Shown: piece after piece, positions 1-64,000 of the stretch
Layout of the letters: every line of letters starts with the position of its first letter
Numbering within the stretch: position 1 is the stretch's first letter
IMG/VR virus record: IMGVR_UViG_3300033463_000011
Coordinates: 96,001-160,000 of that record
Reading direction: 5' to 3' (one strand)
DNA: 64,000 nt
Origin: a virus
Lineage: Duplodnaviria; Caudoviricetes
Made by a program: the position numbers and the translations under genes
Notes under the pieces: generated by a model
What the model saw: only the letters and a program-made list of their open reading frames with translations
Told to the model about the DNA's origin: nothing
The model's database searches: none

Positions 1-1
1 A

Positions 2-475
2 CCTTCCTGGTTCTCTAAAACATTTGCAAAGCACATAATTACACAATATTGCACTTCAGATATAATTGTAGATCCTTTTGCAGGCTGGGGTGCAAGATGC
101 GACGCATCTGTTGAATTAGGTAAACTTTACATAGGTTGTGACTTAAATCAAGAATTAGTAAGTTGGCATCAACAGCATAATCGTAATATCATATATGATG
201 ATGCTAAAGAATTTAAATATGACGGGGAATGTTCAGTATTTATCTGTCCTCCATACCAAGATGTCGAAGTATATTTCAAAGGACAGAATTGTGAGCTTAC
301 TCAGTGCGAGTGGTTATCAATTGTGATGAAAAATATTCCCAATGCTAAAGAATATGTTATGGTTTGTAAAGTAGTTGATCCCGGTTGGGAAAAGTATATT
401 GTAGAAGTAAAAGAGAACAAAAGTCATTTCGGAACTAATAAAGAATATGTAACTGTAATACCTAACCTTATTTAA
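2..475 (+). CDS. 5'-truncated amino-methyltransferase-like C-terminal domain; paralog of the C-terminus of 61478..63364
   Basis: Not in the ORF track. Frame from nt 2 reads PSWFSKTFAKHIITQYCTSDIIVDPFAGWGARCDAS...SVFICPPY...KENKSHFG, ends at TAA 473-475, and is collinear with 61478..63364. Confidence 0.85.
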   Translation, partial: PSWFSKTFAKHIITQYCTSDIIVDPFAGWGARCDASVELGKLYIGCDLNQELVSWHQQHNRNIIYDDAKEFKYDGECSVFICPPYQDVEVYFKGQNCELTQCEWLSIVMKNIPNAKEYVMVCKVVDPGWEKYIVEVKENKSHFGTNKEYVTVIPNLI

Positions 476-491
476 TTGCAGTAATCGTTAT
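464..491 (+). promoter_or_regulatory. Adjacent copies of the two recurrent intergenic motifs, AACCTT (464) and AATCGTTAT (483)
   Basis: Both motifs recur upstream of many genes in the window. Confidence 0.5.
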
Positions 492-555
492 AGCATATAA
501 CAAATATATTAATGATTGGTTATTTAGATTTACTTCTAGATAATTGGCGCGAATA

Positions 556-897
556 ATGAAGATCTACATAAAATCATCAAAGTATTCATACCAAGGCAGT
601 GTAGCTGATAAGTTTGGTAATATAAGAATTCGTGATAGTTATTTTGAGACCATTGCGAATAGTGAAGCAGAAGCTAAGCGAAATATATTATCTCAAGCTA
701 AAAGGAGGTTAGGATTGAAGAATTCTGCATATCTTAAATTAGTATCTCCTGAAAAGATTGATGAATGTGTTGATAATGCTGTAGAAACTTATTCAGGCCA
801 AGATAGAATATACTGCCCTAATTGCGGAATGCGATTAACAGATGGTGGCTTCTGTCCTAATTGCTATTCCGAAGGCGATGAAACAAATTATAGTTAG
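556..897 (+). CDS. Hypothetical protein with N-terminal MKIYIKSS tag and C-terminal Zn ribbon (CPNCG...CPNC)
   Basis: ORF track 544..897; ATG 556 gives the tag start. Confidence 0.75.
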   Translation: MKIYIKSSKYSYQGSVADKFGNIRIRDSYFETIANSEAEAKRNILSQAKRRLGLKNSAYLKLVSPEKIDECVDNAVETYSGQDRIYCPNCGMRLTDGGFCPNCYSEGDETNYS

Positions 898-922
898 CCC
901 ATATTGAAGTTCTTTCTTTTTA

Positions 923-960
923 ACAAAATGCCCCAAGATTAATTTCTTGGGGTGTTTTGT
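923..960 (+). terminator. Intrinsic terminator-like hairpin
   Basis: ACAAAATGCCCCAAGA-ttaatt-TCTTGGGGTGTTTTGT. Confidence 0.7.
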
Positions 961-1009
961 GTCCATGAATCGTTATAGAATATACATTAATATAGGAGAG
1001 TTTATAAAC

Positions 1010-1153
1010 ATGCAAGCAGGCAGACCTAGTAATTTAACTAGCTATGCAAAAGAACTTAGAGAAAATCAGCTTAAGGAGCAAATAAGAATTTTAGAACAAC
1101 AGTTAAATAATGCTCGAAGAGATTTGAAATTATTGGAGAAAAGAAATTTATGA
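1010..1153 (+). CDS. Small coiled-coil hypothetical protein
   Basis: ATG 1010 follows an AGGAG RBS, with AATCGTTAT at 968. The track start at 947 lies inside the terminator. Confidence 0.6.
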   Translation: MQAGRPSNLTSYAKELRENQLKEQIRILEQQLNNARRDLKLLEKRNL

Positions 1154-1341
1154 AAACTGAAAAAATAGATAGCTCAGAAAGTAAGATGTTTGAACAAGTT
1201 AGAGAATTATGCGTTCTATGTGCAAAAGGTATAGTTAAGATATCTGATGATACCGGAATTAATCCAAAGTTAATAGCTAAATTTTTCATAGAAGTATTTC
1301 AAAAAATACTAGGGGATATGGAAAGTGATACCAAGGTCTGA
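1150..1341 (+). CDS. Hypothetical protein
   Basis: ORF with upstream GGAG, overlapping the previous stop. Confidence 0.6.
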   Translation: MKTEKIDSSESKMFEQVRELCVLCAKGIVKISDDTGINPKLIAKFFIEVFQKILGDMESDTKV

Positions 1342-1498
1342 GTTATTTAACTTCAACTATGGAAAAGAAAACTACTTACTTGCGAGGCTCTTAGTAACCA
1401 AACAGTACTTAGAACAGAATAACATAAATGACGCTATCGAATGCTTAAATGATGTGATTTCTGACATACAAACAGACTATAGAAATCCGCTATTTTAA
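1325..1498 (+). CDS. Small hypothetical protein (57 aa, MIPRSELFNFNYGKENYLLARLL...)
   Basis: Not in the ORF track. GTG 1325 follows AGGGGA, ends at TAA 1498, and fills the gap. Confidence 0.5.
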   Translation: MIPRSELFNFNYGKENYLLARLLVTKQYLEQNNINDAIECLNDVISDIQTDYRNPLF

Positions 1499-1536
1499 AT
1501 CGGAATCGTTATATATTGTGCAAAGGAGGATATAGC

Positions 1537-1953
1537 ATGGCCATTACTAAGTTTAGAGATAAATATTTCTTTTTATCAAACTTCTATCCAGAAGTTTTAT
1601 ATATTAATGGTGAAATGTATCCATCTGCAGAACACGCTTTTCAAGCAATGAAGTCTTTAGATAAAGATGTTAGATTAGCTATGTCTGTATGCCCTAGTGT
1701 AGCAGAAGTGAAGAGAACAGGTAAAAAGATAAACCTTAGATGTGATTGGGAACAAGTTAAAGTTTCTATCATGAAAGACATACTCCGAGCAAAGTTTTCA
1801 GATCCTGAATTAGCTCAAAAATTAAGAGATACTGGAGACGAAGAATTAATTGAAGGTAACACTTGGGGAGATACTTTCTGGGGAGTATGCAATGGTAAAG
1901 GACAAAATGTTCTCGGAACTTTGTTAATGGAAGTGAGGAAAGAAATCTCGTGA
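1537..1953 (+). CDS. NADAR family (YbiA-like) ADP-ribose/N-glycosidase hydrolase
   Basis: FLSNFY, SAEHAFQAMK, DW..VK..IM..IL.AKF, LIEGNTWGDTFWG, GQNVLGTLLMEVR motifs; AGGAGG RBS. Confidence 0.92.
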   Translation: MAITKFRDKYFFLSNFYPEVLYINGEMYPSAEHAFQAMKSLDKDVRLAMSVCPSVAEVKRTGKKINLRCDWEQVKVSIMKDILRAKFSDPELAQKLRDTGDEELIEGNTWGDTFWGVCNGKGQNVLGTLLMEVRKEIS

Positions 1954-2705
1954 AAATTTACGCAAGTAAACAACTTGGCCCCGTATATTACATGGTTAAG
2001 GAACTTTCTATTTTAGAATCAATTGTTAAGCAGGAAGTTATAAAGATTTCGGAAAAACCTGAAAGGGGATACAGTCAACAAGATAAATCTCCTCACCATT
2101 ATGTTTCCTTTTTACGCAGTTTAGATAAAGCAGGAAGAAATCCTAGAAATTGGGTCTATGGCGTAAGATTAGACGGAAATAAACTTACTAATAAGTACAA
2201 AATATCTCCATATTCTCAACCTGGAAATACTATTGGCTATAAGAGCAGTCACCTTAGAGTTAGCTACATATCAGAGTATGACGATGGAACTTATATGGTT
2301 CAGTTAATCGAAAGACCCTCTTTCTTTGTGCCCGAAAATATTTACAGAGATATAGAAAAAGCTATATTGAATGATGTAGAAGGAATTAATGAAAAGAAGA
2401 ATCTAGTTGAGCTAACTGGTAAAAGATCCTATAGGGGCAAAACTGTTGTTAAGAAGTATTTTTACAATACAAAGAATGGTGGAATCCATATAAGCGACAG
2501 CACAGTATCTCCTGAAACTATTTCATACTTAGTCAATCATAAATTAAATGAAACTGAAGAAAGGTATTGGGTTCTTGACAGCAAGACTCAATACATTGAT
2601 ATCTCAGGTTGTATAATAGGATATATTGAACCTAAGGGTGATGATTCAGTTGAACAAGCAATTGATGCAGGTAAACTTCCCCCTAAAAATATTTGGCATT
2701 ACTGA
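1950..2705 (+). CDS. MKIYAS-tagged protein, possible ADP-ribosyltransferase-like fold
   Basis: VYYM...YVSFLRS...VRLDGNKLTNKYKISPY...NETEER resembles ART core motif spacing (by eye). Confidence 0.4.
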   Translation: MKIYASKQLGPVYYMVKELSILESIVKQEVIKISEKPERGYSQQDKSPHHYVSFLRSLDKAGRNPRNWVYGVRLDGNKLTNKYKISPYSQPGNTIGYKSSHLRVSYISEYDDGTYMVQLIERPSFFVPENIYRDIEKAILNDVEGINEKKNLVELTGKRSYRGKTVVKKYFYNTKNGGIHISDSTVSPETISYLVNHKLNETEERYWVLDSKTQYIDISGCIIGYIEPKGDDSVEQAIDAGKLPPKNIWHY

Positions 2706-2756
2706 TCCATAACCTTTTATGAAAATGAAATACCATTTCCATAAAGGAGAAATACT

Positions 2757-3026
2757 ATGGCACTTATTCCAATGGATGAACTCCAAACATTAAAAGCAGC
2801 AGCTGATGTCAAGACTGTTGCAGATACTGCGGAAGCAGATCAGCAGGAAAAGGAAATTGCTTATCTTATTAACACGGCAGCAAATTGTGGCCAATATGAT
2901 GTAGCATATAACGGAAAAATACTTGAAACTATTCTCACAAAGCTTGAAAGTGATGGTTACACAATCACTTATGATGTAGCTAAAATGAATGCAGAAGACA
3001 TTGCCCATATTTCTTGGGATTCTTAA
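2757..3026 (+). CDS. Hypothetical protein, possibly virion-associated
   Basis: AAGGAG RBS; AACCTT motif at 2711. Confidence 0.7.
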   Translation: MALIPMDELQTLKAAADVKTVADTAEADQQEKEIAYLINTAANCGQYDVAYNGKILETILTKLESDGYTITYDVAKMNAEDIAHISWDS

Positions 3027-3078
3027 AAGAGAATCGTTATATTGAGTATAACATATCAAAAGTTCCAGGAGAATTAAT

Positions 3079-4074
3079 ATGAAAGTTTACATTAAATCAG
3101 CAGTAAATATTTCTGACATACAGGCAAAAATAGCAAAGAAGCAAGCTGAGATTGATAAAAAGGTTGCTTGGATAGCTAAGAAAGAAGCAAGTATTGAAAA
3201 GAAACTTAATCTCCTTTCAGGAAAGTTATCTGATGAAGATTATGCCAAACTAGAAACTTTTATCAATGAATTGAAAGTTACAGCGCGTAGAAAGATTCCT
3301 GATGATATTCCAGTAAATACTTGGGGACTTGTCAGAAGCTACGGATATGATTATGAAAGTCCTGAAGGTAAAGCACTTTATAATATAACTGACGACGCAG
3401 AATCCATTTATAATTCTGGTCTAGCTATTAATGAAGCTCAAGGGATATTAGATAAATATAAGAATCAGTTATCTGCAATGCAGGAAAAAGCAGACGAGAT
3501 AGATAGAATTCCTGAATGCTTAAAAGAATTCATGAATAGCATTATTGAGAAATGGGATGAATACGATCTAAAGCTCAAGTATAAGTCAAAGCCTTTTTAT
3601 GACAAACTTAACGCAGACGCAGATACTATCTTATATGAAGGTAATCCCTATCATCGTTACGACTTAAAAAAGGAACGTCTTGCTGAATTATATCCCAATA
3701 TCGAAGAAACTGATAGATGGAGATCAAGCAGAGAGCGTCAGTTCGAAATTGATCACATCATTAATCCCTTCGAAGCTATGTACGGATCATTAAATTATGC
3801 AAGATCTTTCTGGTATATGACTGATGAAGATATTCACAAGCAGAACCAAAAAGCTGGAGAAAATCTCATCCTTGATCTACTTAAAAGAGTAACAAAGATT
3901 ACAGGTCCAGTAACTAGTTGGGCAGGATTGCGCGTTACTAGAGGAAATATAGGCCCAGTAATTAATGGAATTGTTACTGGAGAAGACGGCAAAGCCGAAG
4001 TAGAATCCATATACGCCGGAGGTTATTCTGTGCAGCGACTCCACATCAGGACATTAGTTAAACCTATAAAGTGA
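3079..4074 (+). CDS. MKVYIKSA-tagged coiled-coil hypothetical protein with C-terminal ...IYAGGYSVQRLHIRTLV domain
   Basis: 331-aa ORF; AGGAG RBS; AATCGTTAT at 3032. Confidence 0.8.
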   Translation: MKVYIKSAVNISDIQAKIAKKQAEIDKKVAWIAKKEASIEKKLNLLSGKLSDEDYAKLETFINELKVTARRKIPDDIPVNTWGLVRSYGYDYESPEGKALYNITDDAESIYNSGLAINEAQGILDKYKNQLSAMQEKADEIDRIPECLKEFMNSIIEKWDEYDLKLKYKSKPFYDKLNADADTILYEGNPYHRYDLKKERLAELYPNIEETDRWRSSRERQFEIDHIINPFEAMYGSLNYARSFWYMTDEDIHKQNQKAGENLILDLLKRVTKITGPVTSWAGLRVTRGNIGPVINGIVTGEDGKAEVESIYAGGYSVQRLHIRTLVKPIK

Positions 4075-4082
4075 GAAATAAC

Positions 4083-4454
4083 ATGAAAATATATTGCTCT
4101 AGAGATTATTCACAAGATTATATAGTTTATCATCTCGATAGGTTTGTAGGAAAAGATATTTGGATAGCAGCAAATGTTGGGCCTAGTAAACACGGATCTT
4201 TAGATAGTGTATATGATTGCACAATAAAAATAATTTCCCAAACAGATAGCAGCTACAAATTTTATAAAGTATATCGTGTTTATTTAGCAGGTCGTGTAGT
4301 TCCTTTGTTAAATGAATCTTTGGAACGAGTTTATACAGCGAGGAAAACTATGATTCATGTAAGAGATCCGCTTACTGTATATACTACAGAGGAAGTGTTT
4401 AATGATTTTGCGGAGTATGGTTCTCATGACGATGATTATGATGATGTAGAGTAG
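4083..4454 (+). CDS. GKDxW-family paralog 1/40
   Basis: MKIYCS...LDRFVGKDIWI...DPLTVYTTEEVF. Confidence 0.85.
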   Translation: MKIYCSRDYSQDYIVYHLDRFVGKDIWIAANVGPSKHGSLDSVYDCTIKIISQTDSSYKFYKVYRVYLAGRVVPLLNESLERVYTARKTMIHVRDPLTVYTTEEVFNDFAEYGSHDDDYDDVE

Positions 4455-4456
4455 CT

Positions 4457-4984
4457 ATGGCAGATACAGAACACGGAAAGAAAGCAGAAGAAAAAATTAA
4501 GTTATGGCTGAACCGTCCTCAGGATGGATATAGTTTTGATAGAATTCCTGACCAGATGTCAGGGCTTTATCGTGTTTCAAGAAATATATGCGATTTCGAC
4601 TTCTATAAGTATCCATATATGTATTATTGCGAAAGCAAATGTACTGAGCATGATAGGTTTGAGTTTAATCAGTTAACTGATACCCAGAGAAACGGATTGA
4701 GGTTAAAAGCAGAAATTCGAGGAGTATACGGAATAGTAATTGTATTATTTGCAGCCCAAAAAAGGGCATTTGTATTTGATATAAGAGATATCGCAGATAT
4801 TGATCCTGATAAAGATGCAAAAGCAGATGATAAAACATTCCTTAAGATTAAATCAGTAAATATAAAGAAAATTGATAAATGGACAATTTCATATAAAGAG
4901 ATTAGAACAGTTCCAAGCAGAAAAGAATTTTTAGACTATGAAGGGGAAATAGAAGAATACATGCCGAATAGGAGCAATACATGA
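4457..4984 (+). CDS. RecU-like Holliday junction resolvase (PD-(D/E)XK)
   Basis: GKKAEEKI, RIPDQ, NICDF, ESK, LTDTQ pattern typical of phage RecU-like resolvases. Confidence 0.7.
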   Translation: MADTEHGKKAEEKIKLWLNRPQDGYSFDRIPDQMSGLYRVSRNICDFDFYKYPYMYYCESKCTEHDRFEFNQLTDTQRNGLRLKAEIRGVYGIVIVLFAAQKRAFVFDIRDIADIDPDKDAKADDKTFLKIKSVNIKKIDKWTISYKEIRTVPSRKEFLDYEGEIEEYMPNRSNT

Positions 4985-5397
4985 AAGTATATGTAAGGTC
5001 TTCAACTTGTACTCAAGACATTCAAAAATTTCTAGGTAAAGATATCTGGGTTAAAGTTAGTGTAGATGTGATTAGATACTATTGGGCAAAAATAGTGGGA
5101 CAATCTGAACATTTTTGGTACATTATACGACTGGATACATGGGACTTAGGCGACTATGGAAAACTCAAAATAGAAGACGGATCTGAATTCATTTCTAAAA
5201 TACGTAAAGACCGATTCAGTTTATCTTATCCAATAGAAGCATATACATCGGCAGAAATGCTTGATATGTTACAACCTACCCCCGAAGGTTACTCACTCGC
5301 AAAATCGGCTAAAGGTAACTACTATTGGCATTATGATGGAGAGAGGTCAGATAACGACGGAATTCAATACGACGTGCCTATAGGTTACCTTATATGA
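4981..5397 (+). CDS. GKDxW-family paralog 2/40
   Basis: MKVYVRSS...FLGKDIWVKV...YPIEAYTSAEML. Confidence 0.85.
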   Translation: MKVYVRSSTCTQDIQKFLGKDIWVKVSVDVIRYYWAKIVGQSEHFWYIIRLDTWDLGDYGKLKIEDGSEFISKIRKDRFSLSYPIEAYTSAEMLDMLQPTPEGYSLAKSAKGNYYWHYDGERSDNDGIQYDVPIGYLI

Positions 5398-5427
5398 TAA
5401 TATATTAAATTAGTTGAGGAGATATTT

Positions 5428-5823
5428 ATGAAAAGATACATTAGAGCCTCAGTTACAGATCTTAAGTTGTCTTATCAAGAAATAAAAGAAATTGAAGCTG
5501 GACTTTATTCTATATTAAAAACATATTTTCATGATAGCAACTATAGTCATACTTCTGCTGTAAAAGTTAGCGGCAGCGATTATGATATACTTCGATATAC
5601 TGCAAGGCCTTATAGTGGTTATTCTAGTTTTAAATCTGCACCGATGATGAACAAAGATTCAGTAAAACTTGCAGATTTTAAGAAAGAGGTAAAAGCATTT
5701 CTGAAACCTTACGGTGTAACTAGAATCAAATACAGCGTATCTAGCGGTAAACTTCATTACGGATACATTTCGGGTCCCGATGATTTTCCTGTAACATATT
5801 TAAACGCAATATACTTCGGTTAA
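5428..5823 (+). CDS. MKRYIRAS-tagged hypothetical protein
   Basis: GAGGAG RBS; TACCTT motif at 5386. Confidence 0.8.
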   Translation: MKRYIRASVTDLKLSYQEIKEIEAGLYSILKTYFHDSNYSHTSAVKVSGSDYDILRYTARPYSGYSSFKSAPMMNKDSVKLADFKKEVKAFLKPYGVTRIKYSVSSGKLHYGYISGPDDFPVTYLNAIYFG

Positions 5824-5833
5824 GGAGAATACA

Positions 5834-6322
5834 ATGCCTACAAGTAATAATCCTTATGATCTAATAAACGCATTAGAAACAAGATACAATGAATTGATGG
5901 AGGAACAGGAAGATTTAGTTGCTTCAACAAACATAACTGCATCAGATGATGGATATATAGTTACTCCAAATAATCAGAGTGGATATAAAACAATAAACGT
6001 ACATTCAGAGATTTCAAATGTACAAGAAACAGTTATGTTTGAAGGAACCGATCTCGATTTGGTTATCTCCTACTATTGGTGTAACAACGATGAATTGCAC
6101 CCATTCCCTCATGGACCCAATAGAGTTTATGAAGACACTATTCATGCAAGCACTGTTAAGATAGTTGACAGAACATATACTTCAACTATAGGTGGAGATA
6201 TGTCATTTGATGTAGAAACATGGGATTTATATATTGATGGAGTTAAGCAATCCTATGACATAGACGGATATGAATTAGAGGGAAATACTTTATACGTCGA
6301 CGCAATAGTTGGTTGGGGATAA
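5834..6322 (+). CDS. Acidic hypothetical protein with internal LVAS/ITAS motifs after a short leader
   Basis: AAGGAG RBS; 162-aa ORF. Confidence 0.8.
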   Translation: MPTSNNPYDLINALETRYNELMEEQEDLVASTNITASDDGYIVTPNNQSGYKTINVHSEISNVQETVMFEGTDLDLVISYYWCNNDELHPFPHGPNRVYEDTIHASTVKIVDRTYTSTIGGDMSFDVETWDLYIDGVKQSYDIDGYELEGNTLYVDAIVGWG

Positions 6323-7240
6323 ATGAAGCAGTATATAAAAACAAGTAAACGATCTGATTTAATCAACGAGAAGAACCAGTGGCGTATGAAATATGACGCC
6401 AGAAGAGTTTTGTATGAATCTCAAACAAAACAATTTAATGACGCTGCAGATGCTTGGGAAGATCGTGTAATTAGAAAAGTATACAACCGATTTTCAGAAT
6501 ACTTTGAGAATATGCCCGGAGTTGAAATATACGTAGATGGCGGATATGATTATGATTCTTTATTTTCCAGAATAATCATTTCAAGATCTTCTTATCAAGG
6601 AGAATCTGGAGTTAACTGGGATTATGATGTATGTATTCATCCTACTAAAGATACAAAAACAATATGTTCTTGGAGTAACGGAAGGGCTAGAACTAGTGCT
6701 GGACATGATGTTCAAGCTGTATTAAACGAATTAGCTTATTCTACTCAGTTATTAAAAGAATTTGCTAATTTAGATTGGAAGCAATTTTTATACGAAGAAT
6801 TACTTTCAATGCCTAAGAAACGCCAATTCATTTCTGTATCTGATCCAGACTATGATCCAGAATATCAAGATCCGGGATATGACAATATGATACTTTATTC
6901 TGAAGTTGATCAAATTATCGGCAAAGACCTGTGGATGTTAACTAATACAGATAGATACTCTAGTGATTACGTTTGGGTAAAAATACTTTCTATAAATAAC
7001 GGAAAGTATAAATTTTACGCAGTTGCTGATCATGCGAATGCAAGTGTAATTTCATTAACTAATATACGTGATACTATAGTAACAAACAACTTAGGATTAG
7101 GCTCAACTACGGAATCCGACTTTAAGAGTCATTATGTTCCGGAACAACCGCTTAACATAGTAACAACAAGCGAATTAATAGAACATTATGAAAATAAGAT
7201 TGAATCTCGGATAGATCAGTTACGTGTACACGAGGAATAA
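6323..7240 (+). CDS. GKDxW-family paralog 3/40 (long form: N-terminal extension plus C-terminal family domain)
   Basis: MKQYIKTS...IIGKDLWML...QPLNIVTTSELI; N-terminal part homologous to 7249..8100. Confidence 0.85.
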   Translation: MKQYIKTSKRSDLINEKNQWRMKYDARRVLYESQTKQFNDAADAWEDRVIRKVYNRFSEYFENMPGVEIYVDGGYDYDSLFSRIIISRSSYQGESGVNWDYDVCIHPTKDTKTICSWSNGRARTSAGHDVQAVLNELAYSTQLLKEFANLDWKQFLYEELLSMPKKRQFISVSDPDYDPEYQDPGYDNMILYSEVDQIIGKDLWMLTNTDRYSSDYVWVKILSINNGKYKFYAVADHANASVISLTNIRDTIVTNNLGLGSTTESDFKSHYVPEQPLNIVTTSELIEHYENKIESRIDQLRVHEE

Positions 7241-7248
7241 ATTATAAT

Positions 7249-8100
7249 ATGTATATAAAATTTAGTAAAAAATTAGATTTAATACGAGAAAGAGATCAAT
7301 TCAAGCGCAATTTTGAAGCAAGGCAAGTGCTGTATGATTCTCAAATTAAAAACTACCGAGATGCAGAAGACCTTTGGGAAAGTATCATTGAATCTGAGAT
7401 AGAAAATGAATTTAAAGAATATATAAAAAATTTACCTTATTTGCGTATTTTTGTTAGAGCAATAGGCACCCAAGGTAATAGCATGAAAATAACAATTATA
7501 TATAATAATGAAGCTGATTCTAATTCCCCTAAGTGGAGATATGATGTAGATTTAGCTGCAAATGAAGATGACGAGGGCGTCCACATAGTTACGTCTACTC
7601 CTGCTATGTACTGGGATAGAATAAATTTTGCACAAATTGATATGGCGGAAATCTTACTAAATTCTGCAAAGTTAATCAGAGCTTTTGCAGATTTTGATTG
7701 GCAACGTTTAGTTGATTCCGCACTTGAAACAATTCCTAAGAAGAAAAATTACGTAGGAATAACTGAACCTAAATATGATATAGATTATCAAGATCCGGGA
7801 TATAACAGAAAGATACTTGAAGCACAGATAGAAGAAATCGTTGGAACTGATAACTGGTTAGTTGTAGATAATTACGGAGCTAAAAAATATATCAAAGTAA
7901 TTGATAACATTGGAGATTTTATACAATACAAATGTATATATCCTAACCTTTTAAATACAAGGGAACTAAATGAAGAATTAGAATCTGAACCTAATGCGGA
8001 TTTGAAAGATGATTTCTTTGAAATGTTTAAATTGCTTGAACCGTTAGAGATTATACCAGAAGATGATTTAAGAGATATTGCGAGTAGCTACGACGGGTGA
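7249..8100 (+). CDS. GKDxW-family paralog 4/40 (long form, tandem duplicate of 6323..7240)
   Basis: Shares DLI.E..Q....AR..LY.SQ and YD..YQDPGY with 6323..7240; C-terminal IVGTDNWL...EPLEII. Confidence 0.85.
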   Translation: MYIKFSKKLDLIRERDQFKRNFEARQVLYDSQIKNYRDAEDLWESIIESEIENEFKEYIKNLPYLRIFVRAIGTQGNSMKITIIYNNEADSNSPKWRYDVDLAANEDDEGVHIVTSTPAMYWDRINFAQIDMAEILLNSAKLIRAFADFDWQRLVDSALETIPKKKNYVGITEPKYDIDYQDPGYNRKILEAQIEEIVGTDNWLVVDNYGAKKYIKVIDNIGDFIQYKCIYPNLLNTRELNEELESEPNADLKDDFFEMFKLLEPLEIIPEDDLRDIASSYDG

Positions 8101-8399
8101 ATCATATGAATGAATCTTTTTTAACTTATTTTACTAAGAAAACTACAGAAGAATTAAATTCTGTAGTTTTTGAATTGTATGAAACATTATCTAATGAGAT
8201 AAGCGATTTCAACAAATTGAGATACACTATTGTTAAGTTGCTTGTAGATAAGTTTGATTCGAGTAACCTTATATTTAATTATAATATTTGTGTTTCAGAC
8301 AAGTTGGAGAAATCAATCAAACAAACATTAAAATACGCGATTGATACTGAAATGCTTATAATTCATATTTACAGAATATTAGAAGAATGTAAAGGATAA
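8097..8399 (+). CDS. Hypothetical protein
   Basis: ORF coupled to the upstream stop. Confidence 0.6.
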   Translation: MNHMNESFLTYFTKKTTEELNSVVFELYETLSNEISDFNKLRYTIVKLLVDKFDSSNLIFNYNICVSDKLEKSIKQTLKYAIDTEMLIIHIYRILEECKG

Positions 8400-8405
8400 T
8401 TAGCT

Positions 8406-10088
8406 ATGAAGGTTTACATCAGTGCAGCAAAAACAATTCAGCAACTCAAAGAACAAGACGCTCCAGATATGGATGAGTCGATCTTTGAAGAGTTAGTTAG
8501 ATTAGATCCTACATCAAAATATGATGAAGGAAAAGGAGGTAAATATACTCCTTGGGTCATTCGTCAATATAAGAAAGGTAATATTGACCTTGATGCAGAA
8601 GGCGAAGATAGTGTTGTAAACAGCTTAGTAGATTCTCTTGGATTATTTACTAAAGATTTCAAACATTTTAGCAAGAGAGATATCAATCAGTATAAAACAG
8701 TTCAAGAATTCTTAGACGAATCTAGACGAGTAGGTAATAGAGAATTAACTCCTAAGGAACTCGAAAAGCTTCATGGCAAACAGGCTCATCTTGCAGGTGA
8801 TAACGACAAGCAGTGTCTTGTAGAAGACGGCGATTGGCAGGTTTGGACACCCAAGACTTATGCAGGTTCAATTGCACTTGCAAGAATGGGTGGAGGTAAA
8901 CAAGCTGAATGGTGTACTGCTTGGACAAGAAGCGATAGCTACTATAGAAGTTACACAGCTAGAGGTCCACTTTACATTTTTATTAATAAGAATAACACTG
9001 GTGAAAAGTATCAGTCACATTTCGGAAACGATGGTAGAATTTCTTGGTTCTACGATATAGACGATCATGAGCGTGGCCAGCAAGCATTTACAGAGTTCTG
9101 TGCTAAGCATCCTAAGATCCAGCAATTCTTTAAACTTGAAAATAAAGATGGAATTCAAACAATGGCAGGTAATGTTATTGGCTATGATCCAAATGCTACT
9201 AAGATTGTTATTCCTGAAGGAGGTAGTCTGCTTTCAGGTAAGAGATTACCTTCTAGCCTCGAAACAGTAGTACTTCCTGATACAATGACATCATTACCTA
9301 GCTCAGTATTTGCAGGATTAGCTTCACTAGTAAATGTTCGTTTGCCTAAATCATTAACAGAAATTCCTTCGGATACATTTAAAAATTGCACTTCATTATC
9401 TCATATTGATATTCCCGATTCTGTTACAGTATATGGCAGTAATGCGTTTTCGGGGTGCACAAGTTTAAAGACAATTAATCACAGTAACAGCTTACAAGAA
9501 GTTAAAGACTATTGTTTCAAAGACTGCACGAGTCTTGAAGATGACTTACCTAATACAGTAACAAAGTTAGGTAAAGACGTATTCGCAGGTGCTGATTTAG
9601 CCGAATTTACAATGCCTGAAAGCTTAATGGAGATTAGCCCTAGTTCATTCGCAGGATGTAATATAAAGCAATTTAACATCAACAATGTCAAGACAATCAA
9701 AGCAAACGCATTTAAAGAATCTGGAGTTAATTCAATTGATTTGCGTAATGTAAATCACATTGGAAGTAATGCCTTCAGAGGATGTAACAAACTCACTACA
9801 TTTGATTTTAACCCTGAAGGAGTATCCATTGGTCCTTATGCTTTTGCAGATAGCAAAGCAAAACCTTCAAAGCCTATAACACTTTATCCTTCTACTACAA
9901 TTGATATTGGTACATTCGATAATTGTCCCAATATGACGATTCAGTGGGAAAAAGATGATGAACCTTATCCGTTCTTCAATATAGGATTACTTATTTGCGA
10001 TGAAAAGAAGTGCCCTGAATTAGTACGAGAGAATAAGGGAACAGTTAGGATACAAACAACTCAAGGTAATGAATATCCTGTAACATAA
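8406..10088 (+). CDS. MKVYISAA-tagged protein: N-terminal helical region, WCTA domain, BspA-type leucine-rich repeats
   Basis: Repeats such as LPKSLTEIPSDTFKNCTSL and IPDSVTVYGSNAFSGCTSL; GDWQVWTPKT...WCTAW...GPLYIFINK...KYQ. Confidence 0.85.
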   Translation: MKVYISAAKTIQQLKEQDAPDMDESIFEELVRLDPTSKYDEGKGGKYTPWVIRQYKKGNIDLDAEGEDSVVNSLVDSLGLFTKDFKHFSKRDINQYKTVQEFLDESRRVGNRELTPKELEKLHGKQAHLAGDNDKQCLVEDGDWQVWTPKTYAGSIALARMGGGKQAEWCTAWTRSDSYYRSYTARGPLYIFINKNNTGEKYQSHFGNDGRISWFYDIDDHERGQQAFTEFCAKHPKIQQFFKLENKDGIQTMAGNVIGYDPNATKIVIPEGGSLLSGKRLPSSLETVVLPDTMTSLPSSVFAGLASLVNVRLPKSLTEIPSDTFKNCTSLSHIDIPDSVTVYGSNAFSGCTSLKTINHSNSLQEVKDYCFKDCTSLEDDLPNTVTKLGKDVFAGADLAEFTMPESLMEISPSSFAGCNIKQFNINNVKTIKANAFKESGVNSIDLRNVNHIGSNAFRGCNKLTTFDFNPEGVSIGPYAFADSKAKPSKPITLYPSTTIDIGTFDNCPNMTIQWEKDDEPYPFFNIGLLICDEKKCPELVRENKGTVRIQTTQGNEYPVT

Positions 10089-10106
10089 ATTTTTGGAGGA
10101 AACTAG

Positions 10107-11387
10107 ATGAAAGTTTATATACGTGCAGCTCTTACAGTTAAGCAGCTTGAAACTCAAAATGGCGTAGGTTTAACAAAGCCTGTTCTTAAGCAAATCATTG
10201 AAATTGATCCTACATCAAACTACGACGAGGGAAAAGGCGGAAAATATTGTCCTTGGCTTATTAAGCAGCATAAGCTTGGCAATCTTACTCCTGACGATTA
10301 TACAAATGTCAAAGATGCTTTAGAGCTGTTCTCTAAAGACTTCAGACATTATCCTAATTCTGATATAAATCAGTATAAGACAGTAGAGCAATTCTTGTCT
10401 GATACTAACGCAGTAGCTAATAGAGAACTCACTGACAGAGAAAAAGAGAAGTTGCATGGTAAGCAAGCACATCAGGCTGGAGACGACGATAAGGAATTTC
10501 TTGTTGCAGATGGTGATTGGGAAGTTTGGACCCCTAAAACCTACACAGGTTCAATTGCTTTAGCAAGAATGGGCGGTGGAGGTCAGGCCGACTGGTGCAC
10601 AGCATGGACACGTAGTGATAATTATTATAAAAGCTACACTGCTAGGGGGCCTTTGTATATTTTCTTAAACAAGGGTAATACAGGAGAAAAGTATCAGCTT
10701 CATTTCCAGTCAGATTCTTGGTATGACGCAAGAGATAGATCTCTTGGAATGGATGCATTTTACGATTTTATCGCAAAATATCCTAAGTTCAAAGAATTCT
10801 TCAAGGTTAAATCAGAGGGTGGCGTACTTTCTAGGGCAGGTTCTATTATCAAGTATGATCCTGAAGCAACAGTTATCGATGTTCCTGCAGGGATGGAAAA
10901 GCTTCCTAACTTTAAATTCCCCGATAAATGTAAAGTAGTAAATCTTCCTGATTCTATTACTGAAATACCTCCTAAATGCTTTGAAAATTGCAAAGTAGAA
11001 ACTGTTACATTTAATAACGTAACTGCTATAAAAGCAGGAGCATTCAGAGGTTCAAGCATCAAGAACATTGACCTTTCTGGTGTAACACATATCGGAAGTA
11101 GTGCATTTAGAGATTGTAAGAAACTGCAATCAATAGATCTTAATCCAGAAGTAGTAATTAATTCATATTCCTTTGCAGGAGATCCAATTGGTGGCACTGT
11201 TGTAGTTGCTCCTACAATGAAACTTTCTATGAGTTCTTTCGAAGATTGTGCTAACCTCACAATAGTTTGGGAGAAGGAAGATGAACCTTACAGCTTCTAT
11301 GGAATTAAAGAATTAGTATTAGATCCTAAAGCTTGTCCAGAGTTATTTGAAATGAATAACGGAGAAGTACCTATTAGAAAGGTATAA
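10107..11387 (+). CDS. MKVYIRAA-tagged paralog of 8406..10088 with fewer LRRs
   Basis: Highly similar N-terminal half (DPTS.YDEGKGGKY.PW); LRRs LPDSITEIPPKCFENC and VTHIGSSAFRDCKKL. Confidence 0.85.
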   Translation: MKVYIRAALTVKQLETQNGVGLTKPVLKQIIEIDPTSNYDEGKGGKYCPWLIKQHKLGNLTPDDYTNVKDALELFSKDFRHYPNSDINQYKTVEQFLSDTNAVANRELTDREKEKLHGKQAHQAGDDDKEFLVADGDWEVWTPKTYTGSIALARMGGGGQADWCTAWTRSDNYYKSYTARGPLYIFLNKGNTGEKYQLHFQSDSWYDARDRSLGMDAFYDFIAKYPKFKEFFKVKSEGGVLSRAGSIIKYDPEATVIDVPAGMEKLPNFKFPDKCKVVNLPDSITEIPPKCFENCKVETVTFNNVTAIKAGAFRGSSIKNIDLSGVTHIGSSAFRDCKKLQSIDLNPEVVINSYSFAGDPIGGTVVVAPTMKLSMSSFEDCANLTIVWEKEDEPYSFYGIKELVLDPKACPELFEMNNGEVPIRKV

Positions 11388-11391
11388 CATA

Positions 11392-11571
11392 ATGCGAATA
11401 GATAACGATTTACCTAATGCTGAATTTGCAGAAGTTGACGACATAATTGATGAAGCTCGGCATAAATTTAATGAAGACTCTCAAATAACTAGATTCATAT
11501 TTGAACAGCTTTCAAATTTAGGTTATCTGCCCGAAGATATAGTTGAAATCTTATCATATGCAGGATATTAA
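11392..11571 (+). CDS. Small hypothetical protein (59 aa, MRIDNDLPNAEFAEVDD...)
   Basis: Not in the ORF track. ATG 11392 follows AAGGT, ends at TAA 11571, and fills the gap. Confidence 0.55.
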   Translation: MRIDNDLPNAEFAEVDDIIDEARHKFNEDSQITRFIFEQLSNLGYLPEDIVEILSYAGY

Positions 11572-11578
11572 TACGGTT

Positions 11579-11899
11579 ATGCGAAATTATAAAAATACTC
11601 TAGACAAATTTGTTGGGCAAGACGTTTGGGTTAAGGTCTACGAAGTAATTAAATATGGAGTAGGTCGAGGTTCAAATGAATATACAATCGAAAGCTGGAT
11701 AAGAATAGTAGAAGCTACAAAAGATATGTATATTGTTAATATATTGAATGATAGAAGAGTAACTCATTCTGGCTTTTATTCTTGCAATGAAGCTGAAAAA
11801 GAAAAGGTATTATCAACTTCGTTTGGGTTTCCTAAATCATATTTTACATTATTTGAACCGCTTGACTGCCTTACTACAGAAGAAATACTGGGAGATTAA
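11579..11899 (+). CDS. GKDxW-family paralog 5/40 (lacks the MKIY tag)
   Basis: LDKFVGQDVWVKV...EPLDCLTTEEILG. Confidence 0.8.
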   Translation: MRNYKNTLDKFVGQDVWVKVYEVIKYGVGRGSNEYTIESWIRIVEATKDMYIVNILNDRRVTHSGFYSCNEAEKEKVLSTSFGFPKSYFTLFEPLDCLTTEEILGD

Positions 11900-11901
11900 T
11901 C

Positions 11902-12678
11902 ATGAAAATTGAATCTTCAAAATTTAATTTATTCGGAAAAAACAAAGATAACTTTCAAAGAGAAATCAAACAAGCTATCGGAAAGAATATCTGGGTCAAG
12001 GTTGAGTTATTTAAAAATTCTCCTTTAGTTAATATGATGAATGTTAGCAGCATGTTTGGAATACACGGAACATGTTGGGTAAGACTACTAGCAGTTGTAG
12101 ATAACTTTTATATTTGCAATATATGCAAGGCAAGCGAATCTGAAGAAGGCACTGTTGAAGTAACTAAAGAAGAGATAAAGAAAATCCTCACAACTAAATG
12201 TAAAATTAGCGTAGGTACAGTAAGTTTAGTTACTCCTGTTGAAATGTTAACTACTGACGAATTGTTTAATGTTGTTGAGAATCATTCACAACCAGAAGTT
12301 AACGATGCCAATGAGGATGAGTACATTGAAGAAATTGCAGATGATGATGTCCACAACAATTGGCCTAATCGACAATTTTGGGAGAATTGCGAGGACATAG
12401 ATGAGATATGGAACGATTATCTCAATGTGCCTGAAAATATCATAAATCAGGAACTGCAAATATTTCCAGAACCTTCAGTTCAAGGAGGTATGGGCGGAAT
12501 GTTTATTTATGATGAATCTGGCGAACACAGATTTTCAAATATATACGTAGATTATCAAGAATGGTGTGAAGCAGAATTAGAAATGGCAGCAGATTCTACT
12601 TCAGCAGAAGAATACGCAGATAGATATAGAGACTACGTTCTTGAATTAATGGATAACGCAGAAGTTGAAGAAGAGTAA
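11902..12678 (+). CDS. GKDxW-family paralog 6/40 fused to an acidic C-terminal domain
   Basis: MKIESS...IGKNIWVKV...PVEMLTTDELF, then a ~130-aa acidic domain. Confidence 0.85.
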   Translation: MKIESSKFNLFGKNKDNFQREIKQAIGKNIWVKVELFKNSPLVNMMNVSSMFGIHGTCWVRLLAVVDNFYICNICKASESEEGTVEVTKEEIKKILTTKCKISVGTVSLVTPVEMLTTDELFNVVENHSQPEVNDANEDEYIEEIADDDVHNNWPNRQFWENCEDIDEIWNDYLNVPENIINQELQIFPEPSVQGGMGGMFIYDESGEHRFSNIYVDYQEWCEAELEMAADSTSAEEYADRYRDYVLELMDNAEVEEE

Positions 12679-12928
12679 ATGAAAATATACGCATCTAACA
12701 GAAATAACAACATACTTGAACGCATCATAGGAAAAGATGTCTGGATTTTGGTAGATATTCTAGAAGCTGAAACATGGGCAGAAAAGTTTTACAAAAGATA
12801 CTTTATTCAAATAGATGGGAAAGATTCTGAATTTTACAGCCCAGATTACAATCACTCGTGTCAGGAAAGATGATATAAAAGTAATTGAACCAATTGAAAT
12901 ATATACAACTGACGAATTATTTAACTAA
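12679..12928 (+). pseudogene. Frameshifted/internally deleted GKDxW-family paralog 7/40
   Basis: MKIYAS...IIGKDVW stops at 12873. The family C-terminus (QITITRVRKDDIKVIEPIEIYTTDELFN*) continues in the +1 frame to TAA 12928. Confidence 0.8.
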
Positions 12929-12970
12929 TTTTTCTCAATTATAATCTACATAGAGTTCAGTCGTAATTAG

Positions 12971-13396
12971 ATGGAGTTTTATATTTATATGGATTTTGAT
13001 ACAAATAATCATTCAGTATTCAAATTGCATTATCATCTTATTATGTGTGTGAAATATCGTAATAAGGTTATCACAGATGATATATCTATGCGACTAAGAA
13101 GTATTTTTGAATATATTGCACCAAACTACAATATTGTGTTAGAAGAATGGAACCATGATGTAGATCATGTGCATATACTTTTTAGGGGAGCCCCAAATAC
13201 CGAAATAAGCAAATTCATAAATGCATATAAATCTGCAAGTAGTCGGCTTATCAAGAAAGAATTTCCCCAGATCCGCAAATCCCTTTGGAAAGAAATGTTT
13301 TGGTCACAAAGTTTCTGTCTCATATCAACTGGGGGTGCAACTGTAGATACAATTAAAAAATATATACAATCCCAAGGAAAGAAAGATGGCAAATAA
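12971..13396 (+). CDS. tnpA: IS200/IS605 HUH (Y1) transposase
   Basis: LHYHLIMCVKYR, DHVHIL (HUH), INAYKSASSR, FWSQSF, KKYIQSQ (catalytic Tyr). Confidence 0.95.
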   Translation: MEFYIYMDFDTNNHSVFKLHYHLIMCVKYRNKVITDDISMRLRSIFEYIAPNYNIVLEEWNHDVDHVHILFRGAPNTEISKFINAYKSASSRLIKKEFPQIRKSLWKEMFWSQSFCLISTGGATVDTIKKYIQSQGKKDGK

Positions 13397-14519
13397 GGCG
13401 ATCAAGTACAGATTATATCCTACCGCAGAACAGGCGGTTATGTTTTCTAAAACTTTCGGTTGTTGTCGTAAGGTCTATAATCTGATGCTTGAAGATAAGA
13501 TTGCATCCTATCAAAATAGTAAGACATTCGGTAAGCAAACCCCTGCTATGTATAAAACTGCTTATCCGTTTCTTAAAGAAGTTGATAGTTTGTCCCTTGC
13601 CAATGTTCAATTAAATCTTCAAGGTGCTATGCGAAACTGCTTTGACAAGAAACGCAAAAAGAAGAATGGTTTTCCTAAATTCAAGTCTGCAAAGCATAGT
13701 CGCAAATCTTATACCACCAATAATCAAAATGGTACTGTTGCAATAATCGACAATAGGTATATTAAACTTCCTAAAATCGGCGAAGTCAAAGCAGTAATTC
13801 ACAAAGATCCGGAACTTGATTGGGTAATTAAGTCTGCTACTATATCACAGGATAGCGATGGAAAGTTTTATGTCTCTGTTCTGTTTGAATTTGACAAAGT
13901 AATTGAGCAAATTCCTGTATCAGATAATGCGATTGGTTTAGACTATGCTTCAGATGGATTATATGTTGATGATAAAGGAAACGTAGGTTCTAACCATAAA
14001 TTCTATAGAGAAAGTCACAAGAAACTTGTGAAAGAGCAGAGAAGGTTATCCAGAAAAGTGGGTTCTAAAAAGAATTCCGCTAAATCTCATAACTATCAAA
14101 AACAGCTTCTTAAAGTAAATAAGATACATAAGCATATCACAAATCAGCGTTTAGACGATCTTCACAAGAAGTCTACTGCGATAGCCAAACAGTATGATGT
14201 CGTTTGTGTTGAAAGCCTGAATATGCAGTCTATGTCAAATAGAGGTTTTGGTAACGGAAAAGCCACTATGGACAATGGATATGGTATGTTCCTCACTATG
14301 CTCGAATACAAACTTGCGGATAGAGGAAAATATTTTGTCAAAGTTGATAAGTGGTTTCCGAGTAGTCAGTTATGCCATTGTTGTGGAACAATCCATAAAG
14401 AGATGAAAAATTTGACTATCCGAACTTTGCAATGTGATTGTGGTATGACAATCAGTCGTGACCAAAATGCGGCTATCAACATCAGAAACGAGGGATTGCG
14501 GATTCTAAGCTCTGCATAA
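13386..14519 (+). CDS. tnpB: RNA-guided endonuclease TnpB
   Basis: KAIKYRLYPT, FGCCRKVYN; RuvC GLDY / VESL / RDQNAAINI; Zn finger SSQLCHCCG...CDCG. Confidence 0.95.
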   Translation: MANKAIKYRLYPTAEQAVMFSKTFGCCRKVYNLMLEDKIASYQNSKTFGKQTPAMYKTAYPFLKEVDSLSLANVQLNLQGAMRNCFDKKRKKKNGFPKFKSAKHSRKSYTTNNQNGTVAIIDNRYIKLPKIGEVKAVIHKDPELDWVIKSATISQDSDGKFYVSVLFEFDKVIEQIPVSDNAIGLDYASDGLYVDDKGNVGSNHKFYRESHKKLVKEQRRLSRKVGSKKNSAKSHNYQKQLLKVNKIHKHITNQRLDDLHKKSTAIAKQYDVVCVESLNMQSMSNRGFGNGKATMDNGYGMFLTMLEYKLADRGKYFVKVDKWFPSSQLCHCCGTIHKEMKNLTIRTLQCDCGMTISRDQNAAINIRNEGLRILSSA

Positions 14520-14678
14520 CTCAAAATATGGTAGGGATGGAGTAGCCCGAACCCAACGCCTGTGGACATTGTGTAAGACGCAGATTATAGCTTTTTATAA
14601 TATGTGCAGTAGTGGTTGAAGCAGGAAGCTCCGACTTCTATAAGTCGGAGTAGTTCACCGTAGTAATATAACCTTATA
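14520..14678 (+). ncRNA. Putative TnpB omegaRNA/reRNA: scaffold to 14658, guide from about 14659
   Basis: Lies downstream of tnpB with a terminal hairpin and TTCAC end, as established for IS605 elements. 5' end uncertain. Confidence 0.7.
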
Positions 14679-14699
14679 TTTATGTAGAGGTATTATAAT

Positions 14700-14930
14700 A
14701 TGATAAAATATAAAAACATCTCCGGTCAGACCTTGACTTTTTACAATGTTACATTCAACCCGAATGACATTAAGGAAGTTCCTGGATATATTAATCACTT
14801 AAAAATGATTAGAGTAAAAGATTCAGAAATTCCTAAGCCCAAAGCAACTTTAGAAGTTGTTGAGGAAAAACAAAAAGTCGAAGCACCGGCTAAAAGAACT
14901 TACACAAAAAGAAAAATTAAGCAATCATAA
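14700..14930 (+). CDS. Small hypothetical protein preceding the tail sheath
   Basis: AACCTT at 14670; GAGG RBS. Confidence 0.7.
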   Translation: MIKYKNISGQTLTFYNVTFNPNDIKEVPGYINHLKMIRVKDSEIPKPKATLEVVEEKQKVEAPAKRTYTKRKIKQS

Positions 14931-14947
14931 TTAGGAGGAGTCAATAA

Positions 14948-17182
14948 ATGGCTAAGATAACAATTAATCCGATTTCCAACAATTATTCGATTAATGTTAC
15001 AAATTCTAGTTACTGCACAGTAGCACTTCCTATCACTGCTTGTTGGGGACCTGCATTTGAGGATCCAACTACAACCAACACGCCTGAGGATATTGCATTA
15101 GAAAATACTGTCTGGACTAGATTTAATTCAACACAGACCGGATTACAATCATTTGTATCTACATACAGAGGTCCGTCTTCCAACTACAGAAGAGCAAAGG
15201 ATTATTCATATTATGTAGCTCTTTCACTTATTTCTAATGGATATGATGTACTTGTTTGCAGACTCTGTCCCGGTACAAATGCAGGCGGTGAGTTTGTAGA
15301 AGCTTCTTCCTATCAGTATAACGTATTAACTTCTGCGCCGGATGATTGGGCAACTAATTACGCTAATTACTATACAAAGAGCGGCGATGATTACGTTGCA
15401 GTTCAAGGTGTAGTTCAAGATAAGTATGTACACGTTTCAGGTGCAGAAGCTCCTACATTTGCTGCAAATACTTATTATAAGCTCGAAGATAATGAGTACG
15501 TTCTCTTAGAAGAAGCTCCGGATGATTGGGCTACTAATTGGGCTAATTATTATCAGAAAGATGGAACAGAGACAGTTGCTCCTGCATTCACAGCAAATAC
15601 TTATTATGAAAAAGTAGATATTGGCGGAGATAAACTTACAATCAAAGCAAAGTATCCTGGTACATTTGGTAACAACATCATTGTTACAATTAAGAAGATT
15701 GTGTCCTTAGGAGCTACTTATTGGAATGCAATTGTATATGCAGTAGATGCTTCTAACATAAGAACATCTCTTGAGAATCTCACATTTGTATTTGACGTAG
15801 ATAATTCTACAGACAGAATCCTTCACATTAGCGAGGTTGAGTCTAATTATATCACATTTGTTGGATATAACGGACTTAATGAAGACAGTGAGCTTGTAGG
15901 TGATTCTGCTTATGGAACATCTGTTCCTACAATCAGGCTTGCAGGTGGTGCCGATGTAGCTGCACAGAATGATGAGGATGTTGTAACAGATATTATCACA
16001 GCAGCTCAAGATTATGCTAAAACAAGATATCTTTTAGTAGCGTCTCAGCAAGAGATTGATGAAGATCATGTTTCATATATCAATTCATTTGATGCACTTA
16101 AAGTACCTACAACTGATAAGAATTTAGCTTATGCGCTTAGATTCAGAGAGTGGACATTTACTTACGCTACAAAGGTATTTGATCTCTTGAAGGATAAGTT
16201 AACCTATAATCCTAATAGAATTATTTCTCCTTGGGATGATCAGAACTTCTACGAATTTGGAGAAACAGAACCTAAGCAAAGATTTGGTCTTCTTTCTCCT
16301 ATGCATGTAAAGTTGATGGAAGTAGCTTACAATAGTAGATGTGCTACAGCACTTCTTGATATTCCGAAGAGTTTAGCAAGAGACGGTGTTTGGATTGACG
16401 ATCCTTCTTCTGATAAGGAAGGTTACGTACAGAAGCTTTGCAGATATCAGCCCGAAGAATCTTCTCAGCAAACAGGATTATTCACTTCATCTTCTGCATT
16501 ATTTGCTCCTTGGGGTCAATATACATACGTAGGAACATCAAGACAAGCTCCTGCAACACCTTCGTTCCTCGCACTTATGATTACAAGAGCAATGATTCTT
16601 AATCAAGCTAACCAGTATGAATGGGCTCTTCCTACAATCAGAAAGACAAATTTCAAGCTAGGTAAGTTAGATTATACAATTCCTGAGGACTTACTCGATA
16701 AATGGCAGTCCAGAGAAGGTTGCAGAGTAAATGTCATTATGAACCTTCCTGAAGTTGGTGCAAGCATTTGGGGTAACTCAACATTATTTGAAGTACCTCC
16801 GGCAACATATCAAGCACTTGCTAACCTTTCTACAAGATACATCTTCAACGCAATTCAGGATGTAGTTTATAGAGTAGGTATCGGCATCACATATCAGTAT
16901 AGCAACTCCAATGCTTATGACAGATTCTACGCAGGAGTTACACCTATTCTTGATACAATGTCTAACCTTGGTGCTCTTGTAAAAGGTGCAGATGTTCCTG
17001 GTAGAACTGATCTTGACGATCCTGGCTATTATGTAACAATGGCAGCTGATATCAACGGACTTGATTCAGTAAATGCTAACTCAGTAATCGGTCAGATCAT
17101 TATTAGAACAGCAGGTGTAATCGAAGACATCACAATCGACTTGATTGCTCTTCCTCAGTCTGCTTCATTAACAGCCACCTAA
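14948..17182 (+). CDS. Tail sheath protein with an inserted repeat domain
   Basis: AKYPGTFGNNI, LAGGAD, ALFAPW, IWGNSTL, and C-terminal VIGQIIIRTAGVIEDITIDLI, typical of contractile tail sheaths. Confidence 0.85.
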   Translation: MAKITINPISNNYSINVTNSSYCTVALPITACWGPAFEDPTTTNTPEDIALENTVWTRFNSTQTGLQSFVSTYRGPSSNYRRAKDYSYYVALSLISNGYDVLVCRLCPGTNAGGEFVEASSYQYNVLTSAPDDWATNYANYYTKSGDDYVAVQGVVQDKYVHVSGAEAPTFAANTYYKLEDNEYVLLEEAPDDWATNWANYYQKDGTETVAPAFTANTYYEKVDIGGDKLTIKAKYPGTFGNNIIVTIKKIVSLGATYWNAIVYAVDASNIRTSLENLTFVFDVDNSTDRILHISEVESNYITFVGYNGLNEDSELVGDSAYGTSVPTIRLAGGADVAAQNDEDVVTDIITAAQDYAKTRYLLVASQQEIDEDHVSYINSFDALKVPTTDKNLAYALRFREWTFTYATKVFDLLKDKLTYNPNRIISPWDDQNFYEFGETEPKQRFGLLSPMHVKLMEVAYNSRCATALLDIPKSLARDGVWIDDPSSDKEGYVQKLCRYQPEESSQQTGLFTSSSALFAPWGQYTYVGTSRQAPATPSFLALMITRAMILNQANQYEWALPTIRKTNFKLGKLDYTIPEDLLDKWQSREGCRVNVIMNLPEVGASIWGNSTLFEVPPATYQALANLSTRYIFNAIQDVVYRVGIGITYQYSNSNAYDRFYAGVTPILDTMSNLGALVKGADVPGRTDLDDPGYYVTMAADINGLDSVNANSVIGQIIIRTAGVIEDITIDLIALPQSASLTAT

Positions 17183-17208
17183 TTCCTCATTTTAGGTATC
17201 CATACTAC

Positions 17209-17240
17209 AGGGCAGGTAGCTTCGGCTATCTGCCTTTTGT
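17209..17240 (+). terminator. Intrinsic terminator with cUUCGg tetraloop
   Basis: AGGGCAGGTAGC-TTCG-GCTATCTGCCTT-TTGT after the sheath gene. Confidence 0.85.
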
Positions 17241-17285
17241 ATGTATACACCTTATATGTGTATATAAATTATCTTGGAGAAATTT

Positions 17286-17972
17286 ATGAAATTATATATT
17301 CAAGCAGCTATCGCAAAATATGAAAAGCCCTGTACTATATATTACGGAGACGGAAATAGTTCTGCAAGTAGAGGAAACGAACCAGAACACATTAGTGAAC
17401 TTAGAGGATACGCCTGTAGCCCTGAAATGGCATTAGTAGCTGCACTTAATGCAGACATATTAGAAAATGGATTCACATCTAAAGATATATTAGATGCTAT
17501 ATTAGATGATGACGAATGGGATCAAGAATATTTTGAATTTGATGACCCTGAGGATTTTAGCGTTGAAGAAATTAATTCTAAAGGAATTGACTTCTGGATA
17601 TCAAAAATCTATGATATAGATCTTGGAGGAGGATATCCGTATCCCTATAAAGTAGAATTCAATAATCAAGTAATATTTCACGATAAAGTTACTGAAGAGA
17701 ACTTGCTTCCAGATGCTGTAAGAACTCCAGAACAAGAAACAGCTTGGTATCTAAGAAAAAGAGAAGAAAATTATCGACTTGGTCTTGCACATCATTCTGA
17801 TGATGCTGAAATACTTGATGATTTAGCAAATGATGGTTCTTTTGAGATTAAATCTTTAGTATGTGTTAATCCAAATGTTTCAAATAAAACTCTCCTAAAA
17901 TTATATTATAGCCAAAATTCAACTATAAGTTACATGGCAGGAAATAGATTAAAAGAACGCGGAGTTATTTGA
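17286..17972 (+). CDS. MKLYIQAA-tagged acidic protein with C-terminal LRV/HEAT-like repeats
   Basis: EILDDLAND...VCVNPNVSNKTLLKL; GGAG RBS. Confidence 0.75.
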   Translation: MKLYIQAAIAKYEKPCTIYYGDGNSSASRGNEPEHISELRGYACSPEMALVAALNADILENGFTSKDILDAILDDDEWDQEYFEFDDPEDFSVEEINSKGIDFWISKIYDIDLGGGYPYPYKVEFNNQVIFHDKVTEENLLPDAVRTPEQETAWYLRKREENYRLGLAHHSDDAEILDDLANDGSFEIKSLVCVNPNVSNKTLLKLYYSQNSTISYMAGNRLKERGVI

Positions 17973-17973
17973 T

Positions 17974-18336
17974 ATGAAAATATATAGTCATACGCACAAA
18001 CCCAAGGTAAACAATGTTGACAGCATGCAGGAATATCTTAAAAACTTTATAGGCAAAGAGCTGTGGGTTAAGGTAGGTATTGACCAAGATTATAATCTAT
18101 TTTACATTAGGGTAATTAATATATCTGGAAGCACATTAACTTGTAATCAAATATCAGCTGTGTTGGTAGATGAATCTGAAGACTATCTTTCACTGCAAGA
18201 AGATATTGATAGGTTGGAATATATCAAAAGATATGATTTATATGACATAGAAGTACCTGAAGATGGTAAACTAGACGTATATTCGACAGATGAAATAATG
18301 GAAATATTAAAAAATAGCGGGACGAGGTATATGTAA
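17974..18336 (+). CDS. GKDxW-family paralog 8/40
   Basis: MKIYSH...FIGKELWVKV...DVYSTDEIM. Confidence 0.88.
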   Translation: MKIYSHTHKPKVNNVDSMQEYLKNFIGKELWVKVGIDQDYNLFYIRVINISGSTLTCNQISAVLVDESEDYLSLQEDIDRLEYIKRYDLYDIEVPEDGKLDVYSTDEIMEILKNSGTRYM

Positions 18337-18665
18337 TGAAGATATATGCTAACAGCTACACTAAAGAAGATTTAGAATATTATATTGGAAAAGATATCTG
18401 GGTCAAATGTTATTGTGCAAGCGGACATTCATATTACATGAGAATATTGTCTAAAGGTACTTCAAAATATGGAACTCCAATAATTATATTTAATAAGATA
18501 AAAGCTTATATAGTGGAAAACTTTAGGCCAACAATGAAATTGTTATCTACTTTGTTAAATGAGCAGGATCGCGGTATGATAAATGATTATGAAGTTTGTG
18601 AACCTATAGAAACACTAACAACTGACGAAATCATAGATATATTTGAACGAAAGAACGAACAATGA
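18336..18665 (+). CDS. GKDxW-family paralog 9/40
   Basis: MKIYAN...YIGKDIWVKC...EPIETLTTDEII. Confidence 0.88.
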   Translation: MKIYANSYTKEDLEYYIGKDIWVKCYCASGHSYYMRILSKGTSKYGTPIIIFNKIKAYIVENFRPTMKLLSTLLNEQDRGMINDYEVCEPIETLTTDEIIDIFERKNEQ

Positions 18666-18982
18666 TTATATACGCGTCGTCACAATCAAACGAACTTGAT
18701 AGATTCGTGGGCAAAGATGTGTGGATTAAAGCACACGTACCTAAACCCGGACCTAAATATAATGATCTCTATATATGGATACGAATACTCAATTCTGAAT
18801 ATGATGACGAATTAAAACAGGAAGGATACCGAGTTAACATTTGCGTTGATATGCGACACGTTAATAGCGAAGTCTTTAATGAAATATTAGATTACTCAGA
18901 AGTATTCCCTAAATATTATTTTAACGTAGTTAAACCTTATGACGTATTAACAACTAACGAACTAAAGGAGTCGCTTTCATGA
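18662..18982 (+). CDS. GKDxW-family paralog 10/40
   Basis: MIIYASS...LDRFVGKDVWIK...KPYDVLTTNEL. Confidence 0.88.
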   Translation: MIIYASSQSNELDRFVGKDVWIKAHVPKPGPKYNDLYIWIRILNSEYDDELKQEGYRVNICVDMRHVNSEVFNEILDYSEVFPKYYFNVVKPYDVLTTNELKESLS

Positions 18983-19323
18983 AAATCTACGCATCAAGAC
19001 AACGTAAAGTAGCTGATTTTGTTGGTACAGGCTTGTGGATTAAAGTAATGAATCCTGACAACAGTAATTATACTTCTTATATAAAGTTACTTAAAGAAGT
19101 AAAGAGTTTAGATGATTGCGAAGATTGGATTGGATACGAATTTCAATCAATTCCTGAATGGGAAATTAATAGTTGGATAAATGGTGAAGCAGTAATAAGC
19201 AAAAGAATGAAGCTCAAAAAAGACGTTGCCGATAAATCTTATTTCGACGGACTCGTTTACTTAAATGAATGCTTTACTGATGAAGAAATGATGGAGTTAA
19301 TAAGGAGTAATAAAGAGCAATGA
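18979..19323 (+). CDS. GKDxW-family paralog 11/40
   Basis: MKIYAS...FVGTGLWIKV...ECFTDEEM. Confidence 0.88.
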   Translation: MKIYASRQRKVADFVGTGLWIKVMNPDNSNYTSYIKLLKEVKSLDDCEDWIGYEFQSIPEWEINSWINGEAVISKRMKLKKDVADKSYFDGLVYLNECFTDEEMMELIRSNKEQ

Positions 19324-19622
19324 AGATATATGCATCAACTTCAACTAACTTAGATAAATTCATTGGCAAAGATTTATGGGTGCTCGTTTTAAAACGCGGT
19401 GGAGGTAAATCTTGGGTTCGTATATTAAGAAAAGAACGTAATGAATATATAGTTAACGCTGTTCCTAGAAACTTTGCGGATTATAGTGGATTTAATGCAA
19501 GAGACGCTAATTTTTACAACCAACACGCAATTCGTTTCTTCACAAACGAATTAATTTTAGTTCAACCTGTAGAAATTTTGACAACAGAAGAAATGTTTGA
19601 AAACCATAAGGAGGATCTCTGA
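19320..19622 (+). CDS. GKDxW-family paralog 12/40
   Basis: MKIYAS...LDKFIGKDLWV...QPVEILTTEEMF. Confidence 0.88.
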   Translation: MKIYASTSTNLDKFIGKDLWVLVLKRGGGKSWVRILRKERNEYIVNAVPRNFADYSGFNARDANFYNQHAIRFFTNELILVQPVEILTTEEMFENHKEDL

Positions 19623-19933
19623 TGATTATATACGCAGCAAGACCAGTAATGAAAGAAAAGCCTGATGAAGATATATTTAAACAAGTAATCGGCAAAGATG
19701 TTTGGATTAAGGTAAGACCAAAGCATAGTCCGTCCGATACTTTATATGCCAAGATACTTCGTATTGATAATAATGGATGGTTCGAAACTAAAGCTATTGA
19801 TATAGATAGATTGAATTTTCTTAGAAATAATAGAGAAAAGATACCTACACGAGGGTATGGTCGTCATTTCTTAATTGTTTGCAGGCCTGTTGAAATAATA
19901 ACTGAAGACGAATTGTTTGAGACAGAGCAATGA
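19622..19933 (+). CDS. GKDxW-family paralog 13/40
   Basis: MIIYAA...VIGKDVWIKV...RPVEIITEDELF. Confidence 0.88.
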   Translation: MIIYAARPVMKEKPDEDIFKQVIGKDVWIKVRPKHSPSDTLYAKILRIDNNGWFETKAIDIDRLNFLRNNREKIPTRGYGRHFLIVCRPVEIITEDELFETEQ

Positions 19934-20262
19934 AGATATACGCAAATAAAAATCGTTATTTAGATCTAGAATACTTCAAAGGAAAAGAACTTTGGGTTAA
20001 AGTATTTAATGTAGAAACGATATCATTTCAGTATGTTAGAATACTGTCTATTGGTGGCAATTATGCACAATATAACAGAATTAATTCAGATGCCATAGAC
20101 GGAAATGATTTAGTATTACGTGAACATTTTGATTGGGTAACTAGTATTCTAACAAAGAAATTTTTAACTAAAGCAGATATGTTGCTAATAGCAGAGCCTA
20201 TAGAATTACTAACAACGGATGAATTTGTTGATTTAGTAAAAGAAAAGCAGGTGTATCCATGA
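19930..20262 (+). CDS. GKDxW-family paralog 14/40
   Basis: MKIYAN...FKGKELWVKV...EPIELLTTDEF. Confidence 0.88.
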   Translation: MKIYANKNRYLDLEYFKGKELWVKVFNVETISFQYVRILSIGGNYAQYNRINSDAIDGNDLVLREHFDWVTSILTKKFLTKADMLLIAEPIELLTTDEFVDLVKEKQVYP

Positions 20263-20594
20263 AGATATATTCATCAAAATATTCAAATCAATTTGATAAA
20301 TATGCAGGAAAAGATATCTGGGTTAAAGTTAGAAGCAATAATCACAGCAATTACTTTTATATCAAGGTACTATATACCGAAGGTGATAACGTAGTTTGTA
20401 ACTCTGCACTTTCAGATTACATAGAGTCTCCTATAAATGATGTGTCAATTAAATGGGAAGACCTAGTAAACTATTTAAGCACTCAGTATACTTTTTACAT
20501 TCCTGATTTAACAATAGTGCATCCTGTGCAAACATTCACATATGAGGAATTAATCGAAGAGATTTCAGCTAACTACACTATTGATTACACGTAA
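20259..20594 (+). CDS. GKDxW-family paralog 15/40
   Basis: MKIYSS...YAGKDIWVKV...HPVQTFTYEEL. Confidence 0.88.
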   Translation: MKIYSSKYSNQFDKYAGKDIWVKVRSNNHSNYFYIKVLYTEGDNVVCNSALSDYIESPINDVSIKWEDLVNYLSTQYTFYIPDLTIVHPVQTFTYEELIEEISANYTIDYT

Positions 20595-20629
20595 CGCTGA
20601 ATCGTTATATATTGCGAGGAGGCTTAGTT

Positions 20630-21106
20630 ATGTTTGAAAAGAGGTTTAGTTCCCCAGAATCATTAAATTATTATATGTCGGATTTTGAATACAAAGAATT
20701 CGATAGATTAATGAGTCCCGTACAGGTATTTGAACAAGAAAGCGGATCTTGCCATGACCTAGCTATTTTTGAAAATTACGAGTTATCTATCATGGGGTTA
20801 GATACTGTAGCAAAATTTCTTATTGCAGTTGATGATATTGGGCAAGGGCAAGAAACCCATTCATTTGTATACTATTTTAATGATGATAAAGTATATTGGT
20901 TTGAAAATGCTTGGACAGATTTTAGCGGAATCAATGAATTTGATAGCGAAGAAGAATTACTTGCATTTGTAATCGGAGAATTTTCAGCAAGAAACTTAGG
21001 TATGACAATATATATTGCAGATTTAATACCTAGAGAACATAGAGTTGGTGAAACTTTAAATCAGTTTGTCGATATCTGCATGGAAACTGCAGAAGAAATA
21101 AAATAA
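20630..21106 (+). CDS. Transglutaminase-like (papain-fold) Cys-His protein
   Basis: SGSCHD...THSFVYY...VYWFENAW; GAGGAGG RBS; AATCGTTAT at 20600. Confidence 0.55.
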   Translation: MFEKRFSSPESLNYYMSDFEYKEFDRLMSPVQVFEQESGSCHDLAIFENYELSIMGLDTVAKFLIAVDDIGQGQETHSFVYYFNDDKVYWFENAWTDFSGINEFDSEEELLAFVIGEFSARNLGMTIYIADLIPREHRVGETLNQFVDICMETAEEIK

Positions 21107-21240
21107 AATTTATTAATAAGGCATTAATTTTAAAATAATTTCAGAAATTTTAAATGATTCTCTTTTAATTTTGTATCTTTTATCATATAATTATAATATC
21201 ATAATGGTTTCACATATCAATAGTCTATTAGACGGAGGAC
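21104..21240 (+). promoter_or_regulatory. AT-rich upstream region, copy 1 of a duplicated promoter-like block
   Basis: TAAAATTTATTAATAA...TATAATTATAATA...CATATCAATA...GGAGGAC, shared in order with 25201-25323. Confidence 0.55.
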
Positions 21241-21246
21241 CTACAT

Positions 21247-23403
21247 ATGTCACAGATCAAAGAATACAAAATCGAAGTTAAGTCCTGGATGACAAAGAAG
21301 TCAACTCCTGATTTTACTTTAATGAAGGATCTTAATAATGATATCCCGATGCCGTTGATGATTATGTACGGTGTCAAGATCGGAGAAACTGCTCGCAGAG
21401 TAAAGATGAAGCTTCACGGGGATATCAAGCAGCGCATTACCAAGAGATGTATGCACTGCGGTATAACAATCACTAATCCAATTTCTCAATATTTCGGAAT
21501 GGGTCCGGTATGCGGATCTCATAATTATATCAATCCCTTCGCTACTGAAGAGGATCTTAATAAGGCTATTGCAGCTTATAGAGAAAAACTCGTAAACACA
21601 ACTTGGGTAGGATATATTCCTAAATCTGCTATCGTTTCTATAGATGACGATCCGGATGTAGAAACAAAGCTCGCAGAGATGGAACTTGTTACTTGTGAAG
21701 AATCCGACAAGCCTGATAACAAGTATTCTACATATTCATATTCTCCTACAATTCACGCTAGAGTAGATAAGCCTATTCAGGGCACTGATGACTACTCAGT
21801 ATTTCTTACTTTTGATTACAACAAGAAAATAGTTGAAGCAGTCAAATCACTCAGAGTTCACATCTGGGATACAGAGAAGAAGCAGTGGGAGATAGAATAT
21901 AAAGAGTTTGAAGCTCTTAAGAAAGCACTTCCCAATTTTAAATTTGATACAACTAATGAAGATATTATCCCTGCTAAGGTAGAGATAAATGATTTGTCTT
22001 TATTCAAAACAACTCCGATGCATCATCAGATAGAGGGAATTGTATATGGCCTTAATCATAGCAGATTTCTTCTTGCAGATGACCAAGGATTGGGCAAGAC
22101 AAAAGAAGTTATCGACTTAGCTCTCATTCGCAAGAAGGCTCAGAATTTCAAGCACTGCCTTATCATCTGTTGCGTTAATTCTCTCAAGTGGAATTGGCTT
22201 GCAGAGATTGAGAAGCATTCATACGAAACAGGATATATCCTCGGAATGAGAACAATGAAGAGATCCGGTAAGCTTACAGTAGGCGGTAATCCAGAAAAGA
22301 TCGAAGATTTAGATAAGCTTCTTAACAGAGATCCCGAAATAGATTCCAATCTTTTTATCATCACTAATGTAGAGTCTTTACGCAACGCAACAATAGCAAG
22401 TAAGTTATCTGAGTTATGCGTTCAGAATATAATCAGCATGGTTGCTATCGATGAAATTCATCGTTGTCGTAATCTCCAGACTCAGCAAGGTCAGGGAATG
22501 CTTCAGCTTCAGCCCTCATTCAAAGTAGGTATGACAGGTACTCCTTTACTTAATACTCCCTTAGATCTCTTCGCAATTCTCAAGTGGTTGGGCTATCAGA
22601 GATACGGATTCTCTTCATTTAAGAATCACTTCTGTAATACTGATGCTTGGGGAAGCGTTATCGGCTATAAGAACATTGATCAGCTTAAAGGTCAGTTAGA
22701 TTCTATCATGCTCCGTAGAACAAAAGAAGAAGTTCTGGATCTTCCTGATAAGGTATACGTAAATGAATACGTAGAGCTCAGTGAAGAGCAGAAGAACCTC
22801 TACAACAAAGTACTTGTAGCTGCAGCTAATTCTTCTGAAACAGGAACAGATTGCATATTAGCAGCATACCTTAGACTTCGCCAGATTTCCGGAGGTATTG
22901 GACCTTATAGCTTCATCAAAAATAATGCTAAGCTCGACAGATTAGAGCAGCTGGTAGAAGAAGCAGTATATTCAGGTAACAAAGTAATTGTTTACAGCAA
23001 CTGGATAGAAGGTATAAAGCCCGCAGTTGAAAGGCTTCAGAAATATAATCCTGTAGTTATAACAGGCGAAATCAACGAATTAGATCGCCAGCCCATCGTA
23101 AATAAATTCCAGAATGACCCATCAGTTAAAATTATCTGCTGCACAACAAAAGCTGCAGGCGTAGGTATCACATTAACAGCCGCTAACGAAGTTATCTTCT
23201 TAGATGAGCCTTGGACTGACGGTGATAAGGAACAGGCTTGCGATAGAGCACACAGAATCGGAACATCTTCAACAGTAACAATCCATACAATTATTGGGCA
23301 TGATACTTATGACGAAGAAGTTCACGCAATTGTAAAGGGCAAGAAGAAGATGTCAGATACAATCGTTAATAAAAAGGATCTTGAAAAGCTCAAAATAGCA
23401 TAA
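21247..23403 (+). CDS. SNF2/SWI2-family helicase with N-terminal Zn-binding and HARP-like regions
   Basis: LLADDQGLGKT (Walker A), IDEIH, MTGTP, MLRRTKEEV, GVGITLT, QACDRAHRIG; N-terminal CMHCG...GMGPVC. Confidence 0.92.
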   Translation: MSQIKEYKIEVKSWMTKKSTPDFTLMKDLNNDIPMPLMIMYGVKIGETARRVKMKLHGDIKQRITKRCMHCGITITNPISQYFGMGPVCGSHNYINPFATEEDLNKAIAAYREKLVNTTWVGYIPKSAIVSIDDDPDVETKLAEMELVTCEESDKPDNKYSTYSYSPTIHARVDKPIQGTDDYSVFLTFDYNKKIVEAVKSLRVHIWDTEKKQWEIEYKEFEALKKALPNFKFDTTNEDIIPAKVEINDLSLFKTTPMHHQIEGIVYGLNHSRFLLADDQGLGKTKEVIDLALIRKKAQNFKHCLIICCVNSLKWNWLAEIEKHSYETGYILGMRTMKRSGKLTVGGNPEKIEDLDKLLNRDPEIDSNLFIITNVESLRNATIASKLSELCVQNIISMVAIDEIHRCRNLQTQQGQGMLQLQPSFKVGMTGTPLLNTPLDLFAILKWLGYQRYGFSSFKNHFCNTDAWGSVIGYKNIDQLKGQLDSIMLRRTKEEVLDLPDKVYVNEYVELSEEQKNLYNKVLVAAANSSETGTDCILAAYLRLRQISGGIGPYSFIKNNAKLDRLEQLVEEAVYSGNKVIVYSNWIEGIKPAVERLQKYNPVVITGEINELDRQPIVNKFQNDPSVKIICCTTKAAGVGITLTAANEVIFLDEPWTDGDKEQACDRAHRIGTSSTVTIHTIIGHDTYDEEVHAIVKGKKKMSDTIVNKKDLEKLKIA

Positions 23404-23417
23404 AGGAGGTATCATAT

Positions 23418-23816
23418 ATGGTCGGCAAAATAGTTAAGATGTGGAAATATCCTCCGGGAATTGGATTTATTCAAGGGGACGACGGTGTTGAGTACTATCT
23501 GCATTGGAAGAATTGTACTAAACACACTAAAACTTTCAAAGAAGGCAATTTTGTAGAATTCGATATAGGTGAAGTTAAAGAATCTACTCGACCTTATGCT
23601 CTAAACATACGTAAGATAGGGCACGGAGTAAATCATCCATTTGCAAGAGATATTCAAGTTATCGGAGATAACATATTGAAATTCATTCCAGATGACTGCG
23701 AAAGTAAACAATATATGCTCCGCAATATAGATGCAATTTACAAATACTTTTGTAATGTTAAGGATTGCGATCAGTATTCAAATCCTAAAGAGTATTTCAG
23801 AAACCTTGATAATTAA
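23418..23816 (+). CDS. Cold-shock domain protein with C-terminal extension
   Basis: GKIVKMW...GIGFIQGDDGVEYYLHW...EGNFVEFDI...ALNIRK. Confidence 0.75.
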   Translation: MVGKIVKMWKYPPGIGFIQGDDGVEYYLHWKNCTKHTKTFKEGNFVEFDIGEVKESTRPYALNIRKIGHGVNHPFARDIQVIGDNILKFIPDDCESKQYMLRNIDAIYKYFCNVKDCDQYSNPKEYFRNLDN

Positions 23817-23867
23817 ATCAGAATCGTTATAAACTTTGTATCAATAATTCTAATAGGAGGCTATCAT

Positions 23868-24446
23868 ATGAATGGCGTTATCAATTATAGCAAATTAGTT
23901 AATCCAGCTCCTTCTTGGTCTTTTCATCTTGATAATAATGGAGACCAGTCCGATGTAATAATCCTTTTAAGATCTGAGGATGATATCCGAGCTAGATACG
24001 AAGGAGATAGTTCAAACAATGAAAATATGAAAATCATTATCCCATTATATGACGTAGTAAACGATCAAGTTATCTTCTGGACACGAAGTAAATTTGTATG
24101 TCATCAGCTTGCTAATATATTCAAATGTTACAAAGATCCAACACAATTTGTTTTCAGAATAACAAGATATGGGGAAAGATTATTAACTACTTATAACATA
24201 GAAGCAATTGCTAATAACACAGTTAAATCTTATGAAGATATTTATGATGCATGGGTTGATAAAGTACCTAGTATTTATCAAGGAATTTTAGTTAGTCCTT
24301 ATGGTGAAGACTTAGAAGATATTTCTGAGATTGAAATAGATGAGCATAAACTTACACCGCTTACTTGTAAATGCTGTGGTGGATCTATAGATAAGCAACA
24401 TATGACGTGCAAATTTTGCGGAACACATTATATTCTACCAAAATAA
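23868..24446 (+). CDS. Possible degenerate phage ssDNA-binding (OB-fold) protein with C-terminal Zn ribbon
   Basis: IPLYDV...VIFWTR...FRITRYGE...TTYNI; CKCCGG...CKFCG. Confidence 0.4.
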   Translation: MNGVINYSKLVNPAPSWSFHLDNNGDQSDVIILLRSEDDIRARYEGDSSNNENMKIIIPLYDVVNDQVIFWTRSKFVCHQLANIFKCYKDPTQFVFRITRYGERLLTTYNIEAIANNTVKSYEDIYDAWVDKVPSIYQGILVSPYGEDLEDISEIEIDEHKLTPLTCKCCGGSIDKQHMTCKFCGTHYILPK

Positions 24447-24562
24447 AATATGATATATACATCTAGTAATAACGGCGGTAAATCCAAATGTAAGTATTAT
24501 AAGGTTTGCGGTAACTACGAAAACTGTAAGAGATGCGAAAGTTTTGAAAGGAAGGAAAGAAT

Positions 24563-24868
24563 ATGTGCAAGAACAAAGATGAATTCTCAAAGATAGTTAG
24601 AAAGCGCAGAAGAGCTGTCGCTCTAAAAAAGAAGTTGGAATCTTGGATTGATAAAATGGATGATGAAATCATCAAATACGCTCATGCAAAAGGAGTTAAG
24701 GGCGGAAAAGATAACAACACTTTAATAGTATTTGGAGATGATTACAAAGCTTCTGTCATTATGATCACTCAGCATCCTTGGGATGGAGACAAGTTAAGAA
24801 AATACTTAGGAGATAACATATCTCAATTTCAGAAAACAAGTACGTTTTCTAAAGTAGATATACGGTAA
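24563..24868 (+). CDS. Hypothetical protein
   Basis: 101-aa ORF with AAGGA RBS. Confidence 0.7.
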   Translation: MCKNKDEFSKIVRKRRRAVALKKKLESWIDKMDDEIIKYAHAKGVKGGKDNNTLIVFGDDYKASVIMITQHPWDGDKLRKYLGDNISQFQKTSTFSKVDIR

Positions 24869-24873
24869 TAACT

Positions 24874-25203
24874 ATGATAACTGATTTAAATGATCTTTCA
24901 GAATTATGCAGCAAACAATTCAGCGGGACTGTTTTAACTCCCGCTGAAGTTGCTGATAAAATAATCAAACTCAATGACGCATTTGAGATAGTCCCTTCAG
25001 TAAAATTCATAATAGCCTTCGGAGAAGAAGATGAATCTGAAGATCTTTTGGAAGATTGGACTGAAATAGGTAGACGCCCTCTAAATGAACTTCCGAGTGA
25101 AATATCAAACTACAAATTTCTTGTATATGACATAATATATAACAGCAAAGCTAATTATATAGTGATAATGATGAAAGGTGATATGTCAGAATATCATAAA
25201 TAA
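24874..25203 (+). CDS. Hypothetical protein
   Basis: 109-aa ORF in the operon. Confidence 0.7.
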   Translation: MITDLNDLSELCSKQFSGTVLTPAEVADKIIKLNDAFEIVPSVKFIIAFGEEDESEDLLEDWTEIGRRPLNELPSEISNYKFLVYDIIYNSKANYIVIMMKGDMSEYHK

Positions 25204-25323
25204 AATTTATTAATAAAGTATTAAATTTTCAAATAATAAGCGAATTTACTTTTATTTTTACTCCTGTGGGCTTATAATTATAATAACATTACGCCTATTC
25301 ATATCAATACTCATCAGGAGGAC
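25201..25323 (+). promoter_or_regulatory. AT-rich upstream region, copy 2 of the duplicated promoter-like block
   Basis: Same ordered motifs as 21104-21240. Confidence 0.55.
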
Positions 25324-25329
25324 ACGGCG

Positions 25330-25593
25330 ATGACACACGCAAATAATATCCAGTACTTGGTAGTAGTCGGTAACACTATGCTCAATAACAGACATCAAGT
25401 TTTCTGCAACAGCATTGAAGAGTGCCGGAGAGTAATCAGAGACTACACAAGAAACGTCAGTGGAATATACGGTTACGGATACGACGATGAAGGCGATGTT
25501 TATCTTTTAGAAGATTGCATCATGGAGCGTATCGGAAATATCTCTTACAACGGAAGGTTTCATTCTGAAGAAGAGCTCATCATAACAACTTAA
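25330..25593 (+). CDS. Hypothetical protein, probably early
   Basis: AGGAGG RBS; 87 aa. Confidence 0.75.
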   Translation: MTHANNIQYLVVVGNTMLNNRHQVFCNSIEECRRVIRDYTRNVSGIYGYGYDDEGDVYLLEDCIMERIGNISYNGRFHSEEELIITT

Positions 25594-25704
25594 CCTTTAT
25601 TGATATCAATAAACACATCTTGTCAGTTTTTGCCATAAAGACAGTGCGGATATGAGGAAGTGCTACGGTACTCCTCATATCTATGTATAACCTTGTATAA
25701 ATAC

Positions 25705-25914
25705 ATGAGCGATAGACAGAGAAATACATTTCAGTATAACAACGTCAATATAATTGTAGAGTCCGATATAGAATCTGTATCAGGTATATCATTCCTCATT
25801 AAAGATGGATCACTTCCTGGAGAATCATATTTAGCTTTTGCATACTTTGACGATACAAAGAAATTCATAGACTGCGGTTGCAACTGGGACAAATTTTTAA
25901 ACGGCGGTCGCTAA
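25705..25914 (+). CDS. Small hypothetical protein, possibly leaderless
   Basis: ATG 25705 lies 16 nt after the start of AACCTT (25689); no RBS. Confidence 0.55.
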   Translation: MSDRQRNTFQYNNVNIIVESDIESVSGISFLIKDGSLPGESYLAFAYFDDTKKFIDCGCNWDKFLNGGR

Positions 25915-25940
25915 TGCCTAAAGTTTCACATATACTTAAT

Positions 25941-25972
25941 TACCTATTCTGAGAATTCAGGGTAGGTATTTT
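25941..25972 (+). terminator. Intrinsic terminator-like hairpin
   Basis: TACCTATTCTGA-gaat-TCAGGGTAGGTA-TTTT. Confidence 0.65.
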
Positions 25973-26092
25973 GTTGTAACCTTTTATGATATAGTAAGCA
26001 GTATCTACCGATAACACTTTTACAGTAGGTATAAGGACACAAATAAATAAATCGAAATACCAATCTACCAAAAACTTTTAGGAGGAAATTAA

Positions 26093-26914
26093 ATGGCTAT
26101 TTCAGAAAGAATTGAACTTTTAGGCAAAGGACTGTATTCAGATTCAGGTATCCCTGACATACTCACATTAAAGAGCATTCCAACTGCATCAGAACTCGAT
26201 TATGTAGGTGGAGAAGATTTTATCGCTACAATGCTTGATGTTATCTTCCCTAAAGCAATCGAAGAAAAATGTGATTTTCATAAGTTGTTAGAGATTGATT
26301 TTCAGTGGGTCTGTAGAGCACTTAGGATATTGAATTACGGCCCCTATATAACAACAAATGCAATCTTTTGTTCCGAATGCGATGTAACTTCTCGTGGAGA
26401 ATATCAAGTAGATTTACGTTCAGTAGAAGTAAAGACACTTCCTGAAAAGTTTGATAATAACATAAAGATATCTCGTGACGAATTTATCGAATTCGATGGC
26501 GATATTATATTAAAACTCCCAACAATTCAAGATATGGTTAACGCAAATAAAGATAAGTTATTTGTGTTAAGTAATGGTGAAAGAAATTTTGATTTAGCTA
26601 GAATATGCTACATGATTAAATCTATCAAAGGTGAAACAAGTTTAACTCCTGCGGATATTAAATACAAGATTCAAAATAGCATGACTTCTGCAGATTTCTT
26701 AATCCTTAAAGATAAAGTTTCTGAATTAACAAATTATGGACTTAGAGCAGGAGGTTCAACACGTTGCCCTAAATGCGGAAGCGGAGAAGCAGCATTTATC
26801 GCGTTGGTTGACGATAGATTCTTTCGCCCGACCGTGGGAAATCTCAGGGCCTGGAAGGCTGATAGATGTGCCGAGAAGTCAAGTGGATCCGCTAAGGGAA
26901 ACGATAAAACTTAA
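26093..26914 (+). CDS. Tail assembly chaperone / baseplate hub assembly protein with two CxxC motifs
   Basis: Just upstream of the tape measure gene; CSEC...LKLPT...CPKCG...FFRP pattern of myophage chaperone/hub proteins. Confidence 0.7.
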   Translation: MAISERIELLGKGLYSDSGIPDILTLKSIPTASELDYVGGEDFIATMLDVIFPKAIEEKCDFHKLLEIDFQWVCRALRILNYGPYITTNAIFCSECDVTSRGEYQVDLRSVEVKTLPEKFDNNIKISRDEFIEFDGDIILKLPTIQDMVNANKDKLFVLSNGERNFDLARICYMIKSIKGETSLTPADIKYKIQNSMTSADFLILKDKVSELTNYGLRAGGSTRCPKCGSGEAAFIALVDDRFFRPTVGNLRAWKADRCAEKSSGSAKGNDKT

Positions 26915-27122
26915 TGGACAAATAAAAACATTTCATCAAATGCGTCAAGATAGATATGAACGCATAATAGATGAAACATTATTCATATCAAGAGCATCAG
27001 AAGGTGCAGTAAGTGCAGAATGGGTCATGGATCAACCTATTTTTGTAAGGACAAAATATGTAGAATCTTTTGAAAAAGAACTAAAGGAACGGCAACAGCA
27101 ATTAGAGAAGCATAAGAAGTAA
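26736..27122 (+). CDS. Overlapping +1-frame ORF, probably a frameshift extension of the chaperone (or a short gene from ATG 26940)
   Basis: Overlaps 26093..26914 by 179 nt; candidate slip site TTC TTT CGC at 26819-26827. Confidence 0.55.
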   Translation: MDLEQEVQHVALNAEAEKQHLSRWLTIDSFARPWEISGPGRLIDVPRSQVDPLRETIKLNGQIKTFHQMRQDRYERIIDETLFISRASEGAVSAEWVMDQPIFVRTKYVESFEKELKERQQQLEKHKK

Positions 27123-27123
27123 A

Positions 27124-30100
27124 ATGCCAAACAACAAGAACAACAATCAACAGCCACTTTCAAATAATGCAGATTTATTGCAGGATATGAGAGATTTATT
27201 TAGTGCAAATGACGATGATTATAGTGCACTAACTAAAGCGGTAAAAGACTTAACTGCTACTATTAAATCTACTGGAGATCCACGCAAAACATCTCAATCT
27301 ATATTTAATGATAGACGTAACGAGATGGAATACAGCCGTAATTCTAGAGCTAGAAGAGCGTCTGAATATAGGCATACTGGAAGTATCTTAGGCGATATTG
27401 AAGAAGGAATCAAGGATCAAATGCTTGATTCTCTTGCTGGCGGCGATTTTAAGAAAGGTATGCAATCTGCCTTATCTGAGTTCACAAAGAGGTTTGGATT
27501 TGAGCTTAAAGATTTACCTCATGAATATGGTAAGCATCTTGGAAGCAAGCTATTTGATTCTATTAAGAGCAGCAAATTAGGCAGCGATGTAACTAAGAGC
27601 CTTGAAAAAGGTATTTCTAAATATTTAGATAAAATCGGCGGAAGCGGTACTGGATCTTCTCTTGTTAGCGCATTTAAGAGCGGTTCAGGTTCAATGGCTT
27701 CTTCCGGTGGAGGCAAATTAGGTACACAGATTGCCGGTGGGGCTATGTCTCAGGGCGCCAATTACCAACAGCTTATGTCAGGTCTTGATAAGGTTGCTGG
27801 TAAAGCAGGCGTAATCGGCGCAGTTGTTGCTGTTCTTTACTTATTACTTAAACCTGCCTTAACTGGATTAGGTGATTTTCTTAAAAAATGGGTTAATGCT
27901 TGGTCAAAAGACGAAGACATGCGTAAGAAGCGGTTAGAAAACGCTCAAAAACGTGTTGAAGCTGACCTTGAATATCTTGCAAGAGAGCCATTTGAAATTC
28001 TCATGAAAGCCACTAAAGAGTGGTATGATGAATGGGATAAAAATCTTTCTAAGATATCGCTAACACAAGGATATACTAAAGAAGACGTATATGACTTGTA
28101 TTCCAGCATGTCCAGCAGGCTTATTGAAGAAGGCTTAGAGAAAGTAATTCCCGCAACTGATGTTATTGAAAAACTCAGTTCCATATTAGACACAGGACTC
28201 AGCGGACAGCTTGCAGAAGCATTTGCTTATGAAGCAACTAAGCTTAATGCAGCCATTCCTGGACAGGATTTTACTTCATATGCTTCAATATATGCTCAGT
28301 TAGCTTCAGAAGCTGTAAGTTATGGTGCAACTCAAGCAGAAGCAATTGATTATGCTAATGAACAATTAGAATTATTTGCAAGTAATCTCTTATATTCTAG
28401 CAGAACACTTACTGGCGGATTTACTACAGGATTAAAGAATGCAGAATCTTTATTCTCGAGTGCAGTAAACATTGCTCAAACTGCTAGAACATCAAATGCT
28501 GCACAGATATCAGGTACACTTACTTCAGTAGCTGCAGTAATTGGTGCAATTGCACCTGATCTTGCTTCTGGATTAGTCGAAAATGTAGTTAATGCAGCAA
28601 TTGGAGGAAATAGCGATACTATAGTTGCCCTCCGTTCCCTTGCAGGTATAAACGCAGGTAATACAGAGTTCTTAAACGCACTTGCAACAAATCCTCAAGC
28701 AGTATTTGTAAACATATTCCGTAGTTTATCGGCTATGCAGAATATGTCCCCTACAAATTACATGGAAGTTGCAGAAGGACTTTCATCTGTATTTGGTGTA
28801 GACATGAAAGCACTTGCACGAGTAGATTTTAACAATCTTGCAAATGCGGTTGCTGATATGTCTATTAACGCAAATTCGTTAAATGAAAATATGGCCCTTC
28901 TCGCAAGTGGAGAAGCAACAACTACTACAGAACAACTTAAGCTCCAGGAAATCAACAATGTAATTCTTGAAGAAGGTCTTGCTTACGTAATCGATAGCGA
29001 AGCAGGAAGAATGGTTCAAGAGCACATGTGGCAAGAGCAAATAGCTAATGAACTTGCCAATAATCAATATGCAGTCGATTTAACTGGTGCTTCGTTAGCA
29101 TTAATTGAAGGACTTAGACATTCAGTTGCTAATATACTTAATTTCTTAAATCCTATTGCGTATCTTGCAAAAGGCGTTAGTAATCTATCTAAAGTAAACG
29201 CTCAAACAAAAAATGTTAACGCAGATTTGCAAACAATACTTACTGCAGGTGCTGTTGGTTCTAACTATACCGCACTTAGTAATTTGCTAACTACAGGTAC
29301 GGATTTAGGATTAGTTAAACCGCTTGCTGAATTGATGGTAGGTTCTTCGGCTAATAGTTCATACTGGTCTACTACTGATGTTATTAATAATAATCCGCTA
29401 TCTTGGGCATTAGGAAAAATATTTGGAACTGATGTAGCTAAATATAATCCAACTAATTATGTTAGTGGCGATTTCTTTAACTATTTAGTAGATTCAGGTG
29501 GAGGATCAGCTGCATTTGCAAGTAGGCACGATATGGGATATCGTAATAGCATACCATATTCCGGTCTAGGTGGAAATGCTAGTTATGGATCACTCTATTC
29601 TGGATTTACTGTAGGAAAATCTGCACTTAATCATTCAGCTGCATTTACATTACTTCCTGCAGTCGTTAGACAAGTAACTGCAGGAGCAACTCAAGCTGCT
29701 TTAGCTGCATCTAACAAACAGATGGAAGCTTATTTAGCTGCTGCAGAAGAATTTGCAAAAACAGGCACTTGGAATGATTATCTTGCTGCAGCAAGAGATT
29801 TTGGAATTGCTGATGCTGAAGCCGTATTTGAAGAATATGGCGGAACAGAAGCAGTAAGAAATTACTTTGAACAACAACAAGGTCGTGCGGGTGCACTAAA
29901 AGAGAATGAATGGAGAACTAATCAAGAAAACTTCTTAGCTGAAAATAGAAGATTCTGGGATTATGCTAATGGTACAAACGGATTATTTAATACATCTATT
30001 TGGTCACCATTTGTTAAAGACGAATTCAAACCATTCTTTGATAATGAAGGCAGATTTGATAAGCGGATAGATGCAATAGATGCCGCACTAGCAGGTATTA

Positions 30101-30531
30101 ATACTAGATTAGGCGACCCTAAAGAATTTACAGTAATAAGTGCACTGTCACTGCTTAATCAAAATATCAAAGCAACATTTGTTGATACTAGCAGTACATT
30201 CCAGCAGTGCTTAGCAGATTGGATAAGATATATCGCTGCATCAAAGAAGTACTCGGAAACAACAAGCACTGCCGCAGCTTGGAATGAATTAAAACAAGCA
30301 GAAGGCGATGCTAAAAATGAAACATTGTTAGCACTCGCAAATGCAATGAAAGCATTTACTGAAGATGAGCTCAAGACAATGGATCCTCAGCTGCAAACAA
30401 ACGTATTGTTAGGTAAGATTGTCATCATACTTGAAGCAATAATGCAGCAGAATAATTCACAAGTAGGCGGATTATCTCTCATTGATTCAATAAACGCATT
30501 GGCTTTAGGAATGACAACAACATCAACTTGA
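27124..30531 (+). CDS. Tape measure protein
   Basis: 1135 aa, Ala/Gly/Ser/Leu-rich and helical, with a hydrophobic segment; located after the chaperone and before baseplate genes. Confidence 0.8.
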   Translation: MPNNKNNNQQPLSNNADLLQDMRDLFSANDDDYSALTKAVKDLTATIKSTGDPRKTSQSIFNDRRNEMEYSRNSRARRASEYRHTGSILGDIEEGIKDQMLDSLAGGDFKKGMQSALSEFTKRFGFELKDLPHEYGKHLGSKLFDSIKSSKLGSDVTKSLEKGISKYLDKIGGSGTGSSLVSAFKSGSGSMASSGGGKLGTQIAGGAMSQGANYQQLMSGLDKVAGKAGVIGAVVAVLYLLLKPALTGLGDFLKKWVNAWSKDEDMRKKRLENAQKRVEADLEYLAREPFEILMKATKEWYDEWDKNLSKISLTQGYTKEDVYDLYSSMSSRLIEEGLEKVIPATDVIEKLSSILDTGLSGQLAEAFAYEATKLNAAIPGQDFTSYASIYAQLASEAVSYGATQAEAIDYANEQLELFASNLLYSSRTLTGGFTTGLKNAESLFSSAVNIAQTARTSNAAQISGTLTSVAAVIGAIAPDLASGLVENVVNAAIGGNSDTIVALRSLAGINAGNTEFLNALATNPQAVFVNIFRSLSAMQNMSPTNYMEVAEGLSSVFGVDMKALARVDFNNLANAVADMSINANSLNENMALLASGEATTTTEQLKLQEINNVILEEGLAYVIDSEAGRMVQEHMWQEQIANELANNQYAVDLTGASLALIEGLRHSVANILNFLNPIAYLAKGVSNLSKVNAQTKNVNADLQTILTAGAVGSNYTALSNLLTTGTDLGLVKPLAELMVGSSANSSYWSTTDVINNNPLSWALGKIFGTDVAKYNPTNYVSGDFFNYLVDSGGGSAAFASRHDMGYRNSIPYSGLGGNASYGSLYSGFTVGKSALNHSAAFTLLPAVVRQVTAGATQAALAASNKQMEAYLAAAEEFAKTGTWNDYLAAARDFGIADAEAVFEEYGGTEAVRNYFEQQQGRAGALKENEWRTNQENFLAENRRFWDYANGTNGLFNTSIWSPFVKDEFKPFFDNEGRFDKRIDAIDAALAGINTRLGDPKEFTVISALSLLNQNIKATFVDTSSTFQQCLADWIRYIAASKKYSETTSTAAAWNELKQAEGDAKNETLLALANAMKAFTEDELKTMDPQLQTNVLLGKIVIILEAIMQQNNSQVGGLSLIDSINALALGMTTTST

Positions 30532-30578
30532 TACCTTAAATAGTTATATATATATATAAGAATCTAGGAGGAGCATAA

Positions 30579-33464
30579 ATGCATTTTCCAACATTTACAG
30601 TAGCAACAACTAACATATTCCCTTTAAGTAATTCTACCAAAGGAGGTCAGTTAGTTACTGAATATAATCTTCGTTCCCGAGAAATGGTCGGAACAAATCC
30701 TGATGTAAAATATGAAATAGGTCCTTCGTATACTCACAGTATGGATGACTTCTTTGTATCACTGCTGTCAGGTATGGAAGCTGATGCTTATAACCCGACA
30801 TTATCATATTCAATTGGGCAGTACGTAACATATAATTCGTTTACGTATGCTTGTCAAGTAGCAATAGATGCTCCTGCAGGTCCTTTCGATGCAGATAAAT
30901 GGGTAGTCATTAATTCTTCATCTTGTATACTTCAAATAGCTCCTGGTAGAGCAGTTATTAATGGTCATTATGTAGAATCATTATCTCCTATGTCCATTGA
31001 TTTAACTTTAGCAAATGCACAACTTGCACGAAGCTATTCTGAAGCATTAACAGGCGAACTTAGCATTGGCATCAAAGCATACTATAGTACAGAAAGTACT
31101 ATGGCAGGAGCAATGCTTGCAGAAAACGAAGATAACACATATACAGGTATTCAGTTAGTCATTGAAAAGCGAGAGAACTTTAAAACTCCTTCAGACAGTA
31201 CAACGGATAGATCTGCAGTAACTGCTGATATTAAGTTAGCTGATTTTATCTATGTAGGTGGAATAATATCAGGTATCGTTCAGAATAAAGAAAAATTATC
31301 TTACATAGATCCTACAAGAATTGCAGATGTAGATAAAGTACTTGATGAAAACTTTGTGTCAAAAAAGAACCTTAACGCACAGAAGTTATATACATTTTCT
31401 GGTCAGGGCGGAGATTCCGATAAGTCTACTTGGTGTGATTCAACAGGAAGTTTGATGGTTTGGGACGCATATCCACAAATCATATCAACAAATCCTAATG
31501 AATCTATACCTCAAGCTACATTCTTGTCAACTGCTGATGGATATGTTCATTTAGCTATACCTCATCAGCAGATTGATTCTATGAAGAAAGATGGACAGTA
31601 TGCATATTACAATCTTAGAGACATTCAACTTCCTAAAGCTAATTATTTATCAGGAGCTCCAGGTACAGTAGATGCATCGTATACTCAAGTTATAAAGAAT
31701 CTTTCAGATAAAGTAAATAGTCTCAAACAATCTCCCGCAGGTAATATGGTCTTGTGGTTAGATGTAAAGGATTCTACATATGAAATGCCTACAATACCTG
31801 GAACATATAATAATGGAGATTATATATTTGTAAGAGAAGATACATCTGCAAGGATGTCTGAAGATGAGGGTGCTGCTCCTTCAACAATGTATAAAGTAAT
31901 TCCTGGAGTAGTAGCAAACATTGCATATTCACAAACATTACCTTCAGGAGTAAGATTAGGCGGCACCGCTGCAAAGGTCTATCAAATTACTGTTAATGAC
32001 CACCAATTAACTTTAACTGATTTAACTCATCTTGCGGATTGGTATGACGAATCTCATAGTTATTCTTCTAATGACTATGCAGCATACAATGGCGGATTAT
32101 ATATAGCTACTGGGTCGACTACTGGAGCGTGGGATCAGAGTAAGTGGACTAGAATATTTGATGAAGATGCCAATACACTATTTGGCTTCACATCATATAG
32201 AGGAACACTCAACGCAGATTATTTTGAAATTGATTTCTATGATTCTTCTGAAGCCCTTATCGGTACAGTCTATTACAAAGTAACAGGTTGCGGTCCTAGA
32301 GCTTGGTCAGATTATATCTTAGTAACTGGAGGTGTTCCTCTAGCAACTACTATTCAGGCAGGTGGATTCTATAATGTGGATTCAACTGCAACAGATGGTG
32401 GTTATGTAACATTAGACGAATCAGGAAGATTGAGGTTAATTGATTACGAGTTACTTCGTCAAGGAACACTTGCATACCAGTTAGGTGAAGATTTGACACT
32501 TCCTAGTAATGTAACTTCGGATACAGTACAAACGAATCTTGATCAGTATGTTAATGATCGCATTGCATTTCCATTTGATAGCACACTTACTGCAAACTCT
32601 CCTGTTATTAATATCTATATAACACTTCCTGCAGAAGAAGAAACAACCACAATAAACATATCTAACATTGATTCGAGATTTGGAACAGCTGTTTATTTAC
32701 ACTTCTTAGGAAATGCAAATTCTAATACAGTTGTAAACATCGTTAGTTGTGAAAAGATAAGAATTGATAGTAATATTGGAGGTAATCCGATAATAAACGT
32801 TATTCGTTGTGGAATATATTATGATGCAAGTGTATTTAACTATATTAGAACATGCGACATCCATAACACAAGAACCTCAGGATTTACAGGATTTAGCGAT
32901 ATTACATTATGGTATAACAAATTCACTTCTGAAGATGCTGATTTATCTATAAACGGTATGGAAGTATTGCAACCTGATGCTACAATGACTTCAGAAGAAA
33001 TTGCATTCTGGAATGAAGATAATCCAAATGACAATCATTATTCTTCAGCACTTAGAAGTATATCGTTTGATAGTAATGGAGACATGATTGGTTGCAGCTT
33101 ATATGTATCTAATGGTACAACTGCTACAAACATAACCACAGGTAAATCAATAATTGGAGGTACATTTAACTTACCTCAAGGTTCTGATTTAGTATATCCT
33201 ATTAAGTGTTTGGTTAAGCCGTTAAAGGTAACAGGTACATTTACTGCAGCATATCCAGTAGAAAATCAAAATTGGGTAGTTATTGCAACAAACTTTACAG
33301 CATTAACTGGTGTATACAATCCTGAAACTGATATAACATCTAACGGAACAATTGGATTCTATTCTGATACAAATCTTCTCAGTGCAGCAAATATAACAAT
33401 GGAGTCAATGGGATGTTGGGATTCTGATGAATATCATATCTTCTACGGAGGCAGCACAATCTGA
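30579..33464 (+). CDS. Virion structural protein (baseplate/fibre) with two CBM5/12-like modules
   Basis: YNPTLSYSIGQYVTYN...FDADKW and WYDESHSYSSNDYAAYNGGLY...WDQSKW; APGRAVING; beta-rich. Confidence 0.6.
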   Translation: MHFPTFTVATTNIFPLSNSTKGGQLVTEYNLRSREMVGTNPDVKYEIGPSYTHSMDDFFVSLLSGMEADAYNPTLSYSIGQYVTYNSFTYACQVAIDAPAGPFDADKWVVINSSSCILQIAPGRAVINGHYVESLSPMSIDLTLANAQLARSYSEALTGELSIGIKAYYSTESTMAGAMLAENEDNTYTGIQLVIEKRENFKTPSDSTTDRSAVTADIKLADFIYVGGIISGIVQNKEKLSYIDPTRIADVDKVLDENFVSKKNLNAQKLYTFSGQGGDSDKSTWCDSTGSLMVWDAYPQIISTNPNESIPQATFLSTADGYVHLAIPHQQIDSMKKDGQYAYYNLRDIQLPKANYLSGAPGTVDASYTQVIKNLSDKVNSLKQSPAGNMVLWLDVKDSTYEMPTIPGTYNNGDYIFVREDTSARMSEDEGAAPSTMYKVIPGVVANIAYSQTLPSGVRLGGTAAKVYQITVNDHQLTLTDLTHLADWYDESHSYSSNDYAAYNGGLYIATGSTTGAWDQSKWTRIFDEDANTLFGFTSYRGTLNADYFEIDFYDSSEALIGTVYYKVTGCGPRAWSDYILVTGGVPLATTIQAGGFYNVDSTATDGGYVTLDESGRLRLIDYELLRQGTLAYQLGEDLTLPSNVTSDTVQTNLDQYVNDRIAFPFDSTLTANSPVINIYITLPAEEETTTINISNIDSRFGTAVYLHFLGNANSNTVVNIVSCEKIRIDSNIGGNPIINVIRCGIYYDASVFNYIRTCDIHNTRTSGFTGFSDITLWYNKFTSEDADLSINGMEVLQPDATMTSEEIAFWNEDNPNDNHYSSALRSISFDSNGDMIGCSLYVSNGTTATNITTGKSIIGGTFNLPQGSDLVYPIKCLVKPLKVTGTFTAAYPVENQNWVVIATNFTALTGVYNPETDITSNGTIGFYSDTNLLSAANITMESMGCWDSDEYHIFYGGSTI

Positions 33465-34048
33465 TGTCATTAATACACGACATTATAAAGATAAAGTATT
33501 CTAAGTTAGGTTATCTTCCTGGATACCCTTATCATCTTATTTCTGATAAGGAGATGTTTGAAGCATTTATCTGTTTAGATTCTACAAATGAAGATCAACA
33601 AAATCAAGAGCACTTTTTCAATGACAATTATCCTAATCCGTTCTTAGAGCAAGATATAATGTACAATAGGTTGAATCAAAAAGGTGAGATAGTTGCTTCT
33701 GTTAGTCTTAAAGCAGAATATGAAAAACTTAAAACATACATAGTGACAACTATAAATAACTATCTTGAACATCAAGGTAAGGAAGATTCAGAAAATTATA
33801 TAATTCCTGATTGGATTTATACTTATATGTTAGGTGAAGTTGTATATAACAATTCAGAATACTTAGATATCTACGATACATTAGCGCTCTTAGGCGATAG
33901 TAATTTAGATAACAAATTTACTAATATAGCCTGTGCTCATTGTTACGCAACAAGTTTGAAGTATATATCTACATTGACATCAGGTATACGTCCTCCCACA
34001 GTATTTGGTGAACCACATGTTATAAAGCAACTTAGATTGGGGGCATAA
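33464..34048 (+). CDS. Hypothetical protein in the baseplate operon
   Basis: Coupled ORF, 194 aa. Confidence 0.75.
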   Translation: MSLIHDIIKIKYSKLGYLPGYPYHLISDKEMFEAFICLDSTNEDQQNQEHFFNDNYPNPFLEQDIMYNRLNQKGEIVASVSLKAEYEKLKTYIVTTINNYLEHQGKEDSENYIIPDWIYTYMLGEVVYNNSEYLDIYDTLALLGDSNLDNKFTNIACAHCYATSLKYISTLTSGIRPPTVFGEPHVIKQLRLGA

Positions 34049-34051
34049 CAT

Positions 34052-35050
34052 ATGAAATTTTTACAAATAACTCCACAAACTACATTGTCTGATTTAGCAG
34101 ATATGGTTGGAGAGAAAAATGTAGATTATGTTCTCAACGCTAACGGATTAAAAAGAACAGTAAATATTGGTTCTCAAGTATTTGGAAGAGATACTGAAGG
34201 TTCAACTGACGGCCAAACAAAATCAAATATTCTCAACACATTAGTTGCTAATTCGGATGCATATGAAAAAGCTGCATTAGGAACAGAAGCTGATTGGGTT
34301 TCGCTTTATAAATACGGAACTTTCTCAGATTGTTTGCTCATACCTGATGGAATCACACTTCCTTTATCGGACAACGTAATCGGAAACGGTGAGCCTGTAT
34401 CGACAGAATTGTATAATAAGATTAACACTTGGTTAAAAACTAATTCCGAAGTTGATCCTACATTTTTTGCAGAATACAGCGTAGTAGCTTCTGGCGCATA
34501 TGGTTCAACAAATTCAGGAATGATTAGACCGGATCCGTATCCTTGGGAATGGTTCACTTTACCTTGGGGAAAGATAAGCTTATATTCTTCTATATCCGGT
34601 GAGATGATAGATTTCCCTGTATACCCTGAAGAGATAAGCGATGGTTATACTGCAAATTATGACGAGATGCCCCAGATGATATATCAATATGAGCCTTGGC
34701 AAGTATATAAATCATCAGGCCCCAGAACCAATTCTTATACATTTCATATGCATAGAGATATGTGGACAGGAGATCACAGGGATGGATTAGCAAATGACTT
34801 GGTTAGATTTTGTGAAGCAAATTGCTTTCCTGAATACAATGGATCTGCTGTACATGCTCCTTTAGTTACATTTTATCTAAATTCTCAGAATCTTATAACA
34901 GGAGTTATGAAAGACTGTAAAGCAGATTGGACAGGTCCATTAGGGCTTGATGGATTTCAGCTAGAATTAAAATTAACTATAACAATAACTGAAGTTTCAC
35001 CAGAGCCGCTAAATTATACAACAGTAAGAAATAAGGGGTTGATTGAATGA
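34052..35050 (+). CDS. Baseplate/tube-initiator-like protein with N-terminal LysM-like region
   Basis: TTLSDLA...VLNANGL; FPVYPEEISDGYTANY...YKSSGPRTNSYTF; position after the tape measure gene. Confidence 0.55.
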   Translation: MKFLQITPQTTLSDLADMVGEKNVDYVLNANGLKRTVNIGSQVFGRDTEGSTDGQTKSNILNTLVANSDAYEKAALGTEADWVSLYKYGTFSDCLLIPDGITLPLSDNVIGNGEPVSTELYNKINTWLKTNSEVDPTFFAEYSVVASGAYGSTNSGMIRPDPYPWEWFTLPWGKISLYSSISGEMIDFPVYPEEISDGYTANYDEMPQMIYQYEPWQVYKSSGPRTNSYTFHMHRDMWTGDHRDGLANDLVRFCEANCFPEYNGSAVHAPLVTFYLNSQNLITGVMKDCKADWTGPLGLDGFQLELKLTITITEVSPEPLNYTTVRNKGLIE

Positions 35051-35475
35051 TACAGATAAACGATTTAACACAACCTTATAAAACATTAGAACACGAAGGT
35101 ATTGTATATTCTACTTGCAAAGAATTTAATAATATATGCAGATACAGAAACCTCCGTCAAGTAGTTCATTTGCCTAATTCTTCTGATAGATATATAACTC
35201 TTGAAACATCTAATCCGTTAGTTACAAATAACTTGCCGGTAGTATATCATGAAGTAGAGTTAATTGAGGAAAATAGATTAGACCTGATTGCTAATAAGTA
35301 CCTAGGTTCTCCAGAATACAGTTGGGTTATTGCATACTTCAACAGTATCGAAGATGGATATTCTGTAACTGCAGGACAAACAATAATAATTCCTAAATCA
35401 ATTACTGATTTATTTTCAGCAGGTGAAATACTTGCACCTATTAGTGCACTAAGACTTAACTTAGGAGAAGAATAA
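35047..35475 (+). CDS. Baseplate wedge protein, T4 gp53/LysM-like
   Basis: ENRLDLIANKYLGSPEYSWVIAYFN...GQTIIIP. Confidence 0.75.
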   Translation: MIQINDLTQPYKTLEHEGIVYSTCKEFNNICRYRNLRQVVHLPNSSDRYITLETSNPLVTNNLPVVYHEVELIEENRLDLIANKYLGSPEYSWVIAYFNSIEDGYSVTAGQTIIIPKSITDLFSAGEILAPISALRLNLGEE

Positions 35476-36923
35476 TGTATAAGCAGCCCTTTGTCTCATT
35501 TTGCTTAGCGGGCGTGTCGCTAACAGACTTTGGCTTAAAAATTCCGTCACCATTTTGTTCTCTTGAGCTAAGTAATTCTCAGATAACTTCATTTACATCA
35601 TGGACACTTACTGTAATAGTTGGCGGTGATGATGTTAAGAAATCTAACATTGCTGCATTTGAAGCATTGTTATACTCCGCAGCTCAAGATGCGAATAAAT
35701 ATCCAAGTTCTAGCGGTATTCCAGTATCATTCATGTTTGGATGGTTAAATAATGATGGCGGAATAGCCGAAAATGTAGCATACCAAGGTTTCACACTTAA
35801 ATTCAATGTATCTACTGATGGATTATTTATGAGATACACAGTAACTGGATACGCTGCAGTTGGATTTAAGTGGGCTATGCCTGTTTATAACATTCCTGCA
35901 GTTTGCGGTTGGGTTCAGCCCTCAGCATTAGTTGAAGCAATATATTGGGGTCTCAAGATGGACAGATACTATGACCTCGACATAGACCATAATGATGCAC
36001 CTACTATGGTTAATCACGGTCCGCTAACAACAAGTGCTACAGGATACATAAGAGGTAGCTATAGTATTCAAGATGATTATAATTCTTGGCCAGGTGCTTT
36101 GAAATTATCTAAATGTTATAATTTCACAAGAGATGCAGCAGGGCTTATGTATGGCTGCAGGAGTTTAAGTTGCTTAACAAACAACCTTACAATAACTCCA
36201 ATAGAATTTTATCTTAAAAAGAGTTTTGTTGATTCAACACCTCAATGCTCTTCTTTTGCATTCTGGGTAGACGAACCTACAATGACACGTAGAGGAGTAT
36301 ATCATTATAAGAGTAACGCAGGATTATCAACATTACATAATTCAGAAACTCTTGAATACGGAACAGCAAATACTAACATATTATCTATAAACGGAAGCTA
36401 CAATGGCGTTGCTTACAATATGGTTAATATGTCTTTCTCTGATGTAGGTTTCGCAGTAGATGGTAGCGGTAACACTATTGTTCATGATACAAAAGTAGTT
36501 AACAGTTGGTCTGCAACTCTTGCAGATGTATTCCAAACTGCTAATATCATCAATGATGTAAACGCATTAGCATCTCAATTTTCTGGAGATTTTACTATTG
36601 TAATTCCTGGAAATGTTAAACAATACACGATAGCACAGCCTGTATCGTTATTAGTAATGTCAGGAAATACTATTTCACCTATTACAGGAATATACAATGT
36701 AGTATCTGTAACTCATAGTATTTCTAATCAATTTACTACAACATTAAAAGTGCAGAGGCTAGTTATGAGTGATGCTAATACAGTTGCATCTTCGCAAGGT
36801 ATAACCATAGGTAACAGGGCAGGATACAATTCTTATTCATACACTCAAACCAGTAATATCATATCTCCAGGATATGTATATTTTGGTAACATGTGGCCGA
36901 CATTTGAGGAAACACCAGGATGA
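35475..36923 (+). CDS. Baseplate hub protein (gp27/gpD-like)
   Basis: C-terminal GIYNVVSVTHSISNQFTTTLKV; gene order. Confidence 0.6.
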   Translation: MYKQPFVSFCLAGVSLTDFGLKIPSPFCSLELSNSQITSFTSWTLTVIVGGDDVKKSNIAAFEALLYSAAQDANKYPSSSGIPVSFMFGWLNNDGGIAENVAYQGFTLKFNVSTDGLFMRYTVTGYAAVGFKWAMPVYNIPAVCGWVQPSALVEAIYWGLKMDRYYDLDIDHNDAPTMVNHGPLTTSATGYIRGSYSIQDDYNSWPGALKLSKCYNFTRDAAGLMYGCRSLSCLTNNLTITPIEFYLKKSFVDSTPQCSSFAFWVDEPTMTRRGVYHYKSNAGLSTLHNSETLEYGTANTNILSINGSYNGVAYNMVNMSFSDVGFAVDGSGNTIVHDTKVVNSWSATLADVFQTANIINDVNALASQFSGDFTIVIPGNVKQYTIAQPVSLLVMSGNTISPITGIYNVVSVTHSISNQFTTTLKVQRLVMSDANTVASSQGITIGNRAGYNSYSYTQTSNIISPGYVYFGNMWPTFEETPG

Positions 36924-37354
36924 TATATAACGTATTAACAACATTAACAGGATTGCAGGTAACTGATACTCGCAATATAATTGACCAAGGATTTTTGGGA
37001 AATGATACAAAAACAGCTAACTGCAAGATAAATACTTTTGAAGTACATAGTATATCTAGCGGTACTGTTATATCTATAGATAGAGATGATAAGTATGCTT
37101 ATTGGCATGTAACTGTAGAAGTAAATTCTAAACGGTGGATCAGATATTGTTGTTTAGCTTCGTTCAAAGTTAAAGTAGGCGATGTAATCAACAAAGGCGA
37201 TTTTATTGGATATGGCTACAGAGGTACAATGCGATTTGAGTATTGCACAGATTCCTTATCTCAGTTTCCTGTAAGATTAGTATCTCGCACAATGTATAAA
37301 CAAGACCCTACTCCTATATTATTTGAGCAAGAGGATGTTGAGGAGGTGTTCTAA
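36920..37354 (+). CDS. Degenerate M23 peptidase-like protein
   Basis: HSISSGTVI...VKVGDVINKGDFIG...MRFEY; no HxH metal ligands seen. Confidence 0.5.
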   Translation: MIYNVLTTLTGLQVTDTRNIIDQGFLGNDTKTANCKINTFEVHSISSGTVISIDRDDKYAYWHVTVEVNSKRWIRYCCLASFKVKVGDVINKGDFIGYGYRGTMRFEYCTDSLSQFPVRLVSRTMYKQDPTPILFEQEDVEEVF

Positions 37355-38505
37355 TGCCTCAAACAAATAGTTGGCTTTGTTTATATGCTATATGTCAATT
37401 AGGTAGACCTTATTGGTTTGCTACTTCTGGACAAATTTCAACTAAATCTCTATATGCTGATACAGTTAAACCTGCACTGTTGAGTCAAGGATATCTTCCT
37501 TATAACAATTATGAATATCAATTAGGTGTAAAAGTACATGATTGTTCTGGATTGATTGGAGGAGCATTAACTTGTGAAGGAGTAGACAAACCTCCCACAT
37601 TGCGAAATCCCTTAAAGAATCAGTACTCAATGTTTAATGCTGATTGTTCTAATCATTCTAACAACATAAAAGCATTTCCGCATATTCCAGGAACTCTAGT
37701 ATTTCATAGCAACGGCAGCAGTAAAACTCATGTAGGTATTTATGTTGGCGATTTTGTTGACCTTGACGGCAAAGAGCATATTGAAGAAGTAGTAGAAGCA
37801 ATGGGACACGATTGGGGTGTAACTACTACTAAGTTATCTAACAGTAAGTGGGATTCTTGGGGTCAGTTAGATTGTTGCACAATAGATACGATTAAAGGCC
37901 AGAAATTTGACGCAAGAACAATGACATCTTCTAGAGGTCCTGTTCAAATAAACGTAGAAGCAACTAAGCCTTTTGTGGTAACTCCTTCTCCGCAATTTAA
38001 TCAAACAATTGATTATAGTAAACTTAAAGAAGCTAGAGTTAGTGCAATGATGTTTTTCGGCGGAGAGCTATTTAGTTCATCTCATGAAAAGAAAACATAT
38101 GTTAATCCTAATTTAACTAAACTCGTGCAAGATTGTAATTCTGCAGGTTTGCCTTATGCGTTATATGTAAACGTGAGAGCAAAAGGTGCAATAGACGCTG
38201 ATGCAGAATGCAAGACCTTGTATTATGTTCTTGCACAATTTCCTCCGAAATTAGGTATATGGTTATCATTACAATTTAATAATTCTATAGAATTAAATAA
38301 TCAGATTCTAGAAATATACTACAGATATTTTGAGCAATGGGGAGTTAGTGCTAAGTGTGGTCTATATGTAACTCCAGAACAGCTCAAATTAATAGATTGG
38401 CGTAATTTTGAAAGCCGATTTTATTTATGGATGATTCAAGATATGCCTGTAACTAATGTTGACGACGAATTATTAACACCTGAAATGTTTGAGGTGCCTG
38501 ATTGA
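37354..38505 (+). CDS. NlpC/P60 peptidase plus GH25-like domain, virion-associated hydrolase
   Basis: LGRPYW, HDCSGLI, PGTLVF, HVGIYVG, VEAMG; C-terminal IDYSKLK...AGLPYALY...CGLY resembles a GH25 barrel. Confidence 0.7.
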   Translation: MPQTNSWLCLYAICQLGRPYWFATSGQISTKSLYADTVKPALLSQGYLPYNNYEYQLGVKVHDCSGLIGGALTCEGVDKPPTLRNPLKNQYSMFNADCSNHSNNIKAFPHIPGTLVFHSNGSSKTHVGIYVGDFVDLDGKEHIEEVVEAMGHDWGVTTTKLSNSKWDSWGQLDCCTIDTIKGQKFDARTMTSSRGPVQINVEATKPFVVTPSPQFNQTIDYSKLKEARVSAMMFFGGELFSSSHEKKTYVNPNLTKLVQDCNSAGLPYALYVNVRAKGAIDADAECKTLYYVLAQFPPKLGIWLSLQFNNSIELNNQILEIYYRYFEQWGVSAKCGLYVTPEQLKLIDWRNFESRFYLWMIQDMPVTNVDDELLTPEMFEVPD

Positions 38506-40262
38506 TGGAATACATTAAACCTATCCAAGCATTTTTAGAAGCAGCAGAATATTTTTTAGGAATAACATCTCTTAGCAGTGAAAGAGGTAAAGAGATGTTA
38601 CGAACTGCAGGTTATCCAAATTACAACGATGCTTGGTGCGCTGTATACGTAAGTGCATGTGCTGTAAAAGCTGGTTTATCTAATAATGACGACGGCAGTA
38701 TAAATGTTATTGCAAGAGGTACTGCAGCTAACGGTCCCGCATCTAATACTGTTAGTTGGTATAACGGCAAATGGATAGATGGTCCTGCAATTAACGGTGG
38801 TTATCTAGTTACACCTCAACCGGGAGATATAATAACATTCGCTTGGACAGCAAAATATAGAGGTCATTATCATGCAAGTCACGTAGGTATCGTTGAAAAA
38901 GTTGAGGGTGGTCGAGTATACACTTTTGAAGGAAATACTGGAGGGCAAAGTAAACGAAAATCCTATGATTTATCTTATAATTGCATAAACACATATGTAA
39001 GGCCTGATTGGTCTAGAGCAAGTAAAAATGTAGGAAGTAATTTAAGCCAGTATGTATTAGGGTCACTATATCAAACTAAAAATGATAGACATGATATGAC
39101 ATTAAGACAATTTGGATATATTGGCAATAATTATCAATTATCTGATGACCCTTCCAGTTTGCATGTTTCGGCAATTAACTATACATCAATACTGGGAGAA
39201 CTATATAATACATTTGCACCTGCGTCTCTTAGTGCTACTCAAGTAGATACATCTCAACTTGATGGAAATATAAAGATAGCAATGGACTATTTACTTTCAA
39301 TGGGATATAGTGCATCAGCAGCAAGTGCGTATGTAGGGTGCATTAAAACATATTCTGGAGTTGAACCTACATATTCTAAAGAACTTGCAAATAAAAAATA
39401 TCTTAACGGCATCTGTGCTTGGGATGAAAATGAGTTGCCCAAAGTAAAAGATAAGTTAGGCTATGAATGGAATATTAATTTATCAGGGCAGTTAGAATAC
39501 TTTAATGATGATTTAGTAGCTAATTATAAAGAACTTCTTGTCCTCACTAAGAATCTATCTTTATCCGAAAAGAGTATTCAAGGTGCTTGCGATAAAATAA
39601 TGGTTACATATAATAAGCATTTTATATTGACAGATTATATGAATCAATCAAAAGAGGATGCTTTAGAAATATATAACAAGCTAGTTATAACTCAAGGAGT
39701 TATTGCAGGCAGTGTAACAAATCTTAGAAATAGTTCTGGTGAATTGTTAACGCCTCAAAAGAGTAGAAGTATACCTAGTTCTGTATCGCAGACAGGTCTG
39801 ATTGACGATTTCACAAGCTATTCTGCATACTTCCCTGGAAATGCTGCAGTTAAAAGTCACTGGGCAAAAGACACACCTCAACAAGAACTCGCATATAAGT
39901 GGAGAGATCAAGGATTTCCTTGTAATAAAGGTATAGCAATGATTGGTGGTTACTTCTGCGTAGCAGTTGTTGACACGTTTGCTCAATGTGGTGATGTAAT
40001 TGTAGTAAATGCAGAAGACAATATATCATTCTCTGCAATAGTCTGTGATACTAAGAATCAGAAAGACCAAAACTGCAATGAGTGGGGTCACATAAAATAT
40101 TCTAATAAAGTTTCAGTAATAGAATGGCAGCGAGTTAAGACTAATAATGGCAAAGTTGAAGTAGAGTGGTCTGGCTATTCTGATGTAGACTCATGCCAAC
40201 TCGGTAATTGGTATGGCAAAAAAGTTCTAAATATAATAAACTATGGTCCCTACCTTAAATGA
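38505..40262 (+). CDS. CHAP amidase plus tail-lysozyme-like domain, virion-associated hydrolase
   Basis: AWCAVYVS, PQPGDII, SHVGIVEKV, TFEGNT; central MGYSASAASAYVG...GICAW...GQLEYF. Confidence 0.75.
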   Translation: MEYIKPIQAFLEAAEYFLGITSLSSERGKEMLRTAGYPNYNDAWCAVYVSACAVKAGLSNNDDGSINVIARGTAANGPASNTVSWYNGKWIDGPAINGGYLVTPQPGDIITFAWTAKYRGHYHASHVGIVEKVEGGRVYTFEGNTGGQSKRKSYDLSYNCINTYVRPDWSRASKNVGSNLSQYVLGSLYQTKNDRHDMTLRQFGYIGNNYQLSDDPSSLHVSAINYTSILGELYNTFAPASLSATQVDTSQLDGNIKIAMDYLLSMGYSASAASAYVGCIKTYSGVEPTYSKELANKKYLNGICAWDENELPKVKDKLGYEWNINLSGQLEYFNDDLVANYKELLVLTKNLSLSEKSIQGACDKIMVTYNKHFILTDYMNQSKEDALEIYNKLVITQGVIAGSVTNLRNSSGELLTPQKSRSIPSSVSQTGLIDDFTSYSAYFPGNAAVKSHWAKDTPQQELAYKWRDQGFPCNKGIAMIGGYFCVAVVDTFAQCGDVIVVNAEDNISFSAIVCDTKNQKDQNCNEWGHIKYSNKVSVIEWQRVKTNNGKVEVEWSGYSDVDSCQLGNWYGKKVLNIINYGPYLK

Positions 40263-40277
40263 TAATGAGGGCAAATT

Positions 40278-40571
40278 ATGATTGTATTCGGTTATGCAAA
40301 AGATACAAAATATGCAGGCGATGGAACATTATTAATTCAAACAAGAATTCCTAATGCCCATGGTCCTTATCGTATTACTGATTACAACGGGAAGAAGATA
40401 AGAAACTATACAGAAGACAAAGATTTACCTTGGTACCCATCTTTATTGCTTCCATATTTGCCAGGAGATGGAGATGTTGTGGCTCTGACAAGTTTAGACA
40501 ACACTTCATCTTCCTGGTTAGTATTAGGATTAACAGGCGGTTCATATAACAACGGAGTAAGAGATTTATGA
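40278..40571 (+). CDS. Baseplate spike OB-fold-like protein (gp5/gpV N-terminal-like)
   Basis: QTRIP...LPWY...LPGDGDVV...WLVLG. Confidence 0.55.
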   Translation: MIVFGYAKDTKYAGDGTLLIQTRIPNAHGPYRITDYNGKKIRNYTEDKDLPWYPSLLLPYLPGDGDVVALTSLDNTSSSWLVLGLTGGSYNNGVRDL

Positions 40572-40915
40572 AAATTTACTGCACAGAAAATAAACGACCT
40601 CTTGATAAATTCATCGGAAAAGATGTATGGATTCGTGTTAAAATACATGAAAGAAACTATGCAGGTAGATGGTACAGTTATTGGGACAAGCCTTACATGA
40701 TTCGTGTACTTGAATATGACCCTGAAGCAGATTGGTATGTTATTAACAAGATAATAGATACTTTTGGGCATGATAGAGATGGGCAGTATAAAGGAAATAG
40801 AACTCAAAAGCAAAAGGCTCGTGAGAATAAACACTATATCAAAAGAGCAAGTATTAAATTGGTAGAACCTGTTGAGATATTAACAACTCCCGAAATATTT
40901 GGAGAAGATTTATGA
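40568..40915 (+). CDS. GKDxW-family paralog 16/40
   Basis: MKIYCT...LDKFIGKDVWI...EPVEILTTPEIFG. Confidence 0.88.
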   Translation: MKIYCTENKRPLDKFIGKDVWIRVKIHERNYAGRWYSYWDKPYMIRVLEYDPEADWYVINKIIDTFGHDRDGQYKGNRTQKQKARENKHYIKRASIKLVEPVEILTTPEIFGEDL

Positions 40916-41289
40916 AGATATATTGTAATAAAATTCCTGATATTCCAGATATTGATCCAGAACTAATGCGAGCTATACGTCAAATATGTAACAGAGACGC
41001 ATGGTTAGCTGTTAGATCAGAGGAATGGTATAATAAGTGGATTAAAGCAGCAATTGTTAATGGAGAATTAAAATTTGATTCAATATATAATAGTGCTTGG
41101 TACCCTAAACACGAAGTTATTGCAAAGGGACAAGACATTTCTTGCTGCGATTTAACTGCTACAGATATCGGTCTTGATGATTGTAGACTAATTAAACCTA
41201 TAGAGGTGTTATCTTCAGAAGAACTTGCAATGTATATTTCATCGGAAGATAATAGATTTAGATTTGACCCAGAGATATATAACGTATGA
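40912..41289 (+). CDS. GKDxW-family paralog 17/40
   Basis: MKIYCN...ICNRDAWL...KPIEVLSSEEL. Confidence 0.85.
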   Translation: MKIYCNKIPDIPDIDPELMRAIRQICNRDAWLAVRSEEWYNKWIKAAIVNGELKFDSIYNSAWYPKHEVIAKGQDISCCDLTATDIGLDDCRLIKPIEVLSSEELAMYISSEDNRFRFDPEIYNV

Positions 41290-41597
41290 AGATATATTGT
41301 TCACCAGATGATTATAGAGATTTAATAAAATTCAAAGGTAAAGACCTTTGGGTCAATGCTTATGTAAGTAAAAGATTTGGCAGCAGGAGCAGGTCATACG
41401 AATTTAAGCTTTGGATAAAAATACTGGATGTATATCATGACGAAGCTTCCGATATAACTTATTGTGAATATCTCGCATACACTCCAGATAACATAGTTAC
41501 AGCGCCTCCATTGCCCGCATATAGAATACAGATTATAAAACCTTTTGAAGTAATGACATATAATGAATTAAAGGAGAATTTTGATTCAATCGTATGA
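41286..41597 (+). CDS. GKDxW-family paralog 18/40
   Basis: MKIYCS...FKGKDLWV...KPFEVMTYNEL. Confidence 0.88.
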   Translation: MKIYCSPDDYRDLIKFKGKDLWVNAYVSKRFGSRSRSYEFKLWIKILDVYHDEASDITYCEYLAYTPDNIVTAPPLPAYRIQIIKPFEVMTYNELKENFDSIV

Positions 41598-41992
41598 AAA
41601 TATACGCAGCTACAAGAGAATTATCTTTTTATGACTTAATCGGCAAAGATGTTTGGGTTAAGTGCTATCACAAAATTGACGAGGATTTACTTGTTATTCC
41701 TCAAAAATTTTATGTTAAGGTTTTATACTTAGATGAAAATGAAAAAGGAGTTCCAGTTTTCAAATGCAATGCTATTGACTGTGATTATGTAGCTCGGGCC
41801 AACGAATATGAACATTTATCTGCAGAGAAAATAAATTCTTTTATCAATAAAATTGAAGAATTTCCTGAAGATGAGGACAACTATTTATCTTTAGTAATAC
41901 AGAAGCCTATACAAGCACTAACTACAGAAGAAATAATTGAAGCAATGTCTTCTAACGAAGACGAAGATAATGATGAGGATGAATATTTGTAA
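41594..41992 (+). CDS. GKDxW-family paralog 19/40
   Basis: MKIYAA...LIGKDVWVKC...KPIQALTTEEI. Confidence 0.88.
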   Translation: MKIYAATRELSFYDLIGKDVWVKCYHKIDEDLLVIPQKFYVKVLYLDENEKGVPVFKCNAIDCDYVARANEYEHLSAEKINSFINKIEEFPEDEDNYLSLVIQKPIQALTTEEIIEAMSSNEDEDNDEDEYL

Positions 41993-42336
41993 TGAAGGTA
42001 AATCCACTCAATGCAGACAGTAATTTGGAAATAGCTGATAAACTCATCGGCAAAGATTTGTGGGTTAAGATATATAACCCAGATTACAATGCAATAAATA
42101 ACACAGCATTCTTGCACGTTTTGCATAAATATAACAGAGGTTATGGATATGATAACAAAATGTGGTATAAGTGCGAAATAATTCCTGAATATGCTATTAT
42201 AGATGGCGGCTATGATTCAGAAGATTGGGAAGTTATTTCCTCAATTATATTTTACAACGAGTTTGATATGAGAACATTTATATTTCAAGACGAATATTAT
42301 ACTACAGAAGAAATTCAAGAGATGTTTGAACAATGA
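41992..42336 (+). CDS. GKDxW-family paralog 20/40
   Basis: MKVNPLNAD...LIGKDLWVKI...YYTTEEI. Confidence 0.88.
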   Translation: MKVNPLNADSNLEIADKLIGKDLWVKIYNPDYNAINNTAFLHVLHKYNRGYGYDNKMWYKCEIIPEYAIIDGGYDSEDWEVISSIIFYNEFDMRTFIFQDEYYTTEEIQEMFEQ

Positions 42337-42686
42337 AAATATTAGCTTCAGTACAAGATAATAGAGAATTTTTAGATAAGTTAGTGGGCACAGATAGTTG
42401 GGTCTTATGTTATATTAGCAGATCATTTTCACCTAACGGAGACAGAAGATGGTCTAAAAACAGAATGTGGCTTAATTTTGATAGAAAAGTAGATCCAGCA
42501 CATTATGTAGTTCACTTAAAAATTGCAGGAATTGATGGTGATCCATATCTTCCTCCAATGTCGCAATTAGACGATTGTTTACATGGAGAAAGAACACTCT
42601 ATTTTAGAGATATAAAAGTAGTTAAACCTGTTGAAATGTTAGCAACAGATGAATTATTTTCTGGACCTGAACTGGACGAGGAGTAA
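42333..42686 (+). CDS. GKDxW-family paralog 21/40
   Basis: MKILAS...LVGTDSWV...KPVEMLATDELF. Confidence 0.88.
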   Translation: MKILASVQDNREFLDKLVGTDSWVLCYISRSFSPNGDRRWSKNRMWLNFDRKVDPAHYVVHLKIAGIDGDPYLPPMSQLDDCLHGERTLYFRDIKVVKPVEMLATDELFSGPELDEE

Positions 42687-42688
42687 CA

Positions 42689-43003
42689 ATGAAGATATAC
42701 GCATCAAAAGTAGATTTAGCTGATCTTGATTACTATGTCGGTAAAGATTTATGGGTTAGAGTTACTTCCGCTTCAACTACTTGTTGGGCTAAATTACTAT
42801 CTAAAGGCGAAGATAGTAGAAGTGTATATTACAGATGTTTAGCAATATTTGATGGAATGCTAGATGTTGACGGTATGATTCATCTAAACGCTTCAGCATT
42901 AGCTGAATTTTACGACCATATATACATAATGTGGACAGACAACTCGTATGTAGTTCAGCCTATAGATATACTTGAAGAAGACGAAATAATCGAGAGGATA
43001 TGA
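42689..43003 (+). CDS. GKDxW-family paralog 22/40
   Basis: MKIYAS...YVGKDLWVRV...QPIDILEEDEI. Confidence 0.88.
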   Translation: MKIYASKVDLADLDYYVGKDLWVRVTSASTTCWAKLLSKGEDSRSVYYRCLAIFDGMLDVDGMIHLNASALAEFYDHIYIMWTDNSYVVQPIDILEEDEIIERI

Positions 43004-43006
43004 TTT

Positions 43007-43351
43007 ATGAAGATATATGCATCATATTATCATGACCTAGACCAATTTGCTGGAGAAGATTTATGGGTTAAGATAGATTATCACATGGGTAGTAACTATG
43101 ATAATCAATCAATGTATGTTAAGGTCTTGCTTAGTTTTAGGGATACCGAATTCTTGTGGTACGAAGTTCAAGCCGTTGCTACAGATTGGGTAGAGTCCCC
43201 AGATTGCTATTTTGGATTAAGAGAATGTATGGAAAAAGCAAGATTAATAAAAGAAGGTGATTATAGTATATCACGCCCAATGGAATGTTATACTACAGAT
43301 GAAATGCTAGAGCTTCTTGGAGATTCTCTTGATAGAGGAATACTCGATTGA
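43007..43351 (+). CDS. GKDxW-family paralog 23/40
   Basis: MKIYAS...FAGEDLWVKI...RPMECYTTDEM. Confidence 0.88.
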   Translation: MKIYASYYHDLDQFAGEDLWVKIDYHMGSNYDNQSMYVKVLLSFRDTEFLWYEVQAVATDWVESPDCYFGLRECMEKARLIKEGDYSISRPMECYTTDEMLELLGDSLDRGILD

Positions 43352-43360
43352 GGTAACCAT

Positions 43361-43723
43361 ATGAAAATATACGCGTCAACATCGGAAGATAGAAAGCATA
43401 AGATCTTGGAAAGCTTAGTAGGTAAAGATCTGTGGATTAAAGCAAAATTATATGAAGGTAACTTAGCAAAAAATGATTACTATGTGCATATCATTAAGAA
43501 ACTGCGCCCTCAAATTGGTTTTGATTACGAAGTTAACCGCATAATGGATAGCTCTGATCTTCCAGGATATGAAGATTCACAAGGAAGAATAACCTTAGAT
43601 GCTTTTCATAATGCCTATCTTGCACACAGTCATTGGATGAATGCATCTGATATACATCCAGTAATTCCAATTGAAGTGTACACATCAGAAGAACTATTTA
43701 TCGCCCCTGAGGAAGAACAATGA
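43361..43723 (+). CDS. GKDxW-family paralog 24/40
   Basis: MKIYAS...LVGKDLWIK...IPIEVYTSEELF. Confidence 0.88.
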   Translation: MKIYASTSEDRKHKILESLVGKDLWIKAKLYEGNLAKNDYYVHIIKKLRPQIGFDYEVNRIMDSSDLPGYEDSQGRITLDAFHNAYLAHSHWMNASDIHPVIPIEVYTSEELFIAPEEEQ

Positions 43724-44040
43724 AAATATACGCAAGCGATCAGAAAAATATTTTAGACAGATTGTGTGGCACAGATCATTGGATAAAAGTCGCTTACAAT
43801 AACCATATCTATCTGTTTAACATATTAGAACGATTTAAGAATATGGATGGCAGAATGATGTTAAGATGCAAAATGGTTATGTGGAATCAACTAGTTATGC
43901 CTAAAGATTACAGAAGATCAATAGATTTGATATACAAAATTGACAAATACTATTACGTATATGAAGATCTAGTAACGGTAAAAGAACCAATTGATGTGAT
44001 AACAGATGACGAATTAATTGATATGATACAAGGTACCTAA
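43720..44040 (+). CDS. GKDxW-family paralog 25/40
   Basis: MKIYAS...LCGTDHWIKV...EPIDVITDDEL. Confidence 0.88.
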   Translation: MKIYASDQKNILDRLCGTDHWIKVAYNNHIYLFNILERFKNMDGRMMLRCKMVMWNQLVMPKDYRRSIDLIYKIDKYYYVYEDLVTVKEPIDVITDDELIDMIQGT

Positions 44041-44059
44041 AGGTACCTTTAATATTATT

Positions 44060-44371
44060 ATGAAGATATATTGTAGCACAGAATCAGAGTTTGACAAATT
44101 TGTAGGAACTGACCTTTGGGTTAGGGCAAATTATTATGGAGGAAAATACTTCATAAGGTTTCTGTCCAAAAATAATTATGCAGACGAGCGTGGATATGTT
44201 ACTAATATGGTTAGAACACTTTGCGCAGGTGATGATGGATTCATTCATTATAGTCATGAATATGAATTAGAGTATGTGCAAATGGAAAAAAGTTGGTGTA
44301 GTGCAGAAAATCTATTATTAATTAAGCCAATAGAATGCTATACAACAGATGAATTATTCATAGTAGATTAA
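44060..44371 (+). CDS. GKDxW-family paralog 26/40
   Basis: MKIYCS...FVGTDLWV...KPIECYTTDELF. Confidence 0.88.
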   Translation: MKIYCSTESEFDKFVGTDLWVRANYYGGKYFIRFLSKNNYADERGYVTNMVRTLCAGDDGFIHYSHEYELEYVQMEKSWCSAENLLLIKPIECYTTDELFIVD

Positions 44372-44380
44372 GAGAATGTT

Positions 44381-44740
44381 ATGAAGATATATTGTAGTAG
44401 AGATCCAAGAAAATTACTAAAACAGTATGTAGGTAAGGACATATGGATTAAAGTCCACTTGCCTAAATCTGCTCATCACCCAGATGATCCAAATGTCCTC
44501 TATATGAGGATATTATCCGAATCGGATAAGTGCTACACAGTTAACTTACTTAATCCGATAGTTGTAGACTATAACTTCGGCATGAATATAACAGATTATG
44601 ATTTAAATAAATTCTTAAATAAAATTAGTACTGTTGACAAAGATGACATAATGTTAATTGAACCTCTAGAAGCATATTCTACAGACGAAATATTTACTGA
44701 AGTACCTGATGATTATAACTACGAGGAAGATGGAGAATAA
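44381..44740 (+). CDS. GKDxW-family paralog 27/40
   Basis: MKIYCS...YVGKDIWIKV...EPLEAYSTDEIF. Confidence 0.88.
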   Translation: MKIYCSRDPRKLLKQYVGKDIWIKVHLPKSAHHPDDPNVLYMRILSESDKCYTVNLLNPIVVDYNFGMNITDYDLNKFLNKISTVDKDDIMLIEPLEAYSTDEIFTEVPDDYNYEEDGE

Positions 44741-44743
44741 CAT

Positions 44744-45208
44744 ATGGCAGAAACAACATCGTTATCATTTCCAAATATGTTCAACTTAATAAGTAATCAA
44801 GTATCTGTAGACGAGGACTTAAAGTCAGTTACTACTAGGTCAAGATTACTTATATTAACTGAGCCCACAGAATTATACAACAACCCTAACTTCGGTGTAG
44901 GATTAAAGCGTCATTTGTTTAAGTATAACACTGAAAATGAAAAAGCATTAATCAAAGATAGGATTGTTGCACAATTAAGATTACATGAACCCGATGTAGT
45001 TGCCGAAAAAACATCATTTACTGATGGATTATTATTCACAGGAGATTCCAGTTTACAACATGTTGATGATGCAAATGAATTAAATATGACTGTAGCAATG
45101 CTAACTACTTTCGGAAAAGAAATCTCACTTGATTTAAATCCTAAGCAACCTATAGAAGGCGAGTTAACTATAAATAGTTCGGGCTGGTCTATAACGGAGG
45201 TAGATTAA
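44744..45208 (+). CDS. Baseplate wedge protein, T4 gp25/gpW-like
   Basis: SLSFP...LILTEPTELYNNPNFGVGLKRHLF...LRLHEP. Confidence 0.8.
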   Translation: MAETTSLSFPNMFNLISNQVSVDEDLKSVTTRSRLLILTEPTELYNNPNFGVGLKRHLFKYNTENEKALIKDRIVAQLRLHEPDVVAEKTSFTDGLLFTGDSSLQHVDDANELNMTVAMLTTFGKEISLDLNPKQPIEGELTINSSGWSITEVD

Positions 45209-45855
45209 TGAAGATATACGGTGGATATTCAATTAAACAAAAACAGAGTATCAATCTTATTAAGCAAGGAATTGATGATCACTTAAGCGAATTTTCTGAT
45301 TATGTTAGCTATGACATAAAAGCAGTAAAAAATGATGTAGATAATAGTTTTAATATATTATTACGCCCTAACTATTACGGCATTACTTGGAAGTATACTG
45401 TATCAATTGTACATAATTACATAGGTGAATCTCTTCATATTTTAGATAGCTATATTAATTCGAACGATACTGATAATTCTTTTGAAAAGATTAAACAATT
45501 TTCAGAATTCTTCGAGTACATAAATAATGTGGGCTGGAGAAGCATACTTTCAAATTATTTTACTTACTTAAATAAAGATCTAAACAATACAATAAAATAT
45601 TTGAAGAGAATTGAGGGAAAAGACTTGTGGGTTAAATGTAACTGTCTATGTTATAACGATGACTACGGCAGATATTCTTGGACTTCCGGTGGGTATGTTA
45701 AAATTTTACGTATAGAAGACGATGTAATAGAATATAATTACAAAACACTATATGGATCAGATGGCAGCGGATCATGCAATATTTATGATATACAATTATC
45801 TAGTCCTTTAGAGGTATTAAGTACAGAAGAGTTGTTAGATACAGATGCTACATAA
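45208..45855 (+). CDS. GKDxW-family paralog 28/40 (long form)
   Basis: MKIYGG, ~125-aa insert, then IEGKDLWVKC...SPLEVLSTEELL. Confidence 0.85.
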   Translation: MKIYGGYSIKQKQSINLIKQGIDDHLSEFSDYVSYDIKAVKNDVDNSFNILLRPNYYGITWKYTVSIVHNYIGESLHILDSYINSNDTDNSFEKIKQFSEFFEYINNVGWRSILSNYFTYLNKDLNNTIKYLKRIEGKDLWVKCNCLCYNDDYGRYSWTSGGYVKILRIEDDVIEYNYKTLYGSDGSGSCNIYDIQLSSPLEVLSTEELLDTDAT

Positions 45856-45884
45856 GACATAAAATAATAAGCAGGAGGTCACTA

Positions 45885-46625
45885 ATGAGAATATATTCAT
45901 CAAAAACATCAGAAAAACTTGCAAAATTATCCGAGCTTAAAAGTTCTCAAAGTGAAATCAACAAAGCAAAACGCGCATTGAATAGAAAGATTAATGAAGT
46001 AAAGAAGCGAATTGACGCAGAATTTAAAGAAGAGGCCGCAATACTTCATACTGATTCTTTACTTAAAGTTAAAAATGAAAAATACGGGTTTGTTTTAAGA
46101 TTTTCTTCTACTTACGGAGTAAGGTGGTATGTAGATGTAGATGCAGATTCAATTAAGTCGCATATATTCAAAGAAGATAACATAATAGAATGCGGAGATA
46201 TATTTATTACAATTGGAAATATATTAAATAAAATATATAATAATTCGTTTGAAGATGAAATACTGGAGTTAAATACGCTAGACGACGAATATAAGCAATT
46301 GCAATCAGATGCTTTATATTTCAAATCGGGAATATCCGCTCTTGAGTTAGAAAAATTTGTTGGTAGAGATATATGGGTCGAAGCAAATATTAAACATCTC
46401 ACTAATTATTCAGTCCCACAACATGCATTCATAAAGATAAAAGATATAAAATCAGATAATAAGGTGGCGATTAGTTGGAAATTTGCTCATACTAATCGAG
46501 ACGGTACAATATATATTTCAGGATATGGTAGAGATGATGGATTAACAGATGCATATAACATATCATTAGTACAGCCTATAAATACATTAACAGATGAAGA
46601 AATGAATGAATTAATAAATTTGTAA
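45885..46625 (+). CDS. GKDxW-family paralog 29/40 (long form)
   Basis: MRIYSS, coiled-coil insert, then FVGRDIWV...QPINTLTDEEM. Confidence 0.85.
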   Translation: MRIYSSKTSEKLAKLSELKSSQSEINKAKRALNRKINEVKKRIDAEFKEEAAILHTDSLLKVKNEKYGFVLRFSSTYGVRWYVDVDADSIKSHIFKEDNIIECGDIFITIGNILNKIYNNSFEDEILELNTLDDEYKQLQSDALYFKSGISALELEKFVGRDIWVEANIKHLTNYSVPQHAFIKIKDIKSDNKVAISWKFAHTNRDGTIYISGYGRDDGLTDAYNISLVQPINTLTDEEMNELINL

Positions 46626-46626
46626 T

Positions 46627-46929
46627 ATGAAGATATATGCTACAACAAATCAATATGATCTATCTCGATACTCGGGCAGAGATGTATATGTGTATGCTTG
46701 CGTGCAGGGAGTAAAGGTATCTTGGTATAAATGGACTAAAATAATAGATATTCACGGAGATGTTGCAAGTGTTATATTCTGGGACTATCCAGAATCCAAA
46801 CAGGTGTTTAATATTCCTCTAGAGTCAATTAGTATAGATACAGAGTTTCCTGTTGAGGTTATGACTTATAATGAGATACTAGATGAAAAATTAGACAATG
46901 CTAGAAGAAGATTAGCAGGAGAGAATTAA
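46627..46929 (+). CDS. GKDxW-family paralog 30/40
   Basis: MKIYAT...YSGRDVYV...FPVEVMTYNEI. Confidence 0.85.
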   Translation: MKIYATTNQYDLSRYSGRDVYVYACVQGVKVSWYKWTKIIDIHGDVASVIFWDYPESKQVFNIPLESISIDTEFPVEVMTYNEILDEKLDNARRRLAGEN

Positions 46930-46930
46930 G

Positions 46931-47245
46931 TTGAAGATATATTGCAAGGAACAATTACATGAATCAAATCCTTATAAATATATAGGAAGAGATGTATGGA
47001 TCCATGTTTTGTATGGCGCTGATTATGCTTGGGTCAAATTCAAAGATAGCGGTAAAGACGAAAACGGATACTACTTCATTGTTGATTATGTAGACGACCA
47101 ATGGTTAGAAAACCCAGAATGTAATATAGAAATTGAAATGGATCATGATGCTAAATGGTATACACACCACATGTGCATATCTAATCCTGTGGAAATATTA
47201 ACAACGGAAGAACTTTTAGCTAGAGATTATGATGCATACATTTGA
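46931..47245 (+). CDS. GKDxW-family paralog 31/40 (TTG start)
   Basis: MKIYCK...YIGRDVWI...NPVEILTTEELL. Confidence 0.88.
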   Translation: MKIYCKEQLHESNPYKYIGRDVWIHVLYGADYAWVKFKDSGKDENGYYFIVDYVDDQWLENPECNIEIEMDHDAKWYTHHMCISNPVEILTTEELLARDYDAYI

Positions 47246-47269
47246 AGAAGCAACAATAGGTAATACTAT

Positions 47270-47647
47270 ATGAAGATATATTGTAGCACTAACAAAAGTA
47301 TATTTGAGAAACTTGCAGGTAAAGATATGTGGGTTAAAGGAACTGCATCTCGTGATGCTGCAGGTATAGTTAGCACATTAACTATATCCGTTTGGTTTAA
47401 GATACTTTACGCAGATAGTATTATATGCCGTTTTAATATAGTTAATCCTTTAGTTATGTCAAATTCAGCTATACTTGAATGCTATATTGACGATACATAT
47501 ACAATGCATACAACAGATAAAGATAGTTCTATGACTTATACAATAAACTATCCTTTAGACACTCTTACAGATGAAGAATTCAAAGAGATAAAGCAACAAG
47601 ACAACTGGACAGCAATTTTGTTTAAAGAGTATTCTGGAGAAGCCTGA
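47270..47647 (+). CDS. GKDxW-family paralog 32/40
   Basis: MKIYCS...LAGKDMWVK...YPLDTLTDEEF. Confidence 0.88.
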   Translation: MKIYCSTNKSIFEKLAGKDMWVKGTASRDAAGIVSTLTISVWFKILYADSIICRFNIVNPLVMSNSAILECYIDDTYTMHTTDKDSSMTYTINYPLDTLTDEEFKEIKQQDNWTAILFKEYSGEA

Positions 47648-47967
47648 TGAAGATATATTGTAGTAACAATTCAAACGAACTCGACAAATTTATCGGCAAA
47701 GATATCTGGGTTAAGGTATATGACAAATATGTCGAGTGTTTTAAATACATACGAATTGTATCATCAAATAGCACTTCATACAGCTATAATCAATTATTTG
47801 CATCAAGTCTAGAAAATCCTTATGGTGATGTTATGTTTACCGGAGGCGGTAATCGCCTTTTAGGATACTTTACAAATAATGTTTATCAAGACTACAAAAG
47901 TACTTTAGAAATAGTGCATCCTGTAACTTGTTATACCACTTCTGAAATATTTCCGGAGGAAGATTAA
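47647..47967 (+). CDS. GKDxW-family paralog 33/40
   Basis: MKIYCS...LDKFIGKDIWVKV...HPVTCYTTSEIF. Confidence 0.88.
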   Translation: MKIYCSNNSNELDKFIGKDIWVKVYDKYVECFKYIRIVSSNSTSYSYNQLFASSLENPYGDVMFTGGGNRLLGYFTNNVYQDYKSTLEIVHPVTCYTTSEIFPEED

Positions 47968-48297
47968 ATGAAAATATACGCAAGTAAAAGATATCATTAT
48001 TATGAAGATATATTAGACGATATCTGCGGAAAAGATTTATGGGTATTTATACGATATAATTCATCTACTGTTTATGCACGTGGTGGATACTACCCTCAAA
48101 ATTATTGGGTACAAGTTGTACGCAAAGACAATGATAACTATATTGTAAAAATGATAAATGACAATACTTATGGATTTGACACTTTAGATGACATAGAACC
48201 TAATAAACTCAACACATTCAGAATTTTAGACATATATGAACCGTTAGAGTTGTTATCAACAGAAGAATTGATTGAAGATAAGGAATTAGATGAATGA
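47968..48297 (+). CDS. GKDxW-family paralog 34/40
   Basis: MKIYAS...ICGKDLWV...EPLELLSTEELI. Confidence 0.88.
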   Translation: MKIYASKRYHYYEDILDDICGKDLWVFIRYNSSTVYARGGYYPQNYWVQVVRKDNDNYIVKMINDNTYGFDTLDDIEPNKLNTFRILDIYEPLELLSTEELIEDKELDE

Positions 48298-48635
48298 AAA
48301 TATATTGTAGTAGCCAGAAACAGCTCAACAGATATGCAGGTAGAGATTTATGGTTTCATGGTAATATAAATAATCATGTAGCTAAAAATGGAGTTACTAC
48401 TTGGGTTAGAGTTTTAGATAAAGTGCCTTCGCAATATATTGATACTTATAAAGTTCAGTGTGTTCCTGATTTTCTTATTGAAGATGAATATTATTTTGAC
48501 ACTGAAAGAATTGTTGGTTGGCTGCAGGATATACGTAATGTGTCTTATGACAAGATTTACATAAGTGATGAAGCATTAACTTCCGAAGAATTGTTTGGAG
48601 ATAACTTATGGGAAGTTGAGGAGTGGATAAAATGA
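48294..48635 (+). CDS. GKDxW-family paralog 35/40
   Basis: MKIYCS...YAGRDLWF...ALTSEELFG. Confidence 0.88.
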   Translation: MKIYCSSQKQLNRYAGRDLWFHGNINNHVAKNGVTTWVRVLDKVPSQYIDTYKVQCVPDFLIEDEYYFDTERIVGWLQDIRNVSYDKIYISDEALTSEELFGDNLWEVEEWIK

Positions 48636-48979
48636 AAATATATTGTTCAAAAAATAATCCTACTATAGACGATTTCATCGGCAAAGATGTTTGGGTAAAA
48701 TGTTATAGGTCTGATAGATATGATTTCAAGAGATTAGTTTATGTTAATCTCTACGATAAACTTGGCGAAGATCAGTACTACGGAAAAAATATATCGGCTA
48801 ATGTTATAGATGATATGCGCACGGTATTTGATCAATACATGGATGTTAGCGGAAGAGACGATGTGAGAGATTTTGTTGAAGGTGAACCTTGGGAGTTTCC
48901 TGCAAAGTTGGAATTATTCAAACCAGTAGAAATAATTACACATGATGAATTAATTGATATGCTAGGTGATGAGGAATGA
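48632..48979 (+). CDS. GKDxW-family paralog 36/40
   Basis: ATG 48632: MKIYCS...FIGKDVWVKC...KPVEIITHDEL. Confidence 0.88.
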   Translation: MKIYCSKNNPTIDDFIGKDVWVKCYRSDRYDFKRLVYVNLYDKLGEDQYYGKNISANVIDDMRTVFDQYMDVSGRDDVRDFVEGEPWEFPAKLELFKPVEIITHDELIDMLGDEE

Positions 48980-49305
48980 AAATATACGGATTTACAATAA
49001 ATAAGAAGCTAGATAGATTTGTAGGTAGAGATGTTTGGGTTAAAGTTTATCAAGACGCCGCTCCTGTTGTTACTGCACCTATTCTCTATATAAGAATTTT
49101 ATCCAGAGAAGGAAACAAACTTACACTAAACACACTGAATCCAGATATCGTTGAAAATAGCAGACACTGTAGAGATTTACGAATTATTTTTGAAAATATA
49201 GTAACTTGGCCTCAAGAAAGAATTTTACTAATAGAACCAGTTGAAGCATTAACAACAGAAGAACTAAAAGAGATAAACGAAGGAAATACAGATATAGTCG
49301 ATTGA
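48976..49305 (+). CDS. GKDxW-family paralog 37/40
   Basis: MKIYGF...LDRFVGRDVWVKV...EPVEALTTEEL. Confidence 0.88.
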   Translation: MKIYGFTINKKLDRFVGRDVWVKVYQDAAPVVTAPILYIRILSREGNKLTLNTLNPDIVENSRHCRDLRIIFENIVTWPQERILLIEPVEALTTEELKEINEGNTDIVD

Positions 49306-49370
49306 GAAGGTTTACAAAATGTAAACCTTTTTTACTATATATGATATCATAAAATACATAGGAGAATATT

Positions 49371-51263
49371 ATGGCAGATTCAAACCGTGGTCTGATTAAT
49401 TACGCTTCCCGAGATTATAATGCAATAATGGAGGAGTTTTGGGCATTAGTTCCAAAGCTCACTAATTTGTGGAAGCCAGAAGCAGACGCAGATCCTGGAG
49501 TGGTTTTAGGTAAGATATTGGCCTCAGCTGCAGATATGCTAGGAGTAAATGTTGATTACTTGGCCAACGAACTTTTTGCACCTTCAGTAGTTCAAAGGAA
49601 AGATGCAGAGAAAATATTTAGACTTATCGGATATGATTTAGGCTTTTATACTGCTGCAAGAACTGAAGTAACAATAACTAATAACACTTCAGATACAATG
49701 AATCTCGATTTTGGATTCAATGGAGCAAATTTTTGCACATTAAATGCTTATACCGACATTACTAACACTTCTCGAGTTATAACATATAACATATTGCCGA
49801 TGACAAATAGTTACGGTAACAATGAAAGCAGAAGTAGACGAAGTGTCCTTACGGATTATGTTGATGTGTTTGCAGAGTATGATACTGTTGCTTTAGAATC
49901 AGGTAAATCTGTAACTCGTGTAGCAATTGAAGGAGATTTAAGAAGCTATTCAATCGCTGTAGATGAGGTTGTTAAAAATAATTACATTATAACATTACCT
50001 TCTCAACACGTAGATACAACAGCTGTTTGGGTTAAGGGCAAAACATCTTCAGCAGCTACTTCATTCGATAAAACACAATGGATTCAGGTGTCTAATGTTG
50101 CAGAATTTAATACTGCAGAACCTAGATATTGCGTTACCTATGATAACTATTCTAATGCACAAATTACTATTTCTAATTATCTTAATCAGCTATCTAATTA
50201 CAGTGGATATGTATTAACTATTTTCTGGATTGATTGTTCTGGAGTAATTGGTTGCGTAGGTACTGATGTATTAGAAAATTTAGTTTTTGCTAAAACAACA
50301 AACAATCCTGAATATGCATCGGGAGAAATATTAGTATCTAATTTATCCAATACATTAGAGCTCCCACACACTTACACAGTAACTGGTAGGTCTCCAGAAA
50401 CAGCAAAAGAAGCCTACTATAATAGCAGAAATTATATCAACACTTGGGATAGTCTTGTAACACTTCCTGACTACACAAGATTCTTAAGAAGAGAAGCTGG
50501 AGTAGATTGTGGAGTAGTTATTGATTGTCAAAAAGCTGTTGAAATCAATTTAGCAATATATAAAGACGACAATTTAACAGATACACAGAAGAAGAAAATG
50601 TATATCACCAATAAGGACTTTGTACAAGGTTCATTAAGTGATGTTGATTGGGGCAAAGTTTTGAATTTGGATTTCAATCCTTCTGACCCAACTAAATTTG
50701 TTTTCTCAACTAATTTCAAGCCCTATACAGCAATGTGCTTTGCTATTCATAATGATTTCAAAGACGATGTGTGGGGACAAGGGCAAATTGATACCGCTCA
50801 AATTTCTAACACAACAAGTTTCGTTAGATATAGACCTCCGCAAATGTTTATTGATAATGTAATCGCAGATTATAAGCCTTTACAAGCAATGTCTGTTGAA
50901 GTGCAATTTGGTTCTTGCAGAGTATTTGACTTCTATGTAATCGGACAAATTTACACAACAAGACCCGTAACAGAAGATATTGCTAAGATAATATTAAGCA
51001 AAGCAAAAGAAGCATTGGCGCTTCATTTTGCTCCTGCTAATTCTGCATTCAACAAGAAGCCGACCGTTATGGAAGTTGTAGATGTAATTCAAGGCTGCGA
51101 TGAAAGAGTTAGATATTTTGACGCAGGTTCACCTTCAAATCCTGTAATTAAATGGCACGGTTGCGATATAGATTGCTTTAATTATATCTCGTTTGCTCGA
51201 CTGAATTTTCCTGAAAATGCTACAAATGCTTTGAGGATAGCTCCCGAATGCTTAATAAAGTGA
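49371..51263 (+). CDS. Baseplate wedge subunit, T4 gp6/gpJ-like
   Basis: NYASRDYNAI, DPGVVL, YLANELF...LIGYD, GRSPET...LVTLPDY. Confidence 0.8.
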   Translation: MADSNRGLINYASRDYNAIMEEFWALVPKLTNLWKPEADADPGVVLGKILASAADMLGVNVDYLANELFAPSVVQRKDAEKIFRLIGYDLGFYTAARTEVTITNNTSDTMNLDFGFNGANFCTLNAYTDITNTSRVITYNILPMTNSYGNNESRSRRSVLTDYVDVFAEYDTVALESGKSVTRVAIEGDLRSYSIAVDEVVKNNYIITLPSQHVDTTAVWVKGKTSSAATSFDKTQWIQVSNVAEFNTAEPRYCVTYDNYSNAQITISNYLNQLSNYSGYVLTIFWIDCSGVIGCVGTDVLENLVFAKTTNNPEYASGEILVSNLSNTLELPHTYTVTGRSPETAKEAYYNSRNYINTWDSLVTLPDYTRFLRREAGVDCGVVIDCQKAVEINLAIYKDDNLTDTQKKKMYITNKDFVQGSLSDVDWGKVLNLDFNPSDPTKFVFSTNFKPYTAMCFAIHNDFKDDVWGQGQIDTAQISNTTSFVRYRPPQMFIDNVIADYKPLQAMSVEVQFGSCRVFDFYVIGQIYTTRPVTEDIAKIILSKAKEALALHFAPANSAFNKKPTVMEVVDVIQGCDERVRYFDAGSPSNPVIKWHGCDIDCFNYISFARLNFPENATNALRIAPECLIK

Positions 51264-51454
51264 TACGTGAAGAAGAGATTAGGGCTAGAGAATTAGCCTC
51301 TAAAGTACTTGGAGACGAAGCAGAATCTCATGGAATTTGGAGGTTCATTCGTATCAAGATAGAAGATGACCCTAAGTATTCGAATCAATTGGAGTTATTT
51401 GCAATTTTAGATAAATATTTAACCTTAGGTTATATTAAAGGAAAGATAAAATGA
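51248..51454 (+). CDS. Small hypothetical protein
   Basis: Coupled ORF with GAGG RBS. Confidence 0.5.
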   Translation: MLNKVIREEEIRARELASKVLGDEAESHGIWRFIRIKIEDDPKYSNQLELFAILDKYLTLGYIKGKIK

Positions 51455-51822
51455 GGAGAAATATCATTAAGGTGTTTAATCAGATGAGTAATTTAATCAG
51501 TTTTATACAATTAAAGAACTTTAGCAAATATCTAGATTCAAATTACTGGATTCTTGCACATGAAACATTATCTCAAAATACTCTGTATATAAGGCCATTG
51601 TATATGTCCAGAGGTAAGTTATATTATAATTGTATTGGGCAAGGTTGGTTGGATCCGGAGGCACATCCATCTGATAGGCCATTTTCTGATAAATACTTGT
51701 TAGAGCATGTTAAAAACACATATCTTATGGATATAAAAATATTTCAGCCGCTTGATATATTTACAACCGATGAAATATTAGATTTTCTTAAAGATGTTCC
51801 TGTTACAGAAGGCGGTGTATAA
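51451..51822 (+). CDS. GKDxW-family paralog 38/40 (divergent, no tag)
   Basis: FSKYLDSNYWIL...LYIRPL...YYNCI...QPLDIFTTDEIL. Confidence 0.7.
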   Translation: MRRNIIKVFNQMSNLISFIQLKNFSKYLDSNYWILAHETLSQNTLYIRPLYMSRGKLYYNCIGQGWLDPEAHPSDRPFSDKYLLEHVKNTYLMDIKIFQPLDIFTTDEILDFLKDVPVTEGGV

Positions 51823-52092
51823 ATGAAAATATACGCAACCGGAGTTCATAATGATATACTAAACAAAATAGTTGGTAAAGAATTATGGATAGAGGGTTCT
51901 TTAGAGCCCGATGACGAACCTGTGTATACATGGATACAGATAGCCGAAATAGATACATATGATGAGTCTTGTTATATTCATTTCGTAGATAATTGCATAA
52001 TCCGCTGTTTTTGGTGCCCAATTAATAATATTTCACTCAAATTTCCATATAATATCATAACAACTGACGAATTATCTGAATTGACATTATGA
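51823..52092 (+). CDS. GKDxW-family paralog 39/40
   Basis: MKIYAT...IVGKELWI...FPYNIITTDEL. Confidence 0.88.
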   Translation: MKIYATGVHNDILNKIVGKELWIEGSLEPDDEPVYTWIQIAEIDTYDESCYIHFVDNCIIRCFWCPINNISLKFPYNIITTDELSELTL

Positions 52093-52439
52093 AAATATAC
52101 GCTAACAATTCAATCAAATCAATTTTAGACAAATTTATCGGCAAAGATTTGTGGATAAGAGTTCAGTTATGCGATCATATACCATATAGCATGTATTGGA
52201 TAATTATATTAGATAAATTTGAAAATCTTGACGGAACTTATTCTTATCATATAATGAAAGCACCTTCAACAGATAAAATTTTTGACGACTATTCATACAA
52301 CACGCTTTCTAGAAAAATACGTAGCCGAATAGCAGAAAGAGATTCTGATTTTGTTTTTGACATTAGTTGTGATAAAATTAGATTGACTAAGCCTCTTGAT
52401 GTAGCAACAACTGAAGAATTGTTTGGAGAACAAGAATGA
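52089..52439 (+). CDS. GKDxW-family paralog 40/40
   Basis: MKIYAN...LDKFIGKDLWI...KPLDVATTEELFG. Confidence 0.88.
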   Translation: MKIYANNSIKSILDKFIGKDLWIRVQLCDHIPYSMYWIIILDKFENLDGTYSYHIMKAPSTDKIFDDYSYNTLSRKIRSRIAERDSDFVFDISCDKIRLTKPLDVATTEELFGEQE

Positions 52440-53503
52440 AAATTAGAGATATAGCAGTACCCGAAGTATACGAAAAGTCAGCCGATTTTAGGTTTTTCTT
52501 AAAATGGTTCGATTACGCATTATCAAAAACACAATATGATACTGCTAATATGGTTGATTTATACGATCCATTACGGTGTCCTAAAGACTTGTTATGGATG
52601 CTTGGAGATACGATGGGCTATCAATATGACGACCGAGATGGATTATGCGAGGCGTTTAATCGATTTGTAATGCTCTACTTTATGTCTATGATAAGATATA
52701 AGGGCAGCCAACTTGGAGTTACACTTGCTGCAGAAGTTAATCTTAAGCAAAAAGATATTAATGATTATGGTAAGGAAAATGAGATACTTTATAGCCGATT
52801 AGAAGACACATCAATTCCAAATAATTCAGTATATGTAGAATCAAATGTCGATTCAGGATATATTAATGTAGTATATTTTACTGATGAAACACCAATTGAT
52901 ACTTGTATAGAGTATGTAAGGCCTTTAGGAATGTATTGTTTTCAATATGCAGGCGTTAGAATTGATTCAAACACAAAGATTTCTGTAGATGCAAGATTAG
53001 CAAAAGCAACTGATGCTACAGGAATAGTTGGACCTACAAAGGTGGGACACTATAATCGAAACGACTACGCAAGATTGCAGAAGATGAAACATGAATCTGC
53101 TCCTGAATTATTAAACACAAGCGATACTCGCAGAATGGTTTATTCTAATAATTCTGAAATAGAAGGAGACCCTAAAGTTAACGCAGGTTACAGAGCACTT
53201 AACTCGCTGCAAATGGCTAACAATGAACACATTGTTAAGTCGTTATTTAGCAAACCTATATTCAACTTAGGCTATGGTCCGAGATTAGAAGTTGATACGA
53301 TTGTAGACACTGATGTGAACGATCCTAAATTCAATCTTAAGTATAACAGAACAACTGATTTACAATCATATGATGATTATTATCCTACTACAGAGCATCT
53401 GCCTGTGGATACTCTTGATACAAGTAAAACATCTACTCCAGTAGATCCTAAGCCTAAGGTCAATGGAATTATGACACAATTCGGTGAACAGCTAGATACG
53501 TGA
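52436..53503 (+). CDS. Baseplate protein, P2 gpI-like N-terminus
   Basis: DLYDPLRCPKDLLWMLGDTMGY...IRYKGS...YVRPLG. Confidence 0.65.
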   Translation: MKIRDIAVPEVYEKSADFRFFLKWFDYALSKTQYDTANMVDLYDPLRCPKDLLWMLGDTMGYQYDDRDGLCEAFNRFVMLYFMSMIRYKGSQLGVTLAAEVNLKQKDINDYGKENEILYSRLEDTSIPNNSVYVESNVDSGYINVVYFTDETPIDTCIEYVRPLGMYCFQYAGVRIDSNTKISVDARLAKATDATGIVGPTKVGHYNRNDYARLQKMKHESAPELLNTSDTRRMVYSNNSEIEGDPKVNAGYRALNSLQMANNEHIVKSLFSKPIFNLGYGPRLEVDTIVDTDVNDPKFNLKYNRTTDLQSYDDYYPTTEHLPVDTLDTSKTSTPVDPKPKVNGIMTQFGEQLDT

Positions 53504-53515
53504 TGAGGTGATTAT

Positions 53516-53848
53516 ATGGCAGATAAATTTAGATTAGCTCAAGGCCCTGCAGTAATAGCAACACCTGAAGAAGTAGCTAAAGAAACAGATCCCGGATATA
53601 CTAGACCAAATCTTCACAGAAGAATTGATAACGATATCGGGATAATGCCAAACGAAGACGCATATTTTCTAACATCGGAAGGTTACTATTTAACCACAGA
53701 AGATGATTATTGCATATTAGTAAGTGTTCCTGAATCTGTTTCTTCATATCTATATCATTATGATATAACTGTAGGTGGAGTACAATCATTTAGAACATCT
53801 ACTACAACAATTCACAACGAAGATGATAACTCATCGGAGATACCATAA
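53516..53848 (+). CDS. Hypothetical structural protein
   Basis: GAGGTG RBS; FLTSEGYYLTTED motif. Confidence 0.65.
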   Translation: MADKFRLAQGPAVIATPEEVAKETDPGYTRPNLHRRIDNDIGIMPNEDAYFLTSEGYYLTTEDDYCILVSVPESVSSYLYHYDITVGGVQSFRTSTTTIHNEDDNSSEIP

Positions 53849-53951
53849 TCGTTATAATTAATAGAGGTCACGAATTTATAACCTTTTATTAAATTACTGG
53901 CACAATTAATAGAAAACATCATATCTACGGAGAACGCTGGAGATAATTCAA

Positions 53952-55364
53952 ATGTCGAATAATATGAATCCACTTGACATTATTAAACGACTTGATGTGA
54001 AACAAAACGTCACTATAAGAGTTATAGATGAACCTACTGGAAAAGTAGTTCAAGAACATATCGGACACAACGCTGCTACTAATTCTTTGCTTACAGGAAT
54101 AGCACATTATCTTATGGGAGATGGAGTTCTTAATCAAGCTAAAGACACATTATCAATGTGGATTCCACAATACATTTCATTAGGAACAATGGGGCTTACT
54201 TCTCAAGATGCAGAAGATTACCTTCCTGTAGGATTAGGATACACTCCAGTTGCTCCTGCAAATGCAACTGAAAATGAGAAAAAGTTAAACGAAGAATTAA
54301 GATTTTCTGAATATGTAAATCAGTCTCCTGGATTTGGCGCAGATGGATACGATGCATACACAAACAACGACAGAGAGTGGTTCGGGTTAGGTAGGCCATA
54401 TTCCAGCAAACCTGCTAAAGCGGTTCAGGATTTTTATAACAAAGACGATGAATATATTCTTACATCAACTCCATTAACTGGTACAAAGGATAGCGTAATT
54501 TCATTAATCATATATCCTTATGGAGAAATTAATCAAGATATGCATGATACATCTATTTCAAGAATAGCAGTATCTGTAGATGATTACGATATATCATTAA
54601 ATGATAACAATCAGTACGAGCTGACAATATCGACAGCTATTCCCGATGGCAGTAGAATTGCATTGATATATACAGTTGAAAGCAAAGATGCTGCTAATTG
54701 TGAGCTTATACAAGCTGATACACTCAGAAGTAAGATAACTTATAGGAATTTAATTCCGGAAGTGCAATCTGAAATTCCTAATACTTTAGACGTAATCTAT
54801 TCTGCGTTTGTATCAACTGGTGCATTAAAAGAATTCAGAGGAGATAATGATTACATTTATATAACTGAAGCAGGATTATGGTCAAAGCCATATTATAATA
54901 ATAGCGGAGATAACGGACTCCTTGCCGGTTATAGAATTATGCCAACAGATGATGAAGTGTTAGAACTTGCTCTCGAAGAAACCTTTACAGGTGACGGAAT
55001 TACAACTGAGTTCACACTTGAGCAGACTGCAATTGAAATTAGCTCAGTTCAAGTTAACGGAGAATTTGTATCAGACTATAATTTAGACACTAGTACAAAT
55101 AAAGTGGTGTTTGTTGAAGCACCTTCAGATTCTGCAGAAATAATAGTCATTTATGTATATAAGACAACTGATTCTTGGAAGAATATGTCAATTCCAGAAA
55201 ATAGAGAAGCAGTTCAAAAAAGTATCATAAGAATAGGAACTAATCAAGTAGCTCAAGTTATTTGGAAATTACAGCTTGGAGGACTTGAACAGCTTAATGG
55301 ATTAAGGTACATTTATCCTTCTCAATATCCTAAAGAAGTTTGGAATGTTTGGAGTACATCATGA
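53952..55364 (+). CDS. Tail/baseplate structural protein with an Ig-like insert
   Basis: HNAATNSLL, ITEAGLWS, TFTGDGITTEFTL...VQVNG; AACCTT at 53880. Confidence 0.6.
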   Translation: MSNNMNPLDIIKRLDVKQNVTIRVIDEPTGKVVQEHIGHNAATNSLLTGIAHYLMGDGVLNQAKDTLSMWIPQYISLGTMGLTSQDAEDYLPVGLGYTPVAPANATENEKKLNEELRFSEYVNQSPGFGADGYDAYTNNDREWFGLGRPYSSKPAKAVQDFYNKDDEYILTSTPLTGTKDSVISLIIYPYGEINQDMHDTSISRIAVSVDDYDISLNDNNQYELTISTAIPDGSRIALIYTVESKDAANCELIQADTLRSKITYRNLIPEVQSEIPNTLDVIYSAFVSTGALKEFRGDNDYIYITEAGLWSKPYYNNSGDNGLLAGYRIMPTDDEVLELALEETFTGDGITTEFTLEQTAIEISSVQVNGEFVSDYNLDTSTNKVVFVEAPSDSAEIIVIYVYKTTDSWKNMSIPENREAVQKSIIRIGTNQVAQVIWKLQLGGLEQLNGLRYIYPSQYPKEVWNVWSTS

Positions 55365-55696
55365 TTATTAAGAATTTAAACATCACAGCAAGCAGTTGGT
55401 TAGGCGAATACAACGCAGATTATTCATTAGAACAGCTAAATGAAAATATAGCGTATCCTTTGCAGGATATGGTTGAGGGATACTATAATGATATTCAAGT
55501 ATTTTTCCGGCCGTATATTGTAGATGGGCATGTTGAGGTAGATTGCAGTGTACCTGATATTGATGCATTTACAATATATGCGAAAATTGACAATAGAAAA
55601 ATAAAATCTTGTAAAGATTTAGAAAAATTAGTACCCGAATTATTCTTGCAGTTTGACGACAAATATACTAAGTTAACTAGTTATGATGAGGAATAA
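55361..55696 (+). CDS. Hypothetical protein with N-terminal NITAS motif
   Basis: ATG 55361 overlaps the upstream stop; GGAG RBS. Confidence 0.7.
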   Translation: MIIKNLNITASSWLGEYNADYSLEQLNENIAYPLQDMVEGYYNDIQVFFRPYIVDGHVEVDCSVPDIDAFTIYAKIDNRKIKSCKDLEKLVPELFLQFDDKYTKLTSYDEE

Positions 55697-55750
55697 CCTT
55701 TAATCATATCGTATGAACAGGATATGATACAAGGTATTGGAGAAGATAAA

Positions 55751-56116
55751 ATGGACAACGAACTTTTATTTACACCGGCAGCTCTTCTTGACTTCTTATT
55801 ACAAATAGACGAGTTAGCTAATTATGAAATCTCTGTACAAGAATCACCTAACGGAGTGCAAGTCCAGATAGGTGATTCTTCTTATGCAATTAGATTCTTA
55901 GATGCTGAACCTGTTGAAGTACCTAATGAAGTTGTAGAAGAAGTTGGCAATATAAACGAAGAAACATATCAAGAAATTGCTAATACAGATTATAATCAAG
56001 TAGATGATGAACCTGTAGAGGCAGGAATAATCAGCGAACTGATTAAAACATTAGCAGTAGGTGGCATGGTAAGATTAACAGGCAAGCTGCTTGGAAATGA
56101 TATAAAGGGGAAGTAA
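55751..56116 (+). CDS. Acidic hypothetical protein, possibly head-associated
   Basis: ATG 55751 after GGAG (track start 55724); AACCTT at 55695. Confidence 0.7.
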   Translation: MDNELLFTPAALLDFLLQIDELANYEISVQESPNGVQVQIGDSSYAIRFLDAEPVEVPNEVVEEVGNINEETYQEIANTDYNQVDDEPVEAGIISELIKTLAVGGMVRLTGKLLGNDIKGK

Positions 56117-56118
56117 TC

Positions 56119-57237
56119 ATGAAAAGAAGATTTACAAAATATCCTTCAAACTATGTAGGTGCTGCATCTGAAACATCTGGTGCGGCTATGCGTAGAAAGA
56201 AAAGAGAAGCTGAGCAAAAAGGCACAGAAGGCGCTGAACTTTTAGCTACCGATGGAGAATGGGAGCTGTGGACTCCTCATACATTTGAAGCTTCTGTTTA
56301 TTTAGCAAACAAGGGCGGTAACAAAGCAATTTGGGATACAGCATACGAAGGTGGTGGATCTCATTACTTCGATATGTATACCGAAAAGGGTCCGCTTTAT
56401 ATATTTATCAACAAAGCAACAGGTGAAAAATACCAATCTCACCCCGCTACTAAGTCTTGGTTCTTTGATGCAAAAGATAGAAACTATGGTAGAGACGCAC
56501 TTGAAGCATTCTGCTGCAAGCATCCAGCATTTGCAGAATTCTTTGATGTAAAATGCGACGAAGATATCGAAGGTTGCGGAGATATCAAAGCGTCTACCGG
56601 AGTAATAGCCTCTAGTTGTGATTACTTTATTGATAACGGAGCTGGTTTAGGTACACTCGGTGAAAAATTCACATTAGGTGAACTTAAAACAGAATATTAT
56701 AGATTATGTGCAGAAGATGACCCTATTTGTGCAGAATATGGTTCATTTGAAGCGTGGCTTGATGATACACTGGATTCCGGTTTACTTACATGCTATAATG
56801 ATTATGATACTATTGATGCTTGTGGTCCTGTTGAATCTTGTGGAGATATCAACGCATGTGGAGATACAAGATATGCAGCAGATATGAGCAATTGTATTAA
56901 TTGTAGTGACGATGCAGTATATGAACTTGCTTCGAATCTTGTACATGATTACTTTGATTCATTCATTAAAGACGCAGAAAAGAATAATTTAGGTTTTATA
57001 GTAGATGACGATATATTTGTATATGCAGTAGACGAAGCAGTAAATACTGGTTCATTTTCAGAGTGTATTAACTTTGTAGTTGATGCAATTAACGCAGACC
57101 CCGATGATGATATTGACGGTATTGTAGATGATATGGTAGATGAATGTGTAACTACATTATATGATATGTCCGATATTATTAAATTGTTTAAGAAATACGA
57201 TAAATTCAAAGATATGCCTGATTGGTATTTTGATTGA
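56119..57237 (+). CDS. Multi-domain protein: WCTA-type domain (homologous to 8406 and 10107) plus acidic domains separated by I/V-x-A/S/G-C/S linkers
   Basis: DGEWELWTPHT...WDTA...GPLYIFINK..GEKYQSH...WFFD; linkers IEGCGDIKASTGVIASS and IDACGPVESCGDINACG. Confidence 0.8.
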   Translation: MKRRFTKYPSNYVGAASETSGAAMRRKKREAEQKGTEGAELLATDGEWELWTPHTFEASVYLANKGGNKAIWDTAYEGGGSHYFDMYTEKGPLYIFINKATGEKYQSHPATKSWFFDAKDRNYGRDALEAFCCKHPAFAEFFDVKCDEDIEGCGDIKASTGVIASSCDYFIDNGAGLGTLGEKFTLGELKTEYYRLCAEDDPICAEYGSFEAWLDDTLDSGLLTCYNDYDTIDACGPVESCGDINACGDTRYAADMSNCINCSDDAVYELASNLVHDYFDSFIKDAEKNNLGFIVDDDIFVYAVDEAVNTGSFSECINFVVDAINADPDDDIDGIVDDMVDECVTTLYDMSDIIKLFKKYDKFKDMPDWYFD

Positions 57238-57242
57238 TACTA

Positions 57243-57271
57243 TTGATTATATACAAATGATATCTTATAAT
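57243..57271 (+). promoter_or_regulatory. Sigma70/SigA-type promoter
   Basis: TTGATT-17 nt-TATAAT. Confidence 0.7.
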
Positions 57272-57276
57272 ATGGT

Positions 57277-57400
57277 TGCTAAAAGAAATTTATAAGATAT
57301 CTAAATAGCTGTACTGAGGATGTTCCTCTGTATTATATAAACACCGCCTATCTTATGAATTTCTTTTAGCATAGAATTCTATCCGGCGGTGTTTTATTTT
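57277..57400 (+). ncRNA. Candidate structured RNA or regulatory leader (pseudoknot or switch)
   Basis: 23-bp pairing 57277-57299/57349-57371 interleaved with 10-bp pairing 57339-57348/57385-57394, followed by a T-rich run. Confidence 0.5.
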
Positions 57401-57411
57401 AGGAGAACAAA

Positions 57412-64000: not shown

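What the first reader, a model, noticed from the sequence alone, without database searches (positions are those of the whole stretch)
4083..52439. Forty-member hypervariable paralog family (GKDxW domain) expanded in one phage genome
Seen: 40 ORFs share a ~100-aa architecture: MKIY[A/C]S, l-d-k-f-v-G[KRT][DE]xW[VI]k[VIC], a Y/W-[VI]-[KR]-[IV]-[LI] strand, a Y-x-[VC]-N strand, a highly variable middle, then P-[IVL]-[ED]-x-x-T-[TS]-[DE]-E. They fall in six clusters: 4083-8100 (4), 11579-12928 (3), 17974-20594 (8), 40568-44740 (12), 45208-49305 (10) and 51451-52439 (3). Outside the anchor motifs the members are very divergent, yet only one is visibly broken. Inference: this is a fixed scaffold with diversified surfaces kept under selection, like a library of binders against many host or competitor targets (for example anti-defence inhibitors). 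I recognise no named family.
Basis: partly seen in the sequence, partly recalled or inferred. Interest (0 to 1): 0.92.

Follow-up and report, generated by a model that had tools for sequence, protein, structure and literature searches.

The report
Swappable capsid-tagged small-barrel gene library
An uncultured 200-kb phage carries about 42 diverged copies of one small, unnamed beta-barrel protein. Most begin with a short tag that probably loads them into the virus head, and the DNA of that tag is also the point where whole copies are gained or lost between strains; what the proteins do is untested.

Summary
Confirmed: 40 members at the stated places, plus 2 and a fragment elsewhere in the complete 200-kb genome; no Pfam, PHROG or PDB family.

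New here:
1. The domain folds as an Sm/Hfq/WYL-like SH3-type barrel with a variable helical insert (pLDDT 83; Z about 4-5.6), without the conserved Sm strand-2 glycine.
2. It probably derives from a conserved ~280-aa founder gene. Complete relatives hold 0-2 copies; other phages hold arrays at the same slots; 1,050 clusters exist.
3. The MKIY[A/C]S start is a separable leader shared with unrelated late proteins. Its [IV]x[A/S/C][S/A/G] part is the motif repeated in this clade's capsid propeptide and protease scaffold tail, where cultured relatives have [ILV]xE.
4. Thirty strain orthologues are under purifying selection (omega 0.19), variable insert included; no positive selection.
5. Five clean whole-gene gains or losses break inside the leader DNA.

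Best reading: T4-internal-protein-like head cargo kept as a swappable library. Packaging, cleavage, expression and targets are untested, so 'anti-defence binders' remains a hypothesis. Precedents: T4 IPI-III, SPN3US family B. Other readers noted the leader and fold here, and the scan found leader-tagged paralog families in other phages.

The parts
4083..4454 (+). Single-barrel member with leader
   Evidence: HMM E 5e-25
4981..5397 (+). Single-barrel member with the long form of the leader
6323..7240 (+). Founder-type gene: loose leader, 48-aa helix, alpha/beta domain, C-terminal barrel; syntenic homologue conserved across the clade
   Evidence: AF2 of an orthologue, pLDDT 93
7249..8100 (+). 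Second founder-type copy
11579..12928 (+). Cluster 2: 11579-11899 (no leader), 11902-12678 (barrel plus acidic tail), 12679-12928 (frameshifted by a 26-bp deletion). Sits where relatives have a second ~325-aa founder gene
12971..14519 (+). IS200/IS605 tnpA + tnpB, inserted at the end of the broken member; absent from the near strain
17974..20594 (+). Cluster 3, downstream of the putative tail sheath; members start at 17974, 18336, 18662, 18979, 19320 (folded), 19622, 19930, 20259
   Evidence: all 8 orthologues in L033 with omega 0.09-0.39
40568..44740 (+). Cluster 4, upstream of gp25; members start at 40568, 40912, 41286, 41594, 41992, 42333, 42689, 43007, 43361, 43720, 44060, 44381
   Evidence: gains and losses versus L006
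44744..45208 (+). Baseplate wedge gp25, embedded between clusters 4 and 5 (gaps 3 and -1 nt); no leader
   Evidence: Pfam PF04965; gaps
45208..49305 (+). Cluster 5: 45208 and 45885 (extra N-terminal domain), 46627, 46931 (TTG start), 47270, 47647, 47968, 48294, 48632, 48976
51451..52439 (+). Cluster 6: 51451 (no leader), 51823 (absent in near strain), 52089
58308..59801 (+). Prohead protease (S77-like, catalytic His and Ser motifs visible) fused to a C-terminal scaffold tail with 8 [IV]x[ASC][ASG] sites
   Evidence: Pfam PF03420, E 7.5e-5, below cutoff; 8 observed vs 1.4 shuffled
59836..60105 (+). Major capsid protein propeptide (~90 aa before the Gp23 domain) with 4 [IV]x[ASC][ASG] sites
   Evidence: Pfam Gp23 starts at residue 107
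8406..11387 (+). Two leader-bearing proteins unrelated to the barrel (8406, 10107), BspA-type LRR. Other leader-bearing non-members in the window start at 556, 3079, 5428, 17286; looser forms at 56119, 57412
   Evidence: Pfam LRR_5 for 8406 and for the 10107 orthologue

Best explanation
The family is a library of small internal head (cargo) proteins of a T4-type myovirus clade. Step 1 (coupling shown, expression inferred): the genes are coupled into the late tail/baseplate operons. Step 2 (inferred): a basic N-terminal leader with Tyr addresses them to the prohead core, as the T4 capsid-targeting sequence does. Step 3 (inferred from motif sharing): the prohead protease, whose specificity in this clade appears to have moved from Glu to a small residue, cuts at [IV]x[A/S/C] and frees a ~95-aa acidic Sm/WYL-like barrel. 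Step 4 (inferred): the barrels enter the host with the DNA, and each acts through its own loops and helical insert on a distinct host partner, most plausibly defence or takeover proteins that differ between host strains. Step 5 (shown between two strains): the repertoire changes by precise whole-gene gain or loss through crossovers in the near-identical leader DNA, while each gene stays under purifying selection. The barrel was probably released from the C-terminus of a conserved founder protein (inferred from synteny and homology, not from a rooted tree).
For: Leader on 52 genes of the genome: 47/139 in the late region, 5/34 in the tail-fibre/modification region, 0/77 early small ORFs, 0/26 replication genes; 21 and 14 genes in two relatives that hold only 2 and 1 barrels; 1 match in 2,564 internal Met positions. 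The leader is disordered in both AF2 models. In 42 tandem two-barrel homologues it precedes domain 1 in 37 and domain 2 in 0. [IV]x[ASC][ASG] occurs 53 times vs 10+-3 shuffled in 14 capsid propeptides and 87 vs 23+-5 in 14 protease tails; [ILV]xE is not enriched (1 vs 1.6; 90 vs 83). The three nearest cultured phages carry [ILV]xE in their capsid propeptides instead. Tail and baseplate proteins have 0-0.8 sites per 100 aa. Leader omega 0.17 with normal dS, and both codons used freely at Lys and Tyr. Omega 0.19 overall, no gene above 0.56. Five indels have both ends inside the leader DNA. Precedent: T4 CTS and IPI (PMC9026906); 20-member head paralog family B of SPN3US (PMC5694885).
Against: The related capsid and protease sequences are not independent, so the shuffle statistics overstate significance. 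The 5-6-residue leader is shorter than T4's 10-19. The residue after the site varies, and 3 members have no leader. No target or defence link was found. The members are acidic (median pI 4.75), whereas T4 IPs are basic. The arrays sit among tail and baseplate genes, not head genes.
Confidence: 0.6

Rival explanations
1. Head-internal but structural: the barrels are interchangeable fillers or core components (charge balance, DNA organisation, an inner body), not target-specific effectors.
For: The same leader evidence. Uniformly acidic. SPN3US and phiKZ head paralog families are abundant and of unknown function (PMC5694885).
Against: Each paralog keeps its own variable insert under purifying selection (omega 0.19), which interchangeable fillers would not need. 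Complete relatives apparently build heads with 0-2 copies.
Confidence: 0.15
2. Not packaged: late cytoplasmic accessory proteins (for example superinfection exclusion or late anti-defence). The shared start is a translation-ramp and recombination element rather than an address.
For: K|N-Y|I and AADTAT at codons 3-5 raise expression (bioRxiv 10.1101/571059). The leader DNA does act as a crossover site.
Against: 83 of 94 genes with such a start also carry [IV]x[ASC], against a 15% background per I/V residue, and synonymous codons vary freely. The tag is absent from the abundant tail proteins and from all early and replication genes. It matches the capsid and scaffold repeat.
Confidence: 0.12
3. 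Sm/Hfq-like nucleic-acid-binding subunits that assemble into homo- or combinatorial hetero-rings and act on RNA or single-stranded DNA.
For: Best fold matches are WYL domains, Hfq and LSm (Z 4-5.6, rmsd 2.3-4 over 55-70 aa). The N-terminal helix and strand 1 resemble Sm, and the variable insert lies at the L4 position (PMC3710371). Tandem fusions are common. The founder barrel keeps a conserved basic patch.
Against: No conserved Gly in strand 2, and the basic patch is degenerate in the expanded members; 31 of 34 have pI below 6. Z below 8 may reflect only a common arrangement, and a de novo designed SH3 barrel scores as well. No Pfam LSM, Hfq or WYL hit for any member.
Confidence: 0.08
4. External virion decorations or SH3b-like cell-surface binders that diversify adsorption.
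For: The arrays flank baseplate and sheath genes; SH3-type barrels bind cell walls in other phage proteins (own knowledge).
Against: The leader motif is shared with head-internal substrates and absent from tail parts. No SH3b structure among the listed fold matches. Other cargo-like genes share the same slots.
Confidence: 0.05

Closest known systems
Phage T4 internal proteins IPI/IPII/IPIII with the capsid-targeting sequence (CTS), cut by gp21 (PMC9026906)
   Same: Small late proteins with a short shared N-terminal leader ending in the motif repeated in the capsid propeptide and scaffold; a Gp23-type capsid and gp21-type protease in the same genome; variable between related phages. IPI inhibits a type IV restriction enzyme.
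   Different: The site has Ala/Ser/Cys where T4 has Glu; the leader is 5-8 residues rather than 10-19; about 42 copies of one fold instead of three unrelated proteins; acidic rather than basic; packaging is not demonstrated here.
SPN3US head paralog family B (20 members; 2 in phiKZ) (PMC5694885)
   Same: A large lineage-specific expansion of one family of virion head proteins, with copy number varying strongly between related phages and unknown function.
   Different: A different phage group; twice the copy number; a shared leader that doubles as a DNA crossover site. Homology to family B was not tested directly (no PHROG or Pfam hit).
Sm/LSm/Hfq, WYL and Veg SH3-type beta-barrels
   Same: Helix plus five-stranded barrel with a 3-10 turn before strand 5; variable insert between strands 3 and 4.
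   Different: No conserved strand-2 Gly, no conserved nucleic-acid pocket, acidic, extra C-terminal strand and helix; no sequence-level match.

Membership tests
T4-type CTS internal proteins | Short N-terminal leader shared by otherwise unrelated late proteins | tested here: met
T4-type CTS internal proteins | Leader ends in the motif repeated in the capsid propeptide and scaffold of the same phage | tested here: met
T4-type CTS internal proteins | Cleavage motif with Glu at P1 ([ILV]xE; S/A-x-E in phiKZ) | tested here: not met
   [ILV]xE not enriched (1 vs 1.6; 90 vs 83) and absent from the leader; a small-residue motif replaces it
T4-type CTS internal proteins | Genome encodes a Gp23-type capsid and a gp21/S77-type protease | tested here: met
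   the protease hit is below Pfam's cutoff, but His and Ser motifs are visible
T4-type CTS internal proteins | Packaged in the head, leader removed, ejected into the host | not testable with these tools
   needs virion proteomics
Sm/LSm/Hfq | N-terminal helix plus five-stranded SH3-type barrel with variable L4 | tested here: met
   AF2 topology; fold matches at Z 4-4.8, only moderate
Sm/LSm/Hfq | Strictly conserved Gly in the bent strand 2 (PMC3710371) | tested here: not met
   column frequencies over 133 sequences
Sm/LSm/Hfq | Sequence match to LSM or Hfq profiles | tested here: not met
   0 of 39 members at E<=0.1; no PDB sequence hit
Sm/LSm/Hfq | Cyclic oligomer that binds RNA | not testable with these tools
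   needs biochemistry
WYL domain | Sm/SH3-type barrel fold | tested here: inconclusive
   CapW, BrxR, DriD at Z 4.8-5.6, rmsd 2.7-4.1, tied with a designed SH3 barrel
WYL domain | wHTH-WYL-WCX architecture and Pfam WYL match | tested here: not met
   stand-alone or other fusions; no Pfam hit
Anti-defence proteins (functional class) | Inhibits a defined host defence system | not testable with these tools
   no target data

The most novel reading that the evidence does not exclude
The phage carries a natural one-scaffold binder library: dozens of capsid-delivered Sm/WYL-like barrels, each with a fixed specificity for a different host defence or regulatory protein. They are drawn from a clade-wide pool of over 1,000 variants and swapped as cassettes because one 15-18-nt sequence encodes the capsid address and a new Ala/Ser protease site and also serves as the recombination site.
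Probability: 0.3. Interest if true: 0.87.

Novelty: new variant of a known kind. Interest (0 to 1): 0.68.

Why it matters
Most dsDNA phages have few paralogs (PMC5694885); this one spends 15.8 kb of the window on about 40 copies of one unnamed domain, each kept intact. If the leader is a capsid address, it gives a very short packaging tag and a prohead protease with non-Glu specificity, both directly testable and useful for protein delivery. It would also mark 14-52 genes per genome in this clade as candidate injected cargo. The over 1,000 sequence clusters form a ready screening set for new anti-defence proteins in what is probably a Bacillota-infecting clade. The dual use of the leader DNA as a crossover site offers a simple mechanism for accordion-like cargo arrays.

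Tried and rejected
- Family searches: Pfam, PHROGs and PDB sequence searches of members and founders gave nothing consistent. ESM Atlas feature hits were all below 0.9. No founder homologue among cultured phages.
- A homotrimer prediction of member 19320 gave no verdict (score 0.00, mark 0.42); it is not used for or against rings.
- Positive selection: looked for by gene and by region; none found.
- Recent local tandem duplication: rejected. Neighbours are no more alike than non-neighbours (P 0.3-0.8). Best hits fall outside the genome in 23 of 33 cases, as set sizes predict. No tree was built, because the signal is too low.
- Internal promoters or terminators in the arrays: not above shuffles.
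- Translation ramp as the sole cause of the leader: rejected.
- A DNA pattern scan of bacterial and archaeal genomes gave 6 hits, none a family member.
- Twenty leader-bearing non-members had no informative Pfam hit.
- Paper searches found no description of this family.

Full report
Setting. The window is bases 96,001-160,000 of a 200,233-base virus record with a 133-base terminal repeat, so the genome is complete and circular. The window is the late structural region of a T4-type myovirus. Pfam identifies gp25 at 44744, NlpC/P60 and CHAP/tail lysozyme proteins at 37354 and 38502, an S77 protease at 58308 (below cutoff) and a Gp23 capsid protein at 59836. The nearest cultured phages share only 27-29% capsid identity. 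The IS605 transposase best matches Clostridia plasmids at 72-74%, a weak pointer to a Bacillota host. One relative comes from a record named STEW19, which from my own knowledge is a cattle rumen series.

The observation. An HMM recovered exactly the 40 members in the six clusters, plus two intact copies and a fragment elsewhere; reversed sequences gave no hits. Median identity between paralogs is 23%. The members occupy 15.8 kb, and most overlap or abut their neighbours, baseplate genes included. Five members are longer fusions and three lack the leader. The single broken copy (12679) has a 26-base deletion relative to an intact strain orthologue, and an IS605 element at its end. No named family matches.

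Fold. AlphaFold with 133 sequences gave pLDDT 83: disordered residues 1-7, a short helix, three strands, a helical insert, strand 4, a 3-10 turn, strand 5, then a short strand and a C-terminal helix. The best structural matches are WYL domains, Hfq, LSm and a designed SH3 barrel, at Z 4-5.6; the founder's barrel matches Veg at TM 0.62 in the Atlas. These scores show a common barrel, not membership. The Gly that Sm proteins keep in strand 2 (PMC3710371) is missing, and 31 of 34 members have pI below 6. The conserved residues look like helix caps and core positions (inference). Variation lies in the strand 1-2 loop, the strand 2-3 turn and the insert.

Distribution and origin. The profile finds 1,050 clusters at 50% identity, many of them tandem two-barrel proteins. 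Every context read was a phage of this clade; a pattern scan of prokaryote genomes found no member. Copy number varies widely. Five nearly complete relatives show 0-2 matches (1 and 2 confirmed by my own search of two of them; the zeros rest on a loose first look). Other phages have arrays at the same slots, after the sheath and before gp25. Low-copy relatives keep one or two syntenic 270-335-aa genes: leader, long helix, alpha/beta domain, barrel. These are conserved at roughly 40-72% within the main group, with a basic patch in the barrel, and fold confidently (pLDDT 93) without a known match. Window genes 6323 and 7249 are of this type. I infer that the free barrels derive from these founders; no rooted tree was made. 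Neighbouring paralogs are no more alike than distant ones, and no closer to each other than to members from other phages. The arrays therefore look assembled from an old shared pool rather than by recent local duplication.

Selection and turnover. A near strain (97.7% identical in structural genes) supplied 30 orthologue pairs. Omega is 0.19 against 0.07 for core genes, and no gene exceeds 0.56. By region: leader 0.17, barrel strands 0.16-0.18, variable insert 0.19 (CI 0.13-0.26). Each paralog's peculiar surface is thus being conserved, which fits a distinct job for each but gives no sign of a fast arms race at this depth. The strains differ instead by whole genes. Five members occur only in the strain; 43361, 45885 and 51823 occur only in the window; 44060 is replaced by a 43%-identical gene. 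In five clean cases both ends of the indel fall within the first 11-18 bases of the leader-coding DNA.

The leader. The first five or six residues are not part of the domain. They are disordered in both models, and in tandem proteins they precede domain 1 in 37 of 42 cases and domain 2 in none. The same tag, in a short and a longer form, opens 52 genes here and 21 and 14 genes in two low-copy relatives, almost all unrelated to the barrel; it matches 1 of 2,564 internal Met positions. It is confined to late regions: 0 of 103 early and replication genes. Its second half, [IV]x[A/S/C] plus a small residue, is repeated in capsid propeptides (53 vs 10 expected) and protease scaffold tails (87 vs 23) across 14 relatives, while [ILV]xE is not enriched. 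Three cultured outgroup phages show [ILV]xE in their capsid propeptides. These sequences are related, so the counts are not independent. T4, phiKZ and SPN3US proteases all cut after Glu, at repeated sites in propeptides, and T4's internal proteins use a 10-19-residue leader with targeting in its first part and cutting in its second (PMC9026906). The clade-wide switch of motif in capsid, scaffold and leaders together is the strongest argument that the leader ends in the protease site. A translation ramp (bioRxiv 10.1101/571059) could favour the first residues but not the small-residue site: 83 of 94 such starts carry it, against 15% background, and synonymous codons vary freely.

Mechanism. Shown: the family, predicted fold class, purifying selection, leader distribution, motif sharing, and crossovers in leader DNA between two strains. 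Inferred: late co-expression, prohead targeting, cleavage after a small residue, ejection, and action on host partners. I put about 0.75 on head-internal cargo of some kind and 0.6 on cargo that acts on distinct host partners. Anti-defence is the most plausible activity by analogy with T4 IPI, but nothing here tests it. Rivals are structural filler (0.15), unpackaged late proteins (0.12), Sm-like rings (0.08) and surface binders (0.05).

Comparison and verdict. It works like T4 IPI-III with their CTS and resembles SPN3US family B, 20 head paralogs of unknown function (PMC5694885). It fails the Glu-site test for a canonical CTS and the Gly and profile tests for Sm/Hfq, so it is filed under neither. 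Earlier notes of this scan proposed the leader and the Sm-like fold for this genome, and reported leader-tagged paralog families in other phages. I had both ideas before reading them and tested them here; those notes are not counted as support. Verdict: real, selected, undescribed in the papers searched; a new variant of a known kind; interest 0.68.

Noticed in passing
window 58308-60105 and loci L004, L007-L021: Clade-wide replacement of the Glu-type prohead protease motif by a small-residue motif in capsid propeptides and protease scaffold tails; absent in outgroup L022 and in cultured relatives L070-L072. Suggests a protease with new specificity.
   Followed up: partly
window 8406-11387, 56119-57237: Three leader-bearing paralogs share an N-terminal domain; two end in BspA-type leucine-rich repeats. 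Conserved in relatives; candidate packaged LRR proteins.
   Followed up: partly
L023 559-1626, L060 3399-5358, L059 4142-4498: In other phages the slot before gp25 holds leader-tagged proteins with short helical repeats, some fused to the barrel; the slot appears to be a general cargo hotspot.
   Followed up: no
G000:C1:31363-37592 (outside window; L054): A run of genes whose translations look like 7-deazaguanine DNA-modification enzymes (QueC, QueD, QueE, FolE-like); judged by eye, not scanned. Modified DNA would expose the phage to modification-dependent restriction.
   Followed up: no
L001 10505-10747 and 12677-12898: A close relative with no barrels near gp25 has two similar ~75-aa genes without a leader in the same slots; possibly a second small paralog family.
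   Followed up: no
window 12921-14659: IS200/IS605 (tnpA + tnpB) inserted exactly at the end of the broken member; absent in the near strain. Other TnpB-like ORFs lie at genome 50131 and 171831, the first beside a member fragment.
   Followed up: partly
window 61478-63364: Cys-rich zinc-ribbon-repeat protein right after the capsid gene, with similar N-termini at genome 62495, 94403 and 159509; probably mobile endonucleases.
   Followed up: no
window 21247-23403: SNF2-type helicase with a zinc-binding insert, followed by small non-structural genes, embedded in the late region; a second SNF2-like helicase lies at genome 183064.
   Followed up: no
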